From NCBI GenBank assembly GCA_963828735.1, contig CAWHFW010000005.1, positions 2,233,261 to 2,297,260 on the forward strand: a DNA stretch of 64,000 nucleotides, read 5' to 3'. Both the position numbers and the translations under genes were made by a program. The notes below the pieces were generated by a model. That model saw nothing but the letters and a program-made list of their open reading frames with translations, did no database searches and was not told where the DNA came from. Numbering within the stretch: position 1 is the first letter of the stretch; the number at the start of each line of letters is the position of its first letter. This DNA comes from an uncultured Gemmatimonadales bacterium. GTDB taxonomy: Bacteria; Gemmatimonadota; Gemmatimonadetes; Gemmatimonadales; GWC2-71-9. Below, one piece after another: positions 1 through 64,000 of this stretch.

Positions 1-259
1 GGAGAAACCCCTGCAGCCGGCTCATGCTCAGCATGGAGACGCCGTCCCACAGCGTGAACAGCGGGGCGAGCAGGACGTACAGGATGGGGTAGGTGAGATG
101 CAGCCCGGACGGCAGTGGTCCGCCCAGCGGATCCGCCAGGGGCGCGGCCGGGCAGGCGCGCGCCATGAGCAACCCGGCGGTCAGCGCGAGCGGGAAGAGA
201 AGTCCGGGGCGGCGCGCCGGACGCTGGGACCACCGGGTCGGTGCTGGAATGGTGCACAA
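1..259 (-). CDS. membrane protein, N-terminal part (gene runs off left edge)
   Basis: Absent from the ORF track because it has no stop in the window. The minus frame reads ...WSQRPARRPGLLFPLALTAGLLMARACPAAPLADPLGGPLPSGLHLTYPILYVLLAPLFTLWDGVSMLSMSRLQGFL, with strong G/C third-position bias and hydrophobic helices. Candidate starts are TTG 259 and ATG 166. Confidence 0.5.
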   Translation of the reverse strand, partial: MCTIPAPTRWSQRPARRPGLLFPLALTAGLLMARACPAAPLADPLGGPLPSGLHLTYPILYVLLAPLFTLWDGVSMLSMSRLQGFL

Positions 260-279
260 TATAGGGGGGTGGCTGCGCG

Positions 280-507
280 ATGAGCGAGCACGACGAGGAG
301 AACGGCGAGGGCATGGTGGACACCGAGGCCACCGTCCGGTGTCCCTACTGCGGGGAGATCAACGAGATCGGGCTGGACCCGGGTGGCGGACGCCACCAGG
401 TCTATGTCGAGGACTGCCAGGTCTGTTGCCGGCCCTGGCGGGTCCGGGTGACCTATGGGTCCGACGGCACCGCGGACGTGTCCGTCGAGGCCGAGCAGCT
501 GGAGTAA
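280..507 (+). CDS. CPXCG-motif cysteine-rich zinc-ribbon protein
   Basis: 75 aa with ATG start. Carries CPYCG...CQVCC, two Cys pairs typical of the small CPXCG cysteine-rich family. Confidence 0.75.
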   Translation: MSEHDEENGEGMVDTEATVRCPYCGEINEIGLDPGGGRHQVYVEDCQVCCRPWRVRVTYGSDGTADVSVEAEQLE

Positions 508-518
508 GGGGGCCGCGC

Positions 519-1247
519 TCAGATCCCGCCGAGCCACGGATAGCCCTGGTCTTCCCAGTAGCCGCCCGGCCGCTCGCGCGTGAACGTCATCGCGGTGAGG
601 TACTTGGTGAGCTTGTACCCGAGCTTGACCGGCGAATACACCCGGAGCGGCGCGCCGTGCTCGATCGTAAGCGGGCGGTCGTTCCACGCATACGCGAGGA
701 TGGTCTGCGGGTGCATCGCGCTCGCGAGGTCCCAGCCGTTCATGTACTTGCTGTCGAACGAATCGAAACGCAGGTAACGCGCCTCCGCGGTCGGCTGCAC
801 CATCTGCGTCACCGCGGACACCGGCACACCGGTCCAGGTCGCGATCGCCGTCCACCCTTCGACGCAGTGGTGCTTCACGGTGTAGCTGACCCGCGGCAGG
901 GCCTCGAGCATCGGCCGCGTGAGCCGCACCGGCGTGCGCACCAGCCCACCGACCTCGAGGGCCCATTCGCCCGGAGGCTCCGGAAAGTGCCCGCTCTTAT
1001 TGTGCGTGATGGAGTACTTCGGAAACGCCATGACCGGCGTTCGCTGCGCGATCGGGTACTCCGGCGCGAGCCGGCTCGGCGAGAACAGGATCTTCTCACC
1101 CACCCAGTCGTTGAGCCGGCTGAGGGCACGGAGGCGTGGCTCGAGCACCGGCCCGCCGTCCCAGCCGCAAGCCGCGGCCAGCGACGCCGGCGCCACGATG
1201 CCGAGTCGCATGAAGTCCCGCCGGGTGAGGCCGGGTCGGTCAGTCAT
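519..1247 (-). CDS. molybdopterin-dependent oxidoreductase (sulfite-oxidase/YedY-like), Tat-exported
   Basis: Twin-arginine signal TRRDFMRLG at the N-terminus. YedY/MsrP-like core (ITHNKSGHFP..., VKHHCVEGW, PLRVYSPVKLGYK). Overlaps the upstream cytochrome b gene by 8 nt. Confidence 0.85.
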   Translation of the reverse strand: MTDRPGLTRRDFMRLGIVAPASLAAACGWDGGPVLEPRLRALSRLNDWVGEKILFSPSRLAPEYPIAQRTPVMAFPKYSITHNKSGHFPEPPGEWALEVGGLVRTPVRLTRPMLEALPRVSYTVKHHCVEGWTAIATWTGVPVSAVTQMVQPTAEARYLRFDSFDSKYMNGWDLASAMHPQTILAYAWNDRPLTIEHGAPLRVYSPVKLGYKLTKYLTAMTFTRERPGGYWEDQGYPWLGGI

Positions 1248-1989
1248 GGCTCGGAAATCTCCCGCGGTACCAGCCGGTGATCATCGCCCTCAGGGATGCC
1301 GGATCCACGAGGAACACGAGTGCCACGTGGAGCAGGGTGAACCCCACGAAGACCCACACCGCCCAGAAGTGCCAGTACCGCGCCAGCTCGTACCCGCCGA
1401 ACAGCGACGTCAGCCACGCGAGCTGCACCGGCTTGTAGATGGCGAAGCCGGTGAGCACCGCCAACGCCCCCAGCACCACGATGAACGTGTAGGCGCCCTT
1501 CTGAAGCGCGTTGTGCTTGCCCTGCGGGGGATGCGTCTTGCGGAGTCTCAGATAGTAAAGCTGCATCTGCACTGCCGGCCCGATGTCGCGAGGGCGGAAC
1601 AGGAGCGAGCGCCACTCGCCCGTGGCGGCCAGAAAGCCGAGGTAGACGAGGCCCGTGATCACGAAGGGCCACGCGAGCGCGAAGTGCCAGTTGAGCCCAC
1701 CGGCGAGCCACCCCCCCAGCCGCGCCCACACGGGGATCGGCCCGCCATCCAGTGGGTTCGGGTAGTAGGGTTGGCCCCGCGGGCCGAAGTGGGCAAAGGC
1801 GAGGTAGATCTGGAGCCCGCTCGCGATCATGCCGCAGAGCACGACCGCGTTCACCCAGTGGGCCACGCGCACCAACCCGTGATGTCGCTTGACGTCCGGG
1901 TGTGCTGCGCCGGACCCGCCCGCATCGAGCTGCCGGGACCCAGGCGGGTTGGTATCGGGTGGCTGGGCGTCAGGCTGCTCGGCGTTCAT
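1240..1989 (-). CDS. cytochrome b family membrane subunit
   Basis: Multi-TM protein with conserved His residues (VAHWVNAVVLCGMIASGLQIY, LARYWHFWAVWVF...LLHVALV). Paired with the Mo-oxidoreductase. Confidence 0.8.
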   Translation of the reverse strand: MNAEQPDAQPPDTNPPGSRQLDAGGSGAAHPDVKRHHGLVRVAHWVNAVVLCGMIASGLQIYLAFAHFGPRGQPYYPNPLDGGPIPVWARLGGWLAGGLNWHFALAWPFVITGLVYLGFLAATGEWRSLLFRPRDIGPAVQMQLYYLRLRKTHPPQGKHNALQKGAYTFIVVLGALAVLTGFAIYKPVQLAWLTSLFGGYELARYWHFWAVWVFVGFTLLHVALVFLVDPASLRAMITGWYRGRFPSHD

Positions 1990-2070
1990 CCGGCGCTCCC
2001 AAAGACGGTGGAACAGGAATCCTGGTAGAAACGCCGCCTCGGGCTGGCCGGTTCCATCCGCGCCTGGGGC

Positions 2071-3369
2071 CTAGTTCCCGGCCTCGATGGCGGCGGCCGC
2101 CTGCCTTCCGCTGTGGAGGGCGCCGTGCACGGTGGCGTTCCGGCCCTGCTCGGCGATGGCCTCGCCGGCCAGGTAGAGCGTGTTCTGCACCGGCGCATGG
2201 AGGGCCGTCCGCGCCTCGATCGCTCCAATTCCACCATAGCTGTAGGCCCCGCCGGAAAAGGGGTCGGCGGACCAGTCGTGGACGTATGCCATCCGGAGGC
2301 GCGAGCGCAACTCGCCGACATCCCGCCCGAACACAGACCCGAGCGACTCGAGCGCGAGCCGCAGCATGGCCGCTTCGCCTCGTCCCGCAAGCGCCGCGGC
2401 GCGGGGACCGCCCACCCAGCCCGTGATGACCGGCTCGCGTCGCGGCAGGCCCGTCCACCACACCGGGAAGGGCTCCGGGCCGCCATGGACGAAGCTGGGC
2501 CCGGCGCCGCCTGCCGGCGCCCACCAGCGGCCATCGAAGCCGAGCACGATGCGGTGGGCGGCACCCATGTGGAGGCGCCCGAGCGGTTCCCGCCAGCCGG
2601 CCGGGAAGGGGTCCAAAGTCGGAGCGCCTCCATCTCCAATCATCCGCCGGAGCAGAGGGAGCGGAAGAGTCAGGATGGCCTTGGCGGCGGTGAGGGTCGC
2701 GGCGTCTCCCGGACCCACCGTCACCCGCACCTCGCCTGGACGCCAGGAGATCGCCGTGACCACGGAATCCAACCGGATCTCGGCTCGATCGGACGGGATG
2801 CGGTCGGCCAGCCGCTGGATCAGCGCGCCGTATCCTTCGCCGACACGCTGGATGTCGTCGCCGTCCTCGGCGCTCGCGGCCTCGTTCTCGGCTACCGCTC
2901 GGGTGCCCAGGAGCGATAGATCTGCCGCGTGGAACCCCTCCAGGTAGCCGGCCACCGCCTCGAGCTCGCCGGGGGCGGTCGCCAGGTCGCGCCGCTCCCG
3001 GAGCAGGTCGGCGACGGGCCGGTCCGGCCCCGCCTCCGCACTCTCGAGCAGCAGTTCCAGGGTCGATCGGATATCGGTCCGCGTGGTCGGCGGCTCGGCG
3101 GGGCCGCGTTCGTGCCGCTCGCGGCCGGGGATCACGCGAAGGCCGACCGACTCGATCAGCTCGACCATCTCGGGCGGGCTGCCGTGCACGAACTCGGCGC
3201 CGAGCTCGATCGGGGTGGCGAGCTCAGGATCGTGGGCGGTGTGGATGCGTCCGCCAATGCGGTCGCGCGCCTCGAGGACGAGCACGCGCCGGCCGGATGC
3301 GGCCAGCCGCTCGGCTGCCGCTAGACCGGCGATTCCGGCGCCCACGACGAGCACGTCGGCGTCGGCCAT
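2071..3369 (-). CDS. FAD-dependent amine oxidase (flavin monoamine oxidase family)
   Basis: N-terminal dinucleotide fold DVLVVGAGIAGLAAAERL...VLVLEARDRIGGR and C-terminal LYLAGEA motif. Confidence 0.85.
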   Translation of the reverse strand: MADADVLVVGAGIAGLAAAERLAASGRRVLVLEARDRIGGRIHTAHDPELATPIELGAEFVHGSPPEMVELIESVGLRVIPGRERHERGPAEPPTTRTDIRSTLELLLESAEAGPDRPVADLLRERRDLATAPGELEAVAGYLEGFHAADLSLLGTRAVAENEAASAEDGDDIQRVGEGYGALIQRLADRIPSDRAEIRLDSVVTAISWRPGEVRVTVGPGDAATLTAAKAILTLPLPLLRRMIGDGGAPTLDPFPAGWREPLGRLHMGAAHRIVLGFDGRWWAPAGGAGPSFVHGGPEPFPVWWTGLPRREPVITGWVGGPRAAALAGRGEAAMLRLALESLGSVFGRDVGELRSRLRMAYVHDWSADPFSGGAYSYGGIGAIEARTALHAPVQNTLYLAGEAIAEQGRNATVHGALHSGRQAAAAIEAGN

Positions 3370-3376
3370 CGGCGTG

Positions 3377-4591
3377 CTACTCGTACCGCAGGGCGTCGAT
3401 CGGATCGAGCTGCGCGGCGCGGCGAGCGGGCCAGATGCCGAAGAAGAGGCCGACGAGCGCGCTGAACCCGAACGCCACCACCACGGCCGCCGGGGAGATG
3501 AGCGTGTTCCACTGCATGACGCGGGCGAGCACGATGGTCGCGCCGATGCCCAGGAGGATGCCGATGGCGCCCCCCAGAATGCACAGGGTGAGCGCCTCGA
3601 TCAGGAACTGCAGCAGGATGTTGCCGCGGGTGGCGCCGAGGGCCTTGCGCACGCCGATCTCACGGGTGCGCTCGGTGACCGACACCAGCATGATGTTCAT
3701 GATGCCGATGCCGCCGACGACGAGACTCACCGCCGCGATGCTCGCGAGCAGGGTGGTGAACACCTGGGTCGCCTGCTGCTGAGTCTGCAGGATGTCCTGC
3801 TGGTTGCGGATGGTGAAATCGTTGTCGCCGCCGGGGCGGATGTGGTGCTCCCTGCGGAGAATCCGCTCCAGGTCCACCATGCCCTGCTCGATCGGCACGC
3901 TGTCCGCTACCTGGACGGACATCGAGCGGAGCCGCTTGCTGCCGAACACGCGGTACTGCGCGGTCTCGAGCGGGATCAGGATCTGCTCGTCCGGATTCTG
4001 GAAGCCGCCCGACGCGCCTTTGGCGCTCAGCACGCCGATGATCTCGAAAGGGATCCCGCGGATGAGGAGCGTCTGGTGGATCATGGCGGCCGGGTTGGCG
4101 CCCAGCATCTCGGGCACCGAGGAGCCGAGCACGGCGTAGCGCTGGCGCGACGCGCCGTCCCCGGCGCTGAACATCCGGCCGAAGGGCACCGTATAGTTCC
4201 GGACGTCGGTGTAGTTCGCGGTGGTACCGATGATCTGGAGATTGCGGTTCTGGTTGCCGAACACCACCTGCTGCGCGGATTGCGCTTCAGGCACCACCGC
4301 TTTGAGCAGGGTGGCGTCGCGCTGCAGGGCCTCGTAGTCGTCGGTGCTCAGGACGGTGCGGTCGGTGATCATGACCGCCCCCGAGCGGCCCTGGCCGGCG
4401 AAGACCGTGAACACGTTGGCGCCGAGCGCCGCGATCCGATCCTCGACGGCCTTCTGCGCCCCGCTGCCCAGGGCCACCATCGTGATGACCGCGCCCACCC
4501 CGATGATGATGCCCAGCATCGTGAGCACCGCCCGGAGCGCGTTGCTCCGGATGGACGAGATCGCGACCGCGAACGTCTCGCCGAGCAGCAT
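3377..4591 (-). CDS. ABC transporter permease (FtsX/MacB type)
   Basis: Internal ATG at 4591 gives MLLGETFAVAISSIRSNALRAVLTMLGIIIGVGAVI..., with a large periplasmic domain and a C-terminal FtsX 3-TM bundle. The longer track ORF (to 4996) is an Arg-rich extension. Confidence 0.9.
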   Translation of the reverse strand: MLLGETFAVAISSIRSNALRAVLTMLGIIIGVGAVITMVALGSGAQKAVEDRIAALGANVFTVFAGQGRSGAVMITDRTVLSTDDYEALQRDATLLKAVVPEAQSAQQVVFGNQNRNLQIIGTTANYTDVRNYTVPFGRMFSAGDGASRQRYAVLGSSVPEMLGANPAAMIHQTLLIRGIPFEIIGVLSAKGASGGFQNPDEQILIPLETAQYRVFGSKRLRSMSVQVADSVPIEQGMVDLERILRREHHIRPGGDNDFTIRNQQDILQTQQQATQVFTTLLASIAAVSLVVGGIGIMNIMLVSVTERTREIGVRKALGATRGNILLQFLIEALTLCILGGAIGILLGIGATIVLARVMQWNTLISPAAVVVAFGFSALVGLFFGIWPARRAAQLDPIDALRYE

Positions 4592-4593
4592 GG

Positions 4594-6156
4594 CTACCGG
4601 CCGGGCGCGCCCGCGCCGCCCTGACCGCCGGGTCCGGACGTGCTCTGCCGCATGCCAGGGACCCCGCCGCCGCCGGTGACCTGGTTCATCCGCTGCTTGA
4701 TGTCCTGCTGCGATTGGACCAGGCTGGCACTGGGCAGCACGTACACCGAATCGTTCCCCTCGAGGCCGTGGATCACCTCGCTGTAGTCGAGGTCGGTGAG
4801 GCCGGTCCGGATCCATACCGGGATCGGCTGGCCGTTGCGCTTGACGAAGACGATGTAGCGGCCGCCGCCCGCATCGGTGCCCCGGGTCCGGCGCCCGGCG
4901 CCGCCGAAGCCGCGCTGCCGGCCTTCCGCGGCGCCTCCTTGGCCGTCCGCGAGGCCGCCGGCCCCGCCCCCCCGCACGCGCACCGAATCGCGCCACTCCC
5001 GGCGCGCGGCCGATTCGGGCAACGCCCGTCTCGTCGAATCGCGCGCGTTGCGCCGTGCCGAGTCGGTGCCAGGGGAGGGCTCGCCCGGGGTACGCAACGA
5101 GGCGCCGGCCGAGCTCGCCGCCTGGGCGGCGGAGGCCGCGAGCTCCTTCTGGACCTCGTCGGTCGAGAGGCCGAGCACCTGGGCGGCCGAGCCGACATCA
5201 CGCTGCGTGCGGAGCGCCGCGTTCGGCACCGCCAGCACGCCCTCCCGCTGGCCCACGTGGATCTCCACCTCTGTGTTCATCCCCGGCCGGAGCAGCCCTC
5301 CCTCGTTGTGAATGCGGACCAGCACGGGGAAGACGGTCACGTTCTGCTCCGTCGTCGCCTGCGGCTCGATCTTGAGCACCGTGCCCTCGAAGGTGCGGTT
5401 GGAGAACGCGTCCACCGTGATGGTGGCGAGCTGACCCGGCTCGACCTTGCCGACGTCGGTCTCGTCCACCAGCGTGCGCACCTGGACCAGGTCGAGATTG
5501 GCCATCTTGAGCAGCGTCGTGCCGCCGCTCACATTGGACGTCGCGGACGCGATGACGGTGCCCCGCTCGATGTCCTTCTCGATGACCGTGCCGGTGACGG
5601 GCGCGCGAACGTCGGTGTCCTCCAGCTGGATCCTGGCATTGTCCACCGACACCTGGGAGCGCACGACCTCCGACTTCGCGTCGGCATAATCGAGCTGTGC
5701 CGTCTCGTTCTCCTCCTCCGTGATCGCCTGGGTCTTGAACAGCTCGTCCGACCGTCGCTTCTGGCTGGTGGCGTTAGCGAGCTTCGCGCGCGCCACGTCC
5801 AGGTCCGCCTGGGCCTGCGCGAGCGCGTTCCGCGCGTTCCGCGGGTCGATGTGTACCAGCAGGGCGCCTCGTTTGACCAGCTGGCCCGTTTCCGCATGGA
5901 GCTGCAGCACCTCGCCCGAGGCCTTGGATTTGACCTCCACGGTGGTGTCGGGTTGGATCGCACCCGCGGCCTGCGCGTTGACGATGATGTCGCGGCGTTC
6001 GACCGGTACGGCCTGGTAGACGATCGGCGGCGCCTCTTTCTTGCAGCCCGTGAACAGGATCAGCGCGCCCAGCGACGCGAGGGTCCAGCCGGAGAACCCG
6101 CCGCCGCGCCGCCGGACCGCGCCCGGCACGACTCCCGATGTCCGGCGGGCGCTCAC
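4594..6156 (-). CDS. efflux RND/HlyD-type periplasmic adaptor lipoprotein (MacA-like)
   Basis: GTG start at 6156 overlaps the ATPase stop (GTGA). Lipobox LILFTGC, coiled-coil hairpin and beta-barrel domains. Contains a roughly 110-aa Gly/Arg/Ala-rich insertion and a Gly-rich tail. Confidence 0.85.
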
Positions 6157-6875
6157 GCCTGCCTCCGCGTAGCGAAGTCGCGCTCGATGCGCCCATCCTT
6201 GAGATGCACCTGTCGCTGCGCGTGCGCCGCGATGTCGGTCTCGTGGGTCACGAGCACGATGGTTTGTCCGTCGCGATACAGGCCCTCGAACAGCGCCAGG
6301 ATCTCCTCGCTCGTGGCGCTGTCGAGGTTCCCGGTCGGCTCGTCGGCCAGCAGGATGCTCGGCTGGTTGACCAGGGCTCGCGCGATCGCCACCCGTTGCC
6401 GCTGGCCGCCCGAGAGCTCGTTCGGCCGATGCTGCATCCGGTCCTGCAGCCCCACTCGCGCGAGCGCGTCCGACGCCGAGCGACGGCGCTCCTTCGCGCC
6501 GATTCCGGCGTAGACCAGGGGCAGCTCCACGTTGTGGAGCGCGGAGGCGCGAGGCAGCAAGTTGAAGGTCTGGAACACGAACCCGATCTCCTTGTTCCGG
6601 ATCCGCGCCAGCTCGTCGTCTCCCAGCTCCGACACCCGGTGCCCGTTGAGCCAGTACTCGCCGCCCGTCGGGCTGTCGAGGCATCCGATCAGGTTCATCA
6701 GGGTGGACTTCCCCGACCCCGAGGGCCCCATGATCGCGACGAACTCGTTCTGCCGGATGACCACGTCGACGCCGCGCAGGGCGTGAACGATCTCGCCCCC
6801 CATGTCGTAGTCTCGCTGGAGATTGCGGGTCACGATCACCGCGTCGCGCGGGATGTCGGTCGGCAGCATCGCCAT
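6153..6875 (-). CDS. ABC transporter ATP-binding protein (MacB/LolD-like)
   Basis: ATG at 6875. Walker [10 protein letters not shown], signature LSGGQRQR, Walker [14 protein letters not shown]-loop VTHE. 240 aa. Confidence 0.92.
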
Positions 6876-6904
6876 CCGTTCGGCGGTGTCACCCAGCCTC
6901 GCGG

Positions 6905-8203
6905 TCACAGCGTCCGTCCCATCAGCGCCTCGAGCTGCGCCTTGGCGCGGAGATAGTCGAACCGGGCATTCACCACGTCCACCTCCGCCTGGTTGAGGGC
7001 TTCCTGCGAGGTCAGTACGTCCACGATGGTCGAGGCTCCGAGCTGGTAACGCTGCTGCTGGACCCGGAGGTCCTCGGTGGCGGCGGCGACGCTCGTGGCC
7101 GTGATGTCGATCTTCGAGCGCGCCGCGTCGAGCTCGGCGACGCGCTGCGTGAGCTCCGCATCCACCCCGCGGCGCTCGTCGGCCGCGGACGCCTCGGCGA
7201 CGTCGAGGCTCGCCTCGCGCTGGGCGATGGTGAGCTCGCGATCGAACCCGTTGAAGATGCTCCAGCTGAGTCCGAGGCTCACCTGGCGCTGATTGAGGAA
7301 GGTGTAGCCGGTGCTGCCGGTGGCATTCCAGCCCGTGCTCGCCGCGAGCGTGAGGCTGGGCCAATAGGCCGCGCGGGAGGCGCGCAGGTTCGCCTGGGCC
7401 ACCTGTGTGCCGGCTACCGCGGTCTGGATCCGAGGGGACCGAGCCTCGGTCTCCTGTCTGATGGCCTCCGTGTCCACCGTCGCCATCACCTGCCGAAAGC
7501 TCGAGTCGTCCAGGGCCCGCACCCGGCCGGTCTGGCCGACCAGCCGGGCGAGGCCGGCTTCGGCAGTCGCGAGGTCGGTCCTTGCCTGAATGAGGTCGAG
7601 CTGGGCGCTGCCCAGGTTGACCAGCGAGCGAAGCGAATCCGAGCGCGTCGCCGATCCGGCGTGAAGCTTGGCCACCGAGACCTTCAGCTGCTCCTGGGCT
7701 CGACGGACGCTCGCCTCGCGCACGCCGACCAATTGGCTCGCGCTCAGCGCATCGAAGAACTGGTTGGTAGTCGCGAGCGCCTGCTGGAATCGGGCATCCA
7801 CCAGTCCCGCGGCGGCCTGGTTCTCGCCGGCCTGGGCGGCGTTCATCTCCGCGCCCCGCCGAAAGCCGGTGAAGACGTCCACGCTCGCCCTGAGCGAAGC
7901 ATTGAGGCTGCGGTTCGTCGAGTTGCCCGACAGCACCTGGCCGGTGATGGGATCGATCCGCGACGCGCCCTCGGAGAAGAAGTCGCTGGCCGAGGAGTTG
8001 GCGCTGACCGTCGGCAGGAAGGCTCCCCAGCTGCTCCGCCGCTGCGCGGCGGCCGTCTGGATGTCTGCCTCCGCCTGCACCACCCCCGGCTGGGTCCGCT
8101 CCGCCAGCTTGATCGCCTCCGCGAGTGTGACGGCGCGGTCCTGCGCCGCCAGGCGCAGGGGGGCAGCAAGCAGCACCAGCACGACCAGCGTCACGCGGTT
8201 CAT
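6905..8203 (-). CDS. TolC-family outer membrane efflux protein
   Basis: ATG at 8203 gives the signal peptide [21 protein letters not shown]. Two repeated coiled-coil/beta halves typical of TolC. First gene of the efflux operon. Confidence 0.85.
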
Positions 8204-8373
8204 GCAGTTCCCGAAGGTCAGGGTCGACAGCGGAAGATAGTCCTGGAGAGACCCAACGACAGATTCGCCGACGGACGCAGGCGTCGAACCGGCCGGGCGC
8301 CGAGGTACGGCGCCTGGACCCCGGCCGATCGCTGGCGCGTCTGTCACTGCTTTGGGGTGCCGCCCCGGCTACC

Positions 8374-9159
8374 GTGGGCTCCCGCAACGACGGGTACACC
8401 CATGACGGCCCGGGCGTTGGTCGGCCGGCCCCAACGCGGATTGGGGGTCGCCTGTATACTCGGGCGTCGTTCGGTGCCATCATCCGTCATGTCCAAGGAC
8501 GCGATACGACCGATTCAGCACTCGCCCGGACCCCGTCCGAGCCCCGGCCCCTGGCCGTGAGCCAAGGGCCGGGCCCGGTCCGGACCGCGCAGCCTCCGCC
8601 CGAGCCTCCGGACCCGGAAGAGGCCGCCGCCGTAGTGCGCGCCCAGGCTGGTGACGGCGAGGCGTTCGACCTCCTCGTGCGACGGTACATGCGCACGGCC
8701 TACGCGGTCGCATACCGGCTGCTGGGGCATCGGGAGGACGCCGAGGACGTCGTGCAGGAGGCGTTTCTCGCCGCGCTCGCCAACATCCGGACGTTCGATA
8801 CCACCCGGAAGTTCGGACCGTGGCTCTACCGGATCGTGGTGACCCGTGGACTCAACTTCAGGAAATCGCGCAGCCGGCGGGCCGCAGAACCGCTCGAGGA
8901 CGCTGGGGTTGCGAGCGCGGATCCTGGTCCGGCGGCGGCCGCGGAATACGCGGGACTCAAGGCGACGGTGGCGGCGGCCCTCGAGCAGCTTCCAGAGCGC
9001 CAACGAACGGTGGTTCAGTTGTTCGAGCTGGATGGCTTCTCCGGCGCCGAGATCGCGGCGATGCTCGGCATCTCCCCCGGAACCGTGCGGTGGTACCTCC
9101 ACGAGGCGCGGCAGTCGCTTCGCGACACGCTCGCCCACCTGCAGGAGACCCTAGGATGA
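8374..9159 (+). CDS. ECF (sigma-70 family) RNA polymerase sigma factor
   Basis: Region 2 ([35 protein letters not shown]) and region 4 HTH ([41 protein letters not shown]). Start uncertain: in-frame GTG at 8557 or 8635 would remove a Pro-rich, apparently disordered extension. Confidence 0.85.
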
Positions 9160-9578
9160 ACGATCCCTCGCGGTGGTCTTTCGACCAGGATCCGCCTCGT
9201 GACGAGGCGCTCGCGCGGCTGCTCCGCGCCGCCGACGAGCCCGCGCCGGGCGCCGACGTCGATTGGGAACGCCTTCACGCTCGGATCCTCCGGGGCCGGG
9301 GGCCGGACACCGGGGTCGCACCGGGGCCTCGGGAATGGTGGGATGTCGTGGTGCAGTGGCGGCGGCTCGCCCTGGCGGCGAGCGCGGCGGCCATCCTCGC
9401 CGCAGCGGCTCTGTTGTGGCGCACCGACTCGACCGGCTCGGAGCTCTCGCTCACCGATGCGGCTCCCGAATCGGCGGCGCTCGCGCGCGTCGTCGCCGCG
9501 TACCCGGACGAGGCCGTGTTGACCTCCATGCTGGAGGACGGCCGCAACGACGAGTTCACTTCGTGGGACACCCAATGA
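9156..9578 (+). CDS. putative anti-sigma factor (single-pass membrane protein)
   Basis: ATGA overlap with the sigma gene. One TM segment (WRRLALAASAAAILAAAALLW). The call rests on position and topology only. Confidence 0.55.
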   Translation: MNDPSRWSFDQDPPRDEALARLLRAADEPAPGADVDWERLHARILRGRGPDTGVAPGPREWWDVVVQWRRLALAASAAAILAAAALLWRTDSTGSELSLTDAAPESAALARVVAAYPDEAVLTSMLEDGRNDEFTSWDTQ

Positions 9579-9988
9579 GCGAGCTGCGCAGGTCCCGGGT
9601 GGTTGCCGGCGTTGTCATCGTGCTGGTCCTGCTCGCCGGTGTGGCGATCGGCTTCTTCCTGCATCATGAGGTGCCGTGGCGTCACGGCCCGCCCGGCTTC
9701 GGCGTGGGCGGCCCGCCGCCGGGCCGGCCGCCGGAGGTCAAGAAGCGAATGCTCGACCGGCTCGATCGCGACCTCAAGCTGACGCCCGACCAGCATGCGC
9801 GGATCGACACGGTCCTGACGCACCGCGAGGCCGATCTTCATGCCTTGATGCTCGAGACCCGGCCCCGCTTCGACTCGATCGCCGCGCGCACCCGCTCCGA
9901 GATCCAGGCGGTGCTCACGCCGGAGCAGCGCGAGGAGTTCGGGAAGATCGTCAAACAGATGGAGAGCCGTCGGGGGAGGAGGCAGTAG
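9575..9988 (+). CDS. periplasmic Spy/CpxP-like (LTXXQ motif) protein
   Basis: ATGA overlap with the upstream gene. N-terminal TM/signal segment. Two LTXXQ motifs (LTPDQ, LTPEQ) in a helical domain. Confidence 0.6.
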   Translation: MSELRRSRVVAGVVIVLVLLAGVAIGFFLHHEVPWRHGPPGFGVGGPPPGRPPEVKKRMLDRLDRDLKLTPDQHARIDTVLTHREADLHALMLETRPRFDSIAARTRSEIQAVLTPEQREEFGKIVKQMESRRGRRQ

Positions 9989-10076
9989 TAGTCGGGCGAT
10001 GGGAGTGGGATGACGGTGCCGCTTCACGGCACCACGTTCATCCCGCGCACTGGCTCGGCCGCCCGACGGGCCTCTT

Positions 10077-11471
10077 TCACCGATCCGCCCTCCTCCTGAA
10101 CGCCTCCCGCCACGCGCTGATCGCGAGCCAGCCGCAGAGGATGCCGAATGCATACGCCGTCGCCTTCGGCAGCGCAAAGAACAGGGCCCCCAGGGACACC
10201 AGGACCGCGCTCAGCGGCAGGAAGATGGAGCGGCGGGCGTTGGACATCAGGGCGCGTACGGCGAGCGCGGCCCGCTTGCGCCGTTCCCGGCCCGTCGGCT
10301 CGTGCGCCCTCGGGGCGACCTCGGGTGCCTCGTGGCGCAGCACGGTCGGCAGCGCCGCGCTCAACCGGTGCGGGCCTCGCGCTGGACGGCGGATCACCTC
10401 GCGACTTCGGGCCACGTCCAGCCGGAACTGGCGCTCCATGGCCTCGGCGAGCTGCGAGTCCTCGATGAGGACGTCGAGCTCCCAGTTGCCCAGCAGGCTC
10501 GAGGGATTGAGGTTGCTCGATCCCACGCGCGACCAGCGGCCGTCGGCCACGATGGTCTTCGCGTGCAGCATCGGCCCGTCCCACTCGAAGATCCGGACCC
10601 CGTTCCGCAGCAGGTCGCGGTAGCCGATGCGGGAGAGGTTGCGCACCAGCGGCAGGTCGCTCGAGCCCGGCACCAGCAGACGGACGTCCACGCCGTCGCG
10701 CGCGGCGTCGCGCAGCGCCTGGAACAGCCGGGGCGGTGCGACGAGGTAGGCGTCGGTGATCCAGAGCCGGTTGATGCTCCCGGCCGCCAGCAGCTCGATC
10801 ACCCGGTAGGTCCGCTCGCGCGCCGGCTCGCCGCCGATGATGCGGACCTCCGCGTCACCCTGAGGGGTGACCCGTCCGGCGGCGTCGTCGTCCGGCAGGC
10901 GGCCACCGGCGATCTCCCAGGTCCGCGCGAACGCCTGGTCCAGCACCGCCGCCGCGGGGCCCGCGATCCGCACCGCGGTGTCGCGCCATGGACTTCCATC
11001 GTCCGCCTCCTCGCCGGTCCACTCGCAGCCGATGCACAGCCCGCCGATGACCGAGCGCGATCCGTCGGCCACGACCAGCTTCCGATGGTTGCGGGAGAAG
11101 TTCGACACGAGATCAATGGCGGACAGCGGCCGGAACGCACGCACCTCGACTCCCGCCTCCCGCAGCGCGCGCCAGTAGGAGCGCGGCGTGCCGATACTGC
11201 CGAGCCCGTCGTAGAGCACGCGGACGTGCACGCCCTCGCGGGCGCGGCGCATGAGGAGGTCGGCGAATCGGCTGCCCGCCGCGTCGGCGCGGATGATGTA
11301 GTTCTCGAAATGGATCCAGCGGCTGGCCCCGGCGATGACCTCGAGCATCGCATCGTACGCGCACGGGCCGTCGATCAGGAGCTCGACCTCGTTCCCCGGA
11401 ATGGGGCGTCCGCCGGCCGCGCGATTGATCGCGCTCGCAACCGTCTGCTCGGCGCCGCCCGCAGCCGTCAT
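10077..11471 (-). CDS. phospholipase D family protein / cardiolipin synthase-like
   Basis: ATG 11471 overlaps the HD gene stop (ATGA). Two HKD motifs (NHRKLVVADGSRSVIGG and LHAKTIVADGRWSRVGSSN). Two hydrophobic segments lie at the C-terminus. Confidence 0.85.
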   Translation of the reverse strand: MTAAGGAEQTVASAINRAAGGRPIPGNEVELLIDGPCAYDAMLEVIAGASRWIHFENYIIRADAAGSRFADLLMRRAREGVHVRVLYDGLGSIGTPRSYWRALREAGVEVRAFRPLSAIDLVSNFSRNHRKLVVADGSRSVIGGLCIGCEWTGEEADDGSPWRDTAVRIAGPAAAVLDQAFARTWEIAGGRLPDDDAAGRVTPQGDAEVRIIGGEPARERTYRVIELLAAGSINRLWITDAYLVAPPRLFQALRDAARDGVDVRLLVPGSSDLPLVRNLSRIGYRDLLRNGVRIFEWDGPMLHAKTIVADGRWSRVGSSNLNPSSLLGNWELDVLIEDSQLAEAMERQFRLDVARSREVIRRPARGPHRLSAALPTVLRHEAPEVAPRAHEPTGRERRKRAALAVRALMSNARRSIFLPLSAVLVSLGALFFALPKATAYAFGILCGWLAISAWREAFRRRADR

Positions 11472-12043
11472 GCCCCGCCGAGGCCCAGCTGGCGCTCGTG
11501 AGGCCTGAGGGCCTCCAGCACGAACGCGATGTGCTCGTCGAGCGGCACGCCGAGCTCGGCGGCGCCCTGCATCACGTCGTCGCGGCTCACGCCGCGCGCG
11601 AAGGCCTTGTCCTTGAGCTTCTTCTTGACGCTCGACACCTCGAGGTCCTGGAGGCTCCGGGACGGCCGCACGAGCGCGCAAGCCACCAGGAAGCCGCACA
11701 GCTCGTCCACGGCGAATAGCGCGCGGGCCATGGGCGTGTCACGCGGCACGCCGGTGTAGGTGGCGTGGCCGAGGATCGCGCGGCCGCTCGACTCCGGCAG
11801 CCCCGCCGCGGTGAGAATGCGCACGCCTTCCGCCGGATGCTCCTCGGTGGCCGAGTGCGCGGCGTTCGGGAACCGCTCGTAGTCGAAGTCGTGCACCAGC
11901 CCGACCACGCCCCAGGCTTCCACGTCCTCGCCGGCCCGCGCGGCCATGGCTCGCATCGCGATCTCCACGGCGTACATGTGCTTCCGGAGGGCGTCGGACG
12001 CGGTGTACTCCTGCATCAGGGCGAGCGCGCGATCGCGGTCCAT
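11468..12043 (-). CDS. HD-domain metal-dependent phosphohydrolase
   Basis: ATG 12043 (MDRDRALALMQEY...). H...HD motif (KHMYAVE...GLVHDFDYE). Confidence 0.8.
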   Translation of the reverse strand: MDRDRALALMQEYTASDALRKHMYAVEIAMRAMAARAGEDVEAWGVVGLVHDFDYERFPNAAHSATEEHPAEGVRILTAAGLPESSGRAILGHATYTGVPRDTPMARALFAVDELCGFLVACALVRPSRSLQDLEVSSVKKKLKDKAFARGVSRDDVMQGAAELGVPLDEHIAFVLEALRPHERQLGLGGA

Positions 12044-12145
12044 GGCAGTGAGGGGTAGGCGGTGAGTGGTAAGCAGTGCGCGGCGAGTGGTGGTTGCCCG
12101 CTGGTGGACGGTGAATGGTAAACCATCCCGGTCACCGCTCACCAC

Positions 12146-12544
12146 TCACTGCTGTTGCGCGTACCCTGCGGTGAGCGGCACCCGCGTCGCCATCTCGCCG
12201 TCCAGCGAGATCTCAAACGCGTAGGTACCTGGGCGCGGAAGCGGGATGTCGAATACGAGCACGGCGCCGGCCTCGACATCCACCACGCCGGCCGGAGGCT
12301 CCCCGAACTGTACGGTCCCCTCGCCGCCGAGGAGCTCCGTCCCGGCCTCGTCCACGAAGCGGATGCGGATCGAGTGGATCCCGATCTCCGTCCGCCGGCC
12401 CCGCACGCGCAGCACGAGGTGCGTGCGCGGACAGATGGACGGAAAGGTGGTGAGCCATACGTGCTGAAACATGCCGAGCACGCTCAACTTGCCCTGCTGG
12501 TCGATCAGGGCGTAGTCGGCGACGATCGCGAAATCGAGATGCAG
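12146..12544 (-). CDS. hypothetical protein (start codon unclear)
   Basis: The track ORF starts at TTG 12487. The same frame continues upstream with strongly coding-like codons (HLDFAIVADYALIDQQGK) as far as a CTG at 12544, 1 nt after the PPIase stop. No ATG/GTG/TTG is available upstream. Confidence 0.5.
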   Translation of the reverse strand: MHLDFAIVADYALIDQQGKLSVLGMFQHVWLTTFPSICPRTHLVLRVRGRRTEIGIHSIRIRFVDEAGTELLGGEGTVQFGEPPAGVVDVEAGAVLVFDIPLPRPGTYAFEISLDGEMATRVPLTAGYAQQQ

Positions 12545-12545
12545 C

Positions 12546-12995
12546 TCACGCCACCCGGATCGAGGTGATGACGTCGTTCTGCCGGATGCTGTTCACGATG
12601 TCCATGCCCTCGCGGACTTGCCCGAAGACGGTATGGACCCGATCGAGATGCGGCTGCGGGGCATGACAGATGAAGAACTGGCTGCCGCCGGTGTCCTTGC
12701 CGGCGTGCGCCATCGAGAGCGTCCCGGCGACGTGCTTGTGGGTGTTGAGGTGGGTCTCGCACTTGATCTTGTAGCCCGGGCCGCCGGTCCCGACCCGCGG
12801 GTTGTTCGGATCCTTCGAGAGCGGGTCGCCGCCCTGGATCATGAAGTTGTTGATCACGCGGTGGAACCGGGTGCCGTCGTAGAACTCGCTGTTGGCCAGC
12901 TTCTCGAAGTTGGCGACGGTATTGGGCGTTTCGCCGTCGAACAGGTCGGCGAGGATGGTGCCCTTGCTGGTTTCGATCGTGGCGGTCTTGGTCAC
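12546..12995 (-). CDS. peptidyl-prolyl cis-trans isomerase, cyclophilin type
   Basis: [34 protein letters not shown] and HTVFGQV motifs. GTG start. Confidence 0.95.
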
Positions 12996-13025
12996 GGTAC
13001 GCGTACTCCGAAGAGGGTCCGGGGG

Positions 13026-15950
13026 CTAATCTAACACCGTCGTGACGAGGCCAGCCTCGCGGAGAAACAGGTCGCCGCCGGTCGGGCGTCCGTCGCGCTG
13101 CGACGAGCGCGTGAGGACCAGCCGGTCCTTGGCGCGGGTCATGCCCACGTAGAGCAGGCGGCGCGCCTCCTGGATCTCCTTCCACTCCTCGTTGTCGAGG
13201 GCGACCGCGCCGGGGATCTGATTGTCCTCGACGCCCACGATGTAGACCCGCGAGAACTCGAGGCCCTTGGTCGCGTGGAGCGTGAGCAGGCTCACACGCC
13301 GGTCGTCGGTTCGACTTCCGTCGCTCCGTGACAGCGCGACGCGGTTGAGCAGCAGGGCGATACTCTCGGCCAGGGACGGCGCGGTGCTCGAGTCAACCAG
13401 CGCTTCGAGCCGGGCCGCCGACGGCGGGTACCGCTCGGCCACGGAGCGGTCGGTCCGCATCCGCTCCATCAGGCGCTGGCCGCCCAAGCGCTCGACCAGC
13501 TCCTCTGCGGATGGGGCATCCGTGCCGGCCGCCTGCTCGGCGTAGGCCTCGAGACACCCGCTGTAACGGCCCAGGGCCGCGGGCAGGGCGACGTCCCGGA
13601 GGACTCGTTCCTCCGGGGTCGGCTCCGCGGGCGCATCGATCGCGAGCGCGAGGCCGAGCCACCCGAGCAGCTGCACCAGTGCGGTCTTCCTCGCGCGTAC
13701 CAGGCGCAGCTCGCCCAGGTGCCGGGCCACGCCGACGAGCGTGGTCGCGTCGTCGATCGCGTGGTGGGACCGGCCGCGCGAGACGCCGAACCGGTGCGCG
13801 AGGTCCTCGAGGCGCGCGCTCTCGTCCATGAGCGAGCGCGCGAGCGGCAGCGTGTCGAAGAAGACCAGCTCCTCGACGCCCGGAAGGCCGGAGGCCAGGC
13901 GGCGGAGCACGGGGACGTCGAACGTGTGGCCGTTGTGCGCCACCAGCAGGTCTTCGCCCACGAACTCGCGGAACGCGGGCCACACGTCCGCGAACGGCGG
14001 CTGATCGCACACATCGGACTCGCGATAGCCGTGCACGGCCGTCGCTCGCGGCGTGATGGGCCGCGACGGTCGGACGAGGCGCTGAAACTGGTCCACGACG
14101 ACCCGGCCTCGCACCCGCACCGCCGCCAGCTCCACGACATCGCACTCGCCGGCGTCCATCTCGGTCGTCTCGAGGTCGAACGCGACGTAGTCTTGCAGCG
14201 GATCGGTGAGCCCGCGGCACTGCAGAAGCTGCAGTGCCTTGAAGATCAGGAAGGGGCGTGCGCTGCCGGCGCGAAGCACGAGATCGCCGGGGGCGGGCCG
14301 ATTGCCGGGCGCGAGCCGGTGAACGCGGTCGCCGACGACGGCACGGAGCATCGGCAGCAGCGCGAGCTCGAGTCCGCGGTCCGGCTCGAGCCAGACGGTG
14401 GCGCCGGCGTCCCGGGTCTCCCGCAGCCGGTCGGCCAGGTGCGTCGCGCCCGGCACCTCGGCCGGATCCGTGAGCTCCGCCGCACGCTCGTCCAGGGGAT
14501 TGCGATACCGGCCGAGGCGCTCCGACAGCAATGCGTCCACGAGATCGCGGATGGACTCGTGGGTGCGGCTCAGGCCGGCCAGGTTCTCGACGTGAAAGAC
14601 GAATCGCCACGCGTGCCTGGCGTCCGGATCGCCGCGCATCGTCCGGGCGAATACCCGAAGTCCGGTGAGCAGGTCGAGAGTGCGGTGGGTGGCGCGGATC
14701 CGGCTCACCAGCGCGGGCGGGAGGACCTGCTCGGCGAACGCCTCGACCCGCAACGGATCGTCGGGCGCCTGAATGATGCGCAGGCTCGCCACGATCGCCC
14801 CGATCAGCTCGTCGTCCAGCAGCGCCTGGCCGCGCGCCATGAGGCAGGGGATGCCGGCCTCGATGAAGCGGGTCTCGAGCCGCTGCCCGATGCGGTGGGA
14901 CCGGTAGAGCACGCCGTATTCCCCCCAGTCGAGCGCCGAGGCCGCCCGATCGCGCAGCAGGTCGGACACCACCCACTCGGCCTCGCAGGTTTCGTCGGGA
15001 AAGGCGGCCGCGGTGACGCAGTGGTCCGACTCGCGGGTGGCCTCGAGCCGCTTCTCGAACAGGCCCGGGTTCCGGGTGACCAGCTGGCGGGCGGTCTCGA
15101 AGATCTGGCGCGAGCACCGGCGGTTGAGATCGAGGATGATGGGCTCGGCGATGCCGAAGTCGTCCCGGAAGCGGCCCAGGATAGCCGGATCGGCGCCGGT
15201 CCAGGAGAAGATGGACTGCTCGTCATCGCCCACGGCGAAGCAGTTGCGGTGCCGGGCGGCCAGCTCGGTCACGACCTCGTACTGAGCCAGGCTCAAGTCC
15301 TGGAACTCGTCCACCAGGACGTAGTCCCAGCGATTTCTCACGTCCGCGCGAACGTCCTCGCGGCTCCGGAGGAGCTCGCCCGCGCGCGCGATCAAGTCGT
15401 CGTAGTCCAGCAGATTCCTGAGCCGGAGGGCGTCGGTGTAGGCGGCGAACAGGTCCTGGTCGCCGGGGGTCAGCGGCACGTGCTGGAGGCGATGCCGGCC
15501 GAACTGGAGCAGGAGCGCCCCGTGGCGCTCGGGCCGGACACGGAGACGGCGCAGGACCCGCCGCTGGTAGTCGTCGTCGGCGATCCCGAAACCGCGTTTC
15601 AGGCCCGCGGCCGCCGCGTGATCCCGCAGGAGGCCGAAGCAGAGCGCGTGCAGCGTTCCGCGGGTGACGTCCTCGGCGAGCGGGCCGATCTCCCGCTGGA
15701 GCCGGGAGGCGATCTCGTCGGCGGCCTTGTTGGTGAAGGTGACCGCGCAGATGCGGCGTGGGTCGAAGCCGTGCCAGGCGATCAGCCGCGCGATGCGCGC
15801 GATGAGGCAGTAGGTCTTGCCGGCGCCCGGGCCGGCGACGACGAGCACCGGGCCGAGCGGAGCCTCGATGGCCTGGCGCTGCGCGGAGGACGGGTCGAGG
15901 GCCAGGCTCAGTCCTCCGCCGGTCCGAGCGCCGCGAGGGTGGCGCGCCAC
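13026..15950 (-). CDS. UvrD/PcrA-family helicase with inserted DEDDh 3'-5' exonuclease domain
   Basis: Helicase motifs AGPGAGKT, DEFQD, GDDEQSIF and C-terminal LYVGMTRAKDRL. Residues about 588-750 carry exonuclease motifs FDLETT, HNGHTFDVPVL and HHAIDDA. Confidence 0.85.
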   Translation of the reverse strand: MARHPRGARTGGGLSLALDPSSAQRQAIEAPLGPVLVVAGPGAGKTYCLIARIARLIAWHGFDPRRICAVTFTNKAADEIASRLQREIGPLAEDVTRGTLHALCFGLLRDHAAAAGLKRGFGIADDDYQRRVLRRLRVRPERHGALLLQFGRHRLQHVPLTPGDQDLFAAYTDALRLRNLLDYDDLIARAGELLRSREDVRADVRNRWDYVLVDEFQDLSLAQYEVVTELAARHRNCFAVGDDEQSIFSWTGADPAILGRFRDDFGIAEPIILDLNRRCSRQIFETARQLVTRNPGLFEKRLEATRESDHCVTAAAFPDETCEAEWVVSDLLRDRAASALDWGEYGVLYRSHRIGQRLETRFIEAGIPCLMARGQALLDDELIGAIVASLRIIQAPDDPLRVEAFAEQVLPPALVSRIRATHRTLDLLTGLRVFARTMRGDPDARHAWRFVFHVENLAGLSRTHESIRDLVDALLSERLGRYRNPLDERAAELTDPAEVPGATHLADRLRETRDAGATVWLEPDRGLELALLPMLRAVVGDRVHRLAPGNRPAPGDLVLRAGSARPFLIFKALQLLQCRGLTDPLQDYVAFDLETTEMDAGECDVVELAAVRVRGRVVVDQFQRLVRPSRPITPRATAVHGYRESDVCDQPPFADVWPAFREFVGEDLLVAHNGHTFDVPVLRRLASGLPGVEELVFFDTLPLARSLMDESARLEDLAHRFGVSRGRSHHAIDDATTLVGVARHLGELRLVRARKTALVQLLGWLGLALAIDAPAEPTPEERVLRDVALPAALGRYSGCLEAYAEQAAGTDAPSAEELVERLGGQRLMERMRTDRSVAERYPPSAARLEALVDSSTAPSLAESIALLLNRVALSRSDGSRTDDRRVSLLTLHATKGLEFSRVYIVGVEDNQIPGAVALDNEEWKEIQEARRLLYVGMTRAKDRLVLTRSSQRDGRPTGGDLFLREAGLVTTVLD

Positions 15951-17983
15951 TGGTCCACCGTCTCCGCCGGCGCGCGACAGCTCGTGCCGGTGCAGGCGTA
16001 TGCGCGCGGCGCCCGGCCCGCGGCCACCATGCCGGCCATGGCCTGGGGTAGGGCCACGCCGTTCGTGTCGCCGGGCGTGAGTCGCCGCACGAGGCGACGC
16101 GGCACGAAGGTGCCGAGCGCGTCGCGGTGCATCCGGTCCGCGACGGCATCGCCGGGCTCGCCGACGACGACCAGGTGAGTCGCGGGCGAGAGGTGCCAGT
16201 CCACGGCGAGCAGATACGCCGCCGCATACAATCCCAAGTCGGCGGCGCGGCCGGCAAAGGCGCGGATCAGGGCGTGCCCGCGCTCGCGCCAGCGCGCCTC
16301 GCCGGTGTGCTCATGGAGGCGCGCCGCCACCACCCCCGCGACGCCGTTCGGTGACGGCGTCGGCGCGTCCTGCACCGGCTTGGCCCGCGCCGGCAACAGG
16401 CCCGGCTCGGAGCCCCGCGCGCGGGCCGTGTCGAACAGCCCGCCGGCCTCCGGGTCCCAGTAGTCCGTCCACACCCGATCCATGATGGCCGAGGCCCAGG
16501 CCAGCCAGACGCCGTCGCCCGTTGCCTCGTAGGCGTCGAGCGCGGCCGCGGCGACCTGGACCTGATCGTCGAGCAGTCCCGCGACGCCGCCAGGCGTGTG
16601 GGTCACGGCGTCCTCGGTCAGCCGCTCGTCACGGATCCTGGCGAGGCTCAGGATGGCGTGGGCGCGGGCCTCCTCGTCGCCCAGCACCGCGCCGGCGCGG
16701 AGCATCGCCGCTGCCATCATGGCGTTCCAGTTCGTGTACCGCGTGCGATCCACGAACGGCGCGGGCCGGGCGCGGCGCGCGTCCAGGAGCTTGCCCTGCG
16801 CCCGCTCGAGGTCGGCGCGCACGTCGGACTCGCCGCGGCCCAGGCGCGTCGCGATCGCGCCGACTGTCGCGGCGATGAACAGTACGTTCTTCGACGGGTT
16901 GTGGTGCATCTCCCCGGCGGTGCCGATGTCGTAATAGGCCGCCGCCACCTCGAGCTCCTCGGGCGTAAGCGCCGCGGCGGCTTCCTCACGGGTCCAGGTG
17001 AAGTAGTCGCCGTCGTCGTCGAGTCCCACGTCGGCGTCCTGGCTCGCGGCGTAGCCACCCGCGGCATCGGATGCCACCTCGCGGACCCAGCGGACGATCC
17101 CGCGCGCGGTCGCCGCGTACTCCTCGGTGCCGAGGAGTGCGTAGGCGTCAGCGTAGACCTTGAGCAGCTCGGAGTTGTCGTAGGCCATCTTCTCGAAGTG
17201 CGGCACGATCCACTCGGCGTCGACGCTGTAGCGGTGAAACCCACCGCCGAGTTGGTCATAGACGCCGCCGCGCGCCATGCCGTGCAGCGTGCGATCGAGG
17301 ATCGTGCGGACCGCATCGGACGGCTGGTCCCACCAGCGGTGCAGCAGCAGCGTCATCGCGCCGGGATGGGGGAACTTGGGTGCGCGCCCGAACCCGCCGT
17401 TCTCCGGATCGAACACGCGCGTCATGCCGGTCACGGCCTCGCCGAGCATGTCGAGCGACGGCTCGCCCGGCGCCGCCTCGTTGAGGTCGTCGCCCACGAC
17501 ACGGCGCACGGCCTCTGCCTGCGACTGCACCTGGCCGCGACGGGAGCGGTACGCGTCGAGCACGCTCTCGAGCACGGTCCGGAAGCCGGGGCGTCCGTGC
17601 GCCCCGTCGGGCGGGAAGTACGTTCCGCCGTAGAAAACCTCACCCACCGGCGTCAGAAACGCGGTCAGGGGCCAGCCACCCTGCCGGGTGAGCGCCTGCA
17701 CCGCGCGCTGGTAGCGCGCGTCGACGTCGGGTCGCTCGTCGCGGTCCACCTTGATGCAGACGAAGTGCTCGTTCAGGAACTCCGCCAGCGCCGGATTCTC
17801 GTACGACTCGCCGTCCATGACGTGGCACCAGTGACACCAGACTGCCCCGATGTCGAGCAGCACCGGACGATCCTGCGCCTTGGCCACGGCGAAGGCCTCA
17901 TCGCCCCAGGGGAACCAGTGAATGGGCTGGTGCGCGGCAGATTGGAGGTAGGCGGAGCCGGCGGCGGCGAGGCGATTCGTCAT
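15908..17983 (-). CDS. thioredoxin-domain (DUF255/YyaL-like) protein with alpha/alpha-toroid domain
   Basis: ATG 17983 (MTNRLAAAGSAYL...). WFPWGDEAF...VLLDIGAVWCHWCHVM motif. Long six-hairpin-like C-terminal part. Confidence 0.85.
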   Translation of the reverse strand: MTNRLAAAGSAYLQSAAHQPIHWFPWGDEAFAVAKAQDRPVLLDIGAVWCHWCHVMDGESYENPALAEFLNEHFVCIKVDRDERPDVDARYQRAVQALTRQGGWPLTAFLTPVGEVFYGGTYFPPDGAHGRPGFRTVLESVLDAYRSRRGQVQSQAEAVRRVVGDDLNEAAPGEPSLDMLGEAVTGMTRVFDPENGGFGRAPKFPHPGAMTLLLHRWWDQPSDAVRTILDRTLHGMARGGVYDQLGGGFHRYSVDAEWIVPHFEKMAYDNSELLKVYADAYALLGTEEYAATARGIVRWVREVASDAAGGYAASQDADVGLDDDGDYFTWTREEAAAALTPEELEVAAAYYDIGTAGEMHHNPSKNVLFIAATVGAIATRLGRGESDVRADLERAQGKLLDARRARPAPFVDRTRYTNWNAMMAAAMLRAGAVLGDEEARAHAILSLARIRDERLTEDAVTHTPGGVAGLLDDQVQVAAAALDAYEATGDGVWLAWASAIMDRVWTDYWDPEAGGLFDTARARGSEPGLLPARAKPVQDAPTPSPNGVAGVVAARLHEHTGEARWRERGHALIRAFAGRAADLGLYAAAYLLAVDWHLSPATHLVVVGEPGDAVADRMHRDALGTFVPRRLVRRLTPGDTNGVALPQAMAGMVAAGRAPRAYACTGTSCRAPAETVDQWRATLAALGPAED

Positions 17984-17998
17984 GGGATGAAGGTAGCG

Positions 17999-18027
17999 AA
18001 AAGGGCGCACCTTCGTGCGCCCTTTTC
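17999..18027 (-). terminator. intrinsic terminator (symmetric, could act in both directions)
   Basis: Sequence AAAA-GGGCGCAC-CTTC-GTGCGCCC-TTTT: perfect 8-bp GC stem (18003-18010 / 18015-18022) and 4-nt loop, flanked by A and T runs. Lies just downstream of the cytochrome c gene. Confidence 0.75.
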
Positions 18028-18048
18028 GTCACCTCGCGCCAGGGAGCG

Positions 18049-18432
18049 TCAGGAGGGCGCCTTGTGGCTCAGTGAGTAGACGTAGGCCGCGACCGCCTTG
18101 ACCTCGTCGTCGGTGATGCTGGATCCGCCCTTGGGCGGCATCATGATGCCGCTCTTGGACTCGGCCTGCGGCACGCCGGTCGTGATCTGCTTGACGATCG
18201 CGTCGTACGAGCCGTCGCTGTGGAGCCATTCGGCATCGGTGAGGTTCGGCCCGACCGCGCCCTGCGCGTTGGCGCCGTGGCACGCGTAGCAGTTGCCCTT
18301 GCTGTGGAAGATGCTGTCGCCTTGGGCGATCGCGGCAGGCGTGACGCCGGCCGGGGCCTGCGCCATGGCGGGGCGGGTCCCCATGACGGCGCCAAACGCG
18401 AGCAAGAGACCGAAGCGAGTCCGGATGTCCAT
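18049..18432 (-). CDS. class I c-type cytochrome
   Basis: Signal peptide, heme motif CYACH, distal Met region (IMMPPKG). Confidence 0.85.
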   Translation of the reverse strand: MDIRTRFGLLLAFGAVMGTRPAMAQAPAGVTPAAIAQGDSIFHSKGNCYACHGANAQGAVGPNLTDAEWLHSDGSYDAIVKQITTGVPQAESKSGIMMPPKGGSSITDDEVKAVAAYVYSLSHKAPS

Positions 18433-18510
18433 CGTGGCTCCTGTGAGGTGACGTCGTCTGACAACGGGCTCTGGAGAATACAGCCCCGGAAGGGGCGGTC
18501 AAGGCGGCCC

Positions 18511-18546
18511 AAGGGCAAAGGCCGGACCGATCAGTCCGGTCCGGCC
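18511..18546 (-). terminator. intrinsic terminator after the glycoside-hydrolase-like gene
   Basis: 9-bp stem GGCCGGACC / GGTCCGGCC (18520-18528 / 18538-18546), followed on the minus strand by TTTGCCCTT. Confidence 0.6.
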
Positions 18547-18598
18547 CAACGTTTCTCGGGACAAGGGTTTGGGGACAGAACGGCCCGCCGAGGAGCCG

Positions 18599-19819
18599 CT
18601 ACTTCGTCCCGTCCGCTGGACGGGGAGTGTCTCCGAGGGCGGCGCTTACAGCGGGCACCCGGGGCCGGAAGATCGCGGGATCGTATGCGCTCCGCGGGTT
18701 CCAGAGCACCCAGGAAGTGATGCCGAGCTCCTCGGCCGCGCGGATCTGCTCGCGGACGTGCAAGGGCGTATAGCGTGGCTGACCCAGGGTGAAGGCCTGG
18801 AGGTACGGCCGGATTTCCGCCGTCTTCCCGAGCGGCTCCGATCGGCGCAACGCATCCTGCATAGCCCGACGGATGACCTTGTACGGCTCTCCGTTCGGAT
18901 GCTGCAGGCTGTAGTAGCCCCGGAAGTAGTGGCTCGGGTAGACCATGGGAAGGACGACGTCCGCCGTGGTCACGAGGTCCTCCCAGAGCTGTCCGATGCC
19001 CATGTCGGTCGGGGCGCTCGTGGTGAGGCCGAACACGTCGATCGTGAACGGCACGCCCAGACGGCGCGTGCGCGCGCCCAGGAGCTTGAGGTTCCTGGCG
19101 ACGCCCTGCCGCTTGGTCTCGCCCGGCCGGCGGGCGCTGAACACCGCCGACGCGAGGCGGCTCTCGGGCTCGTCGGGAAACCGGACGTAGTCGTACTGCA
19201 CTTCGGCGAACCCGACCCGGACCGCCTCGGCGGCGAGCTGTGACGCATACACCCAGACCGAGTCGTTGAAGGCGTCCACCCAGGCGAAGTCGAGTCGGTC
19301 GTGCCACAGGCCGCCATCGACGTGCCGCACCGACCATTCCGGCTTCCGCGATGCCAGGAGCGGGTCCTTGGCCACGACGATCCGGGCGATCGGATGAATG
19401 CCGTGCTCGCGCATCACCCGGAGCCGCTCGCGGACGTCTCGCGCGCGGAGCTGCGTGTTCGCGCCGATCTCCTTGGCGGTCGGCACGTCCGAGCGGTACG
19501 TCAGGTAGCCGGTGTCGTCCTTCACGTCCACGACGAACGCATTGACCTCGGTCCGGTCGGCGAGCTGGACGAGATCGTAGAACCGCCGGCCGCCGAACGC
19601 CCAGGCGTTGACGTAGATCGCGTGCACGGGGCTGGGCGGCCGGAGGAGCGGTGGAGCGGGTGGTGTGAGATCGAGCTGGATCTGCGGGACGGCGAACAGG
19701 GAGTCCGGCACCGGCGGCGCAGGCGGCAGCTCGTCCCCCCAGCTCGGGGCCTGCTGCGCGGTCAACGATGCAATGTGCAGGACAGCTGCCAGAACACCGG
19801 CGAGGAGAGAGCGGCGCAT
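18599..19819 (-). CDS. putative glycoside hydrolase (TIM-barrel, DUF4015-like), secreted
   Basis: ATG 19819 gives the signal peptide MRRSLLAGVLAAVLHIASLTAQQ. Core IYVNAW...FVVDVKDD.G...EVQYDYVRFP resembles the uncharacterised GH-like family. Confidence 0.7.
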   Translation of the reverse strand: MRRSLLAGVLAAVLHIASLTAQQAPSWGDELPPAPPVPDSLFAVPQIQLDLTPPAPPLLRPPSPVHAIYVNAWAFGGRRFYDLVQLADRTEVNAFVVDVKDDTGYLTYRSDVPTAKEIGANTQLRARDVRERLRVMREHGIHPIARIVVAKDPLLASRKPEWSVRHVDGGLWHDRLDFAWVDAFNDSVWVYASQLAAEAVRVGFAEVQYDYVRFPDEPESRLASAVFSARRPGETKRQGVARNLKLLGARTRRLGVPFTIDVFGLTTSAPTDMGIGQLWEDLVTTADVVLPMVYPSHYFRGYYSLQHPNGEPYKVIRRAMQDALRRSEPLGKTAEIRPYLQAFTLGQPRYTPLHVREQIRAAEELGITSWVLWNPRSAYDPAIFRPRVPAVSAALGDTPRPADGTK

Positions 19820-19889
19820 CGAGCCCAGATCATTGTGGGAGAAGATGATGGAGGAACCGATTCCCGGCTCCTCCATCGTCCCACGCAAA

Positions 19890-21528
19890 TCAGGGGCCGG
19901 GTGTCGCTGGCCGAATCTCCACGCGGCGGTTGGCGGCGCGTCCGCGCGGGGTGGTATCACCGGTGAGCGGCACCGACGAGCCATAGCCGCGCGCCACGAT
20001 CTGCTGGTAGCTGACGCCTTTCACGACCAGGTAGTCGCGAACCGCCTCTGCCTGAAGCTGGGTGAGGCGGTTGTCATCGCTCGTCGAGCCGCTGTTGTCG
20101 GTATGGGCGCCGATCTCGACCCGCGAGGCGGGATTCGCGATGAGCAGATCCGCCAGCGAATCCAGGGCGACGTAGGAGGACGTCTGAAGCCGTGCCGTGC
20201 CCGAGGCGAAGGTGACGTTCGGTATCACGCCCGACGCGATCACCAGGGCGCCGGCCTTCGGCACCGTGACGTTCGGATGTTGGATCGGTCGTCCGGTGGT
20301 GTCGATGGGCGGCCGGGCGGCAGCACCGCTGGGGGGAGGCTGCGCCGCGTTCGGCTGCGAGACGCCGGCGCGTGGCGCTGCCTGGGTCGGGGCTGCTGCG
20401 GCGGCCCCCGCCCGCGCGGGCGGAGGCGCACCCGACGGCGCGCCCTGGTTGGCCGCCTGGCCCTGGGCGCAGCCCGACGAGTTCACGGCGGCGCCGGGCT
20501 GTGTCCGCGGGCAGTGATCGAGCCCGTCGAGCACGCCGTCACCATCCTCGTCGCCCGGGCAACCGAGGGCATCCACCGTGGCCCCGCGAGGCGTGTCCGA
20601 GCAGCGGTCGAGGCCGTCGGGGATCTGGTCGCCGTCGCTGTCCTTGGGGCAGCCGCGCGGGTCCACCAGCACGCCCGCGGGCGTGTCGGGGCACCGATCG
20701 AGGCCGTCGGGGATGTTGTCGCCGTCGGTGTCCTGCGAGCATCCGCGGGCGTCCACGGCGGCGCCGGCCACGGTGGTCGGGCATCGGTCGATGCCGTCGG
20801 GCACCCCGTCGCCGTCGCCGTCGCTCGGGCAGCCGCGCGAGTCCACCGACGCGCCGCTCGGCGTATCGGAGCACCGGTCGTGGTTGTCGAGCACGCCGTC
20901 CCCGTCGGTATCGAGGATGGGCTTGCTGCCAAGCATGAAGCTCACCCCGGCATTCACGCCGAAGTTGGACAGCGTCACGCCCGCGGCGTTCTCCCTGGGC
21001 CTTGCTCTTGTTCCGGTTGTAGAGGCCCTCGACGCGCGCGAGGATCGTGGGCGTCAGCCCGACCCGGAAGCCCGCGCCCCCCAGGAACGCGCCGCTGCTG
21101 CCGCAGATCGGATTGTCGGGGCTCGCGACGCTGGGGCAGCTCCCGCCGTACTTGGTCGACCCACCGCCCGCCTTCAGATAGAAGGTGGTGCTGGACCCGA
21201 TCAGGAAATTGTAGAGCGCCGAGATGCCGAACGTCTTGACGCTGACGCTCTCGTCCCCGGTCTTGCTGTTGGGCGACGAGAACGCGCCCTCCACCTCGAC
21301 CGAGAAGTTGAGCGGCAGCCACAGGCCGACCCGCGCGACGCCCCCGGGCGCGCCGTCCAGTTGGGTGTCCGAATCGAATGACTGGTAGGCGCCGGCGGCG
21401 CTCAGCTCGACGAGATACTTCCGCTGCTGGGCGGCGCCGACGCGCGCACACGCCACGACGAGGGCGAGGCCGGCCAGGAGTCCGACTCCCCCGGCCCAGC
21501 CCCTGAAGGGCTGCTGGTAGGTTCGCAT
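19890..21528 (-). pseudogene. OmpA-family outer membrane protein with thrombospondin type-3 repeats, split by one +1 frame break
   Basis: N-terminal signal and beta-barrel lie in the frame of ORF 20539..21528 (to ...LYNRNKSKAQGE). The last barrel strands, five TSP3 repeats and the OmpA_C domain (EIGAHTDNSGS...NRRVEI) lie in the frame of ORF 19890..20978. The frames meet at CCCAGGG around 20985-20995. 1639 nt is 546 codons plus 1. Confidence 0.8.
20483..20912 (-). repeat. intragenic thrombospondin type-3 (calcium-binding DxDxDG) repeats
   Basis: Five copies of D(T/S)DGDx(V/I)xDxxDxCxxTxxGxxVDxxGC, also visible as DNA-level periodicity. Confidence 0.8.
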
Positions 21529-21660
21529 GGATCAAATAGATACGCCGTCCGGGATGACCTGACAAGGAGCCGCGTCACCAACCCGCGCTCGCCCTTGGCA
21601 GCGACTCACAGGACCGCTACGATTCGCGCACTCCCCCTCGTGCCGGTTCAGGAGAAGCGC

Positions 21661-21888
21661 ATGCGCGTGGTCATCGAGTACTGCGTTGTTTGAAACTACC
21701 AGCCTCGAGCCACCAGTTTGGCGGCTGAGCTGAAAGAGCAGTTCCCGGAGGCGGAAGTCCGTCTGGTTCCCTCGTCGGGCGGGGTGTTCGAAGTGACCGT
21801 GGACGGCAACCTCATCTATTCCAAGCGCGCGCTCCGCCGGCATCCCGAGCCGGGGGAGGTCCTGAAACTGATTCCCCGCTCGAGCTGA
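21661..21888 (+). CDS. Rdx-family (SelW/SelT/SelH-like) selenoprotein, Sec encoded by UGA at 21691..21693
   Basis: Not in the ORF track. GGAGA SD at 21650. Reads MRVVIEYCVV-U-NYQPRATSLAAELKEQFPEAEVRLVPSSGGVFEVTVDGNLIYSKRALRRHPEPGEVLKLIPRSS. CxxU sits at the family's redox motif position, and coding bias continues across the TGA. Confidence 0.8.
21700..21732 (+). promoter_or_regulatory. candidate bacterial SECIS hairpin
   Basis: Starts 7 nt after the UGA. Pairs 21700-21702/21730-21732, 21704-21706/21727-21729, 21708-21711/21723-21726, 21713-21714/21720-21721. Apical loop AGUUU, with two single-nt bulges. Confidence 0.5.
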
Positions 21889-21889
21889 C

Positions 21890-22969
21890 ATGCGCATCGC
21901 CATCTCCACCGGCGGCGGCGACGCCCCCGGGTTGAACGCGGTAATCCGTGCCGTGGTCGTGTCGGCGCACCACCGCGGGTGGAAGTGTTACGGCATCCAA
22001 CGCGGCTACGAAGGCCTGCTCTCGTTCAACGGTGTGGTCCCGCTGGGCCTCGGCGAGGTCCGCGGGATCACCCATCTGGGCGGCACCATCCTGGGGACCA
22101 CGAACCGCGGCAATCCTTTCCACTACGTGACACGCAACGAGCAGGGCGAGGAGATCGAGCGCGACCGCTCCGACGACCTCGTGGCCGCCTTCCAGGCGAG
22201 CGGGTTCGAGGCGCTGGTGTCGATCGGCGGCGACGGCAGCCTCCAGATCTCGCACGATCTCTGGCGGAAGGGACTCCCCGTCGTCTGCGTGCCCAAGACG
22301 ATCGACAACGATGTGAGCGGCACGCAGCGGACCTTCGGATTCGATACGGCCGTGAGCACCGCGACCGAGGCCATCGACAAGCTGCATTCGACGGCGGAGA
22401 GTCACGACCGGGTCATCGTGGTCGAGCTCATGGGCCGGTACGCGGGCTGGATCGCGCTCTACAGCGGCCTCTCCGGCAGCGCCGATGTGATCCTCCTGCC
22501 GGAAATCCCGTTCGACATCGCCAAGGTGTGCGAGAAGATCCGGAGCCGCGAGGCGGCCGGGCGCCGCTTCAGCATCGTGGTCGTGGCGGAGGGTGCCCGG
22601 CCGAAGGATGGCACCATCGAGCTGCTCGAGCGCCGGGGCCCCGGCACTGTCGACCGGCTCGGCGGGATCGCCAGCAAGGTGGCACGAGCCGTCTCGCACG
22701 ACACCGGCAAGGAGACGCGAACGCTCGTGCTCGGACATCTGCAGCGTGGCGGCTCCCCGACCACGTACGACCGGCTGCTCGGGCTCCGGTTCGGGGCCGC
22801 CGCCGTACGGGCGATCGCCGACCAGGCCTTCGGGACGATGGTGGGGCTCAACGGGCAGGACATCACGCGGGTGCCCCTCGAGAACGTGGTCGGTCGCGCC
22901 AAGAATGTTCCGCTCGACTCCGATACGATCCGCACCGCACGCGATCTGGGAATCAGTCTGGGTGACTGA
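21890..22969 (+). CDS. pfkA: ATP-dependent 6-phosphofructokinase
   Basis: MRIAISTGGGDAPGLNAVIR, SIGGDGS, PKTIDND, VELMGRYAG and GHLQRGG motifs. Confidence 0.92.
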   Translation: MRIAISTGGGDAPGLNAVIRAVVVSAHHRGWKCYGIQRGYEGLLSFNGVVPLGLGEVRGITHLGGTILGTTNRGNPFHYVTRNEQGEEIERDRSDDLVAAFQASGFEALVSIGGDGSLQISHDLWRKGLPVVCVPKTIDNDVSGTQRTFGFDTAVSTATEAIDKLHSTAESHDRVIVVELMGRYAGWIALYSGLSGSADVILLPEIPFDIAKVCEKIRSREAAGRRFSIVVVAEGARPKDGTIELLERRGPGTVDRLGGIASKVARAVSHDTGKETRTLVLGHLQRGGSPTTYDRLLGLRFGAAAVRAIADQAFGTMVGLNGQDITRVPLENVVGRAKNVPLDSDTIRTARDLGISLGD

Positions 22970-25022
22970 CCCCGCCTACCCGCCGACCCGGACCGTGGAC
23001 GTGACCGACGTCCTCCACGGCGAAACGATTTCCGATCCCTATCGCTGGCTGGAGGACGGTGAGGACCCGGACACACGCGCGTGGACGGAGCGGCAGAACG
23101 CGCTCACCGAGGCATGGCTGGCCCGGTTCCCGGGCCGCGACTCGATCCGGCGCCGGCTCGACGAGCTGCTCGCGATCGGCGCCATCAGCGTGCCCACGCC
23201 TGCCCGCGGCCGCTACTTCTACCAGCGGCGGGAGGGGCGGCAGAACCAGCCGGTCCTGTACGTCCGGGATGGTCTGGATGGCGAGGACCGCGCAGCGATA
23301 GACCCGAACGCGCTCGATCCCGCCGGTACGACCGCGCTCGACTGGTACTTCCCGAGCGACGACGGCAAGCTCCTGGCCTACGGCCTGAGCCAGAACGGAA
23401 GCGAGCAAAGCGTGCTGCACGTCTTCGACGTGGACGCCGGGACCAGCCTGCCTGAGCGGATTCCCCGGACTCGCGCGGCCGACCTGGCGTGGCTGCCCGA
23501 CTCCTCGGGCTTCTACTACACCCGCTATCCGGAGCCGGGCACGGTGCCCGCCGGAGAGGAGCCCTACCACCGGGCGGTGTTCTTCCACCCGCTCGGCGGA
23601 GATCCCGCCGACGACGAGCTCGTCTACCAGCCCGGCGCGAAGGAATACTGGCCCGGCGTGGCGTTGTCGCCGGACGGGCGGTGGCTGCTCATCAGCGTGG
23701 CCCGGACGTTCGATCAGACCGATCTCTACCTCGGCGACCGGAACGCCGCGGGCTGGACCTCCGTCCCACCGCTCGTTGCCGTCGCCGAGGGCCTCCCGTT
23801 CTCCTTCGACGGGGAGATCGCGCACGGACGGCTCTTCCTCCGCACCAACCTCGACGCGCCGACGTACCGGATGTACGAGGTGAATCCCGAGCATCCCCAG
23901 CGGGGCCACTGGCGCGAGCTGGTGCCGCCGCGTGAGGAGGCCGTGCTGGAAGGGGCTCGGGTCGTGGGCGACCGGCTGGCGCTGAGCTATCTCGAGCGTG
24001 CGTCGTCCCGCCTCCGTATCGCCGACCTCGACGGCGGCCTGCGCCGCGAGGTGTCGATGCCGACGCTCGGCAGCCTATTCGGCCTCGGCGCCGAGTGGGA
24101 TGGTCACGAGCTGTTCTTCGGATTCTCGTCGTACACCGTTCCACCCAGCGTTTACCGCCTCGATCTCGCGGCCGATCGGCAGACACTGTGGCGGCGAGTC
24201 GAGGCGGATGTGGATCCGGAGCGATACGAGGTCCGGCAGGTGAGCGTCCCATCCCGCGACGGCACCGAGGTCACGATGTTCCTCGTGCACCGCCGGGGCC
24301 TCGCCCGGAACGGCGATGCGCCGACCTACCTCACCGGGTACGGCGGCTTCAACATCAGCATGACGCCGGCCTTCTCCCGGTCGCTGCTCCTGTGGCTCGA
24401 GCACGGCGGGCTGGTCGCCGTTCCCAACATCCGGGGCGGGGGGGAGTATGGCGAAGGGTGGCACCAGGGCGGGATGCTCGAACGTAAGCAGAACAGCTTC
24501 GACGACTTCATCGCCGCCGCGGAGTGGCTCATCCGCGAGCGGTACACCCGGCCGGAACGGCTGGCCGTGGCCGGCGGCTCGAACGGCGGCCTGCTCATGG
24601 GCGCCGTCCTGACCCAGCGCCCGGAGCTATTCCGGGCGGTCGTGATCCAAGTACCCCTGCTCGATATGTTGCGCTACCACCGGTTCCTCATCGCGCGCCT
24701 CTGGATTCCCGAGTACGGGTCGTCGGACGACCTCGAGGCGTTCCGCTGGCTCCGGGCGTACTCGCCGTATCATCACGTGCAGGAAGGCACGCCCTATCCC
24801 GCCGTGCTGCTGGCCACCGCGGAGAGCGACACGCGGGTGGATCCGATGCACGCGCGCAAAATGACCGCGCGTTTGCAGGCCGCCTCGGCCTCGGGGCGTC
24901 CCGTACTGCTGCGCCTCGAGGCGCGGGCGGGACATGGCGCGGGAAAGCCGCTGGCCAAAGTGCTGGACGAGCTGACGGACACGTGGACGTTTGTGTTTTC
25001 GCAGGTGGGGGTCGAGGTTTAG
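22962..25022 (+). CDS. prolyl oligopeptidase (S9A serine peptidase)
   Basis: GTG 22962 (VTDPAYPPTR...DPYRWLED). Beta-propeller domain, then catalytic GGSNGGLL (Ser), D and H (ARAGHGAGKP). The track ORF from 22593 is a 5' extension overlapping pfkA. Confidence 0.9.
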   Translation: MTDPAYPPTRTVDVTDVLHGETISDPYRWLEDGEDPDTRAWTERQNALTEAWLARFPGRDSIRRRLDELLAIGAISVPTPARGRYFYQRREGRQNQPVLYVRDGLDGEDRAAIDPNALDPAGTTALDWYFPSDDGKLLAYGLSQNGSEQSVLHVFDVDAGTSLPERIPRTRAADLAWLPDSSGFYYTRYPEPGTVPAGEEPYHRAVFFHPLGGDPADDELVYQPGAKEYWPGVALSPDGRWLLISVARTFDQTDLYLGDRNAAGWTSVPPLVAVAEGLPFSFDGEIAHGRLFLRTNLDAPTYRMYEVNPEHPQRGHWRELVPPREEAVLEGARVVGDRLALSYLERASSRLRIADLDGGLRREVSMPTLGSLFGLGAEWDGHELFFGFSSYTVPPSVYRLDLAADRQTLWRRVEADVDPERYEVRQVSVPSRDGTEVTMFLVHRRGLARNGDAPTYLTGYGGFNISMTPAFSRSLLLWLEHGGLVAVPNIRGGGEYGEGWHQGGMLERKQNSFDDFIAAAEWLIRERYTRPERLAVAGGSNGGLLMGAVLTQRPELFRAVVIQVPLLDMLRYHRFLIARLWIPEYGSSDDLEAFRWLRAYSPYHHVQEGTPYPAVLLATAESDTRVDPMHARKMTARLQAASASGRPVLLRLEARAGHGAGKPLAKVLDELTDTWTFVFSQVGVEV

Positions 25023-25063
25023 CAAGAGACACCGGACGTACCTGAACCGAGGAGTCCCCGCCG

Positions 25064-25609
25064 ATGGCCTATTCGCAACGCCCCGTCGCCGCGAGCATGT
25101 CGCACCCGGACCGATGGCTCGCGTTCCTGCGGATCGTGGTAGGTCTGTATTTCGCGAAGTCCTTCATCACCAAGCTGTCTCTCGTGATGGTGGGCGGCGT
25201 GCTCCCGCTGCCCGGCGCCTCCGAGCGGTGGATCGCCACGATGCCCAAGATCGTGAGCAAGCAGGCGGCGGACAATCCGATCCTGTTTTACAAGCACTTC
25301 CTCGAGAACACCGTCCTCACGCACCCGGAAACGTTCGCGCATCTCACCGCGCTGGGCGAAACGATCACGGGCATCGGGCTCACGCTCGGGCTCCTGACCG
25401 GCGCGGCGTCGCTCGTGGGGCTGGTGCTGGTGACGAACTACGGCCTGGCGACCCAGTGGATGTCACCGGGGCAGCAGGGCTTTCACATCGTGCTGTTCGC
25501 GCTGATGATCGCGTTCTTCGCGGCGCGGTCGGGCCGCACGTTGGGGCTCGACGCGATGCTGTGGAGCGCGCGGCCCAAATCGATCTTCGCGAGGCGTCCA
25601 TTTTCCTGA
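25064..25609 (+). CDS. DoxX-family membrane protein
   Basis: Four hydrophobic helices. FLRIVVGLYF and GETITGIGLTLGLLT resemble DoxX/DoxD. GAGGAG SD upstream. Confidence 0.7.
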   Translation: MAYSQRPVAASMSHPDRWLAFLRIVVGLYFAKSFITKLSLVMVGGVLPLPGASERWIATMPKIVSKQAADNPILFYKHFLENTVLTHPETFAHLTALGETITGIGLTLGLLTGAASLVGLVLVTNYGLATQWMSPGQQGFHIVLFALMIAFFAARSGRTLGLDAMLWSARPKSIFARRPFS

Positions 25610-25648
25610 CGGCGGAGTAGTCCGAGCAGCAGGGTGAGGGTGCGACTC

Positions 25649-26218
25649 CTACCTCACCATCACCGGCCGCGACCGCATCCCGCCCACCACGCCGTCCGCC
25701 TCGCAGTGCGCATCCCGCGCGCTGTACACCACGCAGAACACGCCATCCGCATGCCACCGCTCGTACCACCGCCGCATGACGCCGCGGTCCTGCGCCGAAA
25801 AGCGGGTGGACGGCAGGTCCTCGGTGTAGAGGGCGACGTGAGTGTGCACCGTGCCGGACCAGTCGGGCGGCCCGCAGCGGTCGATCGAGGCTTCGGCGGC
25901 GATGCTCAGGGAATCCGCTCCGGTAGGAACGAGCGCGAGGATCCGGGCGACGAACACCGTGTCGTTCCGGACGGTCGCGGCCAGGCAGGCGACCCGCTCC
26001 TGCTTGGCGGCGACGCTCTCCTCCCAGAGTGCGCGGAGGCCGAGGCCGGCCTCCTGTCTGAAGCGAAACGCGGGCTGGGGAGCGTTGGAGATGCTGTCGG
26101 GCGCGGCGCTGTCCGCGGCGGGCGGCGTGTCGGCGTTGGCCTGCGCCGCCGCGGGCCGGACGGCCACGACGCTCGCCGCCAGAACGGCGGCGAGCGCGAT
26201 GCGGCGCCCAGCGCTCAA
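25649..26218 (-). CDS. secreted hypothetical protein with JAMM/MPN+-like motif set (paralog B)
   Basis: TTG 26218 overlaps the paralog A stop (TTGA). Signal peptide RRIALAAVLAASVVAVRPAAAQA. Motifs ERVACL, GTVHTH, FSAQD. Four conserved Cys. Confidence 0.6.
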   Translation of the reverse strand: MSAGRRIALAAVLAASVVAVRPAAAQANADTPPAADSAAPDSISNAPQPAFRFRQEAGLGLRALWEESVAAKQERVACLAATVRNDTVFVARILALVPTGADSLSIAAEASIDRCGPPDWSGTVHTHVALYTEDLPSTRFSAQDRGVMRRWYERWHADGVFCVVYSARDAHCEADGVVGGMRSRPVMVR

Positions 26219-26697
26219 TACTTCGCGCTGGGGAGAATCACCACCTGGGAGCCGTCGATCTCGCAATGGGCCTGGTCCTCGGCGAAGAGCAGGCAGAAGG
26301 TGCCGTCGGCCTTCCAGCGCTGCCACCACATCAGCATGATCCCACGATCCGCGCCGGAGAACTGGGCGTAGGGTCGCTGGCCGGCGGTGAGCGCGATGTG
26401 GGTGTGCACGGTGCCCTGCCACAGGGGCGGGCCGCAGGCCTCGAGGGAGGCCTGGGCCGACACCGCGAGCGAATCCGCCCCCGCGACGAGCGGTTGGACC
26501 CGAGTGATCCGCAGAGTGTCGCCGTCGATGACACTCGCGAGACAGGCGACCTGCTCCGTCCGTGCAGCGATGCTGGCGCTCCAGAGCGCGTGCAGGCCCG
26601 TGACGGCCTCGGAGGTCACACTGAACGCGAGCGGCGCGCTCCCATGGGGCAGGGCGAGTGGGAGGGCCAGGATCGCCAGGGCCAACCGAGCCGTCAT
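26215..26697 (-). CDS. secreted hypothetical protein with JAMM/MPN+-like motif set (paralog A)
   Basis: ATGA overlap with the beta-propeller gene. Signal peptide MTARLALAILALPLALP. Motifs EQVACL, GTVHTH, FSGAD. Aligns with paralog B over about 120 aa. Confidence 0.6.
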   Translation of the reverse strand: MTARLALAILALPLALPHGSAPLAFSVTSEAVTGLHALWSASIAARTEQVACLASVIDGDTLRITRVQPLVAGADSLAVSAQASLEACGPPLWQGTVHTHIALTAGQRPYAQFSGADRGIMLMWWQRWKADGTFCLLFAEDQAHCEIDGSQVVILPSAKY

Positions 26698-27803
26698 GGG
26701 GCCTCGCCCAGGGCGACGCCCCAGGGGATCTTGCCCACCGGAATCCTCTTCTCGACCGTCAGCTTGTCGGCATCCACCACGCTCACGTCGTTCGACGGGC
26801 CATTGGCCGTGTACAGCTTCCGGCCATCCGGGGTGATCGCGATGCCCCAGGGGCGCTGCCCCACCGGCACCGACGCGGTCAGCGAATCCGTGGCGACCTC
26901 GATCACGGACACGGTTCCTCCTCGTCCGTTGGTCACGTAGATCCGCTTGCCGTCCGGCGAGGCGACCGAGCCCATCGTCCTCGAATCCTTGGGCATCGGA
27001 AGCACCGCGATCTTCTTCCGGGTCGCCGCGTCGAGCACCCAGACGGTACCGTCGACCTCGGACGTGACGTACGCTCTGGCGCCGTCTGGCGTGAACGCGA
27101 GCGACCGCGGCCGCTTCCCGACCTCCACCTCGCCGATCTTCTTGCCGGTCTGAGTGTCCAGGATGGTGACGTTGTGATCCGTCTCGCCCGTCACCCAGAC
27201 AGCCTTCCCGTCGGGCTGGACCTTCACGCCCTCAGGCTCTTTCCCGACGGGGATGGTCGCGCGAATCTTCCCGCTCGCCACGTCCACGATCGACGCGGTG
27301 CCCGCATCCTCGTTGGAGACGAAGAGCGTGCTGCCGTCGAGGCTGATGTCGAACGCCTCCGGGTCCGACCCGCCCGGGAGCACGCGAGTCACCTTGCGCG
27401 CCACGGCGTCCACCACCGCGATGCCGTCCTTCGACTTGTCGGACTTGAGCTTTTCGCACTCCTCGTCGGGCATGGTCGGCGGACACTTCGGGCTCCCGCT
27501 CAGCGCGACGAAGATGGTCTTGCCGTCGGGACTCACGCGCACGCCGCGTGGCCGGGTGCCGACGGGGATGGTGGTCACCACGCTGTCCGTACGCGTGTCG
27601 ATCACGGTGAGGTCCTGCGAGTCCTCGTTCGTGACGTAGGCCAGCAGCGCCTTGCCGGCCGGCGCGGCGGCCTGGCTCGGCGCGGCCGAGTCGGTGGCCG
27701 ACGGGCGAGCCTCACGCGGCCCGCACGCGGCACCGAGGGCGAGGGCGAGCGCCGGGGCGGCGCGAAGGCGAACGATAGGGCGGCGGTCGGTATTACTTGG
27801 CAT
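26694..27803 (-). CDS. YVTN-type beta-propeller protein (PQQ-dependent catabolism-associated type)
   Basis: Repeated about 40-aa units (AYVTNEDSQDLTVID..., VSPDGKTIFV, LFVSNEDAGTASIVD, AYVTSEVDGTVWVLD, IYVTNGRGGTVSVIE, LYTANGPSNDVSVVD). Confidence 0.85.
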   Translation of the reverse strand: MPSNTDRRPIVRLRAAPALALALGAACGPREARPSATDSAAPSQAAAPAGKALLAYVTNEDSQDLTVIDTRTDSVVTTIPVGTRPRGVRVSPDGKTIFVALSGSPKCPPTMPDEECEKLKSDKSKDGIAVVDAVARKVTRVLPGGSDPEAFDISLDGSTLFVSNEDAGTASIVDVASGKIRATIPVGKEPEGVKVQPDGKAVWVTGETDHNVTILDTQTGKKIGEVEVGKRPRSLAFTPDGARAYVTSEVDGTVWVLDAATRKKIAVLPMPKDSRTMGSVASPDGKRIYVTNGRGGTVSVIEVATDSLTASVPVGQRPWGIAITPDGRKLYTANGPSNDVSVVDADKLTVEKRIPVGKIPWGVALGEAP

Positions 27804-28683
27804 CGAATGTGGCCTTGTCTCGGTTACGGGCTTCGGTCATGCCCTGGACGCGGTCCAGCCCGATGGCGCCGGTGAAATCCGCGCCGTCCAGGTTCGCCTT
27901 GTCCAGCTTGGCCCCGGTGAGGTCGGCGTGTGTGAGGTCGGTCTGCACCAGCTCGGCGTTGCTCAGCGTGGTTCCGGTCAGCCGGGCTTTGGCCAAGGTC
28001 GCGTGGGACAGGTCGGCCTTGAAGAGGTTGGTGTTCGACAGGTCGGCCCCGGTGAGGTCGGCGCCGACGAACGTCGCGCGCATCACGCCCATCGACTGGT
28101 TGCCGGGGTCGGCGCCCATGTTGGCGTTGCGCATGATCGCTCCGGTGAGCTTGGCGCTCCGGAGGTACCCGATGACGCGCGTGCCCGACAGGTTGGCCTC
28201 GCTCAGGTCGGCCGCTTCGATGATCGTGGCGAAGAGGCTCGCCCCCTCGAGGTTGGCGTGCTGAAGCTTGGCGCGTCGAAGCACCGTGCCGTCGAGATTG
28301 GCTTTGGTGAAGTCGGCGCCGGTGAGGATCGCGTCGGTGAGGTCGCACGAGAACAGGTTGGCGCCTGCCAGCTTGCTGCCGGCCAGCGAGACGCCGGTCA
28401 GGTTGGCGCGCTTGAAATCCACGCCGGTCAGGTCGAGCCCGCTGAGGTTGGCCTTGGCGAAGTCGGGAGGCGAGCTCTGCGTCGCGGCGGCGAGGCGCGA
28501 CTTGACCTCGGCCGCCGTGAGCCGAACAGTCGGAGAATCGGCCCGCTCTGCCCGGAGCGGTCCACTCGCGGAGCGGAACAGCCCGGTGGCGCTGGCCGGA
28601 CCCGCGGTGCCGCCGAGCGGCACCGCGACGAGGATCGCGATGCCCGCCTGGAGCCAGGGTGAGATCGGTACGACAGTCGGCAT
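27793..28683 (-). CDS. pentapeptide-repeat protein, secreted
   Basis: ATG 28683 (MPTVVPISPWLQAGIAILVAVPLGG). About 40 A(D/N)LxG-type pentapeptides (ANLSGLDLTGVDFKRANLTGVSLAGSKLAGANL...). Confidence 0.85.
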   Translation of the reverse strand: MPTVVPISPWLQAGIAILVAVPLGGTAGPASATGLFRSASGPLRAERADSPTVRLTAAEVKSRLAAATQSSPPDFAKANLSGLDLTGVDFKRANLTGVSLAGSKLAGANLFSCDLTDAILTGADFTKANLDGTVLRRAKLQHANLEGASLFATIIEAADLSEANLSGTRVIGYLRSAKLTGAIMRNANMGADPGNQSMGVMRATFVGADLTGADLSNTNLFKADLSHATLAKARLTGTTLSNAELVQTDLTHADLTGAKLDKANLDGADFTGAIGLDRVQGMTEARNRDKATFDAK

Positions 28684-28763
28684 CGCTCGCCCCCCGTTGG
28701 GGTGGTCGTGGGACCGTGCCTCGTGAACATATCCGGACTCGGCCTGCTTGGCCAACGTACCGG

Positions 28764-28802
28764 ACAAAAGAAGACGGGACCGCGAAGCTCCGCGGTCCCG
28801 TC
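28764..28802 (-). terminator. intrinsic terminator after xoxG
   Basis: 12-bp perfect stem GACGGGACCGCG / CGCGGTCCCGTC (28773-28784 / 28791-28802) and 6-nt loop, followed on the minus strand by TTCTTTTGT. Confidence 0.75.
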
Positions 28803-28823
28803 GGCCGTGCCACCCTCGAGCGG

Positions 28824-29264
28824 TCAGCCCTCGCGTTTGACCGCTGGTCGGCCGGGCGCGAGCTTCGCGTCGCTTCTCGCCTTCACATAGCTGTAGATCT
28901 TGTCGATCGTTGGGATCTCCATCCCGAGCGAGCACCAGGACGGCATGCCCTTCTCCGGACGTCCGGCGCAGACCGTCTGCATGAACAGCTCTTTCGTGTT
29001 GATCGGTCCGTCGGCCTTGAGCGAGAGGATCAAGTGCGGGGCGAAGGACGTCCCGAGCGCGTCCTCACCGTGGCACCGGGCACAGTTCAGGTTGAACTGC
29101 TTCCACCCGTCGTACACCTCCTGGGTCACAGTGTCCCGCGGCGCCTGGTGGTAGGCATCGCGGAGCTCCTGGGCGACGGCGCGCGTCGTGAGGGCCGAGG
29201 CTGCCAGGAGCACGCCGGCACCCAGCACGATCCGGCGAAGAACGGCGGTGAGGGGCGTACGCAT
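28824..29264 (-). CDS. xoxG: c-type cytochrome, methanol-metabolism type (XoxG-like)
   Basis: Signal peptide, heme motif CARCH, extra Cys pair (VCAGRPEKGMPSWC). Lies directly after xoxJ. Confidence 0.75.
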   Translation of the reverse strand: MRTPLTAVLRRIVLGAGVLLAASALTTRAVAQELRDAYHQAPRDTVTQEVYDGWKQFNLNCARCHGEDALGTSFAPHLILSLKADGPINTKELFMQTVCAGRPEKGMPSWCSLGMEIPTIDKIYSYVKARSDAKLAPGRPAVKREG

Positions 29265-29383
29265 GCTCGCAGACGTTCCTTTCGTTTGCAGGGGAGGTTC
29301 CAGACTGCCGCCGGCCGCGCAACATCCGCGGCCGGCTATCTCGACACTTGTACCGTGCGGCCGTCAGACCGCGGCGCGGAGAC

Positions 29384-30274
29384 TCATCCCGGCCCGGCCT
29401 TCTTGGCCGTATCGGTCGCGGACTTTTCCTGGGCCTCGGTGACGATCGGCAGCATCGGGATGTTGTACTGCTTGAGAATGCCGTCGATCTCCGGCCGCCG
29501 CCGGTCGAGCACCGCCTGGACGCTGTCGCGGAAGTCCTTGTCACGCCGGCGGACGGCGATGCCCATGTTGTATTGGAACGGAATGTCGCTCAGGCTGTCC
29601 TTCGCCGGGAGAGGCGTGAGCACGAGCGGCACGGGGGACTGCTTCGCGAAGTAGCCGGCGAGCGGCCCCCAGACGATGGCGAGGTCCACGTCCTTGTTGG
29701 CCACACCCTTGATGATGTCCTCTGGGCGCTCTTTGTCACTGAAAAACGTGAAATAGCCGGTCAGGTTGCCCACCACGCCATAGCGGCTCAGGGCCATGGC
29801 CGGCGGCGAGTTCTCGGCGTCGGAGGTGTACATGTTGACGCCGATCTTGAGCTTCTTGAGCCGCGGGTCGGCCAGCGACTTGAGGTCCTCGAGCCCGCTG
29901 CCCTGACGAACCACGAACACATAGCCCGAGCGGAAGTAGGGCTTGGTTACGCCGGCTATGTCGAGGCCGGCCGGCGCCTCCATCGCCATGTCGCAGTACA
30001 TGCCGTTCAGGATGCGGAAGTAGCCTCGCCGCGTGGGGTACCACACGTAGGTCAGTTTGGCCTTCAGCTCCGTCGCGACCAGCTCCGCGATCTTGTTCTC
30101 GAAGCCCTCACTCTTTTCGTTGGACGAGGGCATGTTGTCCGGGTCGGCACAGACCCGGATGAGGCCCGGGTCCCTGGGCGCGGGGCGCTGGGCATGAGCC
30201 GGTACGGCCCGGACCAGGCCGAAGCCGGCCAGCACCAGGAAACACGCAGTCTGTGAAGCACGGTGCGACATCAC
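29384..30274 (-). CDS. xoxJ: quinoprotein-dehydrogenase-associated periplasmic binding protein (MoxJ/XoxJ-like)
   Basis: Signal peptide. LIRVCADPDNMPSSN...GFENKIAELVA... is a type-2 periplasmic-binding fold, as in MoxJ. Sits between xoxF and the cytochrome gene. Confidence 0.8.
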   Translation of the reverse strand: MMSHRASQTACFLVLAGFGLVRAVPAHAQRPAPRDPGLIRVCADPDNMPSSNEKSEGFENKIAELVATELKAKLTYVWYPTRRGYFRILNGMYCDMAMEAPAGLDIAGVTKPYFRSGYVFVVRQGSGLEDLKSLADPRLKKLKIGVNMYTSDAENSPPAMALSRYGVVGNLTGYFTFFSDKERPEDIIKGVANKDVDLAIVWGPLAGYFAKQSPVPLVLTPLPAKDSLSDIPFQYNMGIAVRRRDKDFRDSVQAVLDRRRPEIDGILKQYNIPMLPIVTEAQEKSATDTAKKAGPG

Positions 30275-30305
30275 GCCATCCTGTCTCGAGTCTCTCCTGA
30301 ACGAC

Positions 30306-30388
30306 CACGGCGCCGGAGCTGACCGCGCCCCGGCGCCGTGCTCATTTCGTAATTTACCCCCCTGGCGACCGGAGGCTATACCCTCCGG
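30306..30388 (-). promoter_or_regulatory. two intercistronic GC hairpins between xoxF and xoxJ
   Basis: 11-bp perfect stem CACGGCGCCGG / CCGGCGCCGTG (30306-30316 / 30330-30340) and 7-bp stem CCGGAGG / CCTCCGG (30369-30375 / 30382-30388). No U-tract. Confidence 0.45.
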
Positions 30389-30409
30389 ACCGCCAGAGCT
30401 TCTGCCGTA

Positions 30410-32293
30410 TTACTTCGGCGCCGCCATGTTCTTGAGACCGAACACGGTCATCACGCCGCCCTGGGTGCTGAACTGGCCCGCGTCGCCGAAGGCGCCGAGC
30501 GCGCCGAGACCGGCGGTCGGATCTTCTGCGCCGATGCCAGCGGCCACGCCGATACCGGCCCAGCCGCCGATGCCCGAGTAGACGGCCACGTACTGCTGGC
30601 CATCCGGCCCGAGGTAGGTCATCGGGTTGCCGATGATGCCCGACGGCGTCTTGAACTGCCAGAGGACCTTGCCGGTCTTGGCATCGACGCCCTTGAGCCA
30701 GCCTTCCATGGTGCCGTAGAAGACGAGCCCGCCGGCCGTGGTCATGGCCCCGCCGTACGCCGCGAGGTTCTCCTTGATCTCCCACACCACGGAGCCCTTC
30801 ATCGGATCCCAGGCGATGAACCGGCCGCGATGGCCGCCGGGGCCCGGGAACATCCGCACGATCGCGCCGACGTACGGCTGACCGGCGGTGTACTTCACCT
30901 CGACGCCTTCATAGTCCATGCAGATGTGGTTCGCCGGGACGTAGAAGAGGCCGGTGACCGGCGAGTACGCCGAGGGCTGCTGATCCTTGAAGCCGATGGC
31001 GGCCGGGCAGATGCCCTCGCCGTTCTTCTTCGAGGAGGTGCCGTACTTCGGATCCTTGACCGGCACGCCGGTGGTCGTGACGCCCTCGACCGGGGTGCCC
31101 GTGCCGCCGTTTTTGGCCCAGTTGATCGGGCCGTACGCGTTGCCGACGATAACCTTGCCGTTGGTGCGGTCGACCGTGTACGCGATGCCGTTACGATCGA
31201 AGTGGGCAAGCAGCTTCTTGCCACCGCTCTCGAACAGCACGTTCTCGTTCACGCCGTCATAGTCCCACTCATCGTGCGGGGTCATCTGGTAGGCCCAGAC
31301 CACCGTGCCGTCATCCGGCTTCCGCGCGAACATGGTCATCGACCACTTGTTGTCGCCCGGCCGCTGGTCAGGATTCCAGGTGCCCGGGTTGCCCACGCTG
31401 TAGTAGAAGTTGTCGAGCTCGGGGTCGTAGGAGTACCAGCCCCACGTGGTCCCGCCGCCCCGCTTCCACTCGTCGCCCTGCCAGGTCGAGACGCCGAGAT
31501 CCTTGCCCTTGTGAGACGGATAGTTCGCGTTCGCGTCGCCCTTGAGGAGGACTTCGTCGTCCGGGCCGGTGCTGTAGCCGGTCCAGATGTGCTCGCCCGT
31601 GTTGGCGTCGAAGGCCGAGACGCGGCCGCGCACGCCGAACTCGCCGCCGGAGATACCGGCGATGACGATTTCCTTGCCCGACTTGGTCTTGATGTAGATC
31701 GGGGCGTTGGTCATCGTGGCGCCCTGCTTGTAGCCGTTGGCCTCGACCCCGGCGTTCGAGTGATCCGGGTGCTTGGCCTTCCACAGCTCCTTGCCGGTCT
31801 TCGCGTCGAGGGCGATCAGCTCACCCTGCAGCGCCTGGATGTAGATCTTCCCGCTCGGGCTGTACGCCGTTCCACGATTCACCAGGTCGCAGCACGCGAT
31901 TGGAATCGCGTCGGGCGACTGGTTGGGCACGTACTTCCAGATCTGCGGCGCGCCGGGCTTCGACAGATCGAGCGCGTACACGATGTTCGGGAAGGACGTG
32001 TTGACGTACATCACATTGCCGATGACGAGCGGATTGCCCTCGTGGCCGCGCAGCGTGCCGGTCGAGAACGACCAGACGGGCCGCAGCTCGCCGACGTTGG
32101 CCGTCGTGATCTGCTTGAGCGGGCTGAACCGCTGCAGGCTGTAATCACGGCCGGTCATCGTCCATTCGCCCTCTTTGCCGTTCAGGGTCCATGCCCCTGT
32201 ACGAGCAGCCTGGGCGTTGGCGGACGCAACGAAGGCTACGCTCAGCCCCGCCGCGATCCCGCCGCACAGCACCTTCTGCGTAAAGCGGTTCAT
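30410..32293 (-). CDS. xoxF: PQQ-dependent methanol/ethanol dehydrogenase, lanthanide-type (XoxF)
   Basis: ATG 32293 with GAGG SD. Signal peptide. Vicinal disulfide IACCD. W-repeat propeller. WDYDGVNE carries the extra Asp characteristic of XoxF (MxaF has Ala there). 627 aa. The track ORF to 32818 is a spurious extension. Confidence 0.93.
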   Translation of the reverse strand: MNRFTQKVLCGGIAAGLSVAFVASANAQAARTGAWTLNGKEGEWTMTGRDYSLQRFSPLKQITTANVGELRPVWSFSTGTLRGHEGNPLVIGNVMYVNTSFPNIVYALDLSKPGAPQIWKYVPNQSPDAIPIACCDLVNRGTAYSPSGKIYIQALQGELIALDAKTGKELWKAKHPDHSNAGVEANGYKQGATMTNAPIYIKTKSGKEIVIAGISGGEFGVRGRVSAFDANTGEHIWTGYSTGPDDEVLLKGDANANYPSHKGKDLGVSTWQGDEWKRGGGTTWGWYSYDPELDNFYYSVGNPGTWNPDQRPGDNKWSMTMFARKPDDGTVVWAYQMTPHDEWDYDGVNENVLFESGGKKLLAHFDRNGIAYTVDRTNGKVIVGNAYGPINWAKNGGTGTPVEGVTTTGVPVKDPKYGTSSKKNGEGICPAAIGFKDQQPSAYSPVTGLFYVPANHICMDYEGVEVKYTAGQPYVGAIVRMFPGPGGHRGRFIAWDPMKGSVVWEIKENLAAYGGAMTTAGGLVFYGTMEGWLKGVDAKTGKVLWQFKTPSGIIGNPMTYLGPDGQQYVAVYSGIGGWAGIGVAAGIGAEDPTAGLGALGAFGDAGQFSTQGGVMTVFGLKNMAAPK

Positions 32294-33038
32294 AACTGAC
32301 CTCAGGATGAAGGGTGGTTCTACTGCTCTACTGCATTTCGTTGCCGCGTGCTGGCTGACGTGTGCTGCGAGTGCCGGGGGCGGCTGAGGCGGCGACTGGG
32401 CTCGAGTCCCGCTCGTGGCTGCCGGCCGGCGCGACCTACGGACTGGCAGGACGGCCGGGCGGCGACGGCGGACCTCGTTCGGCCATCGCGGGGTCCCCGC
32501 GCTCGCTGCGGGATGGGGTTCTCCCTGAAGTACGCCTCGAGACAGCCCCGCGGATGGTCGCGGGATGCGCCACGGCGTCAGGGCACCGGGCTGGACTCGG
32601 GCACGAGGCAACGCTGTGAGGAGTGCGAAAACGACCAAGGGAAGGGAGCGACGAGGACCGGAAGGACAGGGGTGACGCGGTATGCCCGTTCGGATGCCAC
32701 CGCCACCGCGTCGTTCCCGTGCGCCACGCGCCCTGCGAGGCGCAGGACCGCGCATCGACCGCGAGGGAATACGACATCGTGCCAACGGTGGAAGCGAACG
32801 GGAACAAGCCCATCTCACCCCTCAGCGTCGCCGCTGAACCACGTTGTGCTCATTTAAAGAACTGCACTTGAGGAGGCGGCTCGGCACTGTGCCGCCCGAA
32901 ACATTCTTCTGTTCCAAGCCCTGGAAACACTGGAGCAGTCCCGCGACAGTCGACTGTGGCACTGCGACGCGAACATCAGCCAAGTCGCCGCCTGCGGGAG
33001 GCTTAGAGGGGCCAGTATACATCGTGCAAAATGAACTG

Positions 33039-34016
33039 TCAATCACGGTTTCCGGCATTTCGCGACCGCCAGACCCGGGCCCCGGACCCCGCGAATCCCC
33101 CCTCGAAAACCTGGCCGCCCGGTCCCGCCACCTCCGCTGCCCGCCCCGCCAGCGCCCGTCCCTCCTCCACGCTCCCGACCAGCCCATACACCGCGGGCCC
33201 CCAGGAGCTCTGCCCGACCCCCGCCGCCCCCCACTCCGCCAGGCGTCCGACCAGCGTTTCCGAGGGGCCGCGCGCGAAGGTCCCGCCTTGCTCGGGAGCG
33301 AACCACGCGCCGGTGATGCGCTGGATCTCCGTGAGCGCGGCGCCGAAGCTCGTGAGATCGGCCTCCGCCAGCGCCGGCAACAGCTGCATCAGCACCAGGT
33401 GCGCGACGCGCTCCACTTCACGCTCGGCGGGCGGCGCGAGCCGTTCGAACGCCGCGGCCTCGGCGTCGCCGCTCAAGCCAGGGGTGCCCCGAGGCACCAC
33501 CACCACGCAGCGCCATGTTGCCGGAAGTGGAAAACGGGCCAGCAGCGGTGCGATGTCGCCCGCCCCCGGCCTGCGTCCACCTTCCACGATGAAGCCGCCC
33601 AGGGCGAATGTCCAGGTGCCGATCGCCGATCGGCGGCCACGGTCCACCGCGCGCGCCAGGGCGGCGGGCTCGGTCGGGAGGCCGTAGAGCTCCGCGAGCG
33701 CGCGCGCCACGGCCAGGCCGAGCTGGGTGCCGGAGCCGAGTCCGCTGTGCGGCGGGATCGCCCGATGCACCGTCAGACGCACGCCGCCAGTGAGCTCGTG
33801 GTGGGCGAGGAATCGCTCCGCGAACGCCATGGCGCGCTCCGCCTCCGGTCCACGGGCGCTCAACCCTGTGGCCCGGACCGCCTCCAGCAACAGCGATGGC
33901 GCCGGCACTGCGGCGCCCAGTCCGCCAAAGCGCCGGCCCAGTGCCCCGCGGAGGTCGAGCACCCCGAAATGGAGCCGGGCATCCGCCTCCACGAAGACGC
34001 TACCGGTCTCGGACAT
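33039..34016 (-). CDS. mptG: beta-ribofuranosylaminobenzene 5'-phosphate synthase (GHMP-kinase fold)
   Basis: ATG 34016. ARLHFGVLDL...IPPHSGLGSGTQLGLAVARAL is typical of beta-RFAP synthase, the first committed H4MPT step. pabAB lie upstream. Confidence 0.8.
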   Translation of the reverse strand: MSETGSVFVEADARLHFGVLDLRGALGRRFGGLGAAVPAPSLLLEAVRATGLSARGPEAERAMAFAERFLAHHELTGGVRLTVHRAIPPHSGLGSGTQLGLAVARALAELYGLPTEPAALARAVDRGRRSAIGTWTFALGGFIVEGGRRPGAGDIAPLLARFPLPATWRCVVVVPRGTPGLSGDAEAAAFERLAPPAEREVERVAHLVLMQLLPALAEADLTSFGAALTEIQRITGAWFAPEQGGTFARGPSETLVGRLAEWGAAGVGQSSWGPAVYGLVGSVEEGRALAGRAAEVAGPGGQVFEGGFAGSGARVWRSRNAGNRD

Positions 34017-34545
34017 ACTCGGTGAGCATGGCCATCGCCTCATGCTCGCGCGGTCCGGCGGTCTTGTCCACGATGACCTGCAGGCGGGCGAACTCGGAGC
34101 GGATCTCCTCGCGCGGGATGAGGTGTGTCCGGGTCGCGAAGATGGCGGCCTCGAGCACCGCGTGGCGGGCGCGGTTGAAGCCGAGGAACTCCCGCCGGTT
34201 TCCGCGATGCACCACGCGGGTCTCGATGCGCGATCTGGGTGGCGTGTCGTCGATCGACACCACCTCGAGCTCGCGCCAGGAGCAAGCGGCCTCGAGCACC
34301 GCCCCGCGCACCACCGTCGCCGGCAGCCAGGGGAACTGGGGACTCGAAATGGCCCCCTGGGCGAACAGCATGACGTCGTCGGTGAGATTGACGACGGCCA
34401 CCCGCGTCTCGCGCACGTTGCGGAACGTGGTCGTCTCGAGAAACGGCTTGATGACGATCGTCGGGTCGCCCCACTCGACGCCCATGGGGGCGAAGTTGAT
34501 CGCCCCATCCGGCGCCATCGTCGTCAGGATGGACTCGATGATCAC
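34000..34545 (-). CDS. DUF447-family protein (H4MPT-cluster associated)
   Basis: GTG 34545 overlaps the pabA stop (GTGA). VIIESILTTMAPDGAINFAPMGV... is a flavin-reductase-like split barrel. Confidence 0.7.
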   Translation of the reverse strand: MIIESILTTMAPDGAINFAPMGVEWGDPTIVIKPFLETTTFRNVRETRVAVVNLTDDVMLFAQGAISSPQFPWLPATVVRGAVLEAACSWRELEVVSIDDTPPRSRIETRVVHRGNRREFLGFNRARHAVLEAAIFATRTHLIPREEIRSEFARLQVIVDKTAGPREHEAMAMLTEYVRDR

Positions 34546-35216
34546 CGCACGATATCCACCGGCGGTGGGGCGGAGGCGAGCGTGCTCTCTTCGGGGCCCG
34601 CGGGCACGAGCACGCAGTCGGCAGCGACGGGCACGGCGCGGGGAGTGGCCGGAACCCCGTGCAGGAAGTGATCGACCAGGCGGTAGCCGTGCTCCGTCAG
34701 CACCGATTCCGGGTGGAACTGCACCCCGTGCACCGGGTGCCGGGCGTGCTGGACGGCCATGATCTCGCCGTCCTCGGACGTCGCCAGGACCTCGAGATCG
34801 GACGGAACGGAGGCCGGCGCGATCACGAGCGAGTGGTATCGGGTCGCGCGAAACGGCGAGGGCAAGCCGTGAAAGATGCCGGCGCCGGTGTGGTGGATCA
34901 TCGAGGTCTTGCCGTGCATGGGCTGACCGGCTCGAACGATCTCGCCGCCGTAGGCGGCCCCGATGCATTGGTGTCCCAGACACACTCCCAGGATCGGTAT
35001 CGTGGCGCCGAGACGGCGGACGACCTCGGTGGAAATCCCCGCCTCGGCGGGCGAGCAGGGACCCGGGGAAATGATGATGTGGGAGGGCGCCATCGCTTCC
35101 ACGTCATCGACGCTCAGGGCGTCGTGCCGGAGGACCACCGGGGTTTCCCCGAGCTCACGGACGTAGCGCGCCAGGTTGTAGACGAACGAGTCGTAGTTGT
35201 CGAGCAGGAGGATCAT
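34542..35216 (-). CDS. pabA: aminodeoxychorismate/anthranilate synthase component II (glutamine amidotransferase)
   Basis: MILLLDNYDSFVYNL, GVCLGHQ (catalytic Cys), VQFHPES. ATGA overlap with pabB. Confidence 0.85.
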   Translation of the reverse strand: MILLLDNYDSFVYNLARYVRELGETPVVLRHDALSVDDVEAMAPSHIIISPGPCSPAEAGISTEVVRRLGATIPILGVCLGHQCIGAAYGGEIVRAGQPMHGKTSMIHHTGAGIFHGLPSPFRATRYHSLVIAPASVPSDLEVLATSEDGEIMAVQHARHPVHGVQFHPESVLTEHGYRLVDHFLHGVPATPRAVPVAADCVLVPAGPEESTLASAPPPVDIVR

Positions 35217-36706
35217 GAGCCGGCCAGCGCGCCGATCAACCCGCGCGCCTTGTCCAGAGTTTCCCGGTATTCGAGCTCGGGATCGGAATCGGCCACGATT
35301 CCGCCGCCCGCCTGGAAGTATACCCGGCCCCGAAGCGCCAGATAGGTACGGATCACGATGCTCGTATCCATCGCGCCCGTCGTCGACAGATACCCGATGG
35401 AGCCGCAGTACACGCCGCGGCGGGACGGCTCGAGCTCGGCGATGATCTCCATCGCCCGGACCTTGGGCGCGCCCGTGATTGAGCCGCCTGGAAACGCCGC
35501 GCGAAGGAGCTGAATCGCATCCGCCGACGGGTCGAGCTCGCCGACGACGGTCGACACGAGATGATGCACGGTCGGATGCGCCTCGAGCGCGAACAGCTCG
35601 GGCACGCGGACGGTCCCCGCCTTGCACACCCGCGAGAGGTCGTTCCGCAGCAGATCCACGATCATCACGTTCTCGGCCCGGTCCTTGTCGCTCTCGGCGA
35701 GGGCGCGACCGAGCGCGGCGTCGTGCATCGGGCCGAGCCCGCGGGGACGGGTGCCCTTGATGGGGCGGGTCTCGACGTGGCGCCCGTTCTCGTCCAGCCG
35801 AAGGAACCGCTCCGGCGAGGCGCTCATCACGTGGTGGCTGCCGCAGTCGAGATAGGCGGCAAACGGGGCCGGATTCCGGCGCCGGAGGCGGGTGTAGAGA
35901 TCGAACGGCGCCTCGGTGAGCGGCGACTGGAAACGCTGGGAGAGGTTGGCCTGGAAGATGTCCCCGGCGACGATGTAGTCGCGGACGCGAGTGACCGCGT
36001 CGAGGTAGCCGCGGTGCGTGAACGTCGAGCGGAGTCCGATCGGCTCCGCCCGCTCCACGCCGAGCACCGGGTAGGACGGCGCCTCCGCCTCTACGGGCGG
36101 GAGGTGCGGACGTCCGCCGGTCGCGGGCCGTCGGGCGGGACCGCCCAACCGCTCCCGCACCATCGCCAACCGCTCGCGCGCACGGACCTCGCGCGCCACG
36201 CCGGACTCGGGCAGCCCGGTCGAGATGATCCAGGCCGTTCCGACCCGGTGGTCCCACGCGATGACCCAGTCGTACAGGCCGAGAATGACGTCGGGGATCG
36301 CGAGGTCGTCGAACCGGGGCGCCGGCAGGCGCTCGAGGGCCGCGCCGTAGTCGTATCCGATGTACCCGGCGGCGCCTCCCTGGAATGGTGGCAGGCCCGA
36401 GACGGGCGCGGCGGCGAACGGCGCCAGCAGCTCCCCCACGGTGAGCAGGGGATCCGCGTCGGTAGGTGTCCACGGGAGGCCAGGGCCACCGATCTCCGTC
36501 GTCCGCCCCTTGCTGCGCACGATCCGCGCGGGGTCGGCGGCGAGGAACGAGTAGCGGCCGAGGTGGTGAGCGTCGCCCCCGCGCGGGGCGCCCGTGGCGC
36601 TGTCGAGAAACACGAGCCACGGAAGGTCGAGGAACCGGGCGACGACCGCGATCGGGTCCCCCGTCTCGCCCAGGTTGTCTACCAGCGGGGCCGCACGATC
36701 GTCCAT
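35213..36706 (-). CDS. pabB: aminodeoxychorismate synthase component I
   Basis: ATG 36706 (TAATG overlap). Chorismate-binding core SPERFL, PIKGTRPRG, DRAENVMIVDLLRND, FPGGSITGAPK, YCGSIGY. Confidence 0.85.
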   Translation of the reverse strand: MDDRAAPLVDNLGETGDPIAVVARFLDLPWLVFLDSATGAPRGGDAHHLGRYSFLAADPARIVRSKGRTTEIGGPGLPWTPTDADPLLTVGELLAPFAAAPVSGLPPFQGGAAGYIGYDYGAALERLPAPRFDDLAIPDVILGLYDWVIAWDHRVGTAWIISTGLPESGVAREVRARERLAMVRERLGGPARRPATGGRPHLPPVEAEAPSYPVLGVERAEPIGLRSTFTHRGYLDAVTRVRDYIVAGDIFQANLSQRFQSPLTEAPFDLYTRLRRRNPAPFAAYLDCGSHHVMSASPERFLRLDENGRHVETRPIKGTRPRGLGPMHDAALGRALAESDKDRAENVMIVDLLRNDLSRVCKAGTVRVPELFALEAHPTVHHLVSTVVGELDPSADAIQLLRAAFPGGSITGAPKVRAMEIIAELEPSRRGVYCGSIGYLSTTGAMDTSIVIRTYLALRGRVYFQAGGGIVADSDPELEYRETLDKARGLIGALAGS

Positions 36707-38157
36707 TAGCGCGGGCCCCGCCGAGAGGGCGCGCCCGGGCGCCGGCGACGCGGCGTGAGCTTCACGTGGTCCGAGCGCAGCTCGTCGGGCGGTGTGAGAT
36801 ATCCCCACTGCAGCGCGCCTTCCTGCCGGTAGGTCTTGCCCAGCGTGATGGCGAGCTTGGCGCGGGCCAGCTCCCGTCCCAGATAGAACGCGTGGGTCGC
36901 CTCGTCCACGCCGAGCTGCGCGAAGATCTCCTGGATGTCGGTGCCGCGCACGAAGATCTCGTCGTTGAAGACGGTGATCGTGGTGCGGTCGGTGAAGATG
37001 CGGAAGTTGGGATCCTTGACGGCGGCGTGGAGCTGGCGGAGCTCGGCTTCGTCGTACTCGAGGATGACCGGGTCCTTCACCGTGACCAGTCGGTCGTCCA
37101 CGTTCTTGGGCAGCGTGCGCTGCCGGACGGCGTGGTACATGAGGCGGCGGGCGACGTCGATCTCGCGCACCGCGCCCCGTGCCCACGGAATCACTTCCGT
37201 CGTGAGCACGGCGCGGACGCCGGTCTCCTGGCAGATGGCGAGCAGCAGGGCGTGGACGCCGGTCGTGTCGGCGCTGGTGAGCTCGGTGATGTTGCCGACG
37301 CCCATCAGCTGCGCCGCGTCCGGATGACGACGGTGGATTTCGGCGTACCGCTCGAGCGAGGCGGTGAAGCCGAAGCCGATCGGCTCGATGACCGGATCGA
37401 TGAGGTATCCCACGCCCCACCGCTCGAGCGCCTCGAGCGTGGCGGACAGGGTATCGATCCCCTCGCCGAAGTCCGGAATCGCGACGACGCGCGCACCCGT
37501 GCCGGCAAGCGCGCGCGCGACGTCGCGGTTGGAGCCGTTGACGCTCAACACCAGCTCGGCGCCCGCCTCGACGGCCGCGCGGATCTCTCCCGGATCGAAG
37601 CTGTCCACGCTCACCCGCATACCCGCACCGCGGAGCTCGCGCACGATGTCGGGCAGCGCGGGAAAGGGAACGCCCGGGGTGCAGCCGAGGTCGATGATGT
37701 CGGCGCCGCTCGCGGCGAAGTAGTCCGCCGCGGCCCGAACCGCCTCGCGGGACAGCTTCGGGGCGTTGTTGATCTCGGCGAGGATTTCGATGTCGTACTC
37801 CCCGTAGCTCACCGCGGCCTGGGCGTGGCCGAAGTAGCGGGGAATCTCGCGGAGGTCCTTCGGGCCCCTTTCCACGGGGACGCCGTAGCGCTCGCGCAGA
37901 ACTTCGGTGTCGCCTTCGACGAGACCCGGCAGGAGCACCAGGTCGGTGTCGGGCGGCACCTCGAGGAACCGCGCGATCCATGGCGTCGTCATGAGCGCGG
38001 CCACGGTGATCTTCATGACCGCCACCGCCGCCTCGAACGGCGGCGCCATCTCGTCCAGGACACGCCGAAGCGCCGGCTCGGCGAGCCGGCCGGTGACAAA
38101 CAGGACTTTGCGGGGCGCCGCGGCTGGTGCTACCGTGGATCCCCCGGCCGAACCCAT
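36706..38157 (-). CDS. dihydropteroate-synthase-like pterin-binding protein (H4MPT biosynthesis type)
   Basis: ATG 38157. N-terminal extra domain followed by a pterin-binding TIM barrel (ADIIDLGCTPG, SVDSFDP, LMGVGNITE). Confidence 0.8.
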   Translation of the reverse strand: MGSAGGSTVAPAAAPRKVLFVTGRLAEPALRRVLDEMAPPFEAAVAVMKITVAALMTTPWIARFLEVPPDTDLVLLPGLVEGDTEVLRERYGVPVERGPKDLREIPRYFGHAQAAVSYGEYDIEILAEINNAPKLSREAVRAAADYFAASGADIIDLGCTPGVPFPALPDIVRELRGAGMRVSVDSFDPGEIRAAVEAGAELVLSVNGSNRDVARALAGTGARVVAIPDFGEGIDTLSATLEALERWGVGYLIDPVIEPIGFGFTASLERYAEIHRRHPDAAQLMGVGNITELTSADTTGVHALLLAICQETGVRAVLTTEVIPWARGAVREIDVARRLMYHAVRQRTLPKNVDDRLVTVKDPVILEYDEAELRQLHAAVKDPNFRIFTDRTTITVFNDEIFVRGTDIQEIFAQLGVDEATHAFYLGRELARAKLAITLGKTYRQEGALQWGYLTPPDELRSDHVKLTPRRRRPGAPSRRGPR

Positions 38158-38492
38158 TTGTTCGGCGTCCCCTCGAGCGCGCCACCCGTCGGTCGCCAGA
38201 GCGCGACCTCCTCGATCTTCCGCGCGAGCTCGAAGTCCTTGTCCGTGATCCCGCCGGCGGCGTGGTTCTGGAGCTTCACGGTCATCCGCCCCCACGTGAC
38301 CGACAGGTCCGGGTGGTGGTAGGCCGCTTCCGCCAGGTAGCCGACGGCGTTCACCAGCATCAGGGTCGTGGGCCATCCGTCGGTCTTGAACACCCGTCGG
38401 ATCCAGCCATCCTCGTAGTACCAGCCGGGCAGCGCCTTCAGCCGCTCGGTGATTTCTGCCTCGTCGTAGGTACGCTCTTTGGTCGCCGGCAT
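38130..38492 (-). CDS. phhB: 4a-hydroxytetrahydrobiopterin (pterin-4a-carbinolamine) dehydratase
   Basis: LPGW...F.F..W..A..F.N.V...AE...HHPD pattern (GYLAEAAYHHPDLSVTWGRMTVKL). Confidence 0.88.
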   Translation of the reverse strand: MPATKERTYDEAEITERLKALPGWYYEDGWIRRVFKTDGWPTTLMLVNAVGYLAEAAYHHPDLSVTWGRMTVKLQNHAAGGITDKDFELARKIEEVALWRPTGGALEGTPNKWVRPGDPR

Positions 38493-38519
38493 CTTGCTCT
38501 CCTTGCAGTGCGATTCCGT

Positions 38520-39269
38520 TTACATCACCACGCCACCGTTCACCATGATCATCTGTCCCGTCATGAACCGGGAATCGTCCGAGGCCAGGAAGACGGCTGC
38601 GCCGACGAGATCCTCTGGCCGGCCCCAGCGTCGGAGCGGCGTTCGCTCCGCGACGTCCCGGTGCCAGTCCTGGTCCGCCTGTTCGCCGAAGGCGGTCTCG
38701 ATGAAGCCCGGCGCGAGGATGTTCACCCGGATCGCCGGCGCCACCTGCCGCGCGAGCGACCTGCTGAAGCTCGCGATACCGCCCTTGGCCGCCGAATACA
38801 GGATGGGATTCTCACCGGCCATGCCGACGGATACGTGATCCCACGACATGTTGATGATGACGCCGCCCCGCTCGCGCATCGACTCTACCGCCGCCCAGGA
38901 GGCCAGGATGGTCCCGCGCAGATCCACGGCGAGCACGAGGTCCAGCTTCTCGCGCCGGGACAGACGGCCGCCGGCGCCGGTGAGGATATCGGCCCCGGCG
39001 TTGTTGATCCAGGCGTCGACCCGCCCGAGTCGCTCGCCGAGAGCGTTCGCCAGCGCGGAGACGTCAGCGTCCTGGCTGAGGTCCACCCTCAGCACCTCGG
39101 CGCGGCGGCCGAGGGAGCGGATGGTCTGTGCCGTCTCCTCGGCGCCCTCGGCGTTGCCGCGATAGGTCACCGCGAGGTCGGCGCCTTCGCGAGCGCAGCC
39201 TACGGCGATCGCGCGGCCGATACCGCTGGACGCGCCGGTCACCAGCACGATCTTGCCGTCCAGCCTCAC
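38520..39269 (-). CDS. SDR-family oxidoreductase
   Basis: TGASSGIG cofactor motif, NNAG, catalytic YSAAK. GTG start. Substrate unknown; the position next to pterin genes hints at a pterin reductase role (inference only). Confidence 0.85.
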   Translation of the reverse strand: MRLDGKIVLVTGASSGIGRAIAVGCAREGADLAVTYRGNAEGAEETAQTIRSLGRRAEVLRVDLSQDADVSALANALGERLGRVDAWINNAGADILTGAGGRLSRREKLDLVLAVDLRGTILASWAAVESMRERGGVIINMSWDHVSVGMAGENPILYSAAKGGIASFSRSLARQVAPAIRVNILAPGFIETAFGEQADQDWHRDVAERTPLRRWGRPEDLVGAAVFLASDDSRFMTGQMIMVNGGVVM

Positions 39270-39352
39270 GCCGCCTCCCCTCGCTCGAACCTGCGCGCTA
39301 ACTTCAAGAATCCCAACATATCAGGGCCATAGCAACTCACAAGGGAGTCCGG

Positions 39353-40084
39353 ATGCGGCTGTTGGTGAGCGTGCGATCGGCGGCGGAGGTCGGGACGGCG
39401 GTGGCGGGTGGCGCGCGGATCGTGGATGCCAAGGAGCCTGGGCGCGGGTCGCTCGGCGCGGTCGACGCCGGAACGCTCCGCGCGATCGCCGGCGCGCTGC
39501 CGCCGGGAGTGCCGCTCAGCGTGGCTCTGGGCGACCTGACGGCCCCTGCCGCGCTCGCCACTGCGCTTTCGGTGCTCGACCGCATCGTGGAACGCCCGGA
39601 GGAGCTGTACGTGAAAGTCGGACTCGCTGGCATCGAGCAACCATTCGCGGCGCGAGCGGTACTCGCGGCGGCAGTGGACGCGGCAGCGCGCACGCCGCTC
39701 CGGCCCGATGTCGTGGCGGTCGCGTACGCTGATCATGCCGGTGCCCGTGCCCTGTCACGCGAGGCGATTACGGCGCTGGCCGGCGAAACGGGCGCGCGCG
39801 GTGTCCTGATCGACACCTGGATCAAGGACGGCCGCGACATCTTCGCCTGGGCCACGATCCACGAGCTCGAGGACTGGGTAGGTCAGTCGAAGTCCCGCGG
39901 CCTCCTCACCGGGGTCGCAGGCTCGCTTACGGCGGATGGGGTGCAGCGAGTGGCCGCGCTGTCGCCGGATGTGGTCGGCGTGCGGGGCGCGGCGTGTTCC
40001 GGCGGCCGCCTGGGGTTGGTGGAAGAGCTGCGGGTTCGCGGGCTCGCCAACGCACTGAGAGAGCCAGTCGGCGGAGCGGTATAA
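39353..40084 (+). CDS. mfnB: (5-formylfuran-3-yl)methyl phosphate synthase (methanofuran biosynthesis)
   Basis: MRLLVSVRSAAEVGTAVAGGARIVDAKEPGRGSLGA... is a DUF556/MfnB-type TIM barrel. AAGGGAG SD upstream. Confidence 0.78.
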   Translation: MRLLVSVRSAAEVGTAVAGGARIVDAKEPGRGSLGAVDAGTLRAIAGALPPGVPLSVALGDLTAPAALATALSVLDRIVERPEELYVKVGLAGIEQPFAARAVLAAAVDAAARTPLRPDVVAVAYADHAGARALSREAITALAGETGARGVLIDTWIKDGRDIFAWATIHELEDWVGQSKSRGLLTGVAGSLTADGVQRVAALSPDVVGVRGAACSGGRLGLVEELRVRGLANALREPVGGAV

Positions 40085-40174
40085 CTTGTTGATACAAATG
40101 CAGTTTGTGGCAACTCAGCGCGCTTCTGCTTCGGCGGTTTTCGGGTTATATTCAGGCCAATCGCGGAGGCCCGA

Positions 40175-40477
40175 ATGCCCGACCCATTTCCCGATCTGAA
40201 TGCGTTCCCCATCGACCCCGTGCGCCTCGAGCGCTGCCTCGAGCTCCGCACCTTCCATCTGGATTCCGGTCGGTATCAAATCGTTGGGGGCGCCCAAACG
40301 CACTGGGTCGACCTGTTCTCCGCCGACGTTCCCCGCTGCGATTGCGGCGACCATCTGTGGCGCGAGCGAGCCTGCAAGCACATTCTCGCCGCGCTCTTGC
40401 GCGAAGGTGACGAGCGGGTGCTCGCTGCCTTGCGCGATCTGATCGCCTCCGCTCGAAGCCGTCCGCTCGCCGCCTGA
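40175..40477 (+). CDS. SWIM zinc-finger protein (small)
   Basis: CDCGDHLWRERACKHILA matches the CxCxnCxH SWIM signature. 100 aa. Confidence 0.65.
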   Translation: MPDPFPDLNAFPIDPVRLERCLELRTFHLDSGRYQIVGGAQTHWVDLFSADVPRCDCGDHLWRERACKHILAALLREGDERVLAALRDLIASARSRPLAA

Positions 40478-40602
40478 CGCGAATTGCCGGAAAGGCGCCA
40501 GGCACCCGCCTGCTGCGGCCCGTCCAACTGTCCGCCCCACAAGCTTTTTCGTCTCATGCCCCGTGGGGCATAAGCCTTGCCGACTGGCGCGACCGTGTTG
40601 GC

Positions 40603-43575
40603 GTGCAACGCGTTGCGCGCCACGGATCCGATCTTCCCCAAAGCGACGAGCTGAACCAGGTGACGCTAGCTCCGGCACCGCTGCAGAGCAGGTTCGGGCG
40701 ACGCCTACTCCTGCTCTTCGTAGGCTGTGCAGTGCTTCCGATCGCACTGGTCGCCGCCGTGTCCTACGGCCACATCACCCGGGAGCTTCGCAGTCAAAGC
40801 GAGGCCCGGCTGCATCAGGCCAACAAAGCCATGGGCCTCGCGCTGTATGAGCGTCTACTCCTGCTCGACGCCACGCTCAAGAGCATCCCGCCGCGTGTGC
40901 TCCGCCAACTTCAGACAGTCTCGGACCAGCCCGATGCGAACCGGATGCTCAACACCGGCCTCGACCTGCTCGCGAGCCAGCGATTCGTCGCGCTCGAGTT
41001 CGCGGACGATGACGGCACGCACCTCCCCGTCTTCGGCACGCTCGAGCAGCCGCCGGCGCTCACGGCCGCGGATCAGGACGACCTCGGTGCCGGCCTCCCG
41101 CTGATCCTGAGCCGACCGCGCGCCGGCGGGCCCGCGCGCACGTTCCTGCTGCGCCGGGTCGACCGGGCGGGCGAGGTTCGCGGCACGCTGATCGGCGAGG
41201 TGAGTCCGGAATTCCTGTGGGGAACGCTCGCCTCGAACCTCCCGTCGCCCAGTACGGTGATCGCGGTGGTCGCGGAACCCGGCGACACGCTGTTCCGTTC
41301 GACCCAGGCCGATCTCGTCTCGCAGGCGGATCCGATCACCGAAGCGGCGCCAATCGACCCCATGCCCGGGTCGGCGGCCTCGCCGGCCCGGGCGTTCGTG
41401 TCGTCCTCCTGGCCGGTGCTCCTCGACGAAGTCTTCGCGGCACCGACCTGGACGCTGGTGCTGAGCGAGTCGGAAGACGAGGTCCTCGGCCCGCTCGCGC
41501 GCTTTACTCGATTGTTCGGCTGGGCCGTCCTGCTCGCGGGTCTCGCCGTGCTGGTCCTGAGCGGCAGCCAGATTCGGCGAAGCCTGATCCCGCTGGTGGA
41601 GCTCCGGGAGGGAACGCGACGTATCGCGCACCGGGACTTCGGCAGCCGCGTCTCGGTGTCCAGCCGGGACGAGTTCGAGGAGCTGGCGACCTCGTTCAAC
41701 GCCATGGCGGTCGAGCTCGGGCGCCAGTTTCAGGCGCTCTCGACCGCCGCGGAGCTCGATCGCGCCGTCCTCTCGGCCACGGACGCCGAATCCATCGTGG
41801 ATACCCTGCTGTCCCGCACCCGCGACGTCTTTCCGTGCCACCTCGTCGGCGTAACGCTGGTGACGCCCGACGGGGGAAAGTCGCTGAATGGCGTGATGTA
41901 TGACTACTGCGACGAAGCACGCCACCCGACCCGTGTGGAGCTTCGCTCGGAGGACGTGCAGGACCTCCTCGAAGGACCCGACCTCGTCCAACTCGACGTC
42001 GAGGGTGACACGTTGCCGCGCTATCTCGAGCCCCTCGTCCGGCTCGGGCCGCGGACGGTCGTGGTGTTGCCGCTCCGATTCCGGCGGCAGCTCGTCGGCA
42101 TGCTCATGCTCGGCGATCGCAGCGGCACGTCCGCGCGTGCCGAGGAGCACGTGCAGATCCGCCGCCTCGCCGATCAGGTGGCCGTCGCGTTGGCCAACGC
42201 GCGGATGCTGGAGCAGGTCCGATCCCTGGCCTACTACGACAGCCTGACCGGGCTGCCGAACCGCCTCTCCTATAAGGAAAGGCTCGGGCAGGCACTGGAC
42301 CACGCGCGGCGGAACGGGAAGCTCGTCGCGGCCTTCTTCATCGACCTCGACCATTTCAGCCGGATCAACGACACGCTGGGCCACGAGGCCGGCGACCAGC
42401 TCCTTCAGCAGGTCGCGCTTCGCCTCCGCGCCTGCTGCCGGGACCGGGAAGACGAGGTCGGGCCGGCCCAGGCCGCAATTGCCGCCGACGTGGCGCGTCT
42501 GGGTGGCGACGAGTTCACGGTGATCATGCCGGGCCTCGCGAGCGCCGAGGATGCGGGCAAGCTCGCCCGCCGGATCCTCAGCACTCTGGCGCATCCCATT
42601 CCGGTCGAGGGCCAGGAGATCTTCGTCAACGCCAGCATCGGGATCGCGATCTATCCCGACGACGGTGAGGACCTCGAAACCCTCCTGATGCACGCCGACA
42701 CGGCCATGTACAAGGCCAAGGAGCAGGGGGGGAGCAGCTATCAGGCGTATTCACGGGCGATGAACGCGAGCGCGCTGCAGCGGCTCACGCTCGAGAACGC
42801 GCTCCGCCGCGCGATCGAGCGGGAGGAGTTCGAGCTGCACTATCAGCCCGTCGTCGATGCTCGCACGGGCGCGGTGGTCGGCGCCGAGGCTCTGGTGCGG
42901 TGGCGGCATCCCGAGCTGGGCCTGCTGCTCCCATCGGAGTTCATCGCGCTCGCCGAGGAGAACGGACTCATCGTGCCGCTCGGCGAATGGGTGCTCGAAG
43001 AGGCGTGCAGCCAGAACCGGACATGGCAGGGCGCGGGCCTCCCGCCCATTCGGGTCGTCGTGAATCTGTCCAGTCGACAGCTTCGCCGTTCGTTTCCCGA
43101 CACCGTCTCCAGCGTGCTCCAGCGCACCGGACTCGAGGCCCGTTTCCTCGGGCTCGAGCTCACCGAAAGCCTGCTGGTCAATCACCAGCGGGAGAACATG
43201 GACACGCTGCACGCGCTGCGTGCCACCGGGCTGCACCTGGCGGTCGACGACTTCGGGACCGGGTACTCGTCGTTCAGCTACCTCAAACACCTGCCGCTCG
43301 ACGCCCTCAAGATCGATCGATCCTTCGTCCGCGAGATCACGACCTCGCCGGACGACGCGGCCATCACGACGGCCATCATCGCGATGGCGCACGCCCTCAA
43401 TCTCAAGGTGGTGGGTGAAGGGATCGAGACGGAGGCGCAGCGGGCGGTGCTGGTGCAGCAGGGATGCGACGAGATGCAGGGGTACTTGTTCAGCCGGCCC
43501 GTCGTCGCGGAACAGTTGGCGCAGTTCCTGGCCCGGACGCCGGCGCAGCAGTCGCGGAGGTTGCGGACGGCGTAA
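40603..43575 (+). CDS. membrane sensor diguanylate cyclase/phosphodiesterase (periplasmic domain-HAMP-GAF-GGDEF-EAL)
   Basis: Two TM segments flanking a roughly 270-aa periplasmic domain. HAMP and GAF domains. GGDEF (RLGGDEF) and EAL (EALVRW...DDFGTGYSS...KIDRSF) domains. Start uncertain (GTG 40603 or GTG 40660). Confidence 0.9.
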   Translation: MQRVARHGSDLPQSDELNQVTLAPAPLQSRFGRRLLLLFVGCAVLPIALVAAVSYGHITRELRSQSEARLHQANKAMGLALYERLLLLDATLKSIPPRVLRQLQTVSDQPDANRMLNTGLDLLASQRFVALEFADDDGTHLPVFGTLEQPPALTAADQDDLGAGLPLILSRPRAGGPARTFLLRRVDRAGEVRGTLIGEVSPEFLWGTLASNLPSPSTVIAVVAEPGDTLFRSTQADLVSQADPITEAAPIDPMPGSAASPARAFVSSSWPVLLDEVFAAPTWTLVLSESEDEVLGPLARFTRLFGWAVLLAGLAVLVLSGSQIRRSLIPLVELREGTRRIAHRDFGSRVSVSSRDEFEELATSFNAMAVELGRQFQALSTAAELDRAVLSATDAESIVDTLLSRTRDVFPCHLVGVTLVTPDGGKSLNGVMYDYCDEARHPTRVELRSEDVQDLLEGPDLVQLDVEGDTLPRYLEPLVRLGPRTVVVLPLRFRRQLVGMLMLGDRSGTSARAEEHVQIRRLADQVAVALANARMLEQVRSLAYYDSLTGLPNRLSYKERLGQALDHARRNGKLVAAFFIDLDHFSRINDTLGHEAGDQLLQQVALRLRACCRDREDEVGPAQAAIAADVARLGGDEFTVIMPGLASAEDAGKLARRILSTLAHPIPVEGQEIFVNASIGIAIYPDDGEDLETLLMHADTAMYKAKEQGGSSYQAYSRAMNASALQRLTLENALRRAIEREEFELHYQPVVDARTGAVVGAEALVRWRHPELGLLLPSEFIALAEENGLIVPLGEWVLEEACSQNRTWQGAGLPPIRVVVNLSSRQLRRSFPDTVSSVLQRTGLEARFLGLELTESLLVNHQRENMDTLHALRATGLHLAVDDFGTGYSSFSYLKHLPLDALKIDRSFVREITTSPDDAAITTAIIAMAHALNLKVVGEGIETEAQRAVLVQQGCDEMQGYLFSRPVVAEQLAQFLARTPAQQSRRLRTA

Positions 43576-43600
43576 TGGCGGTTCTATGCGTTGCGGCCGC

Positions 43601-43618
43601 CGGAGGGACGTCCCTCCG
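43601..43618. terminator. palindromic hairpin between convergent genes
   Basis: CGGAGGGAC/GTCCCTCCG is an 18-nt perfect palindrome between the GGDEF-EAL stop (43575) and the kinase-fold gene stop (43630). No U-tract. Confidence 0.35.
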
Positions 43619-43629
43619 TAGGACCGGTC

Positions 43630-44199
43630 TCACCCTCTCCCCAACGCCTCCTCTACGCGCTCCCATCCGACCACCACGCAGGGCATCCCCGCCGGCCGCA
43701 CCGATTCGAAGCACGCATCGGTGAGCTCGGGGCCGGGCGCGCCGGCCGTCGGCTTGACCAGGATCAACCGCTCAGCGTCGAGCGCACCGGCCACGAACGC
43801 GGCCACGCTGTCACTGGTGGCATCCCACGTGTGTGGCAGGACGTCGGCCGCGCGCATCCAGCGATAGGGTGCGAGCACGGCGACGCCCGCGGTGCCGAGT
43901 GCCGAGGAGATCGCACCCGGCTCTTCCAGGAGTGGGGCGGGAATGCGCTCGGCAAGGACGTGCGCGTACTGATCCATCGCGAGGATCGCCATCCAGTGTG
44001 CCGCGTCGGCGGAGAGCCGCTCGACCCGCTCGAATTCGCGGACGGCGTCCGCGAACGGGCCGCCGCCTGGCACGACGAGGAGCCGCGTGCACCGGCCGGC
44101 TGCCGCGATGGCGGCACCTACCGCGTCGAGCGCGCCGGGGGTGGCGCTCAAACCGCCCCCGACCTTGATGACGGTGAGCCCTCCGTTCCCGCCGCTCAT
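43630..44199 (-). CDS. amino-acid-kinase-fold protein (H4MPT/methanofuran cluster associated)
   Basis: ATG 44199 (ATGA overlap). VIKVGGG...LVVPGGGPFAD... resembles the aspartate/glutamate/uridylate kinase fold. 189 aa. Confidence 0.7.
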   Translation of the reverse strand: MSGGNGGLTVIKVGGGLSATPGALDAVGAAIAAAGRCTRLLVVPGGGPFADAVREFERVERLSADAAHWMAILAMDQYAHVLAERIPAPLLEEPGAISSALGTAGVAVLAPYRWMRAADVLPHTWDATSDSVAAFVAGALDAERLILVKPTAGAPGPELTDACFESVRPAGMPCVVVGWERVEEALGRG

Positions 44200-45245
44200 T
44201 CGCTTCCGCTCAGCTCTGCCGCCAGGAGCCAGCCGACGGCGGCAGCCGGCGCCACGCGAGCCGCCGTCCCCAGCCGATCCGCGAGCGCGATGACCTCGAG
44301 GCCGACCCGGCGCGCGGCGTCCGCGGCGATGAAATCGCCCAGGCCGGCCACCACCGCCGCCTTCGCGCCCGGGGAGGCGGCGTGGACGCGGCGGAGGCCC
44401 GCGGCGACCAGGGCAACCTGCGCCTCGGCGATCGTGCCGGCGATGCGCGCGATCGCCTGCTCGTCCAGGATCTCGCGGTCGCCGCAGACGACGCGGGCCA
44501 ACCGCTCGCCCGCGTGCTCGCGGGTCACCGGTCGGCCGTCCGCGGTCGGCGCCGTATAGTCGTCCGGCGCGAGGGTACCGAGCCACACGTGGGCGTCACC
44601 GGTCGTCGCGAACCCTTCCGCCGACACCGCGGCCAGTCCATCCCAGAGGGGCACCTCGCGCACCAGCGCCTCGGCGGGCGTGCGAACCGCGCCGGTGTAC
44701 AGCAGCTCGCCGGTCAGCAGCCGCGCGGGATCGGTTCGACCGCGCGCGACGACTCGTCCGTCCGCGATCGGGATGATGTCGGTGGAGGTCGTGCCGATAT
44801 CCACGAGGATCGCGTCCGGGACGTCCCGGGCCACCAGCGTTGCCGTCGCCACCCAGTTCGACGCGCCGATCTCGAGCGGCCGGCCTCGCGCCTCCGCGGA
44901 GCCCACGAACCGGCCGTCCACCGTGAACACCCGGACCGGGTCGCGGGGGAAGGCGGTCGCCACCGCGTCCAGCACGAACGCGACGCCTTCCCGCTTGGTA
45001 CGAAAGGCCTGCGACAGCTCGGCCGTCATGGTGACGGCGTGCGGCCAGCCCGCCGCCCAATCGAGCCTGCGCGCCAGGGCCAGAAGCGTGTCGGCGAGCG
45101 CCGCAGGGTTGCGCTGGATCTCGAACGGAAGCGAGGCGCTCCGAAGCCCCGGAGCTCCGCCGTTTTGCCGCTCGACGCGTGCGGCCTTGATGTTGACCCC
45201 GCCGATGTCCCACCCGAGCACGGGGCCGCGCTCGCGACTGGTCAT
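44196..45245 (-). CDS. hydantoinase/oxoprolinase-like ASKHA protein (H4MPT-linked C1 transfer pathway type)
   Basis: LGWDIGGVNIKAA...VDIGTTSTDIIPI... shows ASKHA phosphate-binding motifs. This protein type is commonly found in H4MPT clusters. Confidence 0.78.
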   Translation of the reverse strand: MTSRERGPVLGWDIGGVNIKAARVERQNGGAPGLRSASLPFEIQRNPAALADTLLALARRLDWAAGWPHAVTMTAELSQAFRTKREGVAFVLDAVATAFPRDPVRVFTVDGRFVGSAEARGRPLEIGASNWVATATLVARDVPDAILVDIGTTSTDIIPIADGRVVARGRTDPARLLTGELLYTGAVRTPAEALVREVPLWDGLAAVSAEGFATTGDAHVWLGTLAPDDYTAPTADGRPVTREHAGERLARVVCGDREILDEQAIARIAGTIAEAQVALVAAGLRRVHAASPGAKAAVVAGLGDFIAADAARRVGLEVIALADRLGTAARVAPAAAVGWLLAAELSGSE

Positions 45246-45277
45246 TGGGCTTCGGTCCCTGATAAGTTGGGGTGACC

Positions 45278-46087
45278 ATGGACATCATTCCGGTGCTCGA
45301 TCTCGCGCAGGGCGTTGCCGTGCGCGCGCAGGCCGGCGACCGCTCGCGGTACGAGCCCACCGCCTCCGCGCTCGCCCCGGACGCGGTAGGCGAGCCCGTG
45401 CCGATCATGCGCGCCTTCCGGATGCGGCTTGGTGCCAGGTCGTGCTACATCGCCGACCTGGACGCCATCCAGGGCGGCGCCGTGCAGCGCGGCACCCTGC
45501 GGGAGCTGGCGCAGCTCGATACCGGGTTTGCCGGCGCGATCATGGTGGACGCGGGCGCGCACACGCCGGAGAGCACGTTCGAGGTGCTGGCAACCGGTGC
45601 GAGCCAGGTCGTGATCGGCCTCGAGACCCTTCGGGCGTTCACCGACCTTCGGGCCATCGTCCGGACGGTGGGCGAGCACCGCGTCGTGTTCAGTCTCGAT
45701 CTTCGGCTCGGGAGCCCCATCCTCCACCCGGCGATGCAGGATGCGGAGGGCGCGGTGCCCGATGCCCTGAGTCTGGCGGCCCAGGCCGCGGACACCGGCG
45801 TGGACGGTCTGCTGGTGCTGGATCTGGCGCGGATCGGAACCGGGTGCGGAACGGACCTGGGACTCATCGAGGCGCTGCGGAAGCGATTCCCCGACGCCAG
45901 ATTGATGGCGGGTGGCGGCGTGCTGGCACGGCGGGACCTCGACCGTATGCGGGACGCCGGCTGCGACGGGGCCCTTGTGGCGAGCGCGATTCACGCCGGC
46001 ACCATCACGGCCGCCGACCTGGCGGATCTTGCCGCCGGGCCGGTCGGGGCTCAGTCGCCGAGCGTTTCGCGGTACGTGGCGGACTGA
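45278..46087 (+). CDS. HisA/HisF-family TIM-barrel protein (H4MPT cluster type)
   Basis: MDIIPVLDL...YIADLDAI...VVIGLETL...LLVLDLARIGTG...GGGV. GTG 45272 is an alternative start. Confidence 0.8.
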   Translation: MDIIPVLDLAQGVAVRAQAGDRSRYEPTASALAPDAVGEPVPIMRAFRMRLGARSCYIADLDAIQGGAVQRGTLRELAQLDTGFAGAIMVDAGAHTPESTFEVLATGASQVVIGLETLRAFTDLRAIVRTVGEHRVVFSLDLRLGSPILHPAMQDAEGAVPDALSLAAQAADTGVDGLLVLDLARIGTGCGTDLGLIEALRKRFPDARLMAGGGVLARRDLDRMRDAGCDGALVASAIHAGTITAADLADLAAGPVGAQSPSVSRYVAD

Positions 46088-46551
46088 CCGTAGTTCTCCT
46101 CGACCTCCAGCTCCAGCAGCGTCAGGTGACTGTACCCGCTCCCGTTGAGCTCGTCCCTGACCCGGCCACCCAGATACTGCGCCAGCATCTCGGCCGTGCT
46201 GTTCTGGATGGGGAGCAGGGCGCAGTCGCGCCTCGGGAAGACGTAGGCCGGCTGACCGAAGTAGTCTACCCGCAGACGGTCGCCGTCCTCATGGAATGCC
46301 AGCTTGGGATTCTGGGTTGGAAGCAGCACCTTGTGGTCGATCTCATCCACGAACCGGCGCGCGACCTGCTTCAGCACGCTGAAGTCGAGCACGAAGAACG
46401 CTTCGGCATCCACGGAACCTTCCACCGCCACACCGACCCGGTAGTTGTGACCGTGCAGCGTCTCGCACTGGTGTCCCCGGAAGGTGATGAAGTGCGCCGA
46501 GGCGAAGACCAGATAATCCTTGCTGACCTGCACGCGGAAATGGCTCTGCAC
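46051..46551 (-). CDS. 6-pyruvoyl-tetrahydropterin synthase family protein
   Basis: FASAHFI...CETLHGHNY...LDFSVLK motifs of the PTPS/QueD fold. 37-nt convergent overlap with the HisA/F-like gene. Confidence 0.85.
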   Translation of the reverse strand: MQSHFRVQVSKDYLVFASAHFITFRGHQCETLHGHNYRVGVAVEGSVDAEAFFVLDFSVLKQVARRFVDEIDHKVLLPTQNPKLAFHEDGDRLRVDYFGQPAYVFPRRDCALLPIQNSTAEMLAQYLGGRVRDELNGSGYSHLTLLELEVEENYGQSATYRETLGD

Positions 46552-46561
46552 GACGATCTCC

Positions 46562-47410
46562 TCAGCGGTTCCAGCCGTCCTCTAGTATAACGACGAACAG
46601 CGCGGCGCACGTGAGGTCTGCCGTCGTCCCCGGATTGCGGGCATTGGTCGAGCTCCTGAGCTCCGCGTCGAGCGCCTGGAGCGCCCGCCTCCCGTGCTCC
46701 GAAGTTACGCCGCCGGCCTGCTCTACCTCGCGCGCGCGGCGCGACACGGCCTCCGCCGCTTCGCGACCCAGCTTCCGCGCGATGTGCGTATCGGGCAGCG
46801 CGGCGAGGATCCGCAGGTACGTCTGGACGGTGGCGTCGTCCCAGCCGAGTCCGGCGCTGCGGGCCTCGCGCAGGGCGGGCACGGCGACCTCGAACGTCGT
46901 GGCGAAGTCGGTGGCGTACTCGCGTGCGACGCTGTCCCGATCGGCCGCGATCGCCATGGCATCGCGGAGTTCGACGGTCGGCGGGGCCGCCACGTCCTCG
47001 CTGGCCGAGGAGCCCAGCCCACCCGGGCGCGCGCGCCGAATCGCGGTGTAGACCTCGGCGGCGTCGGCGACGGTGGTCGAGGCCAGCACGTCGCGCGTCC
47101 TGTCCCGCAGCGAACCGGCCGGCCGCAGGGCCGCGCAGGCCAGGGGCGAGAGCAGCAGAATGATGCCGAGGTTGGTGTTCGAGGCGGTCCACCGGTTCGT
47201 CGCGGTGACCGCGGCGAGGATGGTGGCGCCCAGCGGGCGCTCGCCGGCCGACGCGAGGGCCGGGCCGATCGCCACGGCGCTCGCCAGGAAGTCCTCGTAG
47301 CTCGTGTCGTGGAAGTGGCGCCCGGGCGAGACGTTGCCCGGCTTGGGCGCGCTGACCTCGAGCAGGCACGCGAGCTGACCGGCGGCGGCCACCTCGTCGG
47401 GCGTGTTCAC
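46562..47410 (-). CDS. triphosphoribosyl-dephospho-CoA synthase (CitG/MdcB) family protein
   Basis: GTG 47410 overlaps the upstream stop (GTGA). LLEVSAPKPGNVS...NTNLGIILLLSPL...NPGTTADL. Confidence 0.8.
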   Translation of the reverse strand: MNTPDEVAAAGQLACLLEVSAPKPGNVSPGRHFHDTSYEDFLASAVAIGPALASAGERPLGATILAAVTATNRWTASNTNLGIILLLSPLACAALRPAGSLRDRTRDVLASTTVADAAEVYTAIRRARPGGLGSSASEDVAAPPTVELRDAMAIAADRDSVAREYATDFATTFEVAVPALREARSAGLGWDDATVQTYLRILAALPDTHIARKLGREAAEAVSRRAREVEQAGGVTSEHGRRALQALDAELRSSTNARNPGTTADLTCAALFVVILEDGWNR

Positions 47411-48336
47411 CCGCGCGGGCCCACGAGCTGGTCGATCACGGCGCCGGCCACGTCGATCCCGGTGGTGGCCTGCAAGCCCTCCCATCCGGGAATCCCGTTG
47501 ACCTCGAGCACGTATGCCGAGCCGTCGCGGGCCGGCAGCAGGTCGACGCCCGCGTATTCGGCGCCCACTGCCGCCGCCGCCCGCACGGCGAGCGCGCTCC
47601 ATGCCTCGGAGAGCTGGACGGCCCGCGCCGTCCCTCCGCGGGCGAGGTTGGTGCGCCAGCCGTCCGAATGGCGCTCGATGGCCGCCAGCACGCGTCCCCC
47701 CACCACGAACGCGCGGATATCCCGCCCCTCGTGGTCGATGGCGCGCTGCAGATAGTAGACGCCGCGGATGGTCTCGATCGTCTTGAAGACCCGAAACGCC
47801 ATTTCCTCGTCGCTCACCCGCACCATTCCGAGTCCCATCGAGCCGAACAACGGCTTCACGATCACGTCGCCCAGCGCGCGGAAAGCGGCGAACGCCTCCT
47901 CGGGCGATTCGCAGACGATGGTCTCTGGTGTCGGCAGCCCGCACTGCTCGAGCAGCGCCGAGGTCCAGAACTTGTCGACCGTCCGCTCGATGGCACGCGG
48001 CGAGTTCATGACCCGCACGCCTCGGTCCTCCAGTCGGTGCAGCGCGTCCACGCGGAAGATGATCTGCTCGAGCGAGCCCGAGGGAATGATCCGGGCGAGC
48101 ACGGCGTCCGCGCGGTCGAGATCGGCCGCGCGGCTCCGAAGGCCGGGCTGATGGCCGATCGTGGCCACCAGCCCCTCGTAGGGAACGACCGACCCGGTGT
48201 GCCCGCGCGCCTCGAGCGCGCGGGTCAGCTCCCGGGTGTGCCAGCCCTCGCGGGCGGCGAGGATGACGAGGTGCAGGTTACTGCTGCTCGCCGATGAGGG
48301 CGGTGAGCCCGCCGGTCGCGAACCTGGGAAGGTCAT
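47407..48336 (-). CDS. RimK-family ATP-grasp glutamate ligase (tetrahydromethanopterin:glutamate ligase-like)
   Basis: ATP-grasp core (VIVKPLFGSMGLGM, YYLQRAI, VDLLPARDGSAYVLEVNGIPGW). Start unclear: ATG 48336 overlaps the upstream gene by 59 nt. The conserved-looking N-terminus LHLVILAAREGWH begins at a CTG (48276) just after the upstream stop. Confidence 0.8.
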   Translation of the reverse strand: MTFPGSRPAGSPPSSASSSNLHLVILAAREGWHTRELTRALEARGHTGSVVPYEGLVATIGHQPGLRSRAADLDRADAVLARIIPSGSLEQIIFRVDALHRLEDRGVRVMNSPRAIERTVDKFWTSALLEQCGLPTPETIVCESPEEAFAAFRALGDVIVKPLFGSMGLGMVRVSDEEMAFRVFKTIETIRGVYYLQRAIDHEGRDIRAFVVGGRVLAAIERHSDGWRTNLARGGTARAVQLSEAWSALAVRAAAAVGAEYAGVDLLPARDGSAYVLEVNGIPGWEGLQATTGIDVAGAVIDQLVGPRG

Positions 48337-49057
48337 CGCCGACCTTCTTGAACGCCGGGGTCGCGGTGCCTTTCTTGAGCTCATCCATCGAGTTGAAGCA
48401 CAGCTCCGCCTGGCGGTACTCGGCCGGCGCCGAACCGTCGAGGTTCGACTCGAACCGGGTCAGGTCCGCGCGGGTGAAGCCGATCTCCGGCTGGCCCGTG
48501 CCGACGAGCGGCAGATGCGTCTCGGAATAGTAGGACTCGAAGGCCGCGCTGTCCTTGGGCGCGTTGTAGATCACGGTGACGAGCGCCGGGCACGCCGCCG
48601 AACCCTTCTCGCCGGTTTCGACTGCCACCATGCCGAGAAGGCCACCCGTGGCGAACTTCGAGAGGTCGTCGCCGACCGCCTTGAAGCCCGGGGTCGCCAT
48701 GCCCTTCTTGAGGTCGTCCATGGAGTTGAAGTACAGCTCCGCCTGCCGGTAGAAAGTCGGCTTCTTGCCGTCGAGCGTGCTGGTGAACTTGGTCAGCTCC
48801 GCCTTGGTGAATCCGATCTCCTGCTGCTTGCTGCCCACGAGCGGCAGGTGGACCTCCTTGTAGTACTTCTCGAACGCCGCCGGATCCTTGGGCGTCTTGT
48901 AGATGACCGTGACGATCGCCTGCGGCCCTGCCGGTGCGGCGGGCGCGGCCGCCGTCGCGGTGTCCGCGGGCGGCGCTTCGGCCGGCTTGTCGGCGGGCTT
49001 GCTGCACGCCGTCGCGAGCGTCAGGGAGGAAACCAGCCAGATCGGAAACCGTCGCAT
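48278..49057 (-). CDS. lipoprotein with two tandem EthD-like domains
   Basis: Lipobox LTLATAC. Two roughly 105-aa repeats (VTVIYKTPKDPAAFEKYYKEVHLPLV...ELYFNSMDDLKKG... and VTVIYNAPKDSAAFESYYSETHLPLV...ELCFNSMDELKKG...). Confidence 0.75.
   Translation of the reverse strand: MRRFPIWLVSSLTLATACSKPADKPAEAPPADTATAAAPAAPAGPQAIVTVIYKTPKDPAAFEKYYKEVHLPLVGSKQQEIGFTKAELTKFTSTLDGKKPTFYRQAELYFNSMDDLKKGMATPGFKAVGDDLSKFATGGLLGMVAVETGEKGSAACPALVTVIYNAPKDSAAFESYYSETHLPLVGTGQPEIGFTRADLTRFESNLDGSAPAEYRQAELCFNSMDELKKGTATPAFKKVGDDLPRFATGGLTALIGEQQ
48281..48925 (-). repeat. intragenic tandem duplication (about 320 bp x2, roughly 70-75% identical by eye)
   Basis: The DNA of the two EthD-like halves aligns directly (for example ...gtcgccgacc..cttgaa.cccggggtcgc...cttcttgag.tc.tccat.gagttgaag.acagctccgcctg.cggta...). 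Confidence 0.7.
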
Positions 49058-49091
49058 CGCTTGCTCCTGGGGTCGGGGAAAAGGGATTCTG

Positions 49092-50066
49092 TCAGCTCGG
49101 GTAACACGACGCGGTCAGCACCTCGGGATTCAGGTGCCCCGCGTGGAACGTCCGGCCACTCTCGGTACTCGTGAGCCATACTTCCGCGGGACTGAAGAGC
49201 AGGGGGTCGATCTTGTAGAAGTCGCCCTCGTACCGCTGGAAGATCTCGTAGAACGGTGTGCCGTAGTCGCGGGATGCGGACGCCGGGACCTTGGGCGCCA
49301 GCTCCGCCAGCTCCGCGTCGCTCGCGCGAACCGTGTAGCGCGCCTGCCCACCGTACAGGATACAGTCGTTGGTCCGACCGATGGCGCGCAGGTCGTTCTT
49401 GGCCACGGGTGCGATCGGCGCGGTGCCTATCGCGCTCACCACGCGCCGGACGTCGAATCCCAGCGTCTCCATCTTGTGCAGGCCCGTTTCCAGGATCCGG
49501 GCCGAGATCTGCACGCCGCCCGCGAGGCTCGCGGTCGGCGCGACCACGAAAGTGAGCTGGGAGGGCTGCAGGCGGGCCTTCTCCGCCACCCAGAAGGCCA
49601 CCGCGTCGGTGGGGAGGGTGCGCCCCTCGAGAACCATCACGCCCTGGGCGGCCTCCTCCGCGTAGTCGAGCTTCTCGAACAGCTCGCGCTCGACGCGTGC
49701 GTGCGCCCGGAGCGGGCCCGATCCCATGGCGAAGAACTTGTCCACCGAGATGGCCCACCCCGCGTACTGCGAGGCCATGCACGAGACGGCCGGGTGATCG
49801 GTCCACACCGTGAGTCCGGGCCACGCCTCGCCGCCGACCTGAATCGGGGAGTAGGTCACGTTGCCCAACCCACCCATGCAGATCTCGCCCAGCAGAAGCC
49901 CGGCGTCGTAGCCGCCTTCGATCTCCACTCCGGCATCGATGACGCGCGCGCCGCTGGGGAGGGTCCGGGATCGCACGCGAAGCGTGGCGGCGTGCTCCTC
50001 GAGATGATCTGCGATCTCCGTCGCGAGCTCGTTCATCTGGAGCCCGGTCGTCGTCACGCTGTCCAT
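49092..50066 (-). CDS. mch: methenyltetrahydromethanopterin cyclohydrolase
   Basis: Full-length Mch-like sequence (LNVNELA-type N-terminus, GGYDAGLLLGEICMGGLG, ASQYAGW, FAMGSGPLRA, RTNDCILYGG). Confidence 0.93.
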   Translation of the reverse strand: MDSVTTTGLQMNELATEIADHLEEHAATLRVRSRTLPSGARVIDAGVEIEGGYDAGLLLGEICMGGLGNVTYSPIQVGGEAWPGLTVWTDHPAVSCMASQYAGWAISVDKFFAMGSGPLRAHARVERELFEKLDYAEEAAQGVMVLEGRTLPTDAVAFWVAEKARLQPSQLTFVVAPTASLAGGVQISARILETGLHKMETLGFDVRRVVSAIGTAPIAPVAKNDLRAIGRTNDCILYGGQARYTVRASDAELAELAPKVPASASRDYGTPFYEIFQRYEGDFYKIDPLLFSPAEVWLTSTESGRTFHAGHLNPEVLTASCYPS

Positions 50067-50815
50067 GCGAGAATCTCTCCCTTGCCGAGTTCGGCGAGGT
50101 CGCCACTGTAGCGGCGGTAGAAGCCCGTGAGGTGCCGTCCCTCGACAGGCAGACTGTAACGCGTCTTGAGCCGTGACAGCATCAGGCGCAGGTGGACCGG
50201 TTGATAGGTGCAGGCGTACCGATACGTAGCGGGAACGGTCAGCTCGCCGAGGGCGACGAGCGAGCCCCGCTTGGACCAGAGTCCGGCCGGGTTCGCCACG
50301 GACCCGAACGCGACGATCGTTCCGGCGATCATGCCCACGCCGGCGTGATCCTCCACCGACCCGCCCGCTACCAGGAGCCCGCGACGCATCAGCGCCCCGG
50401 CTTCGCGCCCGAGCGAGCCGTGCACCACGAGCTCCCCGCCGGTCATGCCTCGCCGAGCCTCCGGCGCAGCGGCTCCCGCCCGAGCGCCGGCGCTGCCGCG
50501 CACTTCGATGCTGCCGCCCGACATGCCGATTCCGACCTCGTCCCCCACATCACTGTCGACCACGACGGTCCCCTCGGTCAGCCCGGCACCGACCCTCGTC
50601 GCGCGAGTCCACTCTCCCGTGAGGCGGAGGCTCCCGTTCGGCTCGCCGGACAGGTCGCACAGGTCGCCGAGGGGGACCAGGCCGCGACCGGCAATGACGA
50701 CCGGACGCCGCGCCAGCTCCGCCGCGGACCAGCCGGTCCACGTCCCATCCAGCACGGCCGAGCAGTCCGCGGGCGCGGCGAATGGCGACCGGAGCCTGGC
50801 CTCGAGCCCGCTCAT
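50054..50815 (-). CDS. fhcC: formyltransferase/hydrolase complex subunit C (FwdC-like)
   Basis: ATG 50815 (ATGA overlap with fhcD). Repeated GxxGG beta-helix motifs (VGIGMSGGSIEVRGSAG, GMTGGELVVHGSLG, GVGMIAGTIVAFG). Confidence 0.85.
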   Translation of the reverse strand: MSGLEARLRSPFAAPADCSAVLDGTWTGWSAAELARRPVVIAGRGLVPLGDLCDLSGEPNGSLRLTGEWTRATRVGAGLTEGTVVVDSDVGDEVGIGMSGGSIEVRGSAGARAGAAAPEARRGMTGGELVVHGSLGREAGALMRRGLLVAGGSVEDHAGVGMIAGTIVAFGSVANPAGLWSKRGSLVALGELTVPATYRYACTYQPVHLRLMLSRLKTRYSLPVEGRHLTGFYRRYSGDLAELGKGEILAWTA

Positions 50816-51711
50816 GTCGCACCGTCCATGATCTTCCGCAGATGAAAATGGTGCGGGCCGAGCTTGCCCCCGTAGTTGCCCGCCGAGATGGAGACGATCC
50901 CATCGAGACAGGCGGCGCCGATGCCGAGCCGCATGGCGCTCGCGATCGCGTCCGGATCGGTGCCGTTGATGACGATCTCGAGCACCGAATTCACGGTCTC
51001 CGGCAGCGCCGTGGCGGTGATGGCGCGGAGCGTCGGGCAAAAGGCGTCGTTGGTCGACGCGATCATGCTCTTGATCCGCCGGGAGCCCACCTTGCTGCCG
51101 CTCCGGACGACGCCGCCGGGAAACGGGAGAATGACCCCGGGATGACCGCGCATCGCCTCCACGGCCGCCTCTGCCGCGGCCAGCGCCGCGTCGGCCGAGC
51201 GGCCGAGGATGAGGAAGTTGCCCCCGCCGACGCCTTTCACCATGCCGAACTTTTCCTGGACGACGAACTCACCCTCCATCACCGGGATCCGCCAGAAGCG
51301 CTCGCCGCCGATGACCTTGCTCGACTGAAAGCCGTCGCCGAAGAATCGGAGCGCGGACCCCACACCGAGCCGGTCGGGCGCATCGGGCAGGCCGTCGAAG
51401 CAGGCGGTTGTGGGGCAGGTGAGCACCGTCTGCCCGATCCGTTCGATGAGGCGTTTTGGGAGGTCGTCCTTGCTCATCGTCATCAACAGCATGCTCATGC
51501 CCGGCCGCCCATCGGGCGTCTCGCCCTCGGGCAGTTCCCGCTCGATTCCCGCTTCCACCTTGCAGCCGATCACGGAGGTCGCGAAGCCGGTCAGCTTGAG
51601 CGCGGCCTCGCGGACCCAGCGCGGGCTCCGGCCCGTGATGATCACCCGCGCCACCCGCATCGTGAACGCCTCGGCGAAGGTCTCTTCGATGAAGACGCCG
51701 CGGATGTTCAT
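50812..51711 (-). CDS. fhcD: formylmethanofuran--tetrahydromethanopterin N-formyltransferase
   Basis: Ftr-like over its full length (IEETFAEAF, RVIITG, GFATSVIGC, RIPVMEGEF, GGGNFLILG, AGNYGGKLG). Confidence 0.93.
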   Translation of the reverse strand: MNIRGVFIEETFAEAFTMRVARVIITGRSPRWVREAALKLTGFATSVIGCKVEAGIERELPEGETPDGRPGMSMLLMTMSKDDLPKRLIERIGQTVLTCPTTACFDGLPDAPDRLGVGSALRFFGDGFQSSKVIGGERFWRIPVMEGEFVVQEKFGMVKGVGGGNFLILGRSADAALAAAEAAVEAMRGHPGVILPFPGGVVRSGSKVGSRRIKSMIASTNDAFCPTLRAITATALPETVNSVLEIVINGTDPDAIASAMRLGIGAACLDGIVSISAGNYGGKLGPHHFHLRKIMDGAT

Positions 51712-51718
51712 CGCCGCC

Positions 51719-53372
51719 TCAACCCGTGACCACCGGCTCGCCGGGCAGGTCGCTCACCGCATAGTTGTCGAACGACACCGTGGCATACCGCTCGAAATGA
51801 CGCCGGAGGTCGGGCAACACCGCGTCGTCGTACCCGGGAGCCACGCGCAGGCGGCGGCCGGCGGGGGCCCGTCGCAGGTGACCCTCCTCGACGATCACCA
51901 GGCCGTCCTTGATGACGTAGCGCGGCGTCGAGAACATGGCGGCCAGGTCCGCATTGCGGCTGTAGATCGTCACATCCGCGTCGGCGCCCGGCCCGAGGTG
52001 GCCCTTGGCCCGAAGCCCGAGAAGGCGCGCCGGCCCGGCCCGCGTGATGATCGCGATCTCGTTCAGGGTGTACTCGCGGGCGAGCCCGTCCGCCAGGGCG
52101 CTCCCCGCGACGAGCTTGGGGTTCACCCGCTTGAGCTGCTCATCGCGCACGGCCCGGTCCATCAGGAGCTGGATCAGCGCCGGATACGAGAGGAACGAGC
52201 CGCCGTTCGGATGGTCGGTGGAGAGCACCACCCGCCATGGATCCGCGCTCAGGAGGAACAGTTCCAGCCCGACCGCCCACTGCAGCGCACTGACCGCCGC
52301 CTTGTCCTTGTAGATCAGCGGGACGATCCCGCAGCCCGTCTCCAGCTCGATGTCGATGTTGGTCCAGCGGCGGCCGCTGCTCTTGTGAAGCAGGTACTCG
52401 ACGGGCGCGTCCGCGGTGATGGTCGTCGCGGGGCCGAACATCACCTGGCCCACGTCGACGCTCACCTCCGGGTGCGTGTTGACGTAGTCCATCACCTCGG
52501 ACGCGGCGGAGCTCCACGGCTGGCCGCCGCCCCCGCCGTAGCAATGGAACTGCAGGTGCGTGAAGTGCGCGCGCCGGCCCGCCACGGCTTCCATGCTCGC
52601 CAGCGTCGTGGCGGCGTTGCCGGCCACGCCGAGATTGTTGCAGTGGATGTGGACCGGGTGCGGCAGACGAAGCCCGTTCGCCGCGTCCGTGAGCGTCTCC
52701 AGGATCGTCCGGGGTGTCAGGTCACGGCCGCTCACCGAGTCGTCGATGGTGGCGACGTTCCGCTGTCCCGTCTTCCACGCCTCGATGCCGCCCGGATTCA
52801 CGATCTTGACCGCGTATCCGCCGGTCGCTCCCAGAAGCCACGCCGCGTAGTCGCGCGCACGATCCCGTTCGCCGGCCTCGATCTGGCGCAGGAGGTACTC
52901 GTCGTTCCCCATGAGGACGAAGATGCCGCCGTCGACGCACGGCGTGTCGTCCAGCTCGCTGTGGCTGTGCCGCGCCGTGAGCGGCGCGACGGCTGCGTCG
53001 AATGCCGTGGTGTAGCCCAGGCCGGCGTACCGGTATCCCGTCGTGAAGGTGCTCGGAACCGTACCCGCCCGTCCCCGAGCGGGCGAGCGGCTGGTCGTCG
53101 TCGAGCGTCGGTGCCGGCGCGGGATCGGCGGCGTGCTCGTCGGGGATGAGCCGGCGGGCGTGGTTGCAGCTGGAGCTGGCGAAGTGGGAATGGATGTCCA
53201 CTCCGCCAGGCATCACGACCATGCCGCGCGCGTCGAGCGTCGGCGCACCGGCCGGGAGATCGGCGACGATGCGCCCATTCTCGATGCAGATGTCGCGGAC
53301 GTCGCCGTCGACGCCGTTTGCCGGGTCGTGAATCGCGCCGCCGACGATCCGAAGCCGCGTCGGCGCGCTCAT
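51719..53372 (-). pseudogene. fhcA: formyltransferase/hydrolase complex subunit A (FwdA-like amidohydrolase), one +1 frame break
   Basis: The N-terminus (MSAPTRLRIVGGAIHDPANGVDG...MPGGVDIHSHF...ARSGTG) lies in the frame of ORF 52722..53678. The remainder (GTVPSTFTTGYRYAGLGYTTAFDAAV...MGNDEYLL... to the stop) lies in the frame of ORF 51719..52912. The junction is at GTACCCGCCC around 53061-53070. 1654 nt is 551 codons plus 1. Confidence 0.85.
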
Positions 53373-54646
53373 CCGAGCCTCCGCGCGCCACGCGCGCGAA
53401 GCGCCGCGAGCAGCGCCGACAGCACGTCCACCGCCGTTCGGGTCGCGGGGAGCGGCGGGCGCAGCGGCAGCGGAATGTCGTCCATCCGATACGCGGTCCC
53501 GCCCTCGTGAATGCCCGGCGACGCCGGTGTCGACGGCGACCCGCGCCGGAAGCTTCGCCTCGCTCGCGCGGGGACCGATGATCACCACGGGAACGCGGGT
53601 CGCGACGGCAGCGATCTCGTCGACAATGGCCGCCGCCGCGCCGACCATCAGGATAGCGCCCGCTTCACGCTGCCGCATTCGCGACCCCCCGGGAAGCCGG
53701 CGTGTATTGCGGGTAGCCGGGTCGATAGCTGATGGCGATCGGGTAGCCGGTTTGCGAGGTGAGCACCATCTCCGCGCCCGAACGATTGCCGCCCGCTCGG
53801 AGCGAGCTGAGCGCGGCGCGCGTCGGTCCGTTCAGCGCCTCGGCCAGCGCAACAAGTCCTTCCGCCCGATAGCCGTCTCGGTCCTCGCCGCCAGGCTCGG
53901 CATCGTGCACGACGGCGGCGTAGCGCGCCTTCGTAAGGCGGCCAGCGATGTCGGCGGCCTGCTGCAGCGATGCGGGCAGCTCGCCGAGCGCGTTGCCCAG
54001 CGCCACGGCCCGCATCACCGAGAGCGCTGGGATCTCCTGGTCGGGGCTTAGCGAGAGCTCCACGTCCAGCACCCGTCGGGCCTCGGTCCCGGCCGACGCT
54101 CACCGCCATCACGGTGCGCCCGGCCCGTCCCTTCGGCACGTGCGTACCAGCAGGCTCCGGCGCGTACCGCGACCAGTATCGCGGGTAGCGCTCGCTCGGG
54201 TCCACCGCCCAGAAGAGGAGCATGTCCGCCCGATTGCGGATCTCGCCGAGGGTAGCGGCCGCACGCCCACGCCGCTGCGCCACCAGAAGGCCCGCCGCCG
54301 CCGGCTCCGACGTGGCTGTCTCCACCCGCGCGCGCAGCAGGTCGGCGAGCGCGAGTGACGCGCGCTGCGCCTGTGCGCTGATCTCCGGAGCCAGGACGAC
54401 CAGGACATTTCCCGTAGCACCGGCCAGCACGTCGGCGGCGTCGGCGATCGCGGCATCGAGCGGGACCTCCTGTCCCGAGCGACGCACGGCGGTCGGGACG
54501 CTGCCATCGGCGAACCACGTCCTCGCGAGAGGGCACGGCGGCGAGACGTTGGTGATCGCTGCGCCCGAGACCTCGACGACGAGGTCATCGCAGCCGCATC
54601 CGCAGCCCAGGCAGGTCACCGCGGCGATCCGCGTGGTCGGGCTCAC
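53369..54646 (-). pseudogene. fhcB: formyltransferase/hydrolase complex subunit B (FwdB-like), three +1 frame breaks
   Basis: GTG 54646 (GTGA overlap). Segment 1 runs from CLGCGCGCDD to ...MAVSVG. Frame shifts to segment 2 (TEARRVLDVELSLSPDQ...GYPQYTPASRG), then segment 3 (SRMRQREAGAILMVG...VAVDTGVAG), then segment 4 (IHEGGTAYRMDDIPLPL...stop, ATGA overlap with fhcA). The breaks lie at CCC 54088-54090, C6 53685-53690 and CCC 53514-53516. Confidence 0.8.
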
Positions 54647-55797
54647 GCCACCCCCCGTGCGCGCCGTGCCGTCGCGTGGTACACGGCGTCCGCGGCGGCG
54701 GCAAGCGCCGCGGTGCAGCGGTCGCCGTCTGCCGCATGGGCGAAGACGGTGCAGATGGGGCGCCCGGCGGCGATCCGCTCCCCGGGGTGCGGAACGTCGG
54801 CGATCTCGGCTTTCCACCGCGCCGGATCCCCCACCAGGACATCGTGCCGCGCGAACACGATCGCCTTCCCGCAGACGCGCACGCTCGGCTCGGGAGCTTC
54901 GGGCAGCGTCCCGGCACAGGCATCGAGATGCGCTCGAAAGAGCGAGAGGCCGGTGGCGCGTTCTACCAGCTCCATGGACGCCGAGTACCGCGGGTTCACC
55001 TCGATCGGGTAGGGCACGCCGTTCCGGGCGATGAAATCGATGCCGTTGAGCCCTTGCAAGCCGAACGCCGCGGTCACGGCATCCGCGAGCGCCACGGCAC
55101 GCCCATACAGCTCTGCCTGCCGCACGAACAGCACTGTCTTGCGGGCTGCGAGCAGGCTGCCGCAATAGCGGAAGCCCTGTGATCCGAACGCTCGGTGGCC
55201 GACCAGCTGGCGTGTGAGGCCGAGCGTCACCGCCCGGCGGCCGTCGGCGACGAAGATGATCGAGCCCGGCGGGCCGGCGATCCGCTCCTGGAGGTACGCG
55301 CCGCGCGGCACCGGTTGTCCGCGGCTCCACGCTCGCGTGCCGTGCCCACCGCCCGACCGTCTCGGCTTGAGCAGCCACCGACGAGCGTCGAGCGACGGCG
55401 TCGGCACGCTCGCGCGGGTGATCGGCACGGCGACCCCGGCGGCCGCGAGCGCCCGAGCGAGCGCCAGCGGGTTGCGGACGCGCGCGAGAACCTCGGGTGG
55501 GTTCCCCAGCAGGCGTCGCCCACGCGAGAGCACCGCGACGGCGGCGGGATGGTTTTCGAAGTTGGAGGTGTAGGCGATCAGCTCGGCGCTCACGCGGGAG
55601 GCCGCGCGAGCGGCTGTTGCGGCCCCGTATGGGCGCGCGCCCTTGTGACGGAGCGGTACGACGTCCGCGACGGCCCGGAGATCGAGGTCGCCGAAGGCGT
55701 CCACCACGGTCACCCGATACCCCGCGCGTGCGGCCGATTCGGCGAGCGCGCGGGTCGAAACGCCCGCCAGCAGGATGTGACCGCGCCGATCAGACAT
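54643..55797 (-). CDS. ATP-grasp domain protein (H4MPT/methanofuran biosynthesis cluster type)
   Basis: ATG 55797 (MSDRRGHILLAGVSTRALAESAARAGY...). ATP-grasp core (WLLKPRRSGGGHG, YLQERI, NGIDFI...PIEVNPR). Confidence 0.8.
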   Translation of the reverse strand: MSDRRGHILLAGVSTRALAESAARAGYRVTVVDAFGDLDLRAVADVVPLRHKGARPYGAATAARAASRVSAELIAYTSNFENHPAAVAVLSRGRRLLGNPPEVLARVRNPLALARALAAAGVAVPITRASVPTPSLDARRWLLKPRRSGGGHGTRAWSRGQPVPRGAYLQERIAGPPGSIIFVADGRRAVTLGLTRQLVGHRAFGSQGFRYCGSLLAARKTVLFVRQAELYGRAVALADAVTAAFGLQGLNGIDFIARNGVPYPIEVNPRYSASMELVERATGLSLFRAHLDACAGTLPEAPEPSVRVCGKAIVFARHDVLVGDPARWKAEIADVPHPGERIAAGRPICTVFAHAADGDRCTAALAAAADAVYHATARRARGVA

Positions 55798-56842
55798 CAG
55801 GCAGGCCCAGCCGTCGCCGTGCGGTGGCCGGTGCGATGACGTGCAGGTGGTCGAGCACCGTTCCTGTCGCCTCCCGAATCCTGAGTCGGTCCACCAGGCC
55901 GCGGTGCGTCCCGCCGGCCAAGCCGTCGGCGAGGACGGCGGCGCCCTGTGCCCCCTGCTTGGCGCACGCGGCAAAGCCCGTCAGCGTCAATACCTCGCCC
56001 AGATCCGCGATCGCGGCCGCCACCCGGCGCCGGATCTCGGGATCCGCGGCATGTCGCCCCGAGAGCAGGATCTCGTCGGCCTCCGGCGCGGCCGTCCGGA
56101 GAACGCGCACCGCGCGGGCGGCCCCTTCGATGTAGGCCTCGAGCGTCGCCTCGCGGAGGGTCGGGTCAGCTCGCGAGATCCGCTCCACGCCACCGTCGAA
56201 CAGCATCCCCTTCGTCACCTCGGCCGCGAGGTATGCCACCTCGCCATCCAGTGCGCCCGCGGCGCGCCACCCGATCGGCCCGCTGGTGCCGCCCAGTCCA
56301 TCCACGATCTGCCCGCGCTGGACGGCGAGCGCGGCCGTGAATGCCCCACCCAGTTCGAGCAGCACCAGCGAAACATCCTCCGGACGACGACCCCGCTTGG
56401 CGCCGCGCTCCGCGATCGCGAGCGCGGCGGCACAGACCTTGTCGGCCGTACCCAGGTCGACCCGGTTGAGCTTCCGGTGGCGGGGCACGGTGTCGAGGTG
56501 CACCACGCCGGGCGTGAGCATCAACGGCAGGCCCGCCTCGTCGAGACGCCGCGTGAGCGCCCGCAGGCCGCCGATCCCGCCCGTTTCACCAGGCGATGCC
56601 AGGAACGCGAGCCTCAGGTCGTCCTCGCTCGCATCGCGGGCCATACGGAGAGGCAGTCCGTACCCGGAAGGGCCGACCACCAGTTCGACGGGGCCGGCGG
56701 CGAGCAGGGCGCGCACCAGCGGACGGACATCCGCCATCACGTCCGCCGTCGGCCAGCTCGCATCGAGGAAGAGGCGGCCGTCGTCGAGGCCGCAGACGTC
56801 GAGGCTCAGCGTGCCTGGGTCGATTCCCGCGACGCGCGGCAC
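55790..56842 (-). CDS. DUF1464-family ASKHA-fold protein
   Basis: GTG start. VAGIDPGTLSLDVCG...GTADKVCAA...ELGGAFTA... is an actin-like ATPase fold, commonly encoded in H4MPT clusters. Confidence 0.72.
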   Translation of the reverse strand: MPRVAGIDPGTLSLDVCGLDDGRLFLDASWPTADVMADVRPLVRALLAAGPVELVVGPSGYGLPLRMARDASEDDLRLAFLASPGETGGIGGLRALTRRLDEAGLPLMLTPGVVHLDTVPRHRKLNRVDLGTADKVCAAALAIAERGAKRGRRPEDVSLVLLELGGAFTAALAVQRGQIVDGLGGTSGPIGWRAAGALDGEVAYLAAEVTKGMLFDGGVERISRADPTLREATLEAYIEGAARAVRVLRTAAPEADEILLSGRHAADPEIRRRVAAAIADLGEVLTLTGFAACAKQGAQGAAVLADGLAGGTHRGLVDRLRIREATGTVLDHLHVIAPATARRRLGLPDV

Positions 56843-56846
56843 CGAC

Positions 56847-57719
56847 TCACCGCTTCTGTTTCACCATCTCCCGTGCCACGTCCGCGATCGCCTCGGCGTC
56901 GAGGACCAGATCGTTCCGGGTGAAGAGCTTCGCGACGCACGCCTTGTGGAGCTTGGTCTTGAAGTTGCCCACGCCGAACGCGCCGAACACCGTCACGCCC
57001 TCCCGCTCCTCGCCGGCGTCCTTGACCTCGACGCCTTCGATGCCGAGCGGCGGCACGGCGTTGAGGTCCACCGCGATCTTGAGCGTCTTGACGCTGGTCC
57101 ACGCCGCTTTGGGCACCATCTGCACGCCGGCCGGACCGGAGTTGAGCAGTACGTCCACGCCATCCAGCAGTTCGGGCAGCTTGGACGGATCGCTCATCGC
57201 GACGGCCTTCACCTCGACGCTGAAGCGGGCGTCGATGAACTGCCGCGCCTTGTCGCCCTGCTCGGGCTTGCGCGACGTGATCGTGACGCGCGCGCCGTCC
57301 TTCGCGAGCAGTCCGGCCGCCCGCTGGCCGACCGGTCCCGTGCCCGCCAGGATGAGAATGTTCTTGCCCGTGAGATCCCCGAACAGCTCCTCGATCTTGA
57401 CCACCGCGGCGACCGCCGTGGTGTTCGAGCCGTTGGAGTCGAGCATGATCGAGACGCAGAACGGCGCGAAGAGCGAGTCCTGCGCCATGGCGAGGAGCTG
57501 CTCGCCGGCCGACATGTTGTTGCCGCCGATCCAGACCGCGGTGTTGTGCAGGTCCTTGGTGCCGCGGGTGAAGATGCAGCCGTGGATGAGATCGCGGACA
57601 TCCCCTTCGGTCACGCCGCCGTAGCTCATGATCGCGTCGGCACCGGCATCGTAGGCCACCACCTGGTCGAACACACTCGGCAACCGTGAACTGTCGAGCT
57701 GGAGCAGAAGCTTTCGCAT
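56847..57719 (-). CDS. mtdB: NAD(P)-dependent methylenetetrahydromethanopterin dehydrogenase
   Basis: MRKLLLQLDSS...PSVFD.VV.YD.GAD...MLDSNGSNTTA...LAGTGPVG...NA.PPLGI resembles MtdB throughout. An alternative ATG lies at 57731. Confidence 0.9.
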   Translation of the reverse strand: MRKLLLQLDSSRLPSVFDQVVAYDAGADAIMSYGGVTEGDVRDLIHGCIFTRGTKDLHNTAVWIGGNNMSAGEQLLAMAQDSLFAPFCVSIMLDSNGSNTTAVAAVVKIEELFGDLTGKNILILAGTGPVGQRAAGLLAKDGARVTITSRKPEQGDKARQFIDARFSVEVKAVAMSDPSKLPELLDGVDVLLNSGPAGVQMVPKAAWTSVKTLKIAVDLNAVPPLGIEGVEVKDAGEEREGVTVFGAFGVGNFKTKLHKACVAKLFTRNDLVLDAEAIADVAREMVKQKR

Positions 57720-57823
57720 CGCCGAACCCATCTCCGTCCGTCAGAAGGTCCTGGGAAAAATACGAGGGGCGGCCCGACCTCGGGCGCCCCTCGTCGACAC
57801 GCCGGGAATGCGGGACTGTACGA

Positions 57824-58336
57824 TCAGCCCTCGGCGCCGCTGGCGAACGGATGCCGCGCGGCCTTGTACTTCGAGAGCACCTCGTCGACGGTGGGCGTGC
57901 CCTTGAGCGCCCGGGCGATCGACTCCTTCACCGCCTGGTAGTTGAAGGAATAGATCTTCTTGTCGTCTTCGGCCTGCCAGTGGATAAACACGCCCACGAG
58001 GATGCAGAGGTCGTTCGCCTGCGTCTTCGAGATGACCCCCTCGTTCACCGAATCCATGACTGCGCGGGCGACGGCCGCCTGCGCCGGGCCGAACATCTGC
58101 ACGGCCTGCTTCGCACCCTTGATGGTGACCTTGTTGAAGAGCAGCGTGTCCGGCTTGCAGGGAAGGTTCGGGGTTACCACGGCGAGAAGAGTGGAGAAGC
58201 CGTCTTTGTTGTTGGAGAGCGCGTGGGTGAAGGCTGCACCGGCCGACCCGGACTTCGATCCGATGATCAGGTCGATATGCGCAATCTCGTTGCCATCGCC
58301 GACGAGCGACTCACCGATGAAGAAATCCGCGGCCAT
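57824..58336 (-). CDS. fae: formaldehyde-activating enzyme
   Basis: ATG 58336 preceded by GGAGG at a 5-nt spacing. [19 protein letters not shown]...[22 protein letters not shown]...QMFGPAQ...LVGVFIHW matches Fae. 170 aa. Confidence 0.95.
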
Positions 58337-58638
58337 ACCTGCCTCCATGTGCGATTTGGTGAAGAGCGAGAGGATTTGGCGAAACATACGCAGCTCGACC
58401 AGGCGAAGAGTGAGGCCGGCACCGGAGCGACGTGGATGGAGCGAGGCCACGCAGTCCCGCCAATTGGCGGGTAGCTCGTACTTTGGCGACGCAAGTCCTG
58501 CGTAGAGGCCACTAGTATGGACGTGACCTAAATACCTGTCAAGGAGTCATGCACCCCCCGCAGGCACTCTCCGGGCACGTTGCCCGAAATCGTCTTTCGG
58601 TGTATATTCGGTTCTCTCGGAAACACTGCAAGTGATTC

Positions 58639-58911
58639 ATGAACAAGACCTTACCAAAAAAGACCGAGCTCAGGCCCTCCACTCGCCGACCACGGGTGAC
58701 GCCGGCCGTGTGTCCCACGCCCAGCCGGTACCATGCCTTCCTGAAGCGGCTTCGCGCAGGCGGACGCAGCAACATGTACGGCGCCATCCCTTACCTGATG
58801 GAGGCATTCGACGTCGATAGGGAATCAGCCTTTCGCATCGTGTGCGAGTGGCTCGATCAGCAGAGGAACGAGGCGGCGCCGCCCCCTGCCGCAGCGTCCG
58901 CGCGACGCTGA
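58639..58911 (+). CDS. hypothetical small protein
   Basis: 90-aa ORF with ATG start after an AT-richer spacer. The C-terminal half (NMYGAIPYLMEAFDVDRESAFRIVCEWLDQQ) looks structured. I recognise no motif. Confidence 0.45.
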   Translation: MNKTLPKKTELRPSTRRPRVTPAVCPTPSRYHAFLKRLRAGGRSNMYGAIPYLMEAFDVDRESAFRIVCEWLDQQRNEAAPPPAAASARR

Positions 58912-58995
58912 CGTTCCGGCGGCCGTCGCCCTTGCTGGAGGACGCGCGCTTCGAAGAGGGCCGGTGACTGCTCAATGCTCACAACGACTTACGTG

Positions 58996-59012
58996 CTGGC
59001 ACGAGGCTGGCG
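58996..59012 (+). promoter_or_regulatory. sigma-54-like -24/-12 element
   Basis: CTGGCACGAGGCTGGCG versus consensus YTGGCACGrNNNTTGCW: perfect -24 half, and -12 half TGGC instead of TTGC. About 44 nt upstream of the ATG at 59055. Confidence 0.3.
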
Positions 59013-59054
59013 TTTCGGGGAGCCGCAGGTTTCCCAACTTCAGTCGAGGAGTCT

Positions 59055-59492
59055 ATGAGGACCAGCATCGTCGCGGGGTCGCTGCTCGCCGCTCTGTCAC
59101 TCGTCGCGCCGCTTGCCGCTCAGCAGGTCTCGGCCGACGTAGTGCTGCGGAGCGGGCCGGTCGCCGGCCGAGTCATCGTCGGCGACGGGTATTCCACCTA
59201 CCACCGTCCCGTGGTGTACCGCCGAGTACCGGCGCGCGTCATCGTCGTCGAGCGGGTCTACGTCCGTGGTCACCCGGCGCTGAAGCACTGGCGTCAGCAC
59301 GGCTACCGGCAGCTGGTGGTGTACTACCGGGATGGGCGCTATTACGACCGGAACGTGCGCACCTGGCCCGCTATGCGAGAGGTCGTCGTCTATGAGCGCG
59401 ACGGCCGGTACTACCAGTTCTGCGACGAGCGCGAATGCAACAACGGCTACCACGATCCTCACCGGCACGGGGACGACCGCGATTGGGACTGA
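59055..59492 (+). CDS. secreted hypothetical protein (Arg/Tyr/His-rich)
   Basis: GAGGAG SD. Signal peptide MRTSIVAGSLLAALSLVAPLAAQQ. Repeated YYRDGRYY / YERDGRYY motifs. Confidence 0.6.
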   Translation: MRTSIVAGSLLAALSLVAPLAAQQVSADVVLRSGPVAGRVIVGDGYSTYHRPVVYRRVPARVIVVERVYVRGHPALKHWRQHGYRQLVVYYRDGRYYDRNVRTWPAMREVVVYERDGRYYQFCDERECNNGYHDPHRHGDDRDWD

Positions 59493-59547
59493 CCTGTCCG
59501 CGCGCCTTCCGGCGCCTGATCACCCAGATCCAGGTCGGTTGAAGGAC

Positions 59548-59578
59548 CAGACATCCCCGCCATGCGCGGGGATGTCTG
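59548..59578 (+). terminator. strong GC hairpin (terminator-like, no clean U-tract)
   Basis: 13-bp perfect stem CAGACATCCCCGC / GCGGGGATGTCTG with 5-nt loop, 56 nt after the stop at 59492 and 83 nt before GTG 59661. Confidence 0.5.
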
Positions 59579-59660
59579 CATTCGAGGCATCTGTGTCGAG
59601 TCCCTGCGACGATCGGTCAGGAGCCTGCATCTCCTACTGCGGAGGAGAAAGAGAGTTTTC

Positions 59661-62600
59661 GTGGCCCGTTCGAACAAGTCCTTCGCCGCAGGTGTGGCGG
59701 TCGCCGTGCTGCTTACGGCGCCGCGTCTGGCTACGCCCGCCCAGGCACAGTACTTCGGCCGCAACAAGGTTCAGTACCAGAGCTTCGACTTCAAGATTCT
59801 CCACACCCAGCACTTCGACGTCTACTACTATCCCGAGGAGCAGCTCGCCGGCGAGTTGACCGGGCGGATGGCAGAGCGTTGGTACACGCGGCTGAGCACC
59901 GTGCTGCATCACGAGCTGGCCGGTCGGCAGCCGCTCATTGTCTATGCCACCCAAGCCCAGTTCGAACAGACCAACGTCGTTCAGGGCCTCGGCGAAGGCA
60001 CGGGTGGCGTGACCGAGGCGCTTCGCCGGCGGATCGTTCTCCCGACCGGTGGCACGCTCGGGGACCTGAACCACGTGATCGGCCACGAGCTGACCCACGC
60101 CTTCCAGTACGACATGACCGGCGGGACGGCGAAAGGGGGAGCGCCGCCGAGCGCCGCCAACATGCCGCTCTGGTTCATCGAGGGTATGGCGGAATACCTC
60201 TCCCTCGGCCCAGCCGCCCCGCTGACTGCCATGTGGATGCGCGGCGCCGTCCAGGATACCGTCCGCGACTCGCTGCCGAACTTCAGGCAGCTCGAGGATC
60301 CGCGATTCTTCCCCTACCGCTACGGTCAAGCGCTGCTTGCCTACGTTGGCGGTACCTACGGCGATGACCGGATCGGCGAGCTCCTGCGCAACGCCGGCCG
60401 AACGCATGGGGTGGACCAGGCGATTCGAGGTGTGCTGAGCCTCACGCCCGACCAGCTCATCGCCAACTGGCATGCGGCCACGCACGCGGACTACGACTCA
60501 CTTCGGAGCCGGACCGACCTGCCGGATCGGTACGGACCGAAGCTGGTCGGCGTGAACGGCGAGGACGTCGGCCAGTACAACCTGGCGCCGTCGCTGAGCC
60601 CGGACGGCACTCAGATGATGTTCTTCTCCGACCGTGATCAGTTCAGCGTCGATCTCTTTCTGGCGGACGCGCGTACGGGGAAGGTGAAGCGCCAGATCAC
60701 CCGCACCGCCGTGGACCCGCACCTCGAGAGCCTGCAGTTCATCCAGTCCGCGGGGAGCTGGTCGGACGACGGACAGCGCTTTGTGTTTGCGGGCATCGAG
60801 GGCGGCCGCCCCAACCTCAACATCTACGATGTCGCGCGCGGACGCATCGAGCGCGAGATCCGCCTGCCCCAGCTCGGCGACATTCTCAATCCGAGCTGGT
60901 CCCCCGACGGGCACGAGATCGCGTTCTCCGCGCTGGTCGGCGGCCTGAGCGACGTGTTCGTGTACGACCTCCGGACCAACGCGCTGCACCGCCTGACCAA
61001 CGACGCGTACTCGGACCTGCAGCCGAGCTGGTCCCCGGATGGGCGACGCATCGCGTTCGCGACGGACCGCTTCACCACCAACCTCAAGGACCTCGCGATC
61101 GGGCCCTATTCGCTCGCGATCCTGGACCGGGCGACCGGGCGCATCACGGCCGTGCCCGGGTTCACTGGGGCGAAGCATCTCAACCCGCAGTGGTCGCCCG
61201 ACGGAACGAGCCTGTACTTCGTGTCCGATCCGGGCGGGATCGCGAACGTCTACCGCGTCCGGCTCTCGGACAGCGCGCTCACCCAGGTCACCAACCTCTT
61301 TACCGGGGTCAGCGGAATCACCGAGACCAGCCCGGCGATCACCGTGGCCGCCCGAAGCGGCCGGCTGGCCTACAGCGTGTTCCGCACGAACGGTTACGAG
61401 CTCTACGCCATCGACTCGCCCGAAATTCTCGCCGGTCGGCCGGTGACGACGACGACGCACTGGCTTGCCGCGGCGTTGCCGCCCATCAAGCGGGAGAGCT
61501 CGGTGCTGGCCAGCGTGCTGACCGATCCCGGCACCGGCCTACCGCCCGACACGACCTTCCGCTCGTCGCGGTACAAGCCGGGCCTGTCGCTTACGGCCGT
61601 GGGCCAGCCGTCGTTGGCCGTGGGGTCGAGCGAGTTCGGGACCTATGTCGGCGGCGGCGTGTCGCTGTACTGGACCGACGAGCTGGGTAACAGGAACCTG
61701 GTAACCGGTCTGCAGGTGAACGGGGGAATCAGGGACGTCACGGGCATCGTGGGCTACCAGAACATGAGTCACCGCCTCAACTGGGGGGCCGTGATCGAGC
61801 AGGTCCCCTATCTCACCGGCCAATTCGCGGCGGGCATCACGGAGATCAACGGGGAGCCGGTATACGTCGAGCAGCAGCTGCTCCAGCGACAGACGAATCG
61901 CGACCTCACGGGCTTCATCTCCTATCCCTTCAACACGGCGAAGCGGGTCGAGCTCTCCGCGGGAGTCAACAACATCACGTTCGACAATGAGCTCCAGACG
62001 CAGGGATTTTCCCAGCTCACGGGTCAACAGGTGCTGGATACCAAGGTGAACCTGCCCGCGGGCAGCGCGCTCAACCTCGGGGTCGCGAGCGCGGCGCTCG
62101 TGTACGACAACTCGCTCCTGGGCGCGACCGGTCCGATTCTGGGCCAGCGGTACCGGCTGGAGGCGAGCCCGACGTTCGGCTCGCTCAACTACGTGAGCGC
62201 CCTCGTGGACTACCGCCGCTACTTCATGCCCGTGAGGCCGTTCACGCTCGCGGCGAGGATCATGCACTACGGGCGCTACGGGTCGGGGAGCGAGGATCCG
62301 CGAATACAGCCGCTCTTCCTCGGATGGCCCGGTCTCGTGCGCGGGTATCGGATCGGCACGTTCAACGCGTCCGAGTGCCGCCCGACCGTCAGCGACCCGA
62401 ACGGGTGCCCGGTCTTTGACCAGCTGGTTGGGAGCCGCATGCTCGTCGGCAACCTGGAGCTTCGATTCCCGCTGCTCGGTGTGCTGGGCGTGGGGTCCGG
62501 CTACTACGGAGCGCTGCCGATCGATTTCACGGTCTTCGGCGACGGCGGCCTGGCCTGGGACAACGCCGACGAGCCCCGGCTCACCGGGGGTAGCCGGCAA

Positions 62601-62735
62601 CCGGTCTTCAGCGCCGGCGCCGGCCTTCGATTCAACCTGTTTGGCTTCGCGGTGGCGGAGTTCAATCTGGTGCGTCCGTTCGAGCGGCCGGACAAGAAAT
62701 GGGTGTGGGAAGTGAACCTGATTCAGGGGTTCTGA
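59661..62735 (+). CDS. outer-membrane fusion protein: HExxH peptidase-like domain + PD40/TolB beta-propeller + Omp85-type beta-barrel
   Basis: GTG 59661 after GGAGGAGAAAGAGAG. Signal peptide ending AQAQ. HELTHAF zincin motif. At least five PD40 repeats (SLSPDG, SWSPDG x2, QWSPDG...). C-terminal barrel ending ...VNLIQGF (aromatic terminus). Confidence 0.85.
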   Translation: MARSNKSFAAGVAVAVLLTAPRLATPAQAQYFGRNKVQYQSFDFKILHTQHFDVYYYPEEQLAGELTGRMAERWYTRLSTVLHHELAGRQPLIVYATQAQFEQTNVVQGLGEGTGGVTEALRRRIVLPTGGTLGDLNHVIGHELTHAFQYDMTGGTAKGGAPPSAANMPLWFIEGMAEYLSLGPAAPLTAMWMRGAVQDTVRDSLPNFRQLEDPRFFPYRYGQALLAYVGGTYGDDRIGELLRNAGRTHGVDQAIRGVLSLTPDQLIANWHAATHADYDSLRSRTDLPDRYGPKLVGVNGEDVGQYNLAPSLSPDGTQMMFFSDRDQFSVDLFLADARTGKVKRQITRTAVDPHLESLQFIQSAGSWSDDGQRFVFAGIEGGRPNLNIYDVARGRIEREIRLPQLGDILNPSWSPDGHEIAFSALVGGLSDVFVYDLRTNALHRLTNDAYSDLQPSWSPDGRRIAFATDRFTTNLKDLAIGPYSLAILDRATGRITAVPGFTGAKHLNPQWSPDGTSLYFVSDPGGIANVYRVRLSDSALTQVTNLFTGVSGITETSPAITVAARSGRLAYSVFRTNGYELYAIDSPEILAGRPVTTTTHWLAAALPPIKRESSVLASVLTDPGTGLPPDTTFRSSRYKPGLSLTAVGQPSLAVGSSEFGTYVGGGVSLYWTDELGNRNLVTGLQVNGGIRDVTGIVGYQNMSHRLNWGAVIEQVPYLTGQFAAGITEINGEPVYVEQQLLQRQTNRDLTGFISYPFNTAKRVELSAGVNNITFDNELQTQGFSQLTGQQVLDTKVNLPAGSALNLGVASAALVYDNSLLGATGPILGQRYRLEASPTFGSLNYVSALVDYRRYFMPVRPFTLAARIMHYGRYGSGSEDPRIQPLFLGWPGLVRGYRIGTFNASECRPTVSDPNGCPVFDQLVGSRMLVGNLELRFPLLGVLGVGSGYYGALPIDFTVFGDGGLAWDNADEPRLTGGSRQPVFSAGAGLRFNLFGFAVAEFNLVRPFERPDKKWVWEVNLIQGF

Positions 62736-62773
62736 CCGTTTACAATCGGTCCTCGCCGGGCGTTCATTCCCCC

Positions 62774-64000
62774 ATGCACGCCACCCGCGACCATCACCTT
62801 CCTCCCGATCCCGACGCCTATCGCCACGCTCCCCATCCCAAGGGACGGATCGTCGTCATTGCCCCGACGCGCGCCGCGTGCGAGACGATCGAGCTGGCGC
62901 TCGGGCTGCACCTGGACACGCTGCTCGAGCGCGAGCACGGCGCGGAGATCCGGTCGCTGGCCTCCTCGGGCAAGGGATTCGGCATCGTCGCGGGCACCGG
63001 GACCGGCAAGACGCTTGGGATCCGCCCGATCGCCGAGGCGATCCTCAAGGAGCCCCTGGCCGTCGGCGTGGTGAACCGCGAGCGCGAGGCGACGCCGGCG
63101 ACGCCGTCCTGGAACGTGGTGATCGTCACCACCGGCATCGCGCGGCGCTGGTTCCAGGACGACCTCATCACCGGACGCGACACGGTCATCGTCGACGAGA
63201 TCCATCAGACGTCGGCGGAGCTCGAGCTGTGTCTGGCTTTGGGGAAGCGGGCCGGATGCCGCTACGTGTGGCTCAGTGCCACCGTGGATCCGGCGTTCTA
63301 CGCGCGTTACCTCGACAGTGCCGAGGTGCTCGAGACGCAGGCGTTCGATCCCAGTCTCAAGGCAAAGGTCGAGGTGCTGCGGCAGCAACCCGACGAGTTC
63401 CTCAACGAGCGCTACATCCGTCACGTCATCAAGGAGAAGCGCGGGGTGGCGGTGTTCCTGCCCACCCGCGCCGAGGTGGAGCGGCTCGGCGTCGAGCTCG
63501 GTGAGCAATGGAAGCGGCTCACGACGGCGTTCTATCATGGCGGGGAGCCGATCCGCGTGATCCGTCCCTTTCTCGAGGGCGAGGTCGAGCGCCCGTTCCT
63601 GCTCGCGATGACCGCGGCGGGTCAGTCCGCCCTCAACGTCCGCGGCCTCGACACCGTCGTGATCTACGACGCGCGGTATGGCAACGTCGTGGAGCGTGGC
63701 CGGAACGTCCTTCACCGCCTCTATCTCGGCGCGAACGAGATCCTGCAGATGGCCGGCCGGGTGCATGGCCGCGTCCCGAACGGGGAGGTCGTGATCCTGA
63801 GCGACCGGGACCTCGTGTTCGAGCGGCTCCAGCCAACCCCCCCGGAATTCCAGCTTGCGGGTGACGCGGAGCGCGTCGCCATCACCTGCGCGGCGCTCGG
63901 CGTCGACGCGGGCGACCTGGACCTCCCCGTGCCGCTGGACCGCATCGCCTACCGACGGGCGCTCGGACTCCTGACCAGCCGAGGGTTGGTGGAGGACGGA
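62774..64000 (+). CDS. DEAH-box ATP-dependent helicase (HrpA/HrpB-like), 5' part, runs off right edge
   Basis: Absent from the ORF track (no stop in the window). ATG 62774. GTGTGKT (motif I), DEIH (II), SAT (III), TAAGQSALNVRGL (V), QMAGRVHG (VI). The track instead shows a 347-aa antisense ORF here. Confidence 0.85.
   Translation, partial: MHATRDHHLPPDPDAYRHAPHPKGRIVVIAPTRAACETIELALGLHLDTLLEREHGAEIRSLASSGKGFGIVAGTGTGKTLGIRPIAEAILKEPLAVGVVNREREATPATPSWNVVIVTTGIARRWFQDDLITGRDTVIVDEIHQTSAELELCLALGKRAGCRYVWLSATVDPAFYARYLDSAEVLETQAFDPSLKAKVEVLRQQPDEFLNERYIRHVIKEKRGVAVFLPTRAEVERLGVELGEQWKRLTTAFYHGGEPIRVIRPFLEGEVERPFLLAMTAAGQSALNVRGLDTVVIYDARYGNVVERGRNVLHRLYLGANEILQMAGRVHGRVPNGEVVILSDRDLVFERLQPTPPEFQLAGDAERVAITCAALGVDAGDLDLPVPLDRIAYRRALGLLTSRGLVEDG

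Follow-up and report, generated by a model that had tools for sequence, protein, structure and literature searches.

The locus and its genes

The window, by which the whole 64-kb stretch of DNA analysed here is meant, carries on its plus strand a small gene interrupted by an in-frame TGA, with a divergent gene for an outer-membrane beta-barrel protein on its upstream side and a phosphofructokinase gene (pfk) directly behind it (Table 1). The original prediction had read this gene, from the letters alone, as a SelW-like selenoprotein gene with TGA as the codon for selenocysteine (Sec), and its statements on the plus strand of 21661–21888, namely a Shine–Dalgarno (SD) motif, the ATG, and both TGAs, were all borne out on re-reading. 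From the ATG at 21661, ten sense codons lead to the TGA at 21691–21693, and a further 64 sense codons lead to the TGA at 21886–21888. The conceptual translation consists of MRVVIEYCVV, a stop, NYQPRATSLAAELKEQFPEAEVRLVPSSGGVFEVTVDGNLIYSKRALRRHPEPGEVLKLIPRSS and a second stop, which amounts to 75 aa counting Sec; with Sec at 21691, the product would be MRVVIEYCVV-U-NYQPRA...PRSS. The open reading frame (ORF) list holds two other candidates at this site, the antisense 125-aa ORF mentioned in the prediction (21532–21909, minus strand) and a 56-aa ORF on the plus strand that starts at a TTG (21718–21888), the truncated form given by gene callers.

Table 1. Features at the selenoprotein locus (positions in the window)
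Feature	Position	Strand	Remarks
Outer-membrane beta-barrel gene	20539–21528	-	Upstream, divergent
Promoter-like TTGGCA-17 nt-TACGAT	21595–21623	+	Weak, consensus match only
Shine–Dalgarno-like AGGAGA	21650–21655	+	5 nt ahead of ATG
Predicted SelW-like (Rdx family) selenoprotein gene	21661–21888	+	75 codons plus stop; redox motif C8-V-V-U11
In-frame TGA, predicted selenocysteine, residue 11	21691–21693	+	TGA in 81/81; TGT in L084; aligned with second Cys of CxxC (2fa8, 3dex, 2ljk)
Full hairpin as folded in the window	21700–21732	+	Lower stem 21700–21705/21728–21732 clade-specific
Conserved core of the putative SECIS	21706–21727	+	C16:G37 pair, bulged invariant G 21707, 7-position upper stem, 5-nt loop
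Predicted true stop TGA	21886–21888	+	No SECIS behind it; 1 nt ahead of pfk ATG
Phosphofructokinase gene (pfk), probable downstream operon partner	21890–22969	+	Pfam PFK 1e-102; TIGR02483 433.9 bits

An SD-like motif at -18 to -4 is found in only 32 of the 81 orthologs described below and is not universal. The promoter-like site was found once against 0.1 expected from shuffles, in a phylum for which promoter rules are not established; it lies between the selenoprotein gene and the divergent outer-membrane-protein gene. Farther away lie genes for a DUF255 thioredoxin-domain protein, a cytochrome c, a glycosyl hydrolase, a prolyl oligopeptidase, and a DoxD-like protein.

Family membership and fold

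Profile searches, run with the U of the product written as C, gave matches above the cut-off with three models: Pfam Rdx (PF10262; 85.0 bits vs 22.6, 4.3e-24, positions 1–72 of 74), NCBIfam TIGR02174 CXXU_selWTH (69.4 bits vs 34.2), and the equivalog NF041051 'SelT/SelW/SelH family (seleno)protein' (105.4 bits vs 88). The read-through translation had been expected to match the Rdx/SelW-T-H profiles, and the match is indeed strong and full-length. Sequence matches in the PDB comprise 2fa8, 3dex, 2ljk (MIEN1), 2obk, 2oka, 2ojl, 2p0g, and 2npb (mouse SelW). C8-V-V-U11 aligns column for column with the CxxC of SelW-related structures; the claim that the C-V-V-U motif occupies the redox site at which the family carries CxxC or CxxU is supported by 2fa8, 3dex, and 2ljk, the CxxC of which falls exactly there.

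For the fold, the protein modelled (AF2) was P0003, a natural ortholog in the Cys form that shares 65% identity with the window protein. The model (pLDDT 85.1) comprises a strand at 2–8, a helix at 14–27, strands at 32–38, 43–47, and 50–54, and a helix at 66–74, with C8 closing strand 1 and C11 in the loop preceding helix 1. This predicted order, strand-helix-strand-strand-strand-helix, is thioredoxin-like and is that of the Rdx family. When the model was compared with the PDB by Foldseek, the best 23 matches were all SelW-related structures (TM 0.74–0.89), and thioredoxins and glutaredoxins came next with a TM of only ~0.55. Membership of the 21661–21888 product in the Rdx family is thus established by sequence, motif, and fold, the last being that of the P0003 model.

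Among known systems, the window gene has in common with bacterial SelW-like selenoproteins the family by profile, the position of CxxU, and a SECIS-type element within the coding sequence just past the UGA, and its product has the small single-domain size of NF041051 proteins (70–75 aa). What sets its ortholog group apart is that it belongs to Gemmatimonadales, occurs almost uniformly in the Sec form, lies in a probable pfk operon, and is truncated in public annotations. Cys-form Rdx proteins of solved structure (Atu0228 2FA8, SAV_2001 3DEX, 2OBK, 2OKA, 2OJL, and 2P0G) share the fold (TM 0.81–0.89 to the P0003 model), are 26–40% identical to the window protein, and carry the redox motif at the matching place, but they have CxxC instead of CxxU and are ~100 aa long with extra termini. 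To our knowledge, no function has been assigned to these bacterial Cys-form proteins. Mammalian selenoprotein W (2NPB) and MIEN1 (2LJK) likewise share the Rdx fold and the motif position with the window protein, whereas identity is only ~27–28% and common cellular partners are not expected. In MIEN1, the CxxC disulfide is reversible and its potential is -225 mV (PMC3527542), and in eukaryotic SelW the SECIS is located in the 3'-UTR and is of a type unrelated to the bacterial one (PMC1088965).

Conservation of the TGA codon and of the reading frame

A search over one genome per species yielded 527 relatives, of which the best 80 were analysed together with the window, giving 81 sequences. These 80 are Gemmatimonadales/Gemmatimonadota MAGs, save one 1.7-kb contig binned as Methylomirabilota. 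The codon at the Sec position is TGA in all 80 and in the window, and is never TAA, TAG, or a sense codon. The start codon lies exactly 10 codons upstream of the TGA in 81/81 (ATG in 72, GTG in 9), and the peptide across the TGA is kept in relatives as I-E/Q-Y-C-V-V-[TGA]-N-Y-x-P-R-A. Nucleotide diversity at the three codon positions is 0.20/0.16/0.45 over the 9 codons ahead of the TGA and 0.25/0.16/0.54 over codons 27–71, while the 30 nt ahead of the start codon show a flat diversity of 0.67. Given this codon periodicity ahead of the TGA against a flat leader, the upstream piece appears to be translated in the frame of the body. The expectation that relatives would be conserved downstream of the TGA is therefore matched on both sides of it. 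The prediction had also proposed that relatives be checked for Cys or TGA at this codon; besides the 80 genomes with TGA, one metagenomic relative (P0003, locus L084) has TGT, which makes a classical Sec/Cys pair. A crude scan of the window for other TGAs of the Sec type gave only antisense-frame artefacts, at thresholds that also missed the target gene.

The same alignment bears on the antisense 125-aa ORF, which could in principle be the real gene, with the plus-strand reading a coincidence. No uninterrupted ORF at the site is longer, but at a GC content of 69.5% long antisense ORFs are expected to arise spuriously, and this one has no Pfam match, whereas the plus-strand product reaches E-values of 1e-24 to 1e-30 against curated families. 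Moreover, variation among orthologs is greatest at third positions on the plus strand, which are first positions of the antisense frame, and this rules the antisense ORF out; the probability that we would still grant it is negligible.

A second alternative takes the annotations at face value: the 56-aa protein from TTG 21718 would be real, and the ten codons ahead of the TGA would be a leader peptide or remain untranslated. Both JGI and NCBI pipelines annotate the gene and its relatives in this way, and the window does have a TTG at 21718. Gene callers had been predicted to miss or truncate the gene, and so they do: most of the 120 homologs listed, out of 232 found, are 48–64 aa long and begin past the TGA. 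They include NCBI entries from Gemmatimonadota MAGs and a 56-aa JGI protein (P0002) that is identical to the truncated ORF of the window and labelled 'selenoprotein W-related protein'. Yet the position of TTG 21718 is a start codon in only 17/81 orthologs and CTG in the other 64, and in 32 loci the first in-frame start past the TGA is 22 codons downstream. A protein begun there would be devoid of strand 1 and of the whole CxxU motif, where conservation in the family profile is highest. In addition, leader and body are always in one frame with exactly one TGA between them. A genuine short protein is accordingly very improbable, and the comparative data favour a single gene read through the TGA.

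A putative bacterial SECIS element behind the TGA

Folding of the 45 nt from the UGA gives the hairpin at 21700–21732 as the structure of minimum free energy (-16.8 kcal/mol, z = -3.4, equalled by 0/200 shuffles), but in a 63-nt context the energy is not unusual for DNA of 69.5% GC (z = -0.3). As the energy of a single sequence is equivocal, it is by comparison with relatives that the hairpin was judged to be more than chance. In the window, the upper stem pairs 21708–21714 with 21720–21726 and has an A-C mismatch at 21712/21722, such that 6 of its 7 positions are paired (7 in most relatives); the apical loop AGUUU spans 21715–21719, with G at 21716 and U at 21717.

An alignment of the 48 nt from the TGA in the 81 sequences needs no gaps. 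In the register described, 82% of cells are paired, compared with 19–42% when the 3' arm is slid by 1–3 columns, and covariation scores 0.142, a value that none of 500 shuffles reached (shuffle mean 0.074). The most informative pair is 18:36, which joins two synonymous third positions, that of an Arg codon CGN (column 18) and that of an Ala codon GCN (column 36). Among distinct sequences it is G-C in 42, A-U in 28, C-G in 2, and unpaired in 6. On a neighbour-joining tree with the hairpin columns masked, it has undergone at least 11 independent paired-to-paired switches; the tree is built on ~180 nt and the count of 11 is approximate, yet clearly reflects many events and not one. At 22:32 and 23:31, rare double changes, seen in two loci (L011, L037), preserve pairing although they alter amino acids. 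Third-position diversity is lowered over the hairpin codons, to 0.34 from 0.54. The structure is thus kept by compensatory change, a test additional to the published model of bacterial SECIS elements. It should be noted that RNAalifold alone gave an alternative register of 4 bp at -4.6 kcal/mol with no covariation, which was set aside for the register with 82% pairing and covariation. The hairpin of the original prediction is present as described, and its upper part (21706–21727) is conserved, whereas the lower stem is paired in only a minority of relatives, the pairs 12:40 and 15:38 being formed in fewer than half.

According to a 2026 review, a bacterial SECIS has an apical loop of 3–9 nt on an upper stem of 4–16 bp, a G in loop position 1 or 2 that is usually followed by G or U, 16–37 nt from the UGA to the apical loop, and an energy not above -7.5 kcal/mol (PMC13188914). 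In the window, the corresponding values are a 5-nt loop on a 7-position stem, G second and U third, a spacer of 21 nt (21694–21714), and -16.8 kcal/mol, all within this model. Across the 81 sequences, the loop follows the pattern N-G-[U/G]-N-U (GGUCU in 54, AGUUU in 15, AGGCU in 5, AGUCU in 4, and others in 3), and the G at loop position 2 is invariant. That a SECIS-like hairpin follows the UGA closely, as had been proposed, is hence supported both by the published model and by covariation in relatives. Rfam gave no match to the hairpin, whether at gathering thresholds or at permissive ones.

The E. coli fdhF element, the best-studied bacterial SECIS, was taken from NC_000913 for direct comparison. 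Its apex, CAGGUCUGC, and the Gemmatimonadales consensus, CCGGUCUGG, have the hexamer GGUCUG in common, and this apical GGUCUG is identical in 54/81 sequences. Both elements are hairpins directly 3' of the UGA with a small apical loop exposing G-U and a bulged nucleotide on the 5' side under the upper stem, and they are of comparable stability (-14.9 kcal/mol for fdhF and -16.8 kcal/mol here). They differ in that the fdhF loop starts 18 nt past the UGA instead of 21, and in the bulge, which is U in fdhF and G in the Gemmatimonadales element. The window itself has AGUUU, not the GGUCU of fdhF, and one A-C mismatch in the stem.

With the hairpin in view, the possibility of a pseudogene can be judged, that is, a Cys-type Rdx gene killed by a nonsense mutation from TGC or TGT to TGA, from which nothing functional is made. 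TGA is one base from TGT, a TGT form exists, and gene callers see a stop at this codon. However, TGA is present in 81/81 sequences from 80 species, with periodic purifying selection on both sides and a retained start; protein identity among the orthologs, ranging from 59 to 80%, excludes one recently spread sequence; and a dead gene would be expected to decay, not to accumulate compensatory changes in a hairpin. By these comparative sequence data, the pseudogene reading appears effectively refuted, with a vanishingly small probability left to it.

Sec machinery and the genetic code

Searches of the 64-kb window and of the sequence up to 10 kb around each ortholog (80 loci, none longer than 20 kb) found no selA, selB, selD, or tRNA-Sec gene, and the window contains no tRNA gene of any kind. 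With E. coli SelA, SelB, and SelD as queries, tblastn gave no match in the window and only one GTPase-domain match in the 80 loci. The latter is a 417-aa ORF (L065) that matches the SelB GTPase domain at 30% and is too short for SelB. A 'tRNA-SeC' reported by ARAGORN 7.7 kb from the ortholog in another locus (L021) is a false positive inside an IspH/LytB-like ORF, in which Rfam finds no tRNA-Sec even when E-values up to 10 are allowed. At the loci examined, the Sec genes are not linked to the selenoprotein gene, and the Sec machinery of the organism is assumed here. A literature search for Sec use in Gemmatimonadetes/Gemmatimonadota found no relevant paper or published selenoproteome.

These results have to be weighed against a recoding of the UGA other than as Sec, either by read-through inserting Trp, Cys, or Arg or by a reassigned genetic code. 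In its favour are the lack of Sec machinery in the window and loci searched and the W given at this codon by some pipelines in relatives: three database proteins contain 'CVVW', which is TGA translated as Trp, and the DNA of one (P0001) was confirmed to have TGA. TGA is, however, the commonest stop in the window (26/42 crude gene calls) and also ends the selenoprotein gene itself; the genetic code is therefore not reassigned. Furthermore, the codon falls on the redox Cys of the Rdx family, in which the known members with a UGA are selenoproteins, and the hairpin has specific features of a SelB-binding SECIS, including the fdhF-like GGUCUG loop. Recoding as another amino acid is thus very unlikely. 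It is possible that some Cys is inserted via the Sec pathway under selenium limitation, which would use the identical mechanism.

Proposed decoding and function

Taken together, these data lead us to read 21661–21888 (+) as a functional SelW-like selenoprotein gene whose UGA at 21691 is decoded as Sec via SECIS and SelB, with a probability of roughly 0.93. The family, the fold, the position of the motif, the conservation of TGA within a frame that is under coding constraint both ahead of it and behind it, and the covarying SECIS-type hairpin are supported directly, whereas the dependence on SelB and tRNA-Sec, the incorporation of selenium, and the redox chemistry would follow by analogy with the known bacterial Sec pathway and with the family. 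In the proposed mechanism, the ribosome would start at ATG 21661 and would not terminate at UGA 21691 owing to the downstream mRNA hairpin. The hairpin core (21706–21727), with G21716 and U21717 in its loop, would act as the bacterial SECIS and bind SelB carrying Sec-tRNA(Sec), such that Sec would be inserted as residue 11 and translation would continue to the second UGA at 21886, which would terminate because it has no SECIS. C8-x-x-U11, in the loop between strand 1 and helix 1, would most likely cycle between the selenol/thiol and selenenylsulfide states, and the product is most likely a small thiol-selenol oxidoreductase that acts on a partner protein or a low-molecular-weight thiol.

SelW-like proteins are a textbook family of bacterial selenoproteins, and both the family and its mechanism have been known since 2004–2005. 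They were the most abundant selenoprotein family in Sargasso Sea data (PMC1088965) and are listed as high-confidence prokaryotic selenoproteins (PMC13188914). In this light, the gene is real, correctly diagnosed, and unsurprising, given that the family and Sec decoding are already known.

The probable pfk operon

The only fresh lead is the conserved, probably translationally coupled operon with pfk, present in 66/80 genomes. In each of these, the PFK gene lies directly downstream on the same strand, and the PFK proteins are 58–92% identical, whereas only about half of the genomes have a recognisable upstream neighbour. The start of pfk overlaps the selenoprotein stop by 4 nt in 24 genomes, and the spacing is -1 to +3 nt in ~30 more; in the window, the pfk ATG stands 1 nt past the selenoprotein stop. 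Such a conserved and tight adjacency points to co-translation of both proteins, and the overlap or 0–3 nt spacing in most genomes suggests that their synthesis is equimolar and coupled. Judged by gene order and spacing, the selenoprotein gene and pfk are probably translationally coupled and part of one operon. An apparent 'SelW-PFK fusion' in one locus (L068) has lost approximately the first 50 residues of PFK and is more likely a deletion, a misassembly, or a pseudogene.

Given this linkage, one may speculate that PFK or its pathway is a candidate client of the SelW-like protein. A more specific idea, which we regard as doubtful, is that the SelW-like protein serves as a dedicated redox partner of PFK in Gemmatimonadales, reducing or oxidising a regulatory cysteine. 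If true, glycolytic flux would be tied to redox or selenium status via PFK, and a bacterial Rdx-family protein would for the first time have a physiological client. A literature search for a link between the Rdx family and phosphofructokinase found no relevant paper.

Implications

This gene and hundreds of its orthologs in Gemmatimonadales MAGs are deposited as fragments of 48–64 aa that lack the active site. With truncated deposits of this kind, estimates of the selenoproteome and of selenium dependence are too low for a common soil phylum. The gene also suggests a full Sec pathway in the organism and in the order. The understanding of Sec decoding is unchanged, the mechanism being that of the bacterial textbook, but the near-total fixation of Sec over Cys, together with the tight linkage to pfk, provides a testable lead on the function of bacterial SelW-like proteins.

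Conserved operon organization

The selW-like selenoprotein gene and the phosphofructokinase (PFK) gene pfk form a conserved operon. Among the loci surrounding its orthologs in the best 80 of 527 related genomes (L001–L080), almost all from Gemmatimonadales, a same-strand pfk directly follows the selW-like ortholog, as read around the ortholog stop codon, in 66 of the 80. The start and stop codons of the two genes overlap by 4 nt in 24 genomes, and are spaced by −1 to +3 nt in about 30 more; the corresponding junction in the window is listed in the table, together with other genes lying upstream. A literature search found no connection between the Rdx family and PFK.

Features of the selW-like/pfk loci and of neighboring genes
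Feature	Location	Strand	Description
selW-like stop/pfk start junction	window 21886-21892	+	reads TGAcATG
Two redox-type genes	window 15908-18432	minus	3-6 kb upstream of the selenoprotein gene
Redox-type gene, one of the pair	within window 15908-18432	minus	700-aa protein, thioredoxin-like DUF255/DsbH domain at the N-terminus
Redox-type gene, other of the pair	within window 15908-18432	minus	127-aa c-type cytochrome
Helicase/exonuclease gene	window 13026-15950	minus	974-aa protein, UvrD-type helicase domains; residues 589-740 form an internal exonuclease domain of RNase T/DnaQ-like type
selW-like frame continuous with PFK sequence	L068 6395-7561		no intervening stop

In one of these genomes (L068), the two coding regions are joined in an apparent fusion, and the PFK part is missing roughly its 50 N-terminal residues, among them those of the GGDxPG region. 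A deletion, a misassembly, or a pseudogene in that metagenome-assembled genome (MAG) is the more likely explanation. Another ortholog, 69% identical and accompanied by the TGA, the SECIS, and a downstream PFK, is found on a 1.7-kb contig (L016; JAKEHP010000462.1) of a MAG labeled Candidatus Methylomirabilota. Misbinning appears more probable than lateral transfer, given that the contig is short and its synteny is typical of Gemmatimonadales.

Cys-form relative and public annotation

The sole Cys-form found among close relatives, represented by one 1.2-kb Logan contig (L084, 564-800), carries TGT in place of TGA, and its SECIS sequence is still intact (CCGGGCCGCCGGTCTGGCGGCCGAG). The retention of an intact SECIS by a TGT form suggests either that Sec was converted to Cys very recently or that the TGT is an error in a single read.

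Metagenome annotation of this gene family is inconsistent, with members truncated, W-substituted, or absent. In some public gene calls for relatives (proteins P0001, P0004, and P0005; L085 526-736), the TGA is translated as Trp, and the call for P0001 disagrees with the translation of its own contig. A tRNA-SeC (anticodon tca) predicted by ARAGORN at L021 17840-17940 was rejected as a false positive, as it sits within a 396-aa IspH/LytB-like ORF and does not match tRNA-Sec in Rfam. Such a false call could mislead automated searches for the Sec machinery.

Follow-up and report, generated by a model that had tools for sequence, protein, structure and literature searches.

The 33-kb stretch at positions 25649-58336 of the window (the whole 64,000 nucleotides of DNA analysed) is very probably the methylotrophy cluster on the chromosome of an uncultured, soil-type Gemmatimonadales, and the same system as the one reported by Butterfield et al. 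(2016) for soil Gemmatimonadetes. It brings together xoxF-xoxJ-xoxG with accessory genes, H4MPT genes, methylofuran genes, fae, mtd, mch and fhcBADC (Table 1). An earlier note on this DNA had read the stretch as a methylotrophy island of a lineage such as Gemmatimonadota. Both points hold: the gene families it named, including a PQQ-catabolism accessory gene, mfnB and a GGDEF-EAL sensor and a SWIM protein in mid-island, are all found where it placed them, mostly with strong profile matches, and the record titles of the best 80 mch loci name, with few exceptions, Gemmatimonadales or Gemmatimonadota/-etes MAGs. The NCBIfam equivalog cut-offs are not reached by XoxG, MfnB/E/F, MptN and the DHPS-like protein.

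Table 1. Features of the methylotrophy cluster (window positions; scores in bits, profile cut-offs in brackets).
Feature	Position	Strand	Evidence
Two tandem paralogous secreted proteins (~189 and ~160 aa), family unassigned, end of xox accessory block	25649..26697	-	signal-peptide-like N-termini
PQQ-dependent-catabolism-associated beta-propeller	26694..27803	-	TIGR03866 255.9 (just below 287); YVTN repeats 238
Pentapeptide-repeat protein, N-terminal hydrophobic segment	27793..28683	-	PF00805 150.8; start inferred from sequence
xoxG-like c-type cytochrome	28824..29264	-	CARCH haem motif; TIGR03874 44.7 (below equivalog cut-off); PF13442
xoxJ-like periplasmic binding protein	29384..30274	-	TIGR03871 259.8 (212); TIGR03870 MoxJ 118
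xoxF, lanthanide-type PQQ methanol dehydrogenase, 627 aa including signal peptide	30410..32293	-	TIGR03075 630 (480)
Non-coding spacer upstream of xoxF, 745 bp	32294..33038		GC3: no coding-type ORF
mptG, beta-ribofuranosylaminobenzene 5'-phosphate synthase	33039..34010 (approximate start)	-	TIGR00144 145.2 (113.5); NF040726 181; GHMP kinase domains
DUF447 protein	34000..34560 (approximate start)	-	PF04289 78; PF20766 48
pabA, aminodeoxychorismate synthase component	34542-~35219	-	GATase 191; TIGR00566 229
pabB, aminodeoxychorismate synthase component	35213-~36700	-	Chorismate_bind 307; TIGR00553 363 (328)
DHPS-like protein, DUF6513 + Pterin_bind + DUF4346	36706..38376	-	PF20123, PF00809, PF14251; TIGR00284 184.5 (below 256)
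Pterin-4a-carbinolamine dehydratase (PCD)	38130-38492	-	PF01329 91.9
SDR oxidoreductase	38520-39269	-	adh_short_C2 188.9
MfnB/Orf22-like 4-HFC-P synthase (methylofuran furan ring)	39353..40084	+	PF04476 179.9; NF002575 150 (below equivalog cut-off)
SWIM zinc-finger protein, 99 aa	40175-40477	+	PF04434 20.5 (19.6); motif CDCGDHLWRERACKH
Membrane HAMP-GAF-GGDEF-EAL protein	40603-43575	+	EAL 256; GGDEF 160; HAMP; GAF
MfnE/Orf21-like kinase	43630-~44195	-	AA_kinase 42.7; NF040622 MfnE 68
MfnF/Orf9-like protein	44196-45245	-	TIGR03123 302 (244); NF040623 MfnF 215
HisA/HisF-like protein, Orf17 type	45272..46087	+	PF00977 106.9; TIGR00734 109
PTPS-family protein	46051-46551	-	PF01242 79.5
CitG-like protein	46562-~47410	-	PF01874 261
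RimK-type alpha-L-glutamate ligase, MptN / MyfB-Orf5 type	47407..48384	-	NF040720 262 (below 350); TIGR00768 220
Lipoprotein with two tandem EthD domains	48278..49057	-	PF07110 in 2 stretches; TIGR02118 138.7; lipobox LATAC
mch, methenyl-H4MPT cyclohydrolase	49092..50066	-	TIGR03120 413.7 (228.8)
fhcC	50054-~50830	-	TIGR03122 143.6 (130.65)
fhcD	50812-51711	-	TIGR03119 417.7; 307-312 against solved formyltransferases
fhcA, one +1 frame break near 53064-53083	51719..53372	-	TIGR03121 492 (C-terminal part), 80.8 (N-terminal part)
fhcB, three +1 frame breaks near 54090, 53688, 53515	53369..54646	-	TIGR03129 pieces at profile positions 2-182, 192-320
ATP-grasp ligase	54643-~55800	-	PF02655 76.7
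DUF1464 protein	55790-56842	-	PF07318 287
Methylene-H4MPT dehydrogenase (Mtd)	56847..57731	-	PF09176 Mpt_N 106; ~260 against M. extorquens MtdA structures
fae, formaldehyde-activating enzyme	57824..58336	-	TIGR03126 244 (118)

A cluster of this kind is already published for Gemmatimonadetes: the part of Butterfield et al. (2016, PeerJ 4:e2687; PMC5103831) concerned with Fig. S3 presents the methanol-utilisation contig of soil Gemmatimonadetes MAGs. The published system is of the same order-level lineage as the window, and it too has xoxF beside fae, mtdB, mch, fhc and the genes for H4MPT biosynthesis. Two related contigs, L049 and L052, were taken as belonging to that study from their record names. 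Their gene order is near-identical to that of the window (fae-mtd-DUF1464-ATPgrasp-fhcB/A/D/C-mch-EthD-ligase-PTPS-hisAF-mfnF-mfnB-SDR-PCD-DHPSlike-pabB). Mch is only ~74% identical, which indicates a different genus; as a further difference, fhcA and fhcB are frame-broken in the assembly of the window.

The island has been passed on within the Gemmatimonadales lineage rather than arriving recently as a mobile element. Its GC content is that of the genome, a MAG with an estimated contamination of 5.2%. The order of the core genes is kept across 43 related loci, and in two same-genus genomes (G004 and G020) gene order is identical, both flanks included. In a first sample mch was found in 20/24 same-genus genomes; in a second, it was found in 24/24 of them, and in 85/401 genomes and 21/147 genera of the phylum.

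XoxF aligns over its full length with the structures of Methylacidiphilum fumariolicum SolV (4MAE/6FKW) and M. extorquens XoxF1 (6OC5), with 682 bits for 4MAE and 675 for 6OC5. Scores range from 621 to 682 bits for XoxF-type structures, against ~557-580 for MxaF and 333-338 for the ethanol-type PedH, and the enzyme is thus assigned to the XoxF type and not to the ethanol type. The alignment with 4MAE, a Ce/La enzyme, covers the WDYDG segment, which contains the DYDG signature pointed out earlier, the vicinal CC, and SGGEFG, NPGTWN and HFDRNG, so that the DYD and Cys-Cys pairs and the Glu/Asn/Arg active-site segments are kept; the window protein has extra short insertions, e.g. at ~query residues 180-210. 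Of its two partners, XoxJ is well matched by its own profile, while XoxG carries the haem motif but matches TIGR03874 weakly; a xoxG-like paralog, 77% identical, lies at C5:355393-355731. The spacer upstream of xoxF, for which Rfam gave no family, is probably its promoter and regulatory region. The tandem secreted proteins at the other end of the module have no match in Pfam and NCBIfam searches; they have a GTVHTH motif in common and are kept in G004 and G020 (50-57% identity).

The presence of pabAB together with mptG is confirmed. The earlier note had regarded the embedding of pabAB as a departure from the textbook layout, but in methylotrophs an association of pabB with genes for H4MPT biosynthesis is reported to be common (PMC3615186, PMC4109929), and its place in the island is therefore not unusual. 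A TrpE-like paralog, separate from pabB, is found at C5:876477. Among the genes that had been listed as a pterin branch, those for the DHPS-like protein (whose true start is probably near 38130), PTPS, PCD, the CitG-like protein and DUF447 stand. The RimK-type ligase and the HisA/F-like protein correspond instead to MyfB/Orf5 and Orf17, i.e. to methylofuran genes (PMC8141765); that paper, in which Orf17 is required for methylofuran synthesis in M. extorquens, is the source of the functional assignment of the HisA/HisF-like protein and of the Orf names given to the MfnE- and MfnF-like proteins. By analogy with the same work, the second ATP-grasp ligase (54643-~55800) is probably of the MyfA/OrfY type, also a methylofuran gene.

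All the families announced for C1 oxidation are present. Against M. extorquens Fae (1Y5Y) the Fae of the window gives a full-length alignment of 212.6 bits, and fae and the Mtd gene are each single copy in the genome. The label mtdB is best read as Mtd of any subtype, MtdA, MtdB and MtdC not being distinguishable here. The order fhcB-A-D-C, in the direction of transcription, was correctly described and differs from the fhcCDAB of the ‘archaeal-like’ H4MPT/methylofuran cluster of Methylorubrum extorquens and other proteobacterial methylotrophs (PMC8141765, PMC3615186; Chistoserdova/Vorholt). The two systems have in common fae, mtd, mch, fhcABCD and mptG, the counterparts of Orf22/MfnB, Orf21/MfnE, Orf9/MfnF, Orf17, Orf5/MyfB and the OrfY/MyfA-like ATP-grasp, as well as the CitG-like, DUF447, pabB and PCD associations. 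In contrast to the proteobacterial cluster, the window holds all these genes and xoxFJG in one 33-kb block and adds the EthD lipoprotein, SDR, GGDEF-EAL and SWIM genes, while no DmrA-type reductase was recognised in it.

As the earlier note claimed, no genes for PQQ synthesis, formate dehydrogenase or assimilation were found within the window. Elsewhere in the genome we found pqqABCDE (pqqC and pqqE being frame-broken as assembled), the alpha subunit of a Sec-type formate dehydrogenase with an in-frame TGA in an NRT-U-HAPS context, FtfL (FTHFS, 857 bits) and a row of serine-cycle genes (sga, mcl, mtkAB, hpr, ppc, gck). The latter encodes a malyl-CoA-lyase-like protein, an aminotransferase, hydroxypyruvate reductase, PEP carboxylase, glycerate kinase and a malate-CoA ligase beta subunit over its cut-off (701 bits). 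True RuBisCO is missing from the genome, the only match being RLP-like (74.5 bits).

From what is known of these families, periplasmic XoxF, with PQQ made by the pqqABCDE products and a lanthanide ion, would oxidise methanol and pass the electrons to the c-type cytochrome XoxG, with XoxJ as a periplasmic helper. Formaldehyde would be joined to H4MPT by Fae, followed by oxidation by Mtd and hydrolysis by Mch; the FhcABCD complex would then transfer the formyl group to methylofuran and free it as formate. H4MPT would be supplied through pABA (pabAB), beta-RFAP (MptG) and the DHPS-like, PTPS, PCD, DUF447 and CitG-like proteins, and methylofuran through the MfnB/E/F-like and Orf17-like proteins and the MyfA/MyfB-like glutamate ligases. 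Formate could be burnt by the selenocysteine formate dehydrogenase, or assimilated via FtfL and the serine-cycle cluster.

The island had been called complete-looking. As assembled it is not, because of one +1 frame break in fhcA and three in fhcB; it is complete-looking only after frame correction. Four breaks within ~1 kb, with two more in the pqq operon, could be taken as true mutations by which formyl-methylofuran hydrolysis and PQQ synthesis have been lost. Such a decay is very unlikely, and the four breaks are most probably (long-read) assembly errors, judging from the following features of the sequence. About 157 same-strand frame switches are found genome-wide, ~one per 10-30 kb, an OmpA gene being another example; 132 of them (84%) go +1, a shared direction that speaks for a systematic error. 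The breaks lie in short C/G runs, and the corrected proteins have no in-frame stops. The congeners G004 and G020 have unbroken fhcA and fhcB. On both sides of its break FhcA matches the G020 ortholog at 83-84% identity, and the three-frame reading of fhcB tracks the intact orthologs of G004 and G020 (pieces 50-79% identical). All other island genes are intact.

Taking the pathway as functional, two other readings bear on its use. XoxF-type enzymes accept several alcohols and formaldehyde, and the genome holds six PQQ-ADH paralogs, several of the DxD type, which suggest a broad use of alcohols. That this XoxF serves chiefly other alcohols or aldehydes, its linkage to H4MPT genes being incidental, is nevertheless most improbable: its score against XoxF structures is twice that against PedH or ExaA, and this copy adjoins xoxJ, xoxG and, directly, the H4MPT genes, a linkage kept in 2/2 same-genus genomes examined. 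Moreover the Gemmatimonadetes XoxF is the top-abundance protein in a soil proteome, and proteome support is reported for each pathway on the Gemmatimonadetes methanol contig (PMC5103831). The six paralogs also count in favour of a pathway restricted to dissimilation or detoxification (‘methylovory’), in which methanol and formaldehyde would be oxidised to formate and CO2, either to gain energy or for protection, while C1 carbon would not support growth. H4MPT modules do serve formaldehyde detoxification in non-methylotrophs. We found no glyoxylate-regeneration route in the genome: ccr is absent (best score 114 bits for a cut-off of 378) and isocitrate lyase has no convincing match (family score ~70 bits). 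It is therefore not certain that methanol could sustain growth as the only carbon source; the lack of true RuBisCO goes in the same direction. Against this stand FtfL and the complete-looking serine-cycle row with its diagnostic malate-CoA ligase, and serine-cycle assimilation was deduced for the Gemmatimonadetes lineage by Butterfield et al. (PMC5103831). We thus consider dissimilation alone unlikely.

Relative to the published system, a GGDEF-EAL sensor and a small SWIM protein are additions of the genus-level clade to the cluster, as is the duplicated EthD lipoprotein. The block formed by the first two (40175..43575) is a clade-specific insert: the GGDEF-EAL gene occurs in 21/43 related loci, the SWIM ORF has a tblastn match in 3/43, and neither protein has one in L049 and L052. 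The GGDEF, EAL and DDFGTG motifs of the sensor are intact, and it has two TM segments. The EthD gene is found at the corresponding position in 36 of the 43 loci; its tblastn matches in the 2016 MAGs cover only ~116 aa, consistent with a single domain there.

The GC content of the window, about 69%, crowds unfiltered ORF lists with spurious frames. Genes were called by third-position GC together with a codon log-odds score, and the candidates were then searched against Pfam and NCBIfam. Across the island nearly all genes share one theme, methylotrophy. The minus strand carries, in order of transcription, fae, a methylene-H4MPT dehydrogenase gene, DUF1464, an ATP-grasp ligase, fhcB, fhcA, fhcD, fhcC, mch, a double-EthD lipoprotein, a RimK-type glutamate ligase, a CitG-like gene, PTPS, an MfnF-like gene (TIGR03123), an MfnE-like kinase, SDR, PCD, a DHPS-like gene, pabB, pabA, DUF447 and mptG; then, after a 745-bp spacer, xoxF, xoxJ, xoxG, a pentapeptide protein, a TIGR03866 beta-propeller and two secreted paralogs. 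On the plus strand are an Orf17-type HisA/F-like gene, mfnB, a SWIM protein (99 aa) and a HAMP-GAF-GGDEF-EAL membrane protein. The flanking genes are unrelated to the island: efflux, ECF sigma, helicase, TSP3-OmpA protein, phosphofructokinase, S9 peptidase, DoxD and a PD40-Omp85 fusion. No Rfam family matched in the window. The island described in the earlier note is confirmed as an observation, and its interpretation is supported with corrections; the gene content of island and flanks also bears out that genes for PQQ synthesis, formate dehydrogenase and assimilation lie outside the window.

Features located in the window and elsewhere in the source genome (C2, C4 and C5 are contigs of this genome)
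Feature	Location	Strand	Remarks
Methylotrophy island	window 25649-58336		about 33 kb
Two tandem secreted paralogs	window 25649-26697	minus	no family match; GTVHTH motif common to both
xoxF	window 30410-32293	minus	627 aa
EthD lipoprotein	window 48278-49057	minus	tandem duplication, two EthD domains; lipobox LATAC
Peptidase-like + PD40 + Omp85 fusion	window 59562-62735		1057 aa
Frame break, OmpA gene	window ~20990
Frame break, fhcA	window ~53064-53083
Frame breaks, fhcB	window ~53515, ~53688, ~54090
Frame break, pqqC	C5:~1224100
Frame break, pqqE	C5:~1225800-1225900
pqqA (MKWTKPEAEVVAVTMEVTAYVATL), pqqB, pqqC, pqqD, pqqE	~C5:1222900-1226042
PQQ-ADH paralog	C5:524011-525576		xoxJ-like gene at C5:523083-523796
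PQQ-ADH paralog	C2:973482-975050
PQQ-ADH paralog	C5:2527768-2529294
PQQ-ADH paralog	C2:901596-903119
PQQ-ADH paralog	C4:75450-77057
Copy of xoxG-like cytochrome, with second cytochrome	C5:355004-355731		77% and 41% identical
Serine-cycle row	C4:206965-216534		gck, sga-like (serine/aspartate-glyoxylate-type aminotransferase), mcl-like, mtkA, mtkB, hpr, ppc
Formate dehydrogenase alpha	C5:22542-24410		664 bits; in-frame TGA, context CNRT-U-HAPS
Second molybdopterin oxidoreductase	C5:2561114-2564038		in-frame TGA

The product of xoxF belongs over its full length to the PQQ methanol/ethanol dehydrogenase family (TIGR03075, 630 bits for a cut-off of 480). The Asp two residues past the catalytic Asp (DYD) is a lanthanide ligand, and this position is an Ala in MxaF. 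The window protein has this Asp, its HDEWDYDG motif aligning to WDSWDYDG of the XoxF structure 4MAE; the vicinal Cys pair and the active-site segments with Glu, Asn, Asp and Arg align to 4MAE as well. The protein was compared with all PDB chains, and its placement among XoxF, MxaF and ethanol types rests on the resulting scores: 621-682 bits for XoxF structures (the highest being 682 for 4MAE, the Ce/La enzyme of Methylacidiphilum fumariolicum, and 675 for 6OC5, XoxF1 of M. extorquens), about 525-580 bits for MxaF structures and, among ethanol-type structures, 333-338 for PedH and 319 for ExaA. The earlier note had envisaged that the protein might place with the ethanol-type enzymes; XoxF and MxaF structures outscore PedH and ExaA, by which it is not an ethanol-type enzyme, and at the level of sequence the window enzyme is identified as a predicted XoxF-type lanthanide-dependent PQQ methanol dehydrogenase, nearer to XoxF and MxaF than to ExaF, PedH or ExaA.

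The gene is linked to xoxJ (TIGR03871, over cut-off) and to a xoxG-like cytochrome downstream of xoxJ, which has a CARCH motif and scores just 44.7 bits with TIGR03874. The copy of this cytochrome on C5 is distant from any xoxF and is followed by a second cytochrome, 41% identical. Five other PQQ-ADH paralogs are present in the source genome. Two of them, 48-51% identical to the window XoxF, have DYD, and one of these two lies beside a xoxJ-like gene; in the remaining three the aligned residues are DLD, DLD and GYD. Among all these copies only the window xoxF adjoins H4MPT genes.

Among the enzymes of C1 oxidation, Fae (TIGR03126, 244 bits) aligns at full length with M. extorquens Fae (1Y5Y, 212.6 bits) and its gene is single-copy in the genome. 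Mch (TIGR03120, 414 bits) and FhcD are far over the equivalog cut-offs; the frame of fhcD is intact, as is that of fhcC, which also exceeds its cut-off. The gene that had been named mtdB encodes a member of the methylene-H4MPT dehydrogenase family (Mpt_N, PF09176, 106 bits; about 260 bits against MtdA structures); the family thus stands, while the subtype in that name comes from context and could be A, B or C.

Both fhcA and fhcB can be recognised over their whole length; as assembled, however, they are cut by one and three +1 frame breaks respectively and are not readable as single ORFs. They were read by following the three-frame translation along the intact orthologs of G004 and G020, two genomes of the same genus. 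The genome holds no FhcA or FhcB paralog. FhcA is 83-84% identical to its ortholog on either side of the break. The whole 4.78-Mb genome was scanned with the codon score for same-strand switches of coding frame away from stop codons, which yielded 157 candidates, 132 of them (84%) being +1; this number is a lower bound, since the scan recovered two of the four fhc breaks. The breaks, of a single base each, fall in short runs of C/G, and the context of several is CCNGG-like. Breaks in one direction throughout the genome, at about one per 10-30 kb, are the pattern expected of systematic long-read assembly errors, here possibly tied to a methylated motif. The fhcA and fhcB breaks are thus probably assembly errors, and real gene decay is very improbable. 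The apparent pseudogenes of this assembly (fhcA, fhcB, pqqC and pqqE) should not be taken as biology without the reads.

Among the genes of cofactor synthesis, mptG (TIGR00144) and the MfnF-like gene (TIGR03123) are over cut-offs, MfnB scores 180 bits with PF04476, and the MfnE-like kinase is a weak match (68 bits). In M. extorquens, Orf22, Orf21 and Orf9 are homologs of MfnB, MfnE and MfnF; two methylofuran glutamate ligases are MyfB (Orf5, RimK-type and MptN-like) and MyfA (OrfY); and Orf17 (HisA/F-like) is dispensable for H4MPT but required for methylofuran (Hemmann et al. 2021, PMC8141765). By these roles about six genes of the island would serve methylofuran, where a single one had been counted. 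The placement of pabAB inside the cluster, which had been put forward as departing from the textbook layout, is real. Its novelty does not hold, because passages of two papers already link pabB with H4MPT genes: one describes pabB as commonly tied to H4MPT biosynthesis in methylotrophs and lists a pcbD-mptG gene island (Matsen et al. 2013, PMC3615186), the other, on Methylophilaceae, counts pabB as a gene of their H4MPT pathway (Beck et al. 2014, PMC4109929).

The source genome is a MAG of 7 contigs, 97.5% complete with 5.2% contamination. A search with Mch of species-representative genomes gave 584 relatives; the best 80 of these (71-89% identity) are almost all titled as Gemmatimonadales, Gemmatimonadaceae or Gemmatimonadota/-etes MAGs, which supports the lineage guessed from the sequence. 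Mch was found in 20 of 24 genomes of the same genus in one sample and in 24 of 24 in another. Sampled across the phylum, 85 of 401 genomes and 21 of 147 genera had it, with a concentration in the family of the source genome; in this sample about a fifth of the species of the phylum encode Mch. The order of the fae-to-pabB core is kept across the 43 loci with full flanks, of which 21 have the GGDEF-EAL gene and 36 the EthD gene, located between mch and the glutamate ligase. In G004 and G020 the gene order of the window island is kept over all 33 kb, with the GGDEF-EAL gene included, and the left flank is the same as well.

Exactly this gene neighbourhood is given in the Fig. S3 legend of Butterfield et al. 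2016 (PMC5103831). L049 and L052, MAG contigs from that work by their record names, have the same gene order as the window. They differ in the EthD matches, which span just about 116 aa whereas the window copy has two EthD domains, and tblastn gave no match to the GGDEF-EAL or SWIM proteins in either contig. By lineage and gene order, and as far as that legend describes it, the island is assigned to the published Gemmatimonadales methylotrophy cluster, already described in this lineage; as a genus-level variant it carries the GGDEF-EAL/SWIM insert, and its EthD lipoprotein is duplicated. A recent horizontal transfer of the island is ruled out by a GC content equal to the genome average and by the synteny of both flanks in one congener, the right-flank genes being recovered in G004 and not in G020. 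The conserved order in relatives and the genome-like GC indicate instead a lineage trait kept vertically. In the right flank, tblastn with the fusion protein gave no match in the regions fetched from G004 and G020; its neighbours in the window, a small ORF and the helicase, are adjacent to each other in G004.

Both congeners, G004 and G020, keep the tandem secreted proteins behind the xox accessory genes, with 50-57% identity. These two, the pentapeptide protein that follows xoxG, the EthD lipoprotein and, in this clade, the HAMP-GAF-GGDEF-EAL sensor with the SWIM protein may be dedicated components of methylotrophy in Gemmatimonadales that have so far gone undescribed, a proposal that we consider rather unlikely. 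If true, their roles could include periplasmic handling of lanthanide or formaldehyde and regulation by c-di-GMP of the shift to C1 metabolism.

The rest of the pathway was sought genome-wide, as the earlier note had advised. All of pqqABCDE was found, pqqC and pqqE being split as assembled. For assimilation a compact serine-cycle row is present; its malate-CoA ligase beta subunit (MtkA) scores 701 bits, over cut-off, the alpha subunit is there too, and hpr is of the hydroxypyruvate/glyoxylate reductase type. The CBB cycle is rejected, the sole RuBisCO-family match (74.5 bits) not being a true RuBisCO, and so is the ethylmalonyl-CoA pathway, with no ccr in the genome. For the glyoxylate shunt, the search for isocitrate lyase in the genome gave only a weak ICL-family match. 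This is one more near-complete, long-contig genome among the evidence that a full system for lanthanide-dependent methanol oxidation, including its own cofactor-synthesis genes, occurs in many uncultured Gemmatimonadales of soil; it is of use in annotation and in ecological modelling of methanol turnover in soil, and leaves existing knowledge unchanged. FtfL scores 857 bits. A formate dehydrogenase alpha subunit was also found, and the context of its in-frame TGA suggests that it is probably a selenocysteine enzyme. On the same contig, C5, the gene of a further molybdopterin oxidoreductase also has an in-frame TGA.

Follow-up and report, generated by a model that had tools for sequence, protein, structure and literature searches.

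The window, a stretch of 64,000 nucleotides from an uncultured Gemmatimonadales bacterium, carries beside its XoxF methanol dehydrogenase genes a tandem pair of paralogous genes, A and B, the products of which appear to be exported JAMM/MPN+-like proteins. Their family is best explained as a part of the XoxF methanol dehydrogenase island that is specific to the Gemmatimonadota lineage, and we lean towards the view that A and B are exported, periplasm-facing, disulfide-stabilised zinc hydrolases of the JAB superfamily that serve the XoxF system. JAMM/MPN+ enzymes have been known as peptidases of the deubiquitinase type that work in the cytoplasm. A Sec-exported, disulfide-bearing, stand-alone JAMM family in a metabolic island would take the chemistry of the MPN fold to the periplasm, and A and B would be testable candidates among the accessory proteins of lanthanide-dependent methanol dehydrogenases, a poorly understood group. 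To our knowledge, the characterisation of accessory factors in Gemmatimonadota has not gone beyond XoxJ and XoxG. Members of this phylum are abundant soil methylotrophs, and their XoxF is highly expressed in situ (PMC5103831). The locus comprises the following features:

25064..25609, forward strand: DoxD/DoxX-family membrane protein, convergent with gene B (39 nt from stop to stop)
25649..26218, reverse strand: gene B, paralog of A, 189 aa, TTG start, predicted signal peptide MSAGRRIALAAVLAASVVAVRPAAAQA
26215..26697, reverse strand: gene A, predicted exported JAMM/MPN+-like protein, 160 aa, ATG start
26694..27803, reverse strand: YVTN beta-propeller protein of the PedA2 / TIGR03866 type with TIGR02276 repeats (255.9 bits against TIGR03866, under the cut-off of 287)
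27793..28683, reverse strand: PedD-like pentapeptide-repeat protein, gene 1 of the four-gene unit
28763..28802, reverse strand: intrinsic-terminator-like hairpin in the gap between xoxG and the pentapeptide gene, 13-bp stem and T-run
28824..29264, reverse strand: xoxG-like c-type cytochrome (CxxCH)
29384..30274, reverse strand: xoxJ-like periplasmic binding protein (TIGR03871, 259.8 bits, over the cut-off)
30410..32299, reverse strand: XoxF-type PQQ methanol/ethanol dehydrogenase (TIGR03075, 631 bits)

In line with the first-pass annotation, which had described A and B as tandem paralogs of 160 and 189 aa, BLASTP aligned the two proteins with 49% identity over 140 residues (E 4e-49). The overlaps said to chain them to the propeller gene are likewise present, each 4 nt long: an ATGA at 26697-26694 is common to the propeller stop and the A start, and a TTGA at 26218-26215 to the A stop and the B start. 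Between the pentapeptide and propeller ORFs the overlap is 11 nt (27793-27803). These gene overlaps suggest that A and B are translationally coupled with the propeller gene. Upstream, the unit had been described as separated from xoxG by a terminator, and we observed the corresponding hairpin at 28802-28773 on the reverse strand, with 10 G-C pairs in its 13-bp stem, followed by the T-run in TTCTTTTG. A comparable hairpin with a T-run occurs in only 12 of 64 related loci. The XoxF protein encoded in the window contains a vicinal Cys-Cys (IACCD) and the DYD lanthanide signature.

The translations of A and B each contain the Glu, the HTH, the 13-residue gap, the S..D and the four cysteines that had been claimed for them, at the following positions:

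26556-26554, reverse strand: E48 of A, in EQVACL
26406-26404 and 26400-26398, reverse strand: H98 and H100 of A
26358-26356 and 26349-26347, reverse strand: S114 and D117 of A, in S114-G-A-D117
25999-25997, reverse strand: E74 of B, in ERVACL
25846-25838, reverse strand: H125 and H127 of B
25798-25787, reverse strand: S141 and D144 of B
cysteines of A: 52, 88, 135 and 145
cysteines of B: 78, 115, 162 and 172

Across 54 diverse homologs with a mean column identity of 21%, E48, C52, C88, H98, H100, S114 and D117 are invariant (54/54), and we take the motif not to be a chance pattern. Alignment of the family profile with AfJAMM by hhalign, using a template sequence checked to be identical to PDB 1oi0/1r5x, placed E48/H98/H100/S114/D117 on E22/H67/H69/S77/D80. 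This single-template alignment spanned 90 columns (E 1.8e-4) at a probability of only 48.7%, as compared with 20 columns (E 0.065) for the reversed-sequence control; when the shallower A3 profile was used, the alignment was confined to the HxH...S..D...C...C half of the domain (E 0.017). Together with the invariance in all homologs, the alignment supports the proposed JAMM ligand set and its order (E...HxH...S..D). The distance from the H-x-H to the Ser is 13 residues both in A (H98-T-H100 to S114) and in B. It ranges from 8 to 27 in the family with a mode of 12-13, whereas canonical JAMM enzymes follow H-x-H-x(7)-S-x-x-D; in the fragmentary distant member P0197 the spacer, read by eye, is apparently 7.

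In the active site that we propose, the two His and the Asp would serve as Zn2+ ligands, the Glu as activator of the water and the Ser as stabiliser of the tetrahedral intermediate, and A and B would cleave a C-N bond in a peptide, isopeptide or amide. Since the full catalytic set is kept in each, both proteins are, judged by their sequences, most likely active zinc hydrolases. A His-His-Asp arrangement is a metal site, and could instead belong to a non-catalytic periplasmic buffer or chaperone that handles zinc or lanthanides for the XoxF system. The location of the genes, next to a PedA2-like propeller gene and within a cluster for a lanthanide enzyme, would suit such a role, as would the TonB-dependent receptor gene directly downstream in one lineage (L056); in Pseudomonas putida the PedA2 propeller is part of the lanthanide uptake system (PMC12997753). 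However, the Glu and the Ser, which are catalytic non-ligands in JAMM enzymes, are invariant as well, which speaks for a catalytic role over simple metal binding. Moreover, a His2Asp site is suited to Zn2+, whereas lanthanides favour ligation by carboxylate oxygens. We therefore consider a buffer or chaperone quite improbable.

The fold of A was modelled with AlphaFold2 from 54 diverse sequences (pLDDT 86.2, pTM 0.80), and this model superseded an earlier one built from 11 close sequences (pLDDT 66). Failure to adopt the JAB fold had been named beforehand as a refuting outcome, and the model instead shows the MPN alpha/beta fold of the JAB superfamily: Foldseek returned 57 matches in the PDB at E<=1e-3, and the top matches listed are all MPN-fold and nearly all JAMM/MPN+ enzymes, with TM-scores of 0.5-0.58. 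They include the Caldiarchaeum Rpn11 homolog (6fno/6fnn), CSN5, Rpn11, AMSH, Sst2, BRCC36 and BubCD. The top matches among viral structures (BFVD) are MPN/JAB proteins as well. Given its 49% identity to A, B probably adopts the MPN fold too.

Neither A nor B matched any Pfam, NCBIfam or PHROGs model (none at E<=1 in Pfam and NCBIfam), the JAB, Prok-JAB and RadC models included, and the family consensus sequences and distant members likewise gave no usable match. The exception was Prok-JAB, reached only below threshold by two marginal outliers, P0245 (22.5 bits, cut-off 25) and P0248 (16.3 bits), with E values of 1e-4 and 9e-3. Searches of the family profiles against PDB sequences gave chance matches only (glycogenin-2, E 0.15; POT1, E 1.4). 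We place A and B in a family within the JAB superfamily that lacks a curated model, and the structural model supports their JAMM identity. Several homologs bear the JGI name 'endonuclease YncB (thermonuclease family)', which we reject, as there is no SNase match and the predicted fold is MPN. With no Pfam or NCBIfam model and with such names in some databases, a correct family definition would improve annotation.

Export signals were judged by a heuristic based on hydrophobicity and charge. By this measure, 48 of the 54 family members have a signal-like N-terminus, that is, positive charge followed by a hydrophobic run of at least 11 residues, and the other six are mostly 5′-truncated gene calls. 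The first-pass annotation had assigned a signal peptide to each protein; an export-type N-terminus is present in both and, in B, is followed by a canonical cleavage site (AQA|N), but no clear -3/-1 site is discernible in A, which may be membrane-anchored. The N-terminus of B (GRRIAL) is a Tat-signal candidate, with twin arginines inconsistently kept among orthologs (P0121 versus L015). As to the cysteines, C52 and C88 are found in all 54 homologs, whereas C135 and C145 are absent in 4 of the 54, all distant members, and are always lost as a pair. This pattern is consistent with disulfides C52-C88 and C135-C145 in A.

Among 1.8 billion proteins the family forms 128 clusters at 50% identity, and the named members are nearly all Gemmatimonadota, with no isolate among the matches listed. 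Orthologs are 50-94% identical, and chromosomal synteny is stable across an order (54 genomes). Across the 144 loci surveyed, with at least four arrangements, the gene keeps to the XoxF methylotrophy island. The first, seen in the window, is xoxFJG-penta-prop-J-J facing DoxD, where J is the JAMM-like gene. In the second (L084, L086, L148), xoxFJG-penta is followed by an inverted DoxD gene, the JAMM-like gene and inverted H4MPT genes; the third (L147) consists of penta-prop, an inverted DoxD gene and the JAMM-like gene, and in the fourth (L101) the JAMM-like gene lies directly upstream of xoxF. Tandem duplication of the gene had two independent origins.

A lack of association of the homologs with xoxF/PQQ-dehydrogenase loci had also been named as a refuting outcome; the association proved strong, in several of these arrangements. 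xoxF is present in 41 and xoxG in all 42 of the 42 loci that have 7 kb or more of upstream sequence, and a pentapeptide or propeller gene in 63 of the 65 with at least 3 kb upstream, although these loci are not phylogenetically independent, since nearly all homologs come from Gemmatimonadota, and some of the synteny reflects inheritance, not independent selection. In the window, A and B are co-located with the PQQ/XoxF accessory set, namely xoxF/J/G and the PedD-like and PedA2-like genes.

Inherited synteny could account for the proximity to xox altogether if the proteins were general envelope hydrolases, i.e. periplasmic JAMM amidases or isopeptidases with no functional tie to XoxF, the targets of which would be peptidoglycan, the links between lipoproteins and peptidoglycan, or periplasmic peptides. 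Genes for an S9 prolyl oligopeptidase and for PFK are equally syntenic in window-type loci, and in about 16 relatives a gene for an M3 metallopeptidase separates B from DoxD. In addition, distant secreted or lipoprotein members occur on phage-like contigs without xox genes, one of them on a T4-like phage contig, where envelope targets are plausible; phage tail proteins with MPN domains are known (lambda gpK). Scans of viral contigs with P0215 and the A3 profile found nothing, and thus the phage link comes from a few metagenome contigs. However, the family tracks xoxFJG, pentapeptide and H4MPT genes through rearrangements that lose S9 and PFK, and in the window it shares 4 nt with the propeller gene. 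Moreover, a general hydrolase would be expected in many phyla, in contrast to the few clusters observed, almost all from Gemmatimonadota. On balance, we regard an envelope hydrolase as rather unlikely.

The T4-like contig, together with a faint match to DUF4329 in 1 of the 54 members (E 0.065), could likewise point to a JAB module (Tox-JAB-like) that is related to toxins or derived from phages and has no part in metabolism. Tox-JAB-1/2 are the only exported prokaryotic JAB domains described before; they are polymorphic-toxin modules, and Tox-JAB-2 carries an E, H[ST]H, S, D motif, to which the HTH of A and B corresponds (PMC3482391). They form the C-terminal modules of large RHS-type toxins, are accompanied by immunity genes and have been proposed to be nucleases (PMC3482391). 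In contrast, A and B are stand-alone proteins of 160-189 aa with Sec-type signals, without an RHS or trafficking domain and without an immunity gene, and they belong to a conserved metabolic island. The stable synteny across an order, with well-conserved orthologs, is the opposite of what polymorphic toxin loci display. A toxin origin is thus very improbable.

The DoxD-like membrane protein, the most constant neighbour of the family, had been overlooked in the first-pass annotation. Its gene is present in 84 of 88 flanked loci, directly adjoining the JAMM-like gene in 67, always on the opposite strand and often divergently transcribed. This constancy could indicate that A and B are thiol/sulfur redox partners of DoxD, with redox-active Cys pairs, forming a non-homologous counterpart of the 'quinoprotein relay system'. 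The relay described in Proteobacteria consists of a rhodanese, a SoxYZ-like carrier and a SoxH-like Zn hydrolase, and its presumed task is to keep up the vicinal disulfide found in PQQ dehydrogenases or to shield PQQ (PMC12997753). Among the ORFs of the window, we found no SoxH-like metallo-beta-lactamase protein (HxHxDH), no SoxYZ-like GGCGG carrier and no CXXCW rhodanese, and XoxF here does carry the vicinal Cys-Cys. Sulfur-carrier adducts are substrates of JAMM enzymes such as Mec+, which would be compatible with this role. However, DoxD is missing at some loci (L051, L106) where the JAMM-like gene still adjoins xox genes, no carrier protein was found, and four distant members do without C135 and C145. 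We consider a redox role of this kind unlikely.

Taken together, the data favour zinc hydrolases that serve the XoxF system. The gene arrangements indicate co-inheritance, and probably co-expression, with the PedD-like and PedA2-like proteins and the DoxD-like quinone-linked membrane protein, and we infer that A and B would process, mature or repair a periplasmic component of the XoxF system. MPN domains usually work as pairs, and in the two-copy lineages A and B may do so as a heterodimer. A further, tentative proposal, which we hold to be doubtful, is that the periplasmic JAMM-type hydrolase (single or as an MPN+/MPN+ pair) and DoxD form a dedicated system for XoxF maturation or repair; its tasks could be removal of a covalent adduct or of a pro-segment, or servicing of the vicinal disulfide or of PQQ. 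If true, the hydrolase would be the first JAMM enzyme to be physiologically active outside the cytoplasm, and the system would parallel, without homology, the SoxH-like 'quinoprotein relay' of Proteobacteria.

With the prokaryotic JAMM enzymes (Prok-JAB PF14464: AfJAMM, Mec+/CysO, QbsD, HvJAMM1 and the Caldiarchaeum Rpn11 homolog), the family shares the MPN fold predicted for A, the E...HxH...S..D motif aligned one-to-one with AfJAMM, and the small single-domain architecture. However, the known enzymes work in the cytoplasm, on ubiquitin-like or sulfur-carrier proteins that neighbouring genes encode, whereas A and B have export signals, four conserved Cys and a longer spacer. The Mec+/CysO, QbsD/E and SAMP systems have ThiS/MoaD-like carrier and E1 neighbours; by contrast, Pfam scans of 28 neighbouring proteins revealed neither a ubiquitin-like or sulfur-carrier partner nor an E1-like enzyme, no candidate substrate came to light nearby, and no ORF of the window ends in GG as a possible substrate or partner would. 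Unlike those systems, exported A and B would be away from ATP-dependent conjugation.

The best structural matches are among the eukaryotic MPN+/MPN- pairs (Rpn11-Rpn8, CSN5-CSN6, BRCC36-Abraxas), and the tandem of A and B recalls these obligate MPN dimers. However, A and B, both with the full catalytic motif, would form an MPN+/MPN+ pair, they lack partners of the Ins-1/Ins-2 type and scaffolding complexes, and their predicted compartment is the periplasm. A functional parallel may be the SoxH-like PP_2678 of P. putida, a periplasmic Zn hydrolase accessory in the PQQ/Ln dehydrogenase clusters of Proteobacteria, which is likewise conserved beside genes for a lanthanide/PQQ alcohol dehydrogenase, for PedA2 and for PedD, the pentapeptide protein described in the same study (PMC12997753). 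PP_2678 has a metallo-beta-lactamase fold with HxHxDH, whereas the model of A is MPN, and the putative equivalence of A and B to the SoxH-like hydrolase is one of analogy, not homology.

The window has a GC content of ~68% and harbors the genes for the two paralogous JAMM-like proteins A and B on its minus strand, together with a lanthanide-type PQQ methanol dehydrogenase gene (xoxF) and associated genes, as follows.

30410-32299, minus strand: xoxF, first in minus-strand order
29384-30274, minus strand: xoxJ-like periplasmic binding protein gene (TIGR03871, above cut-off)
28824-29264, minus strand: xoxG-like cytochrome c gene
28802-28773, minus strand: terminator-like hairpin, 13-bp stem and T-run
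27793-28683, minus strand: PedD-like pentapeptide-repeat gene
26694-27803, minus strand: PedA2-like YVTN beta-propeller gene
26215-26697, minus strand: A, 160 aa
25649-26218, minus strand: B, 189 aa, TTG start
25064-25609, plus strand: DoxD-family membrane protein gene, convergent with B, 39 nt between the stops

Every element named in the first-pass annotation was found in its place, including the terminator between xoxG and the pentapeptide gene. Likewise, the proposed overlaps of A with the PedA2-like YVTN beta-propeller gene (ATGA) and of A with B (TTGA) are seen in the sequence, and the pentapeptide and propeller ORFs have 11 nt in common. The propeller/A/B overlaps suggest that A and B may be co-translated with the propeller protein. 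Relatives differ in the distance from the propeller stop to the family member (-4 to ~+100 nt), and coupling is therefore not a general feature. A terminator downstream of xoxG is also seen in 12 of 64 related loci, arrangement (ii) below included, suggesting that the accessory unit is often transcribed apart from xoxFJG.

Upstream of xoxF (33039-47000) lies an H4MPT/methanofuran biosynthesis block with genes for GHMP kinase-like beta-RFAP synthase, DUF447, GATase/PabA-like, DUF6513 plus pterin-binding, SDR, 4-HFC-P synthase, hydantoinase-like, His_biosynth-like and PTPS proteins. Together with xoxF, these genes assign the locus to the methylotrophy island known from soil Gemmatimonadetes (PMC5103831). 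The vicinal Cys-Cys is kept in the XoxF of the window. In addition, a large gene for a HAMP-GAF-GGDEF-EAL signalling protein (40603-43575, plus strand) is located amid the cofactor-biosynthesis genes.

In line with their proposed paralogy, A and B share 49% identity (E 4e-49). A contains E48 (EQVACL), H98-T-H100 and, after a 13-residue spacer, S114-x-x-D117, as well as cysteines at positions 52, 88, 135 and 145; B follows the same pattern (E74, H125/H127, S141/D144, C78/C115/C162/C172). In an alignment of 54 homologs with a mean column identity of 21%, E48, C52, C88, H98, H100, S114 and D117 are exactly the invariant set, which at this divergence indicates that the motif pattern is not due to chance. 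C135 and C145 occur in 50 of the 54 members, and the same four lack both, a co-loss that would fit two disulfides, C52-C88 and C135-C145. The export signal assigned to both proteins is supported by signal-like N-termini, judged by hydrophobicity and charge, across the family: basic residues followed by a hydrophobic stretch are found in 48 of the 54 members, most of the other six being truncated gene calls. The signal of B ends in AAAQA, ahead of N; A is without a clear cleavage site and could remain membrane-anchored. Cleaved or anchored, the domain lies outside the cytoplasm, as the basic residues ahead of the hydrophobic segment indicate. The C-terminal tail is conserved in the B clade as CEADGVVGG(M/L)RS.P (25649-25700; orthologs P0121, P0126, P0214, P0221, P0227), its A-clade equivalent being CEIDGS.VVILPS..Y. 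The GG inside the B-clade tail superficially resembles a UBL processing site and is probably part of the last beta-strand.

Pfam, NCBIfam and PHROGs gave zero matches for A, B or family consensus sequences, and profile searches of PDB sequences returned chance matches only. Employing a diverse alignment, AlphaFold2 yielded a confident model of A (pLDDT 86.2, pTM 0.80), in which the order strand-helix-strand-strand-helix-strand-helix-strand-strand is that of MPN domains. A Foldseek search of the PDB with this model gave 57 matches at E<=1e-3; all listed are MPN-fold proteins and nearly all JAMM/MPN+ enzymes, headed by the Caldiarchaeum Rpn11 homolog (6fno/6fnn, TM 0.55-0.58) and followed by CSN5, Rpn11, AMSH/Sst2, BRCC36 and bacterial BubCD. 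The matches in a viral structure library were 'MPN family' and 'JAB domain-containing' proteins. Moreover, hhalign aligned the family profile over 90 columns (E 1.8e-4) to AfJAMM, the sequence used being 100% identical to PDB 1oi0/1r5x, and paired E48/E22, H98/H67, H100/H69, S114/S77 and D117/D80 (family/AfJAMM); the reversed AfJAMM control gave E 0.065 over 20 columns. Two marginal family members approached Prok-JAB (Pfam) just under threshold, which provides a weak sequence bridge.

Taken together, the model, the Foldseek matches and the AfJAMM alignment uphold the earlier JAMM/MPN+ reading in both fold and E/HxH/S/D set, and judged by the predicted structure A and B very probably are JAB superfamily members with an intact JAMM site. 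Their family is separate and outside the coverage of existing models, and its HxH-to-S spacer comprises mostly 12-13 residues (range 8-27), compared with 7 in the canon. In JAMM enzymes such as AfJAMM, AMSH and Rpn11, Glu and Ser are catalytic residues and not metal ligands. That both are invariant speaks for active hydrolases and against proteins that only bind metal, and this, together with the His2Asp chemistry, makes a metal chaperone devoid of catalysis improbable. Several homologs (P0002, P0048, P0054, P0081 and others) bear the JGI/IMG name 'endonuclease YncB (thermonuclease family)'; they show no SNase match and their fold is MPN, so that the name seems to be a mis-annotation that has been propagated.

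This is a small family: 1.84 billion representatives, searched exhaustively with its profile, yielded 128 clusters at 50% identity. All closest homologs of the target genes stem from Gemmatimonadales MAGs, and the named members from MAGs of Gemmatimonadales, Gemmatimonadaceae or Gemmatimonadota, except for two short contigs, one with the label Krumholzibacteria and one with Rudaea, that may have been misbinned; no cultured isolate was found among the matches listed. Over 144 loci, two copies occur in 73 and one in 70. In a neighbour-joining tree the B copies form one clade, whose sister group comprises the A copies and the single-copy forms, and a second tandem pair (L057) arose independently in another lineage. 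Several database 'proteins' of 215-338 aa (P0189, P0194, P0128, P0195) represent artefactual fusions, either of the propeller C-terminus with a family member or of A and B out of frame, which result from the 4-nt overlaps and assembly frameshifts and are not real multidomain architectures. In the most distant members (~23-34% identity), E, HxH, S..D and the four cysteines are all retained, and the N-termini resemble those of signal peptides or lipoproteins; these members occur in phage-like contexts (L059 8001-8600; L060; L063-L065). The L059 contig, which is T4-like, includes genes for DNA polymerase B, clamp loader, NAMPT, NUDIX and Macro proteins; the others are short contigs with tightly packed small genes. 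No further viral copies were found in IMG/VR scans.

For the neighbourhood survey, 54 loci from species-representative genomes, 80 from metagenomes (queried with a divergent sub-clade) and single look-ups were sampled, and neighbours were identified by tblastn of window genes. Among these loci, which come from essentially one phylum and are not independent samples, xoxF is present in 41 and xoxG in 42 of the 42 with at least 7 kb upstream. The association with PQQ dehydrogenase loci thus holds, and it does so in several arrangements (J, any family member).

(i) Window type: H4MPT genes, xoxFJG, pentapeptide, propeller, J(-J), convergent DoxD-S9 peptidase-PFK
(ii) Gemmatimonadaceae type (L084, L086, L088, L098, L146, L148): xoxFJG-pentapeptide, opposite-strand DoxD, J, inverted H4MPT genes
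(iii) Pentapeptide-propeller, then DoxD inverted, then J (L147), or a J-J pair with a TonB-dependent receptor gene after it (L056, L057)
(iv) J immediately upstream of xoxF (L101)

The proteins of arrangement (ii) are 45-50% identical to those of the window; propeller, S9 and PFK are absent, and the H4MPT/methanofuran block is inverted immediately downstream of J. The propeller and pentapeptide genes proved to be companions as annotated, one or both occurring in 63 of 65 loci with at least 3 kb upstream. No neighbour of J is more constant than the DoxD/DoxX-family gene, which the first-pass annotation did not mention: it was found in 84 of 88 loci with at least 800 nt on each side and is directly adjacent in 67. 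Its strand is always opposite to J, convergent in the window type and divergent elsewhere, at a distance of 90-250 nt (loci including L057, L062, L084, L147, L148). In a few loci lacking DoxD (L051, L106), J is still located beside propeller and xox genes. The DoxD family is named for a thiosulfate:quinone oxidoreductase subunit, and a thiol or sulfur redox role of A and B linked to DoxD is conceivable, though unlikely.

In L015 (10855-12900), B and DoxD are separated by an insert of ~2 kb that encodes an M3-family metallopeptidase with an HEFGH motif and a signal-like N-terminus and looks frameshifted (long-read MAG). It is absent from the window and recurs in ~15 other loci (L003, L014, L021, L022, L029, L033, L034, L039, L041, L042, L044, L046-L049). 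A TonB-dependent receptor gene directly follows the tandem pair in L056 (1610-3733), and P0182 is encoded after a TonB C-terminal domain protein; these neighbours may have to do with uptake of metal, lanthanide or PQQ, or be coincidental. In addition, L052, L053, L075 and L083 contain two xoxG-like cytochrome c genes, and L084 and L086 a second, distant PQQ dehydrogenase (32-34% identity) upstream of xoxF.

The peptidase genes nearby (S9, and M3 inserted after B in ~16 relatives) and the phage-borne distant relatives would suit an amidase or isopeptidase with a general envelope role, syntenic with the xox genes but not functionally tied to them. We consider this rather unlikely given the narrow taxonomic range and a linkage that outlasts inversions and losses of housekeeping neighbours, which argues for selection over inertia. 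The stable synteny, together with the stand-alone architecture, also renders a toxin-like JAB module highly improbable.

The family members are exported and MPN-folded, keep the JAMM motif intact, have conserved cysteines and are genetically tied to pentapeptide, propeller, DoxD and xoxFJG genes. Reasoning from sequence, we propose that its members would bind Zn2+ via H98, H100 and D117 and hydrolyse a C-N bond of a periplasmic substrate using E48 and S114; two disulfides would stabilise the protein, and the duplicated copies may act as an MPN+/MPN+ pair. Near A and B there is no ubiquitin-like, sulfur-carrier or E1-like gene and no ORF ending in GG. The A/B family offers a concrete candidate, open to testing, for an accessory factor in lanthanide methylotrophy.

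Published accounts of Gemmatimonadetes xoxF clusters do note conserved hypothetical proteins (PMC10875860, PMC5103831); in this open-access literature neither the A/B genes nor a JAMM assignment appear. In Proteobacteria, Ln/PQQ alcohol dehydrogenase clusters with PedD (pentapeptide) and PedA2 (propeller) also encode a SoxH-like zinc metallohydrolase of the periplasm along with a SoxYZ-like carrier and a rhodanese; roles in enzyme maturation, upkeep of the vicinal disulfide or protection of PQQ have been proposed for these three (PMC12997753). None of this trio is present in the window, which instead encodes a predicted zinc hydrolase with another fold, together with a DoxD-like protein. By analogy, it is an attractive reading that the JAMM-like and DoxD proteins would constitute a non-homologous replacement of the trio. 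While the superfamily is known, the family within it is unmodelled and new in compartment and genomic context, its function being predicted entirely from sequence. It departs from the JAMM canon in the export signal, the four cysteines and the HxH-to-S spacer. With the cytoplasmic Prok-JAB enzymes it has fold and residues in common, whereas compartment, partners, spacing and cysteines differ. The other nearest family comprises the Tox-JAB-1/2 toxin modules, to our knowledge the only prokaryotic JAB domains so far recorded as exported. The A/B family would carry JAMM chemistry into the periplasm.

Follow-up and report, generated by a model that had tools for sequence, protein, structure and literature searches.

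Frame breaks in fhcB and fhcA of an uncultured Gemmatimonadales bacterium very probably reflect consensus errors in a long-read metagenome assembly rather than gene inactivation

The stretch of DNA analysed here (64,000 nucleotides, the window) contains an H4MPT-linked formaldehyde oxidation cluster in which fae, mtdB, mch and fhcABCD are co-located with H4MPT biosynthesis genes. Two adjacent genes of this cluster, fhcB and fhcA, are interrupted by four frame breaks in the deposited sequence, which raises the question of whether the organism has lost a step of the pathway or whether the consensus is at fault. A previous sequence-only reading had set out both alternatives, a local assembly or consensus problem and genuine inactivation, and made no choice between them. 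Our analysis strongly favors the former: each of the four breaks very probably reflects a one-base error in the consensus of a metagenome assembled from long reads. We favor an artefact because relatives with ∼98% identity do not carry the extra bases, breaks of this kind are specific to Nanopore-only MAGs within this clade, the contig appears to be a long-read product, a fifth break occurs elsewhere in the window and no other decay is seen in the two genes.

Three-frame translation of the minus strand showed that FhcB passes from frame 0 to 1, from 1 to 2 and from 2 back to 0, and FhcA from frame 2 to 0, with one nucleotide skipped at each step; three +1 corrections were required in fhcB and one in fhcA. 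A 6-state GC3 frame HMM independently recovered all four breaks (54108/54117, 53685/53694, 53514/53523 and 53028/53037), so that the four +1 breaks described in the sequence-only reading are indeed present. With three of them, the deposited fhcB has no uninterrupted frame of normal length (about 420-430 amino acids). Deletion of three bases gives an fhcB of 1275 nucleotides and 424 amino acids that is collinear with an intact homologue, P0001, and deletion of one base gives an FhcA of 550 amino acids. The start of fhcB is a GTG overlapping the upstream stop (GTGA, 54643-54646), the stop of fhcB overlaps the fhcA start (ATGA, 53369-53372), and both overlaps are preserved when the four bases are deleted. 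The corrected lengths (about 424 and 550 amino acids) and the coupling overlaps that had been proposed earlier were thereby reproduced. The gene caller of the source record emitted a truncated FhcA fragment of 397 amino acids, which is on record at NCBI and ENA.

The corrected proteins were compared with their family profiles. Residues 10-412 of FhcB match TIGR03129 in a single stretch (profile positions 2-417 of 421, E=7.6e-68) with a score of 229 bits, which is below the cut-off of 327.8, a divergence that is common to the intact Gemmatimonadales relatives. These intact relatives are named subunit B at JGI and carry the label "hypothetical protein" at NCBI. FhcA scores 670.7 bits against TIGR03121 (cut-off 392.75), also in a single stretch (positions 2-549 of 556), and its best 120 homologues have 541-553 amino acids, nearly all of them 548-550. 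A TBLASTN search of the window with the FhcB of L001 returned one low-identity HSP in one frame only, since wrong-frame translation of this GC-rich sequence has low complexity, and was uninformative on the window. We take the FhcABCD formyltransferase/hydrolase complex to be comparable to the methylotroph type of Methylorubrum extorquens. The two are alike in the fhcB-A-D-C order and translational coupling, in the matches to TIGR03129, TIGR03121, TIGR03119 and TIGR03122, and in the flanking fae, mtdB, mch and H4MPT cofactor genes; they differ in that the host here is a Gemmatimonadales bacterium and the FhcB of the window is divergent. The cluster arrangement is syntenic in most of 80 Gemmatimonadales loci.

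For placement of the extra bases we aligned the window to two independent contigs of ∼98% identical strains, which amounts to the comparison with the fhcBA of close relatives that had been recommended for this locus. The first, L081, is a Logan contig from run ERR11596052 that is 98.5% identical to the window over positions 54828..53260; the second, L082, is ENA contig_110168 (98.2% identical). L081 shows exactly three gaps against the window, each corresponding to an extra base in the window, and encodes an intact fhcB of 424 amino acids (P0001), which is codon-for-codon collinear with the corrected window gene and 97-98% identical to its product. L082 lacks all four extra bases, yet has about 15 indels of its own. 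The resulting positions are given in Table 1 with the other features of the cluster.

Table 1. Genes of the H4MPT cluster and positions of the extra bases in the window.
Feature	Coordinates	Strand	Remarks
fae	57824..58401	-	intact; upstream in cluster (54643..58401)
mtdB (Mpt_N)	56847..57743	-	intact; upstream in cluster
DUF1464-type gene	55790..56835	-	intact; family name solely from annotation of the L082 neighbour
ATP-grasp gene	54643..55818	-	intact; upstream in cluster
fhcB (formylmethanofuran dehydrogenase subunit B homologue, Fhc complex)	53369..54646	-	1278 nt = 1275 + 3 extra
Extra base 1, fhcB	54069	-	coding-strand C, TG[C]TGG; window GGT G[C]TG GAC, L081 and L082 GGT GTG GAC
Extra base 2, fhcB	53668..53669	-	window GCA GCG TGA; L081 ACG GC- TGA; L082 GCA G-G TGA
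Extra base 3, fhcB	53513..53516	-	window GCC GGG C ATT; L081 and L082 GCC GGG ATC
fhcA (formylmethanofuran dehydrogenase subunit A homologue, amidohydrolase)	51719..53372	-	1654 nt = 1653 + 1 extra
Extra base 4, fhcA	53062..53066	-	window GGC GGG T A CG GTT; L082 GGC GGG TCG GTG
fhcD (formylmethanofuran-H4MPT formyltransferase)	50812..51711	-	intact; TIGR03119, 417.7 bits
fhcC (subunit C homologue)	50054..50800	-	intact; TIGR03122, 133.7 bits
mch	49092..50076	-	intact; downstream in cluster (46051..50076)
EthD-domain protein, RimK-like ATP-grasp, CitG-like, PTPS-like (H4MPT biosynthesis)	within 46051..50076	-	all intact
Fifth +1 break	20988..20995 (∼20991)	-	cag gga g aac; OmpA-family gene, about 19890..21528

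At site 1, L081 and L082 place the one-base gap identically, and the flanking bases match. At site 2 the window carries the C allele of L081 and the G allele of L082 in tandem (GCT and GGT giving GCGT), and the break generates an in-frame TGA that terminates the frame-1 reading. At site 3 either the C at 53513 or a G in the adjacent GGG is spurious. At site 4, which was placed with L082 alone, itself a noisy contig, parsimony favors the A at 53062 as the spurious base, though it could instead be a G from the GGG. Correctly placed, no site has a run longer than 3. Two of the positions proposed previously, CCC at 54088-54090 and C6 at 53685-53690, were ∼20 nucleotides off when judged by these alignments. 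The earlier choices of site give the protein sequence RGSRMRQREAG where the 98% relative has RGIANATAEAG, and correction at 53668 gives RGVANAAAEAG. The accompanying claim that all four sites are homopolymer runs fails for sites 1 and 2, which are not homopolymer-length changes, and may hold for sites 3 and 4, where removing an extra G from GGG restores the frame equally well. We saw no sequence motif or context shared among the four sites, and a common motif or methylation-site cause was dropped for this reason.

The same comparison was examined for traces of gene decay. After frame correction we found neither premature stops nor deletions in fhcB and fhcA, and the frame HMM detected an intact GC3 coding signal in every segment of both genes. 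There was likewise no excess of non-synonymous change or loss of codon bias that would be a sign of relaxed selection. The window and L081 differ at 16 codons (8 synonymous and 8 conservative differences) and by 20 substitutions and 3 indels in all. A dN/dS estimate from these 8 synonymous and 8 non-synonymous changes was set aside, since so small a number cannot distinguish a recent relaxation of selection from purifying selection. Among the best 120 FhcA homologues, we found no relative with more than 91% identity. A SNP relative to the close strains is found no more than 5 nucleotides away from three of the four sites (P about 0.03; 0.03-0.09 across distance thresholds), an adjacency that lends weak support to a mixture of strains as the source of the breaks. 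A "tandem allele" test, which asks whether the extra base and its neighbour correspond to two alleles found at a single position in relatives, was passed by all four sites, but 73-89% of random non-homopolymer insertions pass it too against the deep set of relatives; we kept this evidence for site 2 only, because the alleles there are those of L081 and L082.

We surveyed frame changes across 80 syntenic Gemmatimonadales loci, 23 of them from Microflora Danica long-read (Nanopore-only) MAGs and 57 from other assemblies. Frame changes were present in 12 of the 23 Nanopore-only loci versus none of the 57 others (Fisher p=2e-8), with totals of 38 events in about 272 kb and 0 in about 518 kb, respectively. 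Extra bases dominate among these events (31 of 38), matching the window, where all five breaks are of this type, and the gene most frequently broken was FhcB (9 events). The Microflora Danica MAGs are Nanopore-only assemblies made with Flye and one Medaka round, without short-read polishing (PMC12313526), and Nanopore consensus indels are a known source of frameshifted gene calls (PMC9262707, Sereika et al. 2022, R9.4.1/R10.4); in such Flye and Medaka assemblies, as in the window, single-base indels split conserved genes (PMC9262707, PMC12313526). The exact proteins of the window, including the 397-amino acid FhcA fragment, were found on one contig of 2,756,837 bp at NCBI and ENA. A 2.76-Mb contig from an uncultured soil bacterium implies a long-read assembly, and the NCBI and ENA source pattern of this contig is the same as that of the Microflora Danica Nanopore MAG contigs, from which we infer that the platform of the window itself was long-read and most likely Nanopore-only. 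The literature on Nanopore error stresses long homopolymers, whereas at least two of the insertions in the window lie outside homopolymers, the textbook context for such errors, and this counts against an artefact.

The sequence-only reading had also held that the error rate is not uniform, and in this it was correct: four of the five breaks fall within 1008 nucleotides of the 64-kb window, a clustering beyond chance (P=7e-5 by simulation). It had added that the other genes of the window read through cleanly, which is not so for an OmpA-family gene with an OMP beta-barrel, TSP3 repeats and an OmpA C-terminal domain. This unrelated, conserved gene lies 32 kb from the fhc region and contains the fifth +1 break, a GC3 frame change without a stop codon. 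The OMP_b-brl match (positions 4-175 of 175) crosses the join, most of the 120 listed homologues of the merged protein are full length (about 490-556 amino acids, covering 94-100%), and P0140, which is 94% identical to it, is uninterrupted at this position. The fifth break weakens the idea that errors occur in fhcBA only. Since four breaks in 1 kb are not expected from a uniform error rate, a local cause is needed, and this need counts against the artefact reading. Base composition was rejected as this cause, the GC content of the region (72-75%) being the same as that of the unbroken neighbours at 55000-56700. Such tight clustering (4 in 1 kb) suggests a local problem of strain mixture or coverage more than a systematic basecalling motif.

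Genuine strain-specific pseudogenisation, with four real one-nucleotide insertions inactivating fhcB and fhcA, seems to us unlikely. In its favor, the deposited sequence does contain the breaks, at least two sites lie outside the classic homopolymer contexts, and the clustering in two adjacent genes of one complex (P=7e-5) looks as if selection had been lifted there alone, while indels in other genes would be selected against; such clustering is also expected of real pseudogenisation and in this respect counts against an artefact. As in the frameshift pseudogenes of decaying bacterial genomes, one-nucleotide indels interrupt the frames while the flanking genes are intact. Unlike those pseudogenes, however, the two genes show no stops, deletions or excess substitutions, codon bias and overlaps are intact, and the four indels, set against about 20 substitutions, are all insertions. 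An all-insertion pattern without stops or deletions is atypical of decaying bacterial genes, and the ratio of 3 indels to 20 substitutions relative to L081 is far above what we would expect from neutral decay. The insertions are missing from strains with 98-98.5% identity, one of which encodes an intact FhcB; this intact gene is compatible with an artefact or with a very recent lesion. The confinement of the extra-base signature to the Nanopore-only MAGs of the clade, the same defect in the unrelated ompA-like gene and the integrity of fhcD, fhcC and all the remaining genes for the pathway and its cofactor also speak against inactivation. If the pseudogenes were real, the formyl-MFR hydrolase step would be lost and fae/mtdB/mch would form a dead-end branch. 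It is accordingly quite doubtful that a soil Gemmatimonadales strain has very recently lost the Fhc step through real insertions and kept fae, mtdB, mch, fhcD, fhcC and the cofactor genes; were this true, the locus would catch the loss of H4MPT-dependent formaldehyde oxidation at its earliest stage, or a rerouting at the level of methenyl/formyl-H4MPT.

A subpopulation with one or more frameshifted alleles might exist beside an intact one, with the assembler reporting a chimeric haplotype. Close strains (L081 and L082) do occur together in public data for related samples and SNPs adjoin three of the four sites, but nothing points to a real haplotype with an insertion, and a miscalled consensus at mixed positions is the simpler reading; we consider such heterogeneity very improbable. 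Programmed +1 recoding, by ribosomal frameshifting or transcriptional slippage, would restore full-length FhcB and FhcA and would account for every shift being +1 and for the three in fhcB summing to a restored frame. Sites 1 and 2 lack a slippery or homopolymeric motif, the sites have no context in common, an Rfam search of the sequence found no recoding element, and there is no shift at these positions in L081 or in any of the 57 assemblies outside the Nanopore-only group. We know of no case in which four separate recoding sites share 1 kb, and the intact alleles in near-identical strains effectively refute recoding, which we regard as scarcely credible.

The explanation that we prefer is that the assembly of this uncultured bacterium, made from long reads and most likely from Nanopore reads alone, acquired single-base insertion errors in its consensus. 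Consensus calling would have been degraded locally over about 1 kb, giving rise to the error cluster, and the likeliest cause would be reads of a co-occurring ∼98% identical strain, a coverage dip, or both. Of the artefact causes suggested earlier, homopolymer miscalls lack support at two or more of the four sites, and strain mixture or low coverage fits better, given the alleles at site 2 and the neighbouring SNPs. The real fhcB and fhcA would then be intact and translationally coupled, and the organism would possess a complete fae-mtdB-fhcBADC-mch formaldehyde oxidation module.

The main value of this finding is one of caution. The frame breaks in fhcB and fhcA are almost certainly errors, and an annotation pipeline that took them at face value would record this bacterium as being without the Fhc step. 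Roughly half of the examined Gemmatimonadales loci from Nanopore-only MAGs share the defect, and pathway-presence surveys of C1 metabolism that draw on MAGs of this type will therefore miss fhcB and fhcA too often unless they include short-read polishing or a frameshift-aware comparison. Judged from the sequence comparisons, the H4MPT formaldehyde-oxidation module should be read as intact in this bacterium and as widely conserved in soil Gemmatimonadales.

Three-frame translation of the minus strand follows FhcB from a GTG start at 54646 through frames 0, 1, 2 and 0, and FhcA from an ATG start at 53372 through frames 2 and 0, with one nucleotide skipped at each step. A six-state GC3 frame HMM, run over the whole window, recovered the same four breaks without homology. 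Once corrected, FhcB matched TIGR03129 in one stretch (positions 2-417 of 421, 229 bits; cut-off 327.8), as FhcA did TIGR03121 (positions 2-549 of 556, 670.7 bits). Deletion of the four bases gave an fhcB of 1275 nt and an FhcA of 550 amino acids, with the ATGA coupling overlap preserved. These analyses bear out the sequence-only reading, which had described four +1 breaks in two genes otherwise of normal size. The FhcB of the window and four of its Gemmatimonadales relatives (P0008, P0067, P0071 and P0072) fall under the NCBIfam TIGR03129 cut-off, and intact relatives are named "hypothetical protein" at NCBI and subunit B at JGI, an annotation problem distinct from the frame breaks.

For placement of the extra bases, close relatives were located by protein search with the corrected FhcB. 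We found P0001, an intact 424-aa FhcB with 97% identity, on contig L081 (Logan, run ERR11596052, 1566 bp) and the truncated P0011 on contig L082 (ENA ERZ25039575 contig_110168, 3519 bp). L081 is 98.5% identical to window positions 54828..53260, with exactly three single-base gaps, all extra in the window; L082 (98.2% identical) shows the same three gaps and a fourth in fhcA. The corrected fhcB is codon-for-codon collinear with that of L081, and the 16 codons that differ comprise 8 synonymous and 8 conservative changes. L082 has, in addition, about 15 private indels over its 3.5 kb, of which roughly 10 are insertions and 5 are deletions; at the ten also spanned by L081 the window agrees with L081. 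Because of these indels the fhcB of L082 was called as the 331-aa P0011, and the antisense gene called after it is probably spurious.

The comparison with the closest relatives' fhcBA, which had been proposed as a check, thus finds L082 without any of the four extra bases and L081 without the three in fhcB. It also refines the break positions: those first proposed were within a few bases at sites 3 and 4 and about 20 nt off at sites 1 and 2, where the proposed corrections yield a local peptide that no longer agrees with the 98% relative. All four breaks had been placed in short G/C runs. Sites 1 and 2 are not homopolymer-length changes; at sites 3 and 4 dropping one G from the adjoining GGG run is an equally valid correction, and a homopolymer origin is possible there.

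Features of the fhc region and of the fifth frame break (window positions)
Feature	Position	Strand	Detail	Source
H4MPT formaldehyde-oxidation cluster	46-58.4 kb	minus		domain/family matches; L082 neighbour annotation
fhcB	53369..54646	minus
Extra base 1, fhcB	54069	minus	TG[C]TGG	L081 and L082
Extra base 2, fhcB	53668 (53669 against L082)	minus	GC[G]TGA
Extra base 3, fhcB	53513	minus	GGG[C]ATT	L081 and L082
Extra base 4, fhcA	53062	minus	GGT[A]CGG	L082 only
EthD lipoprotein (predicted)	48278..49068	minus	two tandem EthD domains
OmpA-family outer-membrane gene	19890..21528	minus	+1 single-base break at about 20988-20995

The other genes of the window had been thought to read through cleanly. 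This does not hold throughout, since the GC3 frame HMM changes coding frame without a stop codon near 20985, where translation places a single extra base (cag gga g aac) that splits the beta-barrel domain of an OmpA-family gene. The merged protein contains OMP_b-brl (positions 4-175 of 175, across the join), TSP_3 (thrombospondin type-3 repeats) and the OmpA C-terminal domain. Most of the 120 homologues listed are full-length proteins of about 490-556 aa whose alignments span 94-100% of the merged one, and the 94% identical P0140 is uninterrupted across the join. With this fifth break, such errors are seen to extend beyond fhc in the same assembly, to a conserved gene with no relation to it.

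Four of the five breaks lie inside 1008 nt (P=7e-5 under a uniform distribution); the tight packing noted earlier is real, and some local cause is needed for it. Base composition does not account for it, with 72-75% GC there and in the unbroken neighbours at 55000-56700 (69.5% over the whole window). At site 2, where L081 has GCT and L082 has GGT, the window reads GCGT, with the C of the one and the G of the other in tandem. For three of the four sites a SNP relative to these close strains is found no more than 5 nt away (P about 0.03). Both observations hint at a possible strain-mixture mechanism. A broader "tandem allele" argument from distant relatives was dropped, as it was non-discriminating in a control.

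Comparison of all window cluster proteins by tblastn across 80 syntenic Gemmatimonadales loci revealed that frame breaks in this clade track sequencing platform. Frame changes occurred in 12 of 23 loci from Microflora Danica (MFD) long-read MAGs (L009, L026, L031, L033, L036, L042, L049, L055, L059, L064, L070 and L080, with 1-9 breaks each) and in 0 of 57 others (Fisher p=2e-8); the former set had 38 events over about 272 kb of coding sequence, the latter none over about 518 kb. The extra-base type makes up 31 of the 38 MFD events and all five window breaks. FhcB, the least conserved protein of the cluster, is the most often broken, with 9 events; in several MAGs a single gene contains 2-3 breaks. 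The MFD assemblies used Nanopore reads only, with Flye and a single Medaka round and without short-read polishing (PMC12313526). Indels in Nanopore consensus sequence are known to produce frameshifted gene calls, and near-finished quality is reached only above roughly 40-fold coverage (PMC9262707). The window's exact proteins, among them a truncated 397-aa FhcA fragment that a gene caller derived from the broken gene, are assigned in NCBI and ENA records to a single contig (2,756,837 bp). A single contig of this length from an uncultured soil bacterium points to a long-read assembly, and the NCBI and ENA source pattern is that of the MFD contigs. We infer from this that the window was probably assembled from long reads.

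The sequence-only reading had left artefact and inactivation undecided. In our view the four breaks very probably arose as erroneous single-base insertions when a metagenome consensus was built from long reads, given the intact genes of near-identical strains, the tracking of platform, the apparent long-read source, the fifth break, the lack of decay and, more faintly, the signs of strain mixture. The kilobase in which they are concentrated would be one of strain variation or poor coverage. Real loss of fhcBA by pseudogenisation, very recent and in this strain alone, would also give clustered breaks, but it is improbable beside intact genes in near-identical strains, breaks confined to Nanopore-only loci and the same defect in the OmpA-family gene. 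Corrected fhcB and fhcA have no stops and no deletions, codon bias and coupling overlaps are intact, and so is every other pathway gene. The fhcB gene shows three indels, all insertions, versus 20 substitutions, a ratio unlike that expected of neutral decay in bacteria. Programmed recoding is effectively excluded, as orthologues are unshifted, the sites share no motif and no Rfam recoding element was found; the 64-kb window had no Rfam match at the gathering threshold, and no tRNA genes were found in it.

The cluster runs fae, mtdB, a DUF1464-type gene (labelled solely from the L082 neighbour annotation) and an ATP-grasp gene; then fhcB, fhcA, fhcD and fhcC; then mch and EthD-domain, RimK-like, CitG-like and PTPS-like genes. 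The predicted EthD lipoprotein is encoded between mch and the RimK-like gene of H4MPT biosynthesis, a position at which it is conserved in about 53 of the related loci. In two loci (L053 1-1065 and L060 7-2768) a further fhcB/fhcA-like pair lies upstream of the main cluster. It is divergent, with 31% identity to FhcB in both loci and 57% to FhcA in L060 only, and may be a paralogous fwd/fmd-type set. Gemmatimonadales-like fhcA (70-73% identity) was also seen on L069, L074 and L080, whose MAGs bear the labels Bifidobacteriaceae, Vicinamibacterales and Acidobacteriota. Mis-binning or mislabelling may lie behind this, or else a wider distribution of the cluster.

The earlier observation stands in its main point, with its details revised. 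In this Gemmatimonadales bacterium the formyltransferase/hydrolase (Fhc) step and the H4MPT pathway are best regarded as intact. As biology the finding is ordinary; it serves as a caution when pathways are called from Nanopore-only MAGs.
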